A stretch of DNA of 20,000 bases from an uncultured virus (IMG/VR IMGVR_UViG_3300015360_000026). Its lineage: Duplodnaviria > Heunggongvirae > Uroviricota > Caudoviricetes. The notes below the pieces were generated by a model. The model was not told the DNA's origin. It saw only the letters and a program-made list of their open reading frames with translations, and did no database searches. A program made the position numbers and the translations under genes. The DNA is taken from IMG/VR virus record IMGVR_UViG_3300015360_000026; one strand, written 5' to 3'. Below, piece after piece: positions 1 to 20,000 of the stretch. Within the stretch, counting starts at the first letter, position 1. The number at the start of each line of letters is the position of its first letter.

Positions 1-40
1 TTGAAGGACCTCCATGTCCGTGTTGTGATCTGCCCGAGGC

Positions 41-211
41 TTACTGCTTTGGCGTCTCAGCGGCCTTCTCGGCCATCTTGCTCAGCGTGTCGTGGCCGCA
101 CCCCTGGTGCACGTGGCCGCACTTCTGATCCGCCGGCTGGTCGGCAGCCTTCTTCTCGTCGGGCTTGGGTGCTTCGCCCTCGCCCGAGCAAACTCCAGTC
201 TTCTCCATCAT
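41..211 (-). CDS. Small hypothetical protein (56 aa, MMEKTGVCSGEG...ETPKQ), not in the ORF track
   Basis: Manual translation: ATG at 211, TAA at 41-43, GAGGAG upstream; fills the gap after the 239 stop; two CGH motifs. Confidence 0.7.
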   Translation of the reverse strand: MMEKTGVCSGEGEAPKPDEKKAADQPADQKCGHVHQGCGHDTLSKMAEKAAETPKQ

Positions 212-238
212 AACCTGCTCCTCTGTGTACGGACTACA

Positions 239-1657
239 TCACTTCACGTCTTCGTAGTCCAGGGTCTCGACGTCGTGCTTGACCAACACAACGTGGTCGA
301 ACACGCCTTGAGGGTACGAGAAACCCATCGAAGACACAACGAAGGTCTTCTTCAGGTGCGGAACGTGCAGCTTGATCTGCTTGATGTCGAGATCCGGCGG
401 CTCGTACTGCTGGCCGTCCTCGTACCGCGTGTCGTACACCAGGGCGATGCAGTTCTTGCTCTCGATCACGTCGTGGTAGAACGCCGACTGCTTGCCCGTC
501 TCGGGAAACTCGAAGAACACCCGGCGGCGGGCCTTGAGACCGATCGGACCGGTGATGTACGGCAGACCGAGAGTCTCGAAGCCGACAATAATCCCGTCCC
601 GGTGATCGTCCGCCAGTTCGTCGAGGTGCTGGTCGCGATCGCGGCTGCGGTCATCGTCGTCGCGGCGGTGATCGCGGGCCGCACGGACCGAGTCCTCAAA
701 AACTGGCTTCTGAGAGTCGGCAGCGTACGGGTTATCATCGCCGACCTTCCTGCGAATGACCGACTTCGCCGGAGCCATACGAGGGCGTGGGTCAGCCGGA
801 CGGGTCGACAGCTCAGGCGACGGGCGGGACTCGTGAGATTGTCGCGGGGCCTGCTCGACGGCCCCGACCCGCTGGTTGAGCGTCTGCATGCCCTGGGCCA
901 ACTGCGACAACAACGCGACCAGGTTGGGGTCGGTTTGTGGCGGCGACGGCGGGGCGTACTGCGGCGGCGGTGCATACTGCGGCGGGGGCGGTGCGTACTG
1001 GGGATACTGCGGCTGGCCGGGGTACGGCAAATTCACCTGCGGCGGCTGCTGCTGCGGCGGCGGATACGGCACCGGCGTTGCGATGTTCTGGGGCGGTTGC
1101 AGGGGCTGAATGTGGGGCAGCGGGGGTGCCGGGTTGAGCACGCGATCCTCCGTGAGTGGGACAGGGTAACTTCCAGCGAAGTCCCCATAACTGGAACCAT
1201 TGTCGGTCTGCCGCCCGTCCTGCGAGGCTTGAGGCGTCAGGTAGGCGTTACTACCAAGGAGCGAGTTGCTGCGGGCCGGCGGCGAGGGCAGCGGTGCTCC
1301 CCGTGCCAGAGCCGTGGGCGACATGCCGAGCTTGTAGAACGCCTGGTGGGGGTACTTCGAGGAGGCGACAGCTTCGTACACGCTCCGGCTGTTGAGCTGG
1401 GCCATGTCGACGACGGAGCCGCCATCAGGGGCGTCGGGGTCGACGTGAACCACGGACGCGACCGTGGGGTCGAACCCCATAGACCGGCCGTCGTCGCGGG
1501 CCTTGGGCACCACGACCGGCAGGCCGATGCCCGACCGCATGCGTTCGAGCTGCCGGGCGTCCGGGTGCTGGTAGTTTTCGTCGTCGGGCGAGTGCCTTGT
1601 CCACCCCGACCCGCCACCCTGCTCGGGGTCCCAAAATGTCGCAGCCGCCTTCGCCAT
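239..1657 (-). CDS. Hypothetical protein (472 aa) with central Pro/Gln/Tyr-rich low-complexity region and globular C-terminal domain
   Basis: ORF 239..1867 trimmed to ATG 1657 (MAKAAATFWD), preceded by AAGGA; the longer start would cross the 1740-1775 terminator and overlap the upstream gene. Confidence 0.8.
   Translation of the reverse strand: MAKAAATFWDPEQGGGSGWTRHSPDDENYQHPDARQLERMRSGIGLPVVVPKARDDGRSMGFDPTVASVVHVDPDAPDGGSVVDMAQLNSRSVYEAVASSKYPHQAFYKLGMSPTALARGAPLPSPPARSNSLLGSNAYLTPQASQDGRQTDNGSSYGDFAGSYPVPLTEDRVLNPAPPLPHIQPLQPPQNIATPVPYPPPQQQPPQVNLPYPGQPQYPQYAPPPPQYAPPPQYAPPSPPQTDPNLVALLSQLAQGMQTLNQRVGAVEQAPRQSHESRPSPELSTRPADPRPRMAPAKSVIRRKVGDDNPYAADSQKPVFEDSVRAARDHRRDDDDRSRDRDQHLDELADDHRDGIIVGFETLGLPYITGPIGLKARRRVFFEFPETGKQSAFYHDVIESKNCIALVYDTRYEDGQQYEPPDLDIKQIKLHVPHLKKTFVVSSMGFSYPQGVFDHVVLVKHDVETLDYEDVK
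951..1028 (-). repeat. Degenerate coding repeat PQY(A/P)PPP
   Basis: PYPGQPQYPQYAPPPPQYAPPPQYAPP in translation. Confidence 0.75.
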
Positions 1658-1739
1658 GTGCAGTTCCTTGCGAGTACCTTGATCGCCGAGCATTCTACCG
1701 GCCGGCGTCGAACGAGGGGAAGAGGGATCGCTGATAGGT

Positions 1740-1775
1740 AAAAAAAGGCGTGAGCACCCCGGAGGGTGCCCACGC
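1740..1775 (-). terminator. Rho-independent terminator
   Basis: 12-bp stem 1748-1759/1764-1775 (one G-U on the minus strand), UCCG tetraloop, then 7 U; just downstream of the stop at 1785. Confidence 0.9.
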
Positions 1776-1784
1776 AAGACAACA

Positions 1785-3170
1785 CTAGACCTGGTCAGCG
1801 TACCAGACGTGCCGATCGCTGAACTCGCGGTCTCGCGAGGTCGCGAAGTCGCACATCGTTTGCCCAACCACGGACTCGAACCCGAAAGCGTTCTTCTGGC
1901 TTATAGGCGGAAGAACAAAACACTCCGAAACGTCCGACCAGTAATCAGCGAGGGCGGTCACTTCGTAGACACCGCCGTCAGGGATGGCCATGGGCGTATT
2001 CACGAACGACGCCCCGAACACGCCGAAATCCAGCAACCGAGCAGTCGTGCCCAAGGTGAGCATGGACCGAACAATCCATTGTTCGACGAGCTGGTAAGCT
2101 CGCCGACGCCCGACGTGGGCAACCAAGCCCGCCCACGTCAGCCGCCCGCCGCCCGTCGAGCCGATTTCGACGCCGACGACCTCCCCGGCCTTGACCTTGT
2201 CCCCAGGGGACAGAGTCAACTCGGCCATCCTCGACACCGCCATGCAGTGTCGACGACCGAACTCGTCGACGAAATGCACGTCGACGACCGGCACCTCCTT
2301 CTTGCGGCGGACCTCGTCGATCCCGACGCACGTGCCGGTGCACGGGGCGTGCACGTCAAGCTGGCCATCACGGAAAGCGTTCAACGCCCCCCACATGACC
2401 GAGTCGGGCAGCTCACCGCCATCCCACAGGCGAGACAGGATCTGCTCATCGCTGGCCTGAACGGCCATGAGGTATGTCGGCGACTTGGGCCGCAGCACGA
2501 CCGATGGCGTGACAGCCGCGTCACGACCGAGCAGCAGGGTCGCCTCCGGAGGCGACCCGTCAAAGCGGTCCCGAGCCACGAAGCCCGGCCCACGCGACCG
2601 GATGAACTTCAGGAAGTCCTTCTGGCGATCGTGCCAAGACGGCACGCCCTCGGGGGCCTTCCGCCGAAACTCGAACGCAGACGTCAGCCGGGACCAGGCC
2701 AACTCGTTCATGAGCCGGCCGATGCGTGGGTTGGCCTCGCAGACCTCGACACCCTGGTCGGGCAGCACGTACTCCTCGGTAATGCCCCCAAGGAAGGGTG
2801 CCCCGAAGTACGTGCGGCAGTTCCGCACCGCCAAGATCGTAATGTCGGGTTGGCCGTACCGGAGCCGGCCCCCCGGCAAGTCGACCATGCTCCACCACTG
2901 GAGCGTCTTGGCCGGGGTAAAGAGTCGCTCCCCGAACTCTTGGAAGAGTCCGGAACCGGGGATGAGACCCAGCCCGATGACGCCGGTCCATCTCTGGCCC
3001 GCGTGAATGCGGGAGACCAGATCGACCCAAACCTCGTACTCTCCGGTCGTATCCAAACGACCGTATTCCTTCGGAGGGGCATCGGCCTCTTCCATCTGGC
3101 GATGGAGGGCCTTCTGCTTCTCGACCTGGACCTGGGTCTTCGTCTTCACCTTCGTTGCGGACGGAATCAT
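1785..3170 (-). CDS. Hypothetical protein (461 aa) with a sandwich-barrel-hybrid-like motif (HAPCTGTC...LSPGDKVKAGEVVG)
   Basis: Long ORF, GGAG RBS, followed by terminator; motif recognised by eye. Confidence 0.8.
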   Translation of the reverse strand: MIPSATKVKTKTQVQVEKQKALHRQMEEADAPPKEYGRLDTTGEYEVWVDLVSRIHAGQRWTGVIGLGLIPGSGLFQEFGERLFTPAKTLQWWSMVDLPGGRLRYGQPDITILAVRNCRTYFGAPFLGGITEEYVLPDQGVEVCEANPRIGRLMNELAWSRLTSAFEFRRKAPEGVPSWHDRQKDFLKFIRSRGPGFVARDRFDGSPPEATLLLGRDAAVTPSVVLRPKSPTYLMAVQASDEQILSRLWDGGELPDSVMWGALNAFRDGQLDVHAPCTGTCVGIDEVRRKKEVPVVDVHFVDEFGRRHCMAVSRMAELTLSPGDKVKAGEVVGVEIGSTGGGRLTWAGLVAHVGRRRAYQLVEQWIVRSMLTLGTTARLLDFGVFGASFVNTPMAIPDGGVYEVTALADYWSDVSECFVLPPISQKNAFGFESVVGQTMCDFATSRDREFSDRHVWYADQV

Positions 3171-3177
3171 GATCTTC

Positions 3178-3253
3178 TCCGGTCATGTAGGCGAGCCGAA
3201 TTGGCCCACCGATAGCGAGAAGCTAAGATGCTTCTCACATAGTATGACGCGGA
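3178..3253 (-). promoter_or_regulatory. Putative structured 5' leader (three-way junction) pairing the RBS of the 1785..3170 gene
   Basis: Closing stem UCCG-c-GUCAU/AUGAC-CGGA; hairpins GUGAGAAGC/GCUUCUCGC and GGUGGGCC/GGCUCGCC with minus-strand-specific G-U pairs. Confidence 0.5.
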
Positions 3254-3265
3254 TCAGACGATTAT

Positions 3266-3931
3266 TTACTCGTCGTCATCCTCCGGGGGCTCGTCGTCCT
3301 CGTCCTGATCCTCATCGTCCTCGTCGCCCGCCGCCTGGCGACTAGCGACGTCCCGGATCTGTTTCTCGCACTTCTCGACGACGGTCGCCGGCTCACACAA
3401 TTCAGGATCGCCGAGGAAGCCGTCCTCCTGCACGTCGAGGCACCCCAGCAAGTCGAGTTCGACCCGCTTGGACGGGCCGAAGCCGCCGTGCGGGACCGTC
3501 AACGCCGTCTCACGGTCGGGCATCGTCAAGTAGCGAGTCGGTCCCTTGGTCAGCCGCATCACCACACCGTAGAACGCCGTGACGGTGACGTTCTGCCCCT
3601 CCAGCCGGGCGATGTGCAGGGCCATCAGCTCGGCCGACTTGAACGTGCGGACGACCGGGTACTCGCCATCGAAGTGCTCGATCAATGTGAACTGGTACGT
3701 GTTCGGGTTGGCGTCGAGTTCAGGCTTCTCAACCTGGGGCACAGACTCGTCGAGCTTCTCGCGGGCACCCTCGCTCAGCCTCGCCCGCCACGCCGCGTAC
3801 TCCTCGGCCTCGTCGTCAGCCTTGACTAGATCCGTACTCCCGGCCATCAACGCCGCCCTGGCTCGCGGGCTGAGCTTCTTGGCGAACGCCGCCCAGGCTA
3901 CTTGCTGTTTGGTTTCAGTTGGTTCCGCCAC
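3266..3931 (-). CDS. Hypothetical protein (221 aa) with acidic C-terminal tail
   Basis: GTG start with GGAG RBS; tail DEDDEDQDEDDEPPEDDDE. Confidence 0.8.
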   Translation of the reverse strand: MAEPTETKQQVAWAAFAKKLSPRARAALMAGSTDLVKADDEAEEYAAWRARLSEGAREKLDESVPQVEKPELDANPNTYQFTLIEHFDGEYPVVRTFKSAELMALHIARLEGQNVTVTAFYGVVMRLTKGPTRYLTMPDRETALTVPHGGFGPSKRVELDLLGCLDVQEDGFLGDPELCEPATVVEKCEKQIRDVASRQAAGDEDDEDQDEDDEPPEDDDE

Positions 3932-4602
3932 AGGTTCTCCATGGAAAGTTTGTCCAGAACGTACTCAGGATTGTCCCCCTTGAAGAACGCCTTCGCGTAG
4001 TCCACCATCGTCCGGGTCGGAGGATACTTCCGCAAGCGAGGGATGTTAGTCAACGGGTTGATGCCCTCCTCGAACGCCAGCCGGCACAAGCTGCCGTCGA
4101 CACCGAAAGCGTCGACCTCTACGACCGGCAGTCGTCCCGTGACCAAGGTCGCCTTGTCGACAGCGAGTGGATCGATGACGTGCAAAACCTGGCGTCCGAT
4201 CTTATTGACGTAGTTGCTGTCGGGGACAGCAACGGCGACCGTCAGATAGAAGGACTTGAACGCCTCCCAGTGCTCGCGGCGGACCGCCCACACCGCGTGG
4301 TTCCAGTCGACGTCGCCATCAGACGTGTCAAGGCCGGCGAAAATGCGACGGTCGAACCGATAAAAAAAGAACTCCACGTTCTGTTGGTACTCGTGGAGGA
4401 AGTCAACGAGCGGGTCGTCCGTCATGTACCCGTGGAGGTACAAGATGGCCGGCGTGAAAAATGCGTAGTCCTGTGCCAACTCGGTGAGCGACTTGGCCCG
4501 ACCGAGCGGCAACAGGTGCTTCTGCAACCGACCGCCGTGGTCGGTCTCCGGGGTCTTAAACGCGACCCCGTCCTTCCACACATTAAGACCACCCGCGTCC
4601 AT
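3898..4602 (-). CDS. Hypothetical protein (234 aa)
   Basis: ORF in the operon run, protein-like composition; 34-nt overlap with the next gene. Confidence 0.75.
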   Translation of the reverse strand: MDAGGLNVWKDGVAFKTPETDHGGRLQKHLLPLGRAKSLTELAQDYAFFTPAILYLHGYMTDDPLVDFLHEYQQNVEFFFYRFDRRIFAGLDTSDGDVDWNHAVWAVRREHWEAFKSFYLTVAVAVPDSNYVNKIGRQVLHVIDPLAVDKATLVTGRLPVVEVDAFGVDGSLCRLAFEEGINPLTNIPRLRKYPPTRTMVDYAKAFFKGDNPEYVLDKLSMENLWRNQLKPNSK

Positions 4603-4618
4603 GCAGCACCGTTTCGAC

Positions 4619-5284
4619 TTACAGGAAGTTCACCTGCGAAGCCAGTTCCGTGAGCAACACGACATCCTCCTCGGGGTCCACGCACGGCCCCGTCCAACCG
4701 TCCTTGGGCTTGATGCCGCGTTGCGTGAACACCGTGCCCCAGGTCACAAACTTCGCCGACTCGCGGGGGATCATCGCCTCCGTGATATCCCGGTGGTCGA
4801 CGTTACCGTACCACATCGACGCCGGCAGGGGGCTGTTGTGCACCGGCAGGCTGCACTCGATGCCCAACAACTTGAGAAACGTGCGAGGCTCAAACGCAAT
4901 GAAGATCGCCTTGGGCCTCGCCGGACGGTCGACCAGGTCGCCCGACCACGCCTCGGGGTACTCCTTGAGGAGCCAAGCCCGAGCCGCCAAGCACACCGGC
5001 AGCTGGCCACTGCCCTTCTCGCGTCCCTTACTCGACCACCGCCCGGCCCGCTCGTTCTTTGGGTCGATGATGACCACGTAGTCGAGCGTACCGAGGTACG
5101 GGTTCAAGTGGGCCGTCTGCATGAACTCGGCCTCGGACGCCGCAATGTGGGCGTCGATCTTGTCCTTGTCCTTGTAGTTGGCCGGTGCCTGGAACTTCGG
5201 AACCAGTTCCTTGATGTTATCAACCGGCTTCGTCCGGTATCCGACCAACAACTTCGCCGTCACAATCTTGGTGTTATCCGCCAC
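4619..5284 (-). CDS. PolB-type 3'-5' exonuclease-like protein, apparently lacking ExoI catalytic acidic residues
   Basis: PANYKDKDKIDAHIA...TAHLNPYLGTL and C-terminal EEDVVLLTEL resemble phage PolB-exo-like proteins; expected DIET reads GYRT; GTG start with GGGAG. Confidence 0.55.
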   Translation of the reverse strand: MADNTKIVTAKLLVGYRTKPVDNIKELVPKFQAPANYKDKDKIDAHIAASEAEFMQTAHLNPYLGTLDYVVIIDPKNERAGRWSSKGREKGSGQLPVCLAARAWLLKEYPEAWSGDLVDRPARPKAIFIAFEPRTFLKLLGIECSLPVHNSPLPASMWYGNVDHRDITEAMIPRESAKFVTWGTVFTQRGIKPKDGWTGPCVDPEEDVVLLTELASQVNFL

Positions 5285-5513
5285 TGTATTCTCCCGCTGT
5301 GCAGGCGTCTTCCGCCGCCATGCGGGCCTTCTGGCACGCCTCGGCAGCTAACGCCGTGTTCTTCGCTCGAATCGTCTGAAACCGAAAGTGCAGAAGCCTC
5401 GCCGCATCAAGCTCGGAGGCATTCATGGTCCCGCTCAATGCTTTACACAGCAAGCGGAACTCGTCAGCGTCCAGTTGGAACTGGTACGTGACTTTGATAT
5501 CCAAGTGAGCCAT
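5274..5513 (-). CDS. Hypothetical protein (79 aa)
   Basis: ATG with AGGA upstream; fills the gap between neighbours. Confidence 0.7.
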   Translation of the reverse strand: MAHLDIKVTYQFQLDADEFRLLCKALSGTMNASELDAARLLHFRFQTIRAKNTALAAEACQKARMAAEDACTAGEYSGG

Positions 5514-5522
5514 ATCGTCTTC

Positions 5523-6692
5523 CTAACCGGGTACGATCAGCGTACTCGGCATGTAGTTGTCCAGCAGCTCTTTGTCGACATCGAAGTATGCCAGATTCGT
5601 CCCCACGACGATACGACACTTCCCCTCGGCCAGGTTGTCGGCCTTGTCGATGACCCGCACGAGCCGAAGGTGCGTAAACGTCCGCAACTGTTCCAACTCG
5701 GGTGCCTTGACATCGACATCCGCTTTGGAATCCTTCGGGACAGCCCCCAACATGCCGCAGCCGGCCTTATTGCACCAGTCCCGCACCCGCTTGTGTCCAT
5801 CGCCGGCGGCGGCTGCCTCCGGACGGCCGTAGAACCCCTTGGTGTGGGTCTTCGTCAGGTCATCGCACACCACGAGGTCGGGCATGGTCGACAAGCTCTT
5901 GACCACGTGAGACACGATCATCTCCCGCATGCTGTCGTTAGTATCGCCACAACCCTTCCACGCCGTGGGGCCAACCCACACAAGTTGGTTCGTGCTGTGC
6001 TTCGACTTGTGGTAGCTCGCCCCAAGCCAGATCACCGTGTGCATCCACTTAGTCCGAGTCTTCAACACGTGCAGCACGATCTGGTCGATGACGTACTGAA
6101 CGGCGTTCCGCCAGCCGATGAGAACCAACGACCGGTCGCGGTGCCAGATGCCGCCTTCGAGGTCGATCGGGAACGGCAGGGGCATGGGCCTGTTCCGGCG
6201 GGCGTCCTCCTCGGCCTTCAGCTCCTCGTGAGCCAGGGCCTCGTCCTTCGCGGAGTGTTTGACGACCACCGACTCGATCCACGGGAGGGCCGTCTGGGCG
6301 AACCCTAGCATCAGCTCCTTTTCGTTGAACGGCTGAGCCGCCTTGTGCATGGCGGCTTGGATGATGTAGTCCTCGGTCATCGGGTGGGCCTTGGGCTCGG
6401 CCTTCATCAGATCCTGCAACTCGCGGTAGGCCACGGCATAACAGCGGCGGAACGCAATCAACGATCCCAGGAGCTGAAGGTATTCCGGCTTGTCGAGGAG
6501 CTTTTTAGCCCACGCCCCCGCGAGGACCAGGGCCTTCTGCTCCTCGCCGATGTCAGAGGTGGCGAGAACCTCCTCCAGCGTCTCCACCGGGGAGTTCATC
6601 ATCCGCACCATGAGCGACAAGGACTCGTTCGAGTCCGCCATGTCGGCAGGCGGCGTCTCGGTCACGACTCGTTCGGTTCCGTCGGCAAGCAT
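5523..6692 (-). CDS. Hypothetical protein (389 aa); C-terminal half resembles a degenerate DnaB/RecA-fold domain without Walker A
   Basis: Long ORF; motif order LPFPIDLEGG..SLVLIG / PDLVVCDDL / ELEQ / RIVVGTN. CDS is secure, fold call tentative. Confidence 0.6.
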   Translation of the reverse strand: MLADGTERVVTETPPADMADSNESLSLMVRMMNSPVETLEEVLATSDIGEEQKALVLAGAWAKKLLDKPEYLQLLGSLIAFRRCYAVAYRELQDLMKAEPKAHPMTEDYIIQAAMHKAAQPFNEKELMLGFAQTALPWIESVVVKHSAKDEALAHEELKAEEDARRNRPMPLPFPIDLEGGIWHRDRSLVLIGWRNAVQYVIDQIVLHVLKTRTKWMHTVIWLGASYHKSKHSTNQLVWVGPTAWKGCGDTNDSMREMIVSHVVKSLSTMPDLVVCDDLTKTHTKGFYGRPEAAAAGDGHKRVRDWCNKAGCGMLGAVPKDSKADVDVKAPELEQLRTFTHLRLVRVIDKADNLAEGKCRIVVGTNLAYFDVDKELLDNYMPSTLIVPG

Positions 6693-7651
6693 TTGAGTTC
6701 TTCCTCTCGGTGTGATAACGCGGTCGCAATTCGTTCCTTGGCCAGCTTGACAAAATTCGGGTTCCGGTCGAACCCTTTGTAGTTACGCCCAGCGTGCACA
6801 GCTGCTACGCCCGCCGTGCCAGACCCGGCAAACGGGTCAAGTACCGTGTCGCCCTTGCGACTCATCAACCGGATCAGCGTGTACGCCATCACCATCGGGT
6901 GCTGATTAGGGACCGGTTGCCGCCCCTTGTGCGTCCCGCACACGCGAGGCGGGCACAATACGTCGTGGTCCGACCGAAACGTCGCGTCCCACCCCTCTTG
7001 GTGTACCACCAGGAAATCGTCCAACACTTTGCCGAACGGGAACAACTCTATCGGCTTGCCGGCCGCAATCCACTCGTCCCGCCTTTTGACGAATCTCGTG
7101 TCCTTGTTAATCGCCCGCCACGGCGTCACCTGCAATTCAGGATTGTCACCATGAAACACGCACTTCTTGCGGTGTTTGACCAGCCGGAGGCACGTCATGT
7201 GGGCAGGGGTGAAGTTAGTCCCGTGATGGTTGTTCTGCCCGAAACCGAACCCCCAGATGATCTCACTGGCCAAGAACAACTGTAGCGTCTCACGACAGTG
7301 ATGTTCAAGGTAGCACCGATGCTGCACGGGCGGAAACAACAACAACGTCCCGTTAACCGGCATGATCTCAACCAGCGGGTCGAGCCACTCGTAACACCAG
7401 GTCCGGTAGTCATCGTCACTCAGGTCGTCACAGATGGGCTTATTATCGCCGTCACGACCGTAGTCCTGGCCGATGTTGTGCGGCGGGTCGCAGTAGATCA
7501 ACTTCGGTTTTATCTGTTGCAGCAAAGCGGAAGTCTTGATGTGATGTACGCAGTCCTCGGGGGTCACCGTCGATTTGAGCACCGGGTCACCGGGCGAAAC
7601 CAGAACTTGAACACCGCCGTCCCACTTCTTTTCCTTCTCACTGTTGGCCAT
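6662..7651 (-). CDS. DNA methyltransferase, N4-cytosine/N6-adenine, beta class (orphan)
   Basis: Motif IV LIYCDPPHNIG precedes motif I VLDPFAGSGT; GRNYKGFD; AAGGAG RBS. Confidence 0.9.
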   Translation of the reverse strand: MANSEKEKKWDGGVQVLVSPGDPVLKSTVTPEDCVHHIKTSALLQQIKPKLIYCDPPHNIGQDYGRDGDNKPICDDLSDDDYRTWCYEWLDPLVEIMPVNGTLLLFPPVQHRCYLEHHCRETLQLFLASEIIWGFGFGQNNHHGTNFTPAHMTCLRLVKHRKKCVFHGDNPELQVTPWRAINKDTRFVKRRDEWIAAGKPIELFPFGKVLDDFLVVHQEGWDATFRSDHDVLCPPRVCGTHKGRQPVPNQHPMVMAYTLIRLMSRKGDTVLDPFAGSGTAGVAAVHAGRNYKGFDRNPNFVKLAKERIATALSHREEELKCLPTEPNES

Positions 7652-7675
7652 GTTGTCTCCTTTGTTTGTCCACTC

Positions 7676-8065
7676 TCAAGTTCGAGCCGCTCGTGTTCGC
7701 TCGAATGCCTCCAGGTACGCGACAATGGCCTTCGCCCGAGGGAGGGTCAGCCAGCTACGCACGAAGCGGTTGCAATAGTTGTGGATGACACCTCGCACGT
7801 ACAGGCGACGTGTGGACGGCGGCATCTTCCTCACCTTGATGACATGACCCTTCTTGGACTTCTTCTTCTTGTTCGCCTTGAACCCCTTAACGTGCTCATG
7901 ATCGACCACGAGCGGACGGCCCTCAAACGGCTTGCCGCACACCACGCAGGTGTAGTTGCAGGCCGCACACAAAGTGACCCAGTCGGCACTGGTCATGCCG
8001 TACTTAGCCAAGGTGCTCGTATGCGGCATCTTGACAGCCGGTACAACTTCGCCCTTCTCAACCAT
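7676..8065 (-). CDS. Recombination endonuclease VII-like His-Me finger nuclease
   Basis: KYGMT...CVVCG...LVVDHEH...VRGVIHNYCN pattern; TGATG coupling to the upstream gene. Confidence 0.85.
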   Translation of the reverse strand: MVEKGEVVPAVKMPHTSTLAKYGMTSADWVTLCAACNYTCVVCGKPFEGRPLVVDHEHVKGFKANKKKKSKKGHVIKVRKMPPSTRRLYVRGVIHNYCNRFVRSWLTLPRAKAIVAYLEAFERTRAART

Positions 8066-8976
8066 CAGCGGTTCCTCTGCCCGCGACGCCGCACCGGCTG
8101 TGTGGCCGGGCGGGCGGGTGGGTGGTAGAGCGACGTTCCGGAGAACGGCTCGATCTCGATAACCTTACGTTCCTTAGCCACAGGTGGCCGGGCGACGCGG
8201 ACCGGCGGGTGGGCCATGCCCGGCCGTGGCGGCGGGGCATTAGCCGCCATGTCCCGGAACTCCTCGAACAGGTAGTGCGTCAGCCGGGCGTCGAACTCAG
8301 CCCGGTGGGCGTCCGTCATGTCGAGGTTGTACTTCTCTTTGAGCTTGTACTTTTCAACGCAGTGCCGAGTCAGGTTGGAGTGCACACCCGCCCCGCCCAA
8401 CCGGCCGAGACGCTTGAAGTAGTCCTTCATGGTCTCACCGACAATCGGCAACGCCTTGGCCTGGTCGTAGATCTGGTTGCCCTTCTCGATCGCCGCCGTG
8501 TCGAACACGCGGTCGTCGGGCAGGACGAACTCCCGCTTGTAGAACCCGGCCATGTTGTACGCGATCATCTCCTCGTCGAACGCGATGTTATGCCCGACGA
8601 AATAGAACCCGCTGTCGATGAGGCCCTGGAGGATCTCGTAGTACAGGTCAAACGCCCGGTCGGGCTCGACACCCTCGTCGGCCATCCGCTCGTAGCTGGT
8701 GGTGTAGTGCTGGCCGGTCTTGGCCATGCTCTCCCGGACGTAGTCGAGCCGCTCGCGGAGCCAATGGTCAGGCACCACCTTGTGGTTCCGCCAGTCGACC
8801 ACGACGTTGTACCGGCTCGTGATCTTGCAGTCCTCGACGATGACGTGACCGAACTCGGTGATGACGTCAACACCCTTCTTGAACCCCGTCGTCTCGGTGT
8901 CGAAACAACAGTACGTGCGAGGCAACTTGCCGCCGTACTGGTCCGTGAACCATTTGGGCCACATCGGAACGATCAC
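8065..8976 (-). CDS. DEDDh 3'-5' exonuclease (DnaQ/epsilon-like), 303 aa
   Basis: ExoI FDTETTG, ExoII VGHNIAFD, ExoIII AHRAEFDA; start trimmed to GTG 8976 with AAAGGAG RBS (ATG 8964 is an alternative). Confidence 0.92.
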   Translation of the reverse strand: MIVPMWPKWFTDQYGGKLPRTYCCFDTETTGFKKGVDVITEFGHVIVEDCKITSRYNVVVDWRNHKVVPDHWLRERLDYVRESMAKTGQHYTTSYERMADEGVEPDRAFDLYYEILQGLIDSGFYFVGHNIAFDEEMIAYNMAGFYKREFVLPDDRVFDTAAIEKGNQIYDQAKALPIVGETMKDYFKRLGRLGGAGVHSNLTRHCVEKYKLKEKYNLDMTDAHRAEFDARLTHYLFEEFRDMAANAPPPRPGMAHPPVRVARPPVAKERKVIEIEPFSGTSLYHPPARPATQPVRRRGQRNR

Positions 8977-8986
8977 GCCGACTCCT

Positions 8987-9499
8987 TTACCGGCCTCGGA
9001 GGGCCTTCCAGGTTGCTTCGAGACGAAGTGTGAACCGAACCCAGCGTCGCTTCCACGGCCCCATGGACAGCAACGCCTGGGCGTGGCTGCCGAAGGCCCG
9101 GAGGTCCTGGAAGGTCTGGCACGGCCCCTGACCGCCCAGGGTGGCCTCCCGGACTCCCGCGTAAAAGTACCCGAACATGACCGTACCAATCATCGCACAC
9201 AGAGCCATCTGGGCCGGGGCTGGGACCTTCCACCACCCCGACCTCTCCAACGCCTCGTGCATCTTCTCCTTGGGCAGCTCGGTCGCCGTCTGCACGAACG
9301 TGCAGGCTGCGGCACAGGCATCCCCGAGCTGATCCATCGTGATGCCCTCCTTGGTGAGGATAGCATCGAGTTCCGGCCACCGCCGGTCCTCCAGGCGAGC
9401 CGCGACCTCACGCATCACATCGCCGAAGCAGTGAGCTACGTCTCGATAGGAGTTGTAGAGTCGCGGATCGTTTTCCGACAGGCGTGCTTGCAGGCTCAT
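8987..9499 (-). CDS. Hypothetical protein (170 aa)
   Basis: ORF tiles between the MazG-like and exonuclease genes; its TAA abuts the next RBS. Confidence 0.75.
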   Translation of the reverse strand: MSLQARLSENDPRLYNSYRDVAHCFGDVMREVAARLEDRRWPELDAILTKEGITMDQLGDACAAACTFVQTATELPKEKMHEALERSGWWKVPAPAQMALCAMIGTVMFGYFYAGVREATLGGQGPCQTFQDLRAFGSHAQALLSMGPWKRRWVRFTLRLEATWKALRGR

Positions 9500-9527
9500 G
9501 TTCAGGTCCTAGAAACTGGAATCTACA

Positions 9528-9959
9528 TCAGTACCGCTTGCCGTGCTTAACGGGGCGGGTGTGGTTGAACGCCATCTTGGCCACGATGGCCTGGCCCAAC
9601 CGGAGCTTCAGGGCCGCACTCAGGTCCATGATGCGGATCACCGCGTCGGCCAACTCGATCTCGATGTTAGTGAACTGCGGGCACTTCTCGTCCGTCTCGT
9701 CGAAGCCGTGCTTGCGGTGGCTCTCCATCGCCTCAGACAACTCGCTAACCGTCAGCATCAGCTTCCCGGCGAAGTTCTGCTGCTCGGTCCCGGTGCCGCG
9801 ACAGTCCGGGCACTTGACCGGGCTGCACTCGTCGCAGTGGACGTCGACGCCGGTTCCCTTGCACTCCGGGCAGTCCTTCCAGAACTCCTTACTCTTCGCC
9901 CACGCCAGAATCTTCTCGCCGTAAGTGTTGACGGCGTCGGCGAACAGTTCGTCACTCAT
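9528..9959 (-). CDS. MazG-like nucleotide pyrophosphohydrolase with inserted DnaJ-type zinc finger
   Basis: KLMLTVSELSEAMESHRK and IEIELADAVIRIMDL; C-terminal FNHTRPVKHGKRY; CPECKGTG...CPDCRGTG insert; ATGA coupling. Confidence 0.88.
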   Translation of the reverse strand: MSDELFADAVNTYGEKILAWAKSKEFWKDCPECKGTGVDVHCDECSPVKCPDCRGTGTEQQNFAGKLMLTVSELSEAMESHRKHGFDETDEKCPQFTNIEIELADAVIRIMDLSAALKLRLGQAIVAKMAFNHTRPVKHGKRY

Positions 9960-10228
9960 GCCTTCTTCTTTCCGACGGGCGGTTTCACACCCGGCTTCTT
10001 AGGTGGAGGGTTCTCCCAGGCGTCCACAATACGCTGGAAGCGTTCCTTGAACTTCTTCGTCATTTTGCCGATCTGGTCGTCGACCTTCGTCTTCTTCGCG
10101 TCACTGACGCGGGACTCGAACATCTTGGCCAGTTCCTCGGTCGACTGGCCGTGGGCCACCTTGAGAGCGGCCAAGAGGACCTTGGCTGCCATGTATCGAG
10201 CGGACGGTGTGCGGCTTGCGTTTGCCAT
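9956..10228 (-). CDS. Small basic hypothetical protein (90 aa)
   Basis: Start trimmed to ATG 10228 (MANASRTP) with AAGGGAG RBS; Lys/Pro-rich tail. Confidence 0.75.
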   Translation of the reverse strand: MANASRTPSARYMAAKVLLAALKVAHGQSTEELAKMFESRVSDAKKTKVDDQIGKMTKKFKERFQRIVDAWENPPPKKPGVKPPVGKKKA

Positions 10229-10230
10229 CG

Positions 10231-10315
10231 TAACTCCCTTTAGTGACACGACCGGGGACTCGGCCACGGTCGTGACGATCATCTCTTTCACGGCACGAAA
10301 GATCAAGAGGAGCTA
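10231..10315 (-). promoter_or_regulatory. Putative structured intergenic leader (three-way junction) pairing the RBS of the 9956..10228 gene
   Basis: Closing stem UAGCUCCU(C)UU/AA(A)GGGAGUUA; hairpins UCUUUC/GAAAGA and CACGACCG/CGGUCGUG. Confidence 0.5.
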
Positions 10316-12430
10316 CGCCTTCAACGCGGCGTCCGCCCGCTTGGCCAGCTCGCCCTGGAGGGACTCGGTCGTCCAAAACTCCAGTGCCTTCGGGTCGCCC
10401 GCGTCGATGTCGTACGGGTTACTCTTCATCCCGTACACCCACAACAGATCGTCGACGATCTTGGTGCGGGACTTGTACCAGAGCGTGGGGAACTTCGCCC
10501 GTGTCAGGTTGAACACCTGCCCGAAGATGTCGCGGATCTCGGTCTCCGCGAACGGTGCGGTGCGGAGTTGGACGACGTGCCGCAGAGCCCGGATGTTCGC
10601 CGTCATGCCGATCTCGTTCGCCTGCCCGTTGGGGGCAATGCGACGGATAGCACTGGTGATGGCCTTCCGCTTGTCGAAGTTGAACGAGTCGTCCGGCACC
10701 CACTTCAAATCCTCGCGGAGCGTGCCTGCCGGGATGTTCGCCCACGCCGCCAGGCACTTCGACTCGTTCGGCTTGGCCGTCAGACCCGCCTCGGCCGGGG
10801 CGTGCGGGAACTTCGGGTTCGGCTTACGCAGGCCGAGCTTGCACTCGGTCAGGTACACCAGGTCTTCGATGCACGACAGCCCTTCGAGCCACAGATCCTT
10901 CACGGGATTGAGCAGATTGCTCCAGACCAGGTCGATGCTGTCCAGGCGGCAGTACCGCCCCGACGTCTGCGAGTACGCCCACCCGGCCCGCTGACGCACC
11001 TGCTCGTGGGTGTTACCACACCAGAACGCAAGGCCGTGACAGCGAACATAGATAATCCCGTCCTGCGTCTTCGGACAGTACACCTTCCCGTGATAGTCCT
11101 CCTCCCAGAAGTGTTGGGTCTTGATGATCGACACCGACTTACGACTCACACTGACGACCCAACTCGGCTTCGTGTGCCGGATGATGCCATCGCGGAAGTC
11201 TCGTGTGACGCCGGAGCGGTCGTCTTTTCGCACGTTGGCACACAGACCGAGTCGCCCTAAGAGAACCTGCCACTGACCGGCGGCGTGCTCCGTTTCGCAG
11301 TACAAGGCTTGGTGGCCGTTCGAGTGATGTACGGTCCCGTCACCAGACATTGCCGCAGCGAAGAAGCCACGAAGAAGTCGCCGACTCAGATTGAACAGAT
11401 CAGTAACGAAATGCCGCTCCTTGTTGTTAGGCCCGATCATCTGTTTAGCCCACGCCGACAACTCACCGTCCGAGATCGTGAAATACTCGATCCGGCTGTC
11501 AGAGTACGGGAAATACTCGATCCGGCTGTCAGAGTACGGGCCGTGGTGCCGCCACCGGCTCCCAAACAACTCGCTCATGAGCGAGTGCAGTGCCGGCAGG
11601 TTGCCGACCTTCGACTGGTTGATGACGCACTGGTTCGGACGCTCGACGGAAAAAGTACCGTCCGTTGCCATCCATCCCAACCACTCCATCAGGCGGTAAG
11701 CGTCGTAGGTGTGTTCACCGATCTGGAACTGCTCGCGGTCGTCTTCGGCCGCAAATGAAACTTCGTGGTCGATGACGATGGGTTTGCGAAACACCTCCGA
11801 GATCGGCACCTTCTCGGAGTAAAGAGCCACGTTCTCGGCCAGCGACAGCCCACGAGCCCGACGCGGATTGACGCGAGCCGCCCACAACAAGTGGTCGGGC
11901 GTCATGCCGGGCGACACCATCTGCCCGGTCTTCCAACCGAGTAACTTCCCGTCGTAGTCGAAGCTGTGGACGCTGGCAGGAGTCTGCCACTTAGCCTTCC
12001 TGGTGTCCGGGTTCAGCGTCAGGAGTTCATCAGCGACGGTCAAGTCTTCGATCTTCTTCCAACCGCTGTTCGTGTAGACTTCCGTGCCCTGCTCGTAGCA
12101 GTAGACCCGCGAGCAGTCCGTCACGAGGAAGTTGATGTTGCAGTGCTCGAACACCGAGCCGTGGCCCGTGTCGAAACAGCTCTCCAGGTTGGCCTTCACC
12201 GACCGAACCTTGCTCACGTTCGCGTTCTTGCCCACCACCAGGCTCTTGTAGCACAGCTTGGCGTACATGGAGCACAGCGACTCGCCGCCGGAGATGCCCG
12301 CCACGCGGGCGGCCAGGTAGTCGTCCCAGAAGTCCATCTGCTTGGTCTTCTCCAGGTACGCCTTCACACCCGGCTCGTGGATCTCCGTGAACCCGGTCAG
12401 GAACACTTCCGGCTTAACGAGCTGACCCAT
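10313..12430 (-). CDS. thyX: Flavin-dependent thymidylate synthase ThyX containing an intein (705 aa precursor, 342 aa mature)
   Basis: GHGSVFEH, SRVY|THEQVRQR...SQTSGRY, TANIRALRHVVQLR...AETEIR motifs. Confidence 0.93.
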   Translation of the reverse strand: MGQLVKPEVFLTGFTEIHEPGVKAYLEKTKQMDFWDDYLAARVAGISGGESLCSMYAKLCYKSLVVGKNANVSKVRSVKANLESCFDTGHGSVFEHCNINFLVTDCSRVYCYEQGTEVYTNSGWKKIEDLTVADELLTLNPDTRKAKWQTPASVHSFDYDGKLLGWKTGQMVSPGMTPDHLLWAARVNPRRARGLSLAENVALYSEKVPISEVFRKPIVIDHEVSFAAEDDREQFQIGEHTYDAYRLMEWLGWMATDGTFSVERPNQCVINQSKVGNLPALHSLMSELFGSRWRHHGPYSDSRIEYFPYSDSRIEYFTISDGELSAWAKQMIGPNNKERHFVTDLFNLSRRLLRGFFAAAMSGDGTVHHSNGHQALYCETEHAAGQWQVLLGRLGLCANVRKDDRSGVTRDFRDGIIRHTKPSWVVSVSRKSVSIIKTQHFWEEDYHGKVYCPKTQDGIIYVRCHGLAFWCGNTHEQVRQRAGWAYSQTSGRYCRLDSIDLVWSNLLNPVKDLWLEGLSCIEDLVYLTECKLGLRKPNPKFPHAPAEAGLTAKPNESKCLAAWANIPAGTLREDLKWVPDDSFNFDKRKAITSAIRRIAPNGQANEIGMTANIRALRHVVQLRTAPFAETEIRDIFGQVFNLTRAKFPTLWYKSRTKIVDDLLWVYGMKSNPYDIDAGDPKALEFWTTESLQGELAKRADAALKA
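11012..12100 (-). mobile_element. Intein (363 aa) with LAGLIDADG homing endonuclease domain
   Basis: N-terminus CYEQGTEVYTNSGWKKIEDL, block B TPDH, LAGLIDADG-like WLGWMATDG and FFAAAMSGDG, C-terminus YHGKVYCPKTQDGIIYVR...WCGN followed by Thr; removal restores SRVYTHEQVR. Confidence 0.95.
11481..11540. repeat. Perfect 30-bp tandem duplication (2 copies)
   Basis: AAATACTCGATCCGGCTGTCAGAGTACGGG at 11481-11510 and 11511-11540; encodes PYSDSRIEYF twice. Confidence 0.97.
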
Positions 12431-12762
12431 TATTTGTTCTCACTGTATTCGGGAGTAGACAACACATCCGCACTTGGAACGCACGTCCAACCTGCAACGT
12501 GCCATTCGAGCTGCTCTGGCCATTCAGCAACGGTACAAATGTTGCCGTCGCTGCTGTATACCTGATCCTCCAACCAACAGACAATGGCTCCCTGCTCGTT
12601 GACGGTCACCGATTCAATGCTGGTCGGGTCAGAGTTACGGTCGACTGACACGCCCAAACCGACAAAAGGAGCCAACGGCAGGCTCCGCTCTTTGGCATAG
12701 AACTTACAAGAACCCGGCACGCCATCGTGCCCAATCAAACGAATCAACCACACCTTATACAT
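12430..12762 (-). CDS. Hypothetical protein (110 aa), lower GC than neighbours
   Basis: GGAG upstream; TAATG coupling to thyX. Confidence 0.7.
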   Translation of the reverse strand: MYKVWLIRLIGHDGVPGSCKFYAKERSLPLAPFVGLGVSVDRNSDPTSIESVTVNEQGAIVCWLEDQVYSSDGNICTVAEWPEQLEWHVAGWTCVPSADVLSTPEYSENK

Positions 12763-12786
12763 AGCTGTCTCCAGATCCGATACTCC

Positions 12787-13107
12787 TCAAATACAGTAAT
12801 CGGGCGGGAACTCGGACACCTTCACAGCAGCCTCGACGGCTGCCCAGGTCGTGTCCGGCCCGCAGTGGAACTTCCTACCCTTGTAGTTGACACGGTACTG
12901 ACCGAAGAACAAACCAGACACGTCACCGTCTTCCTCACCCGTATCATCGTCGATGTGCTCGGCGACATTGTCGATGAACCTGAACTGCGTGCAGGCCGAC
13001 TCGAACATCGGCACCATCACGACCAACCCGCCCGGAACGTCGTTCTTCCGGGTCCGCTTCACCGTCTTAACCATGGACGGCTCGTCGTGCTTGTCGAACA
13101 CGCTCAC
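12787..13107 (-). CDS. Hypothetical protein (106 aa)
   Basis: GTG start with AAGGAG RBS. Confidence 0.75.
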   Translation of the reverse strand: MSVFDKHDEPSMVKTVKRTRKNDVPGGLVVMVPMFESACTQFRFIDNVAEHIDDDTGEEDGDVSGLFFGQYRVNYKGRKFHCGPDTTWAAVEAAVKVSEFPPDYCI

Positions 13108-13110
13108 CGG

Positions 13111-14082
13111 TCACTCCTTCTTGTTACTCTTCCAAGCGTTCTTCATGTAGCATCCCACACACGCCGCCTTACTGCGGTCGACATCGAAAGGGACGTTGTC
13201 CTCACCGCACTCGTCGCAGTGCTGGAACACGTAGTCGCTGGCGTGCGTGCCGCCGCGACACGAGTTGTACCCGTACTTGCACCTATGGCACGGCACCAGA
13301 TGCGGCAGCTTGCCCATCTTGCACTGGTCGAGCATGGGTAGAGTCCGGTGCCGCAACCGCACCTGGCCCAAGTTCCACGCCCGCAGGCTCGGGGGCACGT
13401 TCGTCTTGATAAACCCCGGCCGGCCCTCGTAACACGCCTTGGATTCGACGAGCACGTACAGCCGCATGGTCACGAGCTGCTCCAGGGAGTCGAACGTGCG
13501 GGCCGTCACACCCTCGCGGGCGTGGCGGGGAATGTGCTCGAAGCCGAAGGACTTCGTGGCCATGTAGCGGCAGAGTTTGCTGCTCCAGAACTTGCGAATC
13601 AACAGCGACGCGGGCGTGCCCGCGATCACCTTGAACACAAACGTGGCCCCCGGCTCGCCTCGCTTATTGAGAGTACGGTTGCACGCCATGATCTGCACCG
13701 GCACCCACTCGGGGAACCGCTGCGTGGTCCACGTGCGAACTGGTCGGAGGGCTTTTAAGCGGGGCTGGTTGCCGGCCAAAAGGTGGCAGGTCATCCGGAT
13801 GAGGTTCTCGTCCAGCTTGGTGCCGATCAGCGGCCGGAGCGACTCCCGGATGACATCCCGGAGTATTGACGGAGACAACTGCTCGGCGACCATGTCGACC
13901 ATGGCCTCGAACCGATCACCCTCCGGGGTCTTCCCCAGGAACTCGTGCATCAGAACTTCGACCAGGGAGTTGCGGAGGGTAATAATCGCCTGGATTGGGT
14001 AGTTCCATTCGATAGACCCTTCCGTCGGCAGCTGCCCGCTGCTCTGCTCTTCGGACTTTCCCTTTTTGTACTCGCTCGGCAT
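13111..14082 (-). CDS. Hypothetical protein (323 aa) with C-terminal Cys-rich zinc-binding region
   Basis: C..PCHRC..C..H and CDEC..CVGC; start uncertain because of overlap with the upstream ORF. Confidence 0.8.
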   Translation of the reverse strand: MPSEYKKGKSEEQSSGQLPTEGSIEWNYPIQAIITLRNSLVEVLMHEFLGKTPEGDRFEAMVDMVAEQLSPSILRDVIRESLRPLIGTKLDENLIRMTCHLLAGNQPRLKALRPVRTWTTQRFPEWVPVQIMACNRTLNKRGEPGATFVFKVIAGTPASLLIRKFWSSKLCRYMATKSFGFEHIPRHAREGVTARTFDSLEQLVTMRLYVLVESKACYEGRPGFIKTNVPPSLRAWNLGQVRLRHRTLPMLDQCKMGKLPHLVPCHRCKYGYNSCRGGTHASDYVFQHCDECGEDNVPFDVDRSKAACVGCYMKNAWKSNKKE

Positions 14083-14566
14083 GGCGTTCCTGTTGCTTGC
14101 GGATCTTCTTCAGCGACGTCTCGGCGTCGATGAACTGATCCTCGACCCACAGAACTGCGTCACCGCTCTGATCGGTCGCCACGAACAGGTGTTCGTAGTC
14201 GCCGTTGTCGTTCACAACACCCTCGAAGTATTCCCATCCTGGGAACCACCGGTCACCGACAAGCCCACGGAGCGTCTTCAGGACGACGCCGAGGAGGTTG
14301 CCGTTGCCGCCGGTGTTGAAGTACCTGACGACGGACTGGAGTAGCAGCTCCAGCCTTGCACAGTCCGCCCGGTCGGCCTGGGTGTGGTTCTCCCACTTCG
14401 CGAGCAGCACGGACTGATCCGTATCACCCTTGAAAAGAGGCTGTCGCTCGTCGAGTACCACCAAGTAGAGGTACAAAGACAGCGACAGTTCTCCAAGCTC
14501 GACCCGCTCGACGCGGTAGCCGTCACGCGGGCTGAGCGGCTTAAAATCATATCGTTCTGTTGTCAT
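13916..14566 (-). CDS. Hypothetical protein (216 aa)
   Basis: Start trimmed to ATG 14566 (MTTERYDF), ATGA-coupled to the 14563 stop; 3' end overlaps the next gene by 167 nt. Confidence 0.7.
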   Translation of the reverse strand: MTTERYDFKPLSPRDGYRVERVELGELSLSLYLYLVVLDERQPLFKGDTDQSVLLAKWENHTQADRADCARLELLLQSVVRYFNTGGNGNLLGVVLKTLRGLVGDRWFPGWEYFEGVVNDNGDYEHLFVATDQSGDAVLWVEDQFIDAETSLKKIRKQQERHAERVQKGKVRRAEQRAAADGRVYRMELPNPGDYYPPQLPGRSSDARVPGEDPGG

Positions 14567-14985
14567 GTTGCCTTCGGTTCCGGAACCGTCAGTGCCCCCT
14601 GCACGAGCTTGTACATCTCCTGGGCGTTCTTGATCAGACTGTCGATGGAGGCAAGCATCGTCTTGCCGTGTGCGTCGCACATGGGGGCAAGGATGTAGTT
14701 CAAGTAAGAGGGGTCGATTTCCTTGAGGTCGGACACGACGTCAATCATCTTGACGCCGTCGACGGACGCCTTGTAGTGAAAGATCGGCAAGCCCTTGGCC
14801 CGCTCGCCGTCGGGGAGGGTGTCGTTGATGGTGTTGAGGGCTCCCGACAGGTAGTTGTACCCGGCAAGGCTCCGCTCCATCTTGAACAGGTCATCCGTCA
14901 TGTTGTCGAGGATGTCACGCGGCGTGCGTGACGGGCGAGGTGGCGAGGTTCGCGGGGGAACCGGCACGGTCGTGGCAGGGGTCAT
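14563..14985 (-). CDS. Hypothetical protein (140 aa)
   Basis: ATGA coupling at both ends. Confidence 0.8.
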   Translation of the reverse strand: MTPATTVPVPPRTSPPRPSRTPRDILDNMTDDLFKMERSLAGYNYLSGALNTINDTLPDGERAKGLPIFHYKASVDGVKMIDVVSDLKEIDPSYLNYILAPMCDAHGKTMLASIDSLIKNAQEMYKLVQGALTVPEPKAT

Positions 14986-15419
14986 TGGTCCGTCCTAAAG
15001 GCCACCCCCACATAACAGCGGAAGGCGTCTTCCGGAGACAGGTCCGTACACTCGTGTCCCAACACGAGGACCGCTGACTTGGGTGGCAGCGGGTCAATAG
15101 ACCGTAAAGATTCCGCCGCCGCCAGACCAATCTGGATGCCCAGACCCCAGATCTCCGACAGTGACCGCCCTTTCGTGCGGTAGGCAAAGATCGGGATGCG
15201 GACATACTGATCCGAGTTCGTCACCCCCCACCTAATGTTCTCGATCAAGACCGGCGTCTGCGGGACCACGTACCGCCCGACGCGGCTCACCTCGGCGACG
15301 TTGAACACGCTGCCGTGCGGGTTCACGCCGTGGAGCAACTCACGCTCAATGACGTACGACGGCGGTACGCCGGTAATCAGGTTGGGCAGTACGTTGCACC
15401 ACTGCACGTCGAACTTCAT
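14982..15419 (-). CDS. Hypothetical protein (145 aa)
   Basis: Start trimmed to ATG 15419 (MKFDVQWC), ATGA-coupled to the glycosyltransferase stop, GAGGAAGG upstream. Confidence 0.8.
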   Translation of the reverse strand: MKFDVQWCNVLPNLITGVPPSYVIERELLHGVNPHGSVFNVAEVSRVGRYVVPQTPVLIENIRWGVTNSDQYVRIPIFAYRTKGRSLSEIWGLGIQIGLAAAESLRSIDPLPPKSAVLVLGHECTDLSPEDAFRCYVGVAFRTDQ

Positions 15420-16204
15420 GCCTTCCTCGTGATCTCGCAGTCGAACTTTTGGTGGGACAGGTCCGGCGGGCCGGGCCTGTAGTCCGCCCACAGTGCTTCA
15501 ATTTTGCCGCTCTCGCCTCGGCGAGGGGCCTTGGACTCTCGGCCCGCATCGTCGGCGTTAATGGCGATGCCCTGTCGATAGTTGACCAGGTGCCGCCCAC
15601 GCTGTTCAAGCAGCTCGCCCAGGATGCGATCGCCTGCTGTGTGGTGCAGTTCAGGGAACGGGTAGTTCCACTCGTGCAAGAACGATGTCCGAGCCGCCCA
15701 CCACGCCCCCTGCGGGAACGTGAAGACGTGGTGCCTATTCACGGGCGTCATGCACCAGGGCTGGGCGTTGATGCCCAGGTGCTGGTTGCCCATCAGCCCC
15801 ATCGTGTACCGGGCACCCACGACCGTCGAGCCACCGCTGATGTGGTTCTTCGACAGATACGTCGACACCACCTCAAACACGTACTTGTTGGTGCCAAGCA
15901 GATAACTGTCGTCGTCGAACCACATCACGTTCTCGGCGACCGGGTTCGCCGTGTCGTAGAACATCCGTCGCATCAGCGGGTACTTGCCGACGTTGCGATC
16001 GGTCGTGTACGTGATGAGCGGGCACAACTTCTTGATCGTCCCGCCCAGCAGGTCCACCGTGGTACAGGTCTCCTCGCCACAAGCGTTGAGGCCGATCCGC
16101 ACGTCGGCAATGAACTTCCAGTTGGCGTGCTGAATGAGTGAAAGCAACACACGCCGAGCAAGATCGGCGTGCGAGCCGTACAGGAGTACGCAAACGGAGA
16201 ACAT
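15416..16204 (-). CDS. Glycosyltransferase, GT-A fold / family 2-like
   Basis: N-terminal FSVCVLLY, RNVGK, VMWFDDDSY (DxD), GAWWAART, GDRILG; AGGAG RBS. Confidence 0.82.
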   Translation of the reverse strand: MFSVCVLLYGSHADLARRVLLSLIQHANWKFIADVRIGLNACGEETCTTVDLLGGTIKKLCPLITYTTDRNVGKYPLMRRMFYDTANPVAENVMWFDDDSYLLGTNKYVFEVVSTYLSKNHISGGSTVVGARYTMGLMGNQHLGINAQPWCMTPVNRHHVFTFPQGAWWAARTSFLHEWNYPFPELHHTAGDRILGELLEQRGRHLVNYRQGIAINADDAGRESKAPRRGESGKIEALWADYRPGPPDLSHQKFDCEITRKA

Positions 16205-16219
16205 CCCTGCTCCTGGTTA

Positions 16220-17197
16220 TCAGACCGCAGCGACAGGCTTGCCGGCCTTCTTCTTTTTCTTCTTGTCGCCCGTCGGCTTGCCGTTGGTTGCGACCGGCTT
16301 GCCGTTGGTTACTGGCTTGCCGTTGGCCGCAGCAGCCGGCTTGGTCTTCATCTTGGGGCTGGTCGCCCGAGCGGCCTCTTCGGCATCCTCGGCGTCCTTC
16401 GCTTCCTTGGCCTCGGCCTCAGCCTTCTCCTTCTCTTCGAGCACCGTCTCAACTCGCACGATGTTCTTCGCGAGGTACTCCTTGAGGTCACCCAACTCGG
16501 TCTCGGTCTTGTCGATCTGGTCTCGCGTCGCGGTCAGCTTATCGAGCAGCGTCGAGGACACGTCAGCCGGGGCCAACTCGTCGATGTTTGAGAACATCGA
16601 CTCCGTGCACGCCTTACCGTAGTTCAGCAGGCCGAGGGCCAGGGAGCCGAGCTTCTGCAACCCGGCCATCGGGCTCGCCGGCCGGCTGTGCGGGCGACCG
16701 CCGCTGCGGGCGTTCTTGCGGGTCATCGCACCGGACCGAACTTCCGCCTCCACCTGGTTCGCCGACAGGCCCTCCTTAATGGCCCGCTTCAGCAGCTTCT
16801 CGGCATCCGCCACCTTGTCCAACTGGGTGACCGCCAGCCAGTGCGACAGCGTCAGATGCTTCTGGTACGGCATCGGGCGATCCGTCCACTCCTGCACGTA
16901 GTCCTTGTCGAACTTGTCCACGAAGTTCTTCAGGCCGTACAGCGTCGCCGTCGTCTCGCCGAAGTACGCGGCCATCTGGGCCACCGCCCCGGTGCCGTAC
17001 GTCGACTCCTTCTTCGGGTCCATCATGTCCCGGACCATCAACCCATCGTTGTACGCCATCAGCACCGTGCCCACGGCCCGCTTGGTGCTACTGGTCCTCC
17101 GGGCATCCACGACCGCCCGCGTCGCGGGTGTCATCGACTCGTACAACTTCGCCAGTTCCTTCTCACTCGGTCCGGTCGTCGCCACTTCGCTCGCCAT
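16220..17197 (-). CDS. DUF1016/YhcG N-terminal-like putative DNA-binding protein with coiled-coil and basic tail
   Basis: AYNDG...TYGTGAVAQMA...TLYGLKNF...LTLSHWLAV...AIKEGLSANQV parallels YWxIG..YG..LS..NL..MRxF..LSWSH...AxxExWSxxxL of DUF1016-N; AGGAG RBS. Confidence 0.65.
   Translation of the reverse strand: MASEVATTGPSEKELAKLYESMTPATRAVVDARRTSSTKRAVGTVLMAYNDGLMVRDMMDPKKESTYGTGAVAQMAAYFGETTATLYGLKNFVDKFDKDYVQEWTDRPMPYQKHLTLSHWLAVTQLDKVADAEKLLKRAIKEGLSANQVEAEVRSGAMTRKNARSGGRPHSRPASPMAGLQKLGSLALGLLNYGKACTESMFSNIDELAPADVSSTLLDKLTATRDQIDKTETELGDLKEYLAKNIVRVETVLEEKEKAEAEAKEAKDAEDAEEAARATSPKMKTKPAAAANGKPVTNGKPVATNGKPTGDKKKKKKAGKPVAAV
16275..16326. repeat. Three copies of GGCTTGCCGTTGG encoding (A/T)NGKP
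   Basis: Copies at 16275, 16296 and 16314. Confidence 0.85.
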
Positions 17198-17234
17198 CGT
17201 CAGTCTCCTAAGTAATGTTCAGACTCTGCGTCGA

Positions 17235-17837
17235 TCAGGCCATGTCCTGCGTGGGACGCCAGCCGTGACCGTTGTTGTGAATCGCACCCACCAGGGGTGC
17301 GAACGGCTGGACGTACAGGAGCTGGGGCTTTTCCTTAGTCCCGCCGAAGTACGTCCAGCGGAGGCCACGCACCCAATAGGCGTCCAGCCCCCCGTTGTGA
17401 ATCAACAAACCTTGCTGCACCCCCTTGCGGGGGAAAATAAGCCCTATCGTCCGATCCAGGGCCTGCCCCGAAACCTGCTCGTAGAACTCCTCGTAGGCTT
17501 CAACCCACGGGGCATCCTGAAAGCGTCGGAACAACGCAGGGGTCGTGCACCGGAGATCGGTATGCAGCTTCACTCCCCCTAGTCGGGAACAACCAAGAAC
17601 AATCGGAAAGGTCGGAAACATCTCATTGAAGAGACTCACCGTCAGAAGGTTCTCACCGACAAGATCGCGAGACTTGCGGAGCATGTCCCACTTCTTGTTC
17701 GTGACGCCGAACCTCTTCAACAGGAACTGGACCTTCCCCTCCTCGAAGCGACGGGCCTCGGAGAGGTTCCACTCGGCCTTCTTGTCACGCCCCTTCTGCA
17801 TGTCGCCGAAAGGGTGCGGTTTCTCTTTGTCGCTCAC
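17235..17837 (-). CDS. Hypothetical protein (200 aa)
   Basis: GTGA-coupled to the recombinase stop. Confidence 0.8.
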   Translation of the reverse strand: MSDKEKPHPFGDMQKGRDKKAEWNLSEARRFEEGKVQFLLKRFGVTNKKWDMLRKSRDLVGENLLTVSLFNEMFPTFPIVLGCSRLGGVKLHTDLRCTTPALFRRFQDAPWVEAYEEFYEQVSGQALDRTIGLIFPRKGVQQGLLIHNGGLDAYWVRGLRWTYFGGTKEKPQLLYVQPFAPLVGAIHNNGHGWRPTQDMA

Positions 17838-19390
17838 GGCATGCCCTCACCCGCTGCCGCCATGCTGGCAAGATAGTCGCCCTCAAGTTGCGGTAGTGAC
17901 CGGATTCGCAGGGCACGCCGCAAGAGAGCCATCAGCTTCGGATCGTTCCGGAGTTTAGCACCCATCTCGGAATAACTTAGCGGGTCCTTCTCAGAAACGC
18001 CAGCCGCCTTGCTCCACGCCTGACAGTCGACGTGACCGCCAGGATTCTTGAACCCCATGTCGAAGCCATCCTCCTTGAGGTACTTCCGGAGGCGGATGTT
18101 CTTCTCCTTATTGCCCTCCATAATGGACCAGAGAAGGCGTACCATCGCCCAGTCCCAGTCCCAGATCGTCTTCTGCTTGAACTCACCCGTCTCCTCATCC
18201 AGTTCCTCCCACCACAGCACGCGGGTCACGATGCTGCGGTGCGTAGGGCCGAACGAGTTCTTCGCACAGCTAATCTCGACCTGGAAGCCGTCCCACTCGG
18301 ACGACTCAATCACCTTCGGGCCGACGCGACGCAGCTCCAACTCGAAACTCTCCTGGAACAGCGTCTGCTTGCCCCCGGCCATGTTGCGGACGTCCTGACC
18401 GGTGTCCGGGTTCTTGTCGAGCTTCAGGTGGTTGACCAGCACGACGCTGAACGGCCACCCGTCGAGCCACTGGGGCATGGTCTTCATGTACCGCGTGATC
18501 TTCAGGGCCTCCACCGGAAAGCCGCGACTCGCCGAGCCCTCCTTCCTGATCGACTCCTGACTGTCGTCGCTCATCTTGCCCATGATCGAGTCGACGCCGA
18601 ACAGGATCGGGAACGTCCGGCCAGGGCCGGGCTTGTCCTTCGTGCCGTCCATCATCTTCTTCTGGATCTTGACGCCGTCGGTCATGGCCTTCTGCCAATC
18701 CTCGACGCTGTTGCACCGCGTCAACACCATCCGCTCGAACGCCTCCTGCCCCATGATGCTCTCGTACCACGGGGGGTTGAACTTCGTCTCATTTTCTTTT
18801 AACTCAAAACCGCCACCAGCCAGATCGTGCCACCGGGCGATCTCAGCCAGCAGACCCGACTTGCCAGTGCCGTGCGTCGACACCAGGTGCCACACGAGAC
18901 CCATCGGGAAGCCCTGATTAGCGATCACGAACTCGAACGCAAACGCCGGGACAGGGAACGACACCACCAGCTGCTTGCTCTCCGACCCCAAGAATACGCC
19001 AGTGTGCCCCGACCCCAGTCGGGCCTGGTCGGCCACGCTCTTCATGTAATCGTCCATCTTGTGACCGCGTGCCGTACCGCCGCTTCGCCACCCCTTGAGG
19101 CTGTCCTGGGCCTTCCGGGTCAGCTTGCGGGGTTCCCCCAGACTGACCGTCTTCGGTCCGGTCTTCACGGCCTTACCCGCCGACGTCGTCACCGCCTTGG
19201 GGGGCGGCACCGGATCGGTGTTCGCTTCTTTCTCGTCATCATCACACGCAACGGTCGGCAGTTCGAGGGTCGTGACGTCGAAGAAGTCCGTCTCACCCTC
19301 TTCCTTGGCCGACACGCCGCCGATCGGTAATCCGTCCCCCTCCGATTTAGGGGCGACGGGCTTCAGGTAGTCTCTCTTGATCCGAGCCAT
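17834..19390 (-). CDS. RecA/UvsX-like recombinase (518 aa) with long N-terminal extension
   Basis: GFPMG..STHGTGKS (Walker A variant), ENETK (catalytic Glu region), GVDS (Walker B), VLVNH, AGGKQTLF, CAKNSFGP; start trimmed to ATG 19390 with AGGGG RBS, downstream of a terminator. Confidence 0.88.
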   Translation of the reverse strand: MARIKRDYLKPVAPKSEGDGLPIGGVSAKEEGETDFFDVTTLELPTVACDDDEKEANTDPVPPPKAVTTSAGKAVKTGPKTVSLGEPRKLTRKAQDSLKGWRSGGTARGHKMDDYMKSVADQARLGSGHTGVFLGSESKQLVVSFPVPAFAFEFVIANQGFPMGLVWHLVSTHGTGKSGLLAEIARWHDLAGGGFELKENETKFNPPWYESIMGQEAFERMVLTRCNSVEDWQKAMTDGVKIQKKMMDGTKDKPGPGRTFPILFGVDSIMGKMSDDSQESIRKEGSASRGFPVEALKITRYMKTMPQWLDGWPFSVVLVNHLKLDKNPDTGQDVRNMAGGKQTLFQESFELELRRVGPKVIESSEWDGFQVEISCAKNSFGPTHRSIVTRVLWWEELDEETGEFKQKTIWDWDWAMVRLLWSIMEGNKEKNIRLRKYLKEDGFDMGFKNPGGHVDCQAWSKAAGVSEKDPLSYSEMGAKLRNDPKLMALLRRALRIRSLPQLEGDYLASMAAAGEGMP

Positions 19391-19415
19391 TGCAGCCCCT
19401 TGAAAGTCACTAGAC

Positions 19416-19447
19416 AAAAAGAAGCCAACCCCATGACTGGGGTTGGC
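19416..19447 (-). terminator. Rho-independent terminator
   Basis: Perfect 10-bp stem GCCAACCCCA/TGGGGTTGGC (19424-19433/19438-19447), 4-nt loop, followed on the minus strand by TTCTTTTT. Confidence 0.88.
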
Positions 19448-19466
19448 ACGACCTAGAAGCCGGTTT

Positions 19467-20000
19467 CTACTTCTTGTTCGCCTTGCCACCCGCCGCCGGC
19501 GGCGGGGTGGCGGCAGGATTCTTGCGAGCCGCAGCACGGGCAGCAGCGGCCTTGGCAGCCTGAAGCGTGTTCGCCATCTCGGCGTCCTTCTTCTTGGGCG
19601 ACGCCACGGCCTCAGCCTCCTCGGTCTGCGTCCCCTTCTTACTCGCCGGCTTGGCAGCCGCAGCGGCCGGCTTCGCAACCGGCTTCGCGACAGGAGCTGC
19701 CGGTTTGGCCGCTGGCTTCGCGACCGGCTTGGCGGCGATCACCTCATCGAACACCTCGTCACCGCTCGGCTTGGACTTGGGCTTGCCCGCCTTCGGCTTC
19801 ACCGGGGCGACGACTGCTTCTTCCTCTTCTTCCTCGTCACCCTCCTCATCTACCTCCTCGTCGTCTTCGTCACCCTCTTCAGCTTCCCCTTCGTCAGCGT
19901 CGCCTGCTTCAGGGTCGGCGTCGTCGGCCTCCTCATCGTCCTCAGCTTCGACGTCATCATCGTCGTCAGCGTCGTCACCGTCGTCACCGTCGTCACCGTC
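19467..20000 (-). CDS. C-terminal 177 aa of a protein starting outside the window: Asp/Glu-rich tract followed by Ala/Lys/Pro-rich tail
   Basis: Frame of ORF 19467..19802 stays open to 20000 (DGDDGDDGDDADDDDVEAED...); followed by a terminator. Confidence 0.85.
   Translation of the reverse strand, partial: DGDDGDDGDDADDDDDVEAEDDEEADDADPEAGDADEGEAEEGDEDDEEVDEEGDEEEEEEAVVAPVKPKAGKPKSKPSGDEVFDEVIAAKPVAKPAAKPAAPVAKPVAKPAAAAAKPASKKGTQTEEAEAVASPKKKDAEMANTLQAAKAAAARAAARKNPAATPPPAAGGKANKK
19971..20000. repeat. 9-bp tandem repeat GTCGTCACC (3+ copies, encodes GDD), runs off the window edge
   Basis: Directly visible at the window end. Confidence 0.85.

Follow-up and report, generated by a model that had tools for sequence, protein, structure and literature searches.

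A jumbo phage with a probable planctomycete host has purged GCGC and about 20 other short words

Genes and features of the window

The window, i.e., the whole stretch of 20,000 nucleotides analyzed here (61.5% GC), comes from an uncultured virus and matches a record of 208,145 nt (G001) that we used as a stand-in for its whole genome. Together with 7.2 kb present only in the window, this gives a genome of over 200 kb. A terminase, a baseplate J protein and an HK97-type capsid protein (a weak NCBIfam match) are encoded, and the DNA belongs to a jumbo phage of ~215 kb that codes for an RNA polymerase of its own. The longest contig carrying the phage's own RecA homologue measured 215,452 nt. The phage is apparently lytic; in G001 we found no integrase family match, and it encodes its own RNAP, PolA and RNR. 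Table 1 lists the features of the window.

Table 1. Features of the window, with coordinates, strand and supporting evidence
Feature	Position	Strand	Evidence or remark
GCGC-free stretch of ~215-kb jumbo phage	1..20000	.	Window and genome-wide word counts
Beta-class N4/N6 DNA methyltransferase	6662..7651	-	Pfam PF01555 (3e-30); PADLOC MTase_II; PDB matches including CcrM and N4-cytosine methyltransferases
Endonuclease VII-like (HNH) gene	7676..8065	-	Profile matches; no tblastn match in 9 relatives
DEDDh exonuclease	8065..8967	-	Pfam, PHROG and PADLOC searches
MazG-like pyrophosphatase	9528..9959	-	PHROG matches
ThyX thymidylate synthase with intein	10313..12430	-	Pfam Thy1, LAGLIDADG_3, weak Hint_2
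Intein coding region, 58% GC	11012..12100	-	Borders by eye from Cys...Asn motifs
GGCGGCC (GGCSGCC), one of only two left in G001	12308..12314	+	G001 position 4147
110-aa orphan gene, 53% GC	12430..12762	-	Open reading frame
RecA-like protein, family marker	17834..19390	-	125 homologues; many lie on contigs of 160-240 kb

The methyltransferase is the only DNA methyltransferase recognized in the phage, which also encodes many glycosyltransferases and a dCTP deaminase, a gene content compatible with partial DNA modification. The Endonuclease VII-like product is probably a junction resolvase, a sequence-specific nuclease being a conceivable alternative. RecA homologues in viral contigs were found by alignment search; a single-sequence search of viral contigs gave no match, nor did a comparison with cultured phages. 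ThyX showed weak matches to cultured phages, mostly through its intein.

Loss of GCGC and other words by codon choice

The initial annotation had reported that GCGC is absent from these 20 kb. The count is indeed zero, against 179 sites expected from base composition, 90 by a second-order Markov model, 119 +/- 8 in synonymous codon shuffles of 25 genes and 160 +/- 10 in dinucleotide shuffles. The earlier estimate of 150 to 200 sites is thus sound as a base-composition figure, but the Markov figure is about half of it. The Markov-corrected count proposed at that time gave the same picture genome-wide, with 2 sites in G001 where 942 were expected (O/E 0.002). Both lie inside genes, where codon shuffles predicted 1102, and the 17.6 kb outside called genes hold none (106 expected). 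CCGG (189) and GGCC (177) are present in the window as had been claimed, but CGCG, also described as abundant, is somewhat low (86 versus 115 by the Markov model; in genes, 85 versus 152 by codon shuffle).

A second assembly (L013), which differs from the window by 3 substitutions over 12,013 nt, also lacks GCGC (94 expected). Contigs from four other public runs covered 30 of 30 window bins, and none of their 21 variant positions creates GCGC; this is uninformative on selection because random substitutions make GCGC only 2.6% of the time, and so few positions do not allow ongoing selection to be tested from variant alleles. The lower-GC intein and the 110-aa gene had been said to obey the purge and hence to come from the same selected gene pool. 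The intein is informative in this respect, with no GCGC for 6.5 expected and 0 of 300 shuffles reaching zero, but the gene is too short to tell (0 versus 1.5; 19% of shuffles also zero), and for it the claim was too strong. The purged intein has either resided here for a long time or come from a donor under similar selection.

In G001 genes, GCGC was lost in all three reading frames (expected 367, 343 and 398; observed 0, 0 and 2). The GCG codon is used for none of 1155 alanines preceding C, compared with 38% elsewhere, and is mostly replaced by GCC; CGC is avoided for arginine after G, and cysteine before GC is encoded by TGT in 29 of 29 cases. The Cys-Ala dipeptide has an O/E of 0.40, the lowest among 15 records (range, 0.40 to 0.96). 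The main replacements, GCG to GCC and CGC to CGG, are both transversions. The loss was synonymous in three frames and occurred mostly through changes beyond methyl-cytosine decay, and therefore reflects selection. The purge of GGCGGAG is symmetrical, with one copy left on each strand. These data show that, throughout its genome and under selection, G001 has used codon choice to rid itself of GCGC and about 20 longer words.

The purged words, about 21 in total, comprise GCGC, 17 of 45 informative 6-bp palindromes, CCTNAGG, GCGGCCGC, GGCSGCC and GGCGGAG. A GCGC-targeting defense, as had been proposed, was thus too narrow a description of what is nevertheless strong restriction-like selection. 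Palindrome ratios are bimodal, 17 of the 45 falling below 0.1 and one between 0.1 and 0.5; GTCGAC, GCCGGC, GACGTC and CGATCG are kept, as are five words that are subject to restriction in other planctomycetes (CCATGG, CGTACG, RGGWCCY, CCWGG and GCSGC). The window is also devoid of CCGCGG, CCCGGG, CTCGAG, GAGCTC, GGGCCC, AGGCCT, ACGCGT, CTGCAG, TTCGAA, GGTACC, AGTACT, GGATCC, AAGCTT, AACGTT and ATGCAT. The degenerate words CYCGRG, GRGCYC, GGYRCC and RGATCY do not explain these zeros. Among gapped Type I-like motifs in G001, no convincing purge was found beyond CCTNAGG, the others being low-count words among many tests.

GCGC and 12 further purged words match restriction sites in a REBASE-derived table, CTCGAG, CTGCAG and ATTAAT are also listed there in planctomycete rows, and we take the remaining purged 6-mers to be known restriction sites. 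GGCSGCC, GGCGGAG, CCGWCGG and GCGWCGC have no entry in this table, and the first two were not found in the available tables of PMC6286503.

Relatives and host group

All-or-none purges were found in 14 of 15 family records (of G014, G018 and G019, part of the sequence was covered), with differing lists. On a quick capsid tree of 81 loci, GCGC was completely lost at three separate places (3 loci) and kept in the other 78. The GCGC-free records are G001, G011 and G012, the latter 55% complete with 0 of 607 expected sites, and in its close sisters G013 and G015 GCGC is retained and AGCT is missing. As sisters at 72-78% nucleotide identity differ in 4-mer purges, a full purge can switch over a short evolutionary distance. 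Hairpin avoidance cannot explain the asymmetric words purged in G003 (CTGAAG, GGTCTC and GCTCTTC) and G007 (GAATGC). Relatives also purge CCATGG, RGGWCCY and CCWGG, three sites restricted in planctomycetes, and clean purges were seen for CCGWCGG in G002, G003, G005 and G007 and for GCGWCGC in G007 and G010. The methyltransferase does not track the purge, since 6 of 9 GCGC-keeping relatives have distant homologues (27-29%).

The host probably belongs to the Planctomycetota, as suggested by marker proteins. CsrA had three named bacterial matches, all planctomycetes, TIGR02996 matched above cut-off, and Planctomycetota were the commonest group in three atlas protein clusters at 0.92-0.94. An RpoA-CTD search gave 3 matches. 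Searches against plasmids yielded no host signal for GroES and CsrA and no match for the TIGR02996 protein, whose atlas matches were below 0.9. GCGC O/E was 0.83, 0.85, 0.72 and 0.31 in four planctomycete plasmids versus 1.02, 0.91 and 1.10 in three controls. A planctomycete-type domain is encoded at 64 viral loci, which are not independent, several of them sharing contigs. In a comparison of words within this set, GCGC was below 0.5 in 13 loci, versus 0 for CGCG and 3 each for GGCC and CCGG. The phage 6-mer list failed its control as a fingerprint of planctomycete DNA (Azospirillum rho -0.60, planctomycete plasmids -0.35 to -0.49).

GCGC methylation is reported to be conserved in Planctomycetota, the mark being m4C and occurring in every Planctomycetota genome from a hot-spring collection, and a marine planctomycete MAG with this mark has orphan methylases only (Hiraoka et al. 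2022, PMC8919816; bioRxiv 10.64898/2026.06.24.734251). The word and the phylum are those of our phage and its probable host, and at the level of the host group this bears out the host link that the initial annotation had drawn. These reports concern host methylomes, and their available parts do not describe site loss in planctomycete phages; a literature search found no paper on lytic phages of Gemmata. The 14 planctomycete rows found in the REBASE-derived table (12 distinct sites) include no GCGC enzyme; several of their sites are at or near zero in G001, namely GGGCCC (Gemmata), CTCGAG (Rhodopirellula), CTGCAG and ATTAAT (Phycisphaerae) and RGCGCY (Zavarzinella). For Planctopirus limnophila, 8 methylase rows list no GCGC (2 of its 5 motif rows covered). 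The C5 methylase family PF00145 is absent from G002 to G005 and three plasmids.

Taken by itself, GCGC gives a weak fingerprint of the host, less than had been claimed, given the 78 loci that keep it and the differences between close sisters; among 41 rows for GCGC enzymes, the first 30 moreover include Haemophilus, Campylobacter, Helicobacter, Lactobacillus and others.

Restriction escape and its alternatives

We favor escape from host Type II restriction as the probable cause of the purge. Each family member would carry the purge list of its own host population, which would account for the differing lists and the recurrent GCGC loss. No GCGC-cutting enzyme with its partner methylase was found for any planctomycete in the REBASE-derived table or the available parts of the cited methylomes. 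The orphan-only methylases of the marine MAG, the Planctopirus limnophila rows, the five planctomycete sites that G001 keeps and the many relatives with GCGC speak against this reading.

It is unlikely that the agent is instead a non-orthodox host system, either an exported, methylase-free HinP1I-like nuclease meeting the DNA at entry or else a nuclease or regulator dependent on modification, which would read the methyl mark that the host's conserved orphan methylase places on replicating phage DNA. The orphan-only GCGC methylation of the planctomycete MAG and the mark shared by the hot-spring genomes fit such a system, as does the fact that no other GC-only palindrome is depleted as often in the 64 loci, but a conserved system, like phylum-wide methylation itself, should lead most family members to avoid GCGC, and 78 of 81 loci keep it. 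In addition, the other ~20 words resemble ordinary Type II targets, and the available part of Rusinov et al. 2018 (PMC6286503) reports only weak avoidance of modification-dependent sites.

Similarly, we consider it quite improbable that a methylase-free GCGC nuclease of the phage's own attacks host or rival DNA and spares the phage because it has no sites. The completeness of the purge, its switching among close sisters and a genome with about half of its genes unannotated and three HNH-type genes would agree with this idea. However, no restriction-enzyme family match was obtained (Pfam, 242 + 14 proteins; PADLOC, 209; PHROG, 123; NCBIfam, 114), no protein was exclusive to the three GCGC-free records when every ORF of G011 and G012 with 80 aa or more was compared by blastp with the window and 15 records, two GCGC sites survive inside genes, and the remaining words, about 20, would call for a host explanation in any case. 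PF11463 was met neither in called genes of G001 (hmmscan) nor in six frames of G001, G011 and G012, a negative without a positive control because none was found in 15 virus records and 301 Actinomycetota-group genomes.

Erasure by mutation alone, i.e., host GCGC methylation followed by deamination or biased repair, is largely refuted and very improbable: GTGC/GCAC is 1.25-fold above codon-shuffle expectation, but the G|CGC frame is purged although both deamination products alter the amino acid there, the main replacements are transversions, and mutation yields neither 0.2% of expectation nor 20 other purged words. A general tendency to avoid palindromes or DNA of alternating purines and pyrimidines, or a library or assembly artifact, is likewise largely refuted and highly unlikely; CGCG is mildly low too (0.78), but its loss is probably due to overlaps with CCGCGG, ACGCGT and GCGC, most palindromes are kept while asymmetric words are purged, relatives of equal GC keep GCGC (2108 of 2095 expected in G003), and separate assemblies and four runs agree.

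As site avoidance is textbook, the main result is not unusual in itself; it is valuable as a way into a host group that has been little studied. Under host Type II restriction, the family purge lists predict restriction specificities of planctomycete populations, which are relevant to assigning hosts and to introducing DNA into planctomycetes. The four purged 7-mers GGCSGCC, GGCGGAG, CCGWCGG and GCGWCGC may be undescribed specificities and are concrete candidates for new enzymes. More speculatively, and with considerable doubt, the lists might read out an undescribed planctomycete restriction repertoire in which these 7-mers are new-specificity targets and GCGC loss answers a host nuclease, either methylase-independent (exported and HinP1I-like) or methylation-reading, tied to the conserved GCGC mark of the phylum.

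Compared with known systems, the purged word is the listed site of HhaI/HinP1I-type systems, but searches of the phage yielded no such enzyme. The GCGC mark reported for planctomycetes is m4C, whereas M.HhaI methylates cytosine at C5. Non-temperate phages eliminate orthodox Type II sites, and Moraxella phages avoid GCGC (Mcat3, 3 versus 92) (Rusinov et al. 2018, PMC6286503). G001 resembles these cases in that short listed sites, most of them palindromes, have been lost almost completely, in an all-or-none manner and by synonymous change: GCGC is far below composition-corrected expectation genome-wide, it disappeared in all frames, the loss of GGCGGAG extends to both strands, and the avoided words are largely recognized restriction sites while other palindromes are kept. 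It differs in its uncultured, probably planctomycete host and its long list, and its O/E of 0.002 on 942 expected sites is lower than every large-expectation row among 60 of the 80 GCGC rows of that study. CTGAAG, a II/IIG site by its listing, is also purged in a relative, and the available part of the same work found that class unavoided. The purge is a known phenomenon in a new host group, and a very clean case of this evasion strategy.

Counts of GCGC in the window and across the family

As the initial annotation had claimed, GCGC is absent from the window (20,000 bases, 61.5% GC). Four null models predicted 179 (base composition), 160 ± 10 (dinucleotide shuffling), 119 ± 8 (synonymous codon shuffling, 25 genes) and 90 sites (second-order Markov model). 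No other 4-mer comes near this depletion: GCGC has a z-score of about -9.5, the runner-up -4.0. The abundance attributed to three comparison words holds for CCGG and GGCC, which are close to expected counts, but CGCG is slightly depleted (86 versus 115 expected). The ThyX intein also obeys the rule, and informatively so (0 versus 6.5 expected), whereas the gene at 12430-12762, cited alongside it, is too short to judge (0 versus 1.5). The depletion is genome-wide: G001, a 208,145-nt virus record matching the window, contains 2 GCGC against 942 expected, both within genes, and none outside called genes (106 expected).

We then considered relatives, using a family set of 15 records (G004, G007, G008, G009, G010 and G016 are incomplete, with 2-7 kb absent from each). 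Of 81 capsid loci, three are GCGC free, namely, G001, L155 and L209; besides G001, the set takes in the best 80 of 108 loci, near-duplicates among them. The three fall at separate places in a quick tree of 64 distinct capsid proteins, on which changes were counted for low versus intermediate rows only. Whole record G011 has 1 GCGC versus 451 expected, the lone copy lying at the contig end, and its relative G016 stands at 0.37 of expectation. G012 (L209) has 0 versus 607, while its sisters G013 and G015, at 72-74% nucleotide identity, keep GCGC. Those sisters have lost AGCT (0/195 in G013 [L208], 0/511 in G015 [L215]), and CCWGG is purged in all three; unlike them, L210 has purged neither GCGC nor AGCT. 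The capsid tree and these whole records therefore indicate that the purge is lineage specific and repeated within the family. None of 48 other RecA loci is GCGC free; in the two nearest ones, which are on short contigs and show 56-59% identity, GCGC stands at expectation. Elsewhere, L219/L220 lack CCGG and L160/L161 nearly lack CGCG.

Gene content of the phage and the search for a nuclease

The window comes from a real uncultured jumbo phage. The sequence-bearing runs are microbial-mat metagenomes, four of which cover 30/30 window bins, with 21 variant positions. G001 is 100% identical to window positions 8162-20000 and 1-991; adding the 7.2 kb of window-only DNA gives about 215.3 kb, and because of this combined length the two probably make up the entire genome. 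The longest contig of the RecA-like protein itself is 215,452 nt; its homologues are frequently on 160-240 kb contigs, and a RecA search against cultured phages gave no match. G001 has 229 called genes, 222 on one strand, including split multisubunit RNA polymerase, B12 ribonucleotide reductase, baseplate J, terminase and an HK97-type capsid (weak match). About ten glycosyltransferase-family genes, a sulfotransferase, sugar-pathway genes and a dCTP deaminase were also seen (L053, L058, L060). The insertion in the terminase gene is a probable intein and holds the sole ACGCGT of G001.

Features of the window and of G001 (L050-L060 are pieces of G001)
Feature	Location	Strand	Remark
N4/N6 methylase	window	-	gene annotation
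Endonuclease VII	window	-	gene annotation
DEDDh exonuclease	window	-	gene annotation
MazG	window	-	gene annotation
ThyX with intein	window	-	gene annotation
RecA-like protein	window	-	homologue search; 125 homologues
ThyX intein	window 11012-12100	-	LAGLIDADG-like domain; short tandem duplication (11-residue unit, x2)
Conserved protein	window 239-1666	-	proline/glutamine-rich repeat stretch; no match in family search
PolA fused to uracil-DNA glycosylase	L050:14079-17552	-	G001 gene
Two adjacent genes, common C-terminal domain	L051:12925-14896	-	planctomycete paralogous-family domain
Free RpoA C-terminal domain	L051:17949-18227	-	host control
Terminase large subunit with LAGLIDADG-bearing insertion	L052:4207-7416	+	rare plus-strand gene
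CsrA	L057:14589-14783	+	host control
Ribosome modulation factor-like	L057:16362-16571	-	host control
GroES	L058:9420-9797	-	host control
Protein above TIGR02996 cutoff (planctomycete paralogous-family domain)	L059:15472-16500	-
Tubulin/FtsZ-like gene	L060:425-1840	-	conserved (48-63%) in 7/9 relatives

All window genes are on the minus strand. That the phage itself encodes a GCGC cutter became less likely, as the proteins of the window and of G001 gave no match to a restriction-enzyme family in Pfam, PADLOC, PHROG or NCBIfam, and no protein is common solely to GCGC-free records. Nor was such a family found in 51 G011-specific, 22 G012-specific and 66 of 109 G015-specific genes (genes of at least 100 aa, 11 genes spanning tile borders excluded); one of the G011 genes had a match to a phage PDDEXK family. 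A six-frame search with PF11463, the profile used for HinP1I-like nuclease, was negative, and controls likewise gave no match. The likelihood of a phage-borne cutter is lowered only, because the phage still has three genes of the HNH type and many orphans.

Selection and the list of avoided words

GCGC loss reflects selection, not mutation. Across the reading frames of G001 genes, 367, 343 and, in the G|CGC frame, 398 sites were expected, and 0, 0 and 2 were observed. The purge is synonymous: ahead of a C-starting codon, Ala is never GCG (0/1155 versus 38% elsewhere) and is GCC in 63% of cases, Arg following G is CGG in 57%, replacing CGC, and codons before GC end in T for Cys (29/29) and Ser(AGY) (55/55). 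Deamination of methyl-cytosine at GCGC yields only GTGC or GCAC, and GTGC/GCAC are indeed 1.25-fold above expectation. However, both products are nonsynonymous in the purged G|CGC frame, and thus deamination cannot be the main cause. The protein cost of the purge in G001 is small: observed/expected Cys-Ala is 0.40, the lowest of 15 records, with two other GCGC-free records (0.57, 0.73) inside the range of tolerant ones.

Of 45 informative 6-bp palindromes in G001, 17 fall under 0.1 of expectation and one has an intermediate value; the others are kept. AACGTT, AAGCTT, AGGCCT, AGTACT, ATGCAT, CCCGGG, CTCGAG, CTGCAG, GGATCC, GGGCCC, GTTAAC and TTCGAA are absent, CCGCGG, ACGCGT, ATCGAT and GGTACC have single copies, and GAGCTC has five. 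Longer words are purged from its genes as well: GGCSGCC (2 versus 160 expected), GGCGGAG (2 versus 70), CCTNAGG (1 versus 23) and GCGGCCGC (0 versus 20, in part through overlap with GGCSGCC). The one-letter neighbors GGCWGCC, GGCGGAH and HGCGGAG have normal counts.

All-or-none purging of at least one 6-mer was found in 14/15 family records (1 to 23 words apiece), most commonly of CTCGAG (10/15), GAGCTC (8/13) and AAGCTT (7/13). Simple hairpin avoidance is ruled out, since relatives have purged asymmetric words, CTGAAG, GGTCTC and GCTCTTC in G003 and GAATGC in G007, that are sites listed in the REBASE-derived table of PMC6286503. Relatives also purge CCGWCGG (G002 0/12, G003 5/56, G005 1/90, G007 0/23), GCGWCGC (G007 0/19, G010 3/18) and TCCWGGA (G002, G008). 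GGCSGCC, GGCGGAG, CCGWCGG and GCGWCGC were not found in that table and are candidate targets of undescribed specificities.

The heavy purge suggests that the phage DNA is exposed to nucleases. Selection by a GCGC-targeting defense, as proposed in the initial annotation, is likely, with a putative host enzyme as its agent. What that proposal lacked is breadth, GCGC being one entry in the long restriction-avoidance list of a probable planctomycete jumbo phage.

Probable host and relation to known systems

Several features make Planctomycetota very probably the host phylum. Three of the at least 120 CsrA matches listed are named bacterial homologues (Rubinisphaera italica, a Pirellulales, a Planctomycetia bacterium), one more named row being flagged as a contaminant and the majority of rows bearing no name. 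One G001 protein exceeds the cutoff of TIGR02996, a model we take to be linked to Gemmata. The C-terminal domain of a G001 protein has 16,759 relatives, and its neighbor clusters in the atlas (scores 0.94, 0.93, 0.92) are most commonly Planctomycetota; a planctomycete cytochrome-domain match is weak and under cutoff. Against such a host, RecA homologues occur in MAGs labeled Acidobacteria (P0013) and Nanopelagicales (L012), but these are probably misbinned phage contigs.

GCGC modification is on record in this phylum: m4C at GCGC was described, along with three orphan methylases, for a MAG of a marine Planctomycetaceae member (PMC8919816), and a hot-spring preprint reports GCGC in every Planctomycetota genome of its set (10.64898/2026.06.24.734251). 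The eight methylase rows for P. limnophila in the supplement of PMC4752239 do not include GCGC, nor do the 14 rows retrieved for 12 planctomycete name stems from the PMC6286503 table. Of the sites in those rows, G001 has purged GGGCCC, CTCGAG, CTGCAG, ATTAAT and RGCGCY. It keeps CCATGG, CGTACG, RGGWCCY, CCWGG and GCSGC, of which CCATGG, RGGWCCY and CCWGG are purged in relatives; CATCC and GATGC are not among the depleted words of G001.

Observed/expected GCGC was 0.83, 0.85, 0.72 and 0.31 in four planctomycete plasmids and 1.02, 0.91 and 1.10 in three controls. The plasmid pPLIM01 of Planctopirus limnophila (L275, NC_014149), at 0.31, is phage-like (terminase, portal, capsid). A 6-mer correspondence between the phage list and these plasmids was rejected, as its control failed. 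Among 64 viral loci with a planctomycete-type domain, which are not independent and have no outside background, GCGC is below 0.5 in 13 and below 0.1 in 5 (two of them duplicates with 5 expected), with a median of 0.84, and is depleted more often than CGCG, GGCC or CCGG. Unrelated viral loci show 1/74 GCGC at 62% GC (L307), fifteen 6-mers at zero (L309), five depleted 4-mers (L298) and 0/50 CCGG (L327).

Our literature search found no paper on these purges. Restriction-site avoidance in phages is itself a documented phenomenon (PMC6286503); new in detail are the four 7-mers without a match in its REBASE-derived table, the probable host group, and 4-mer purges that are repeated and switch between lineages.
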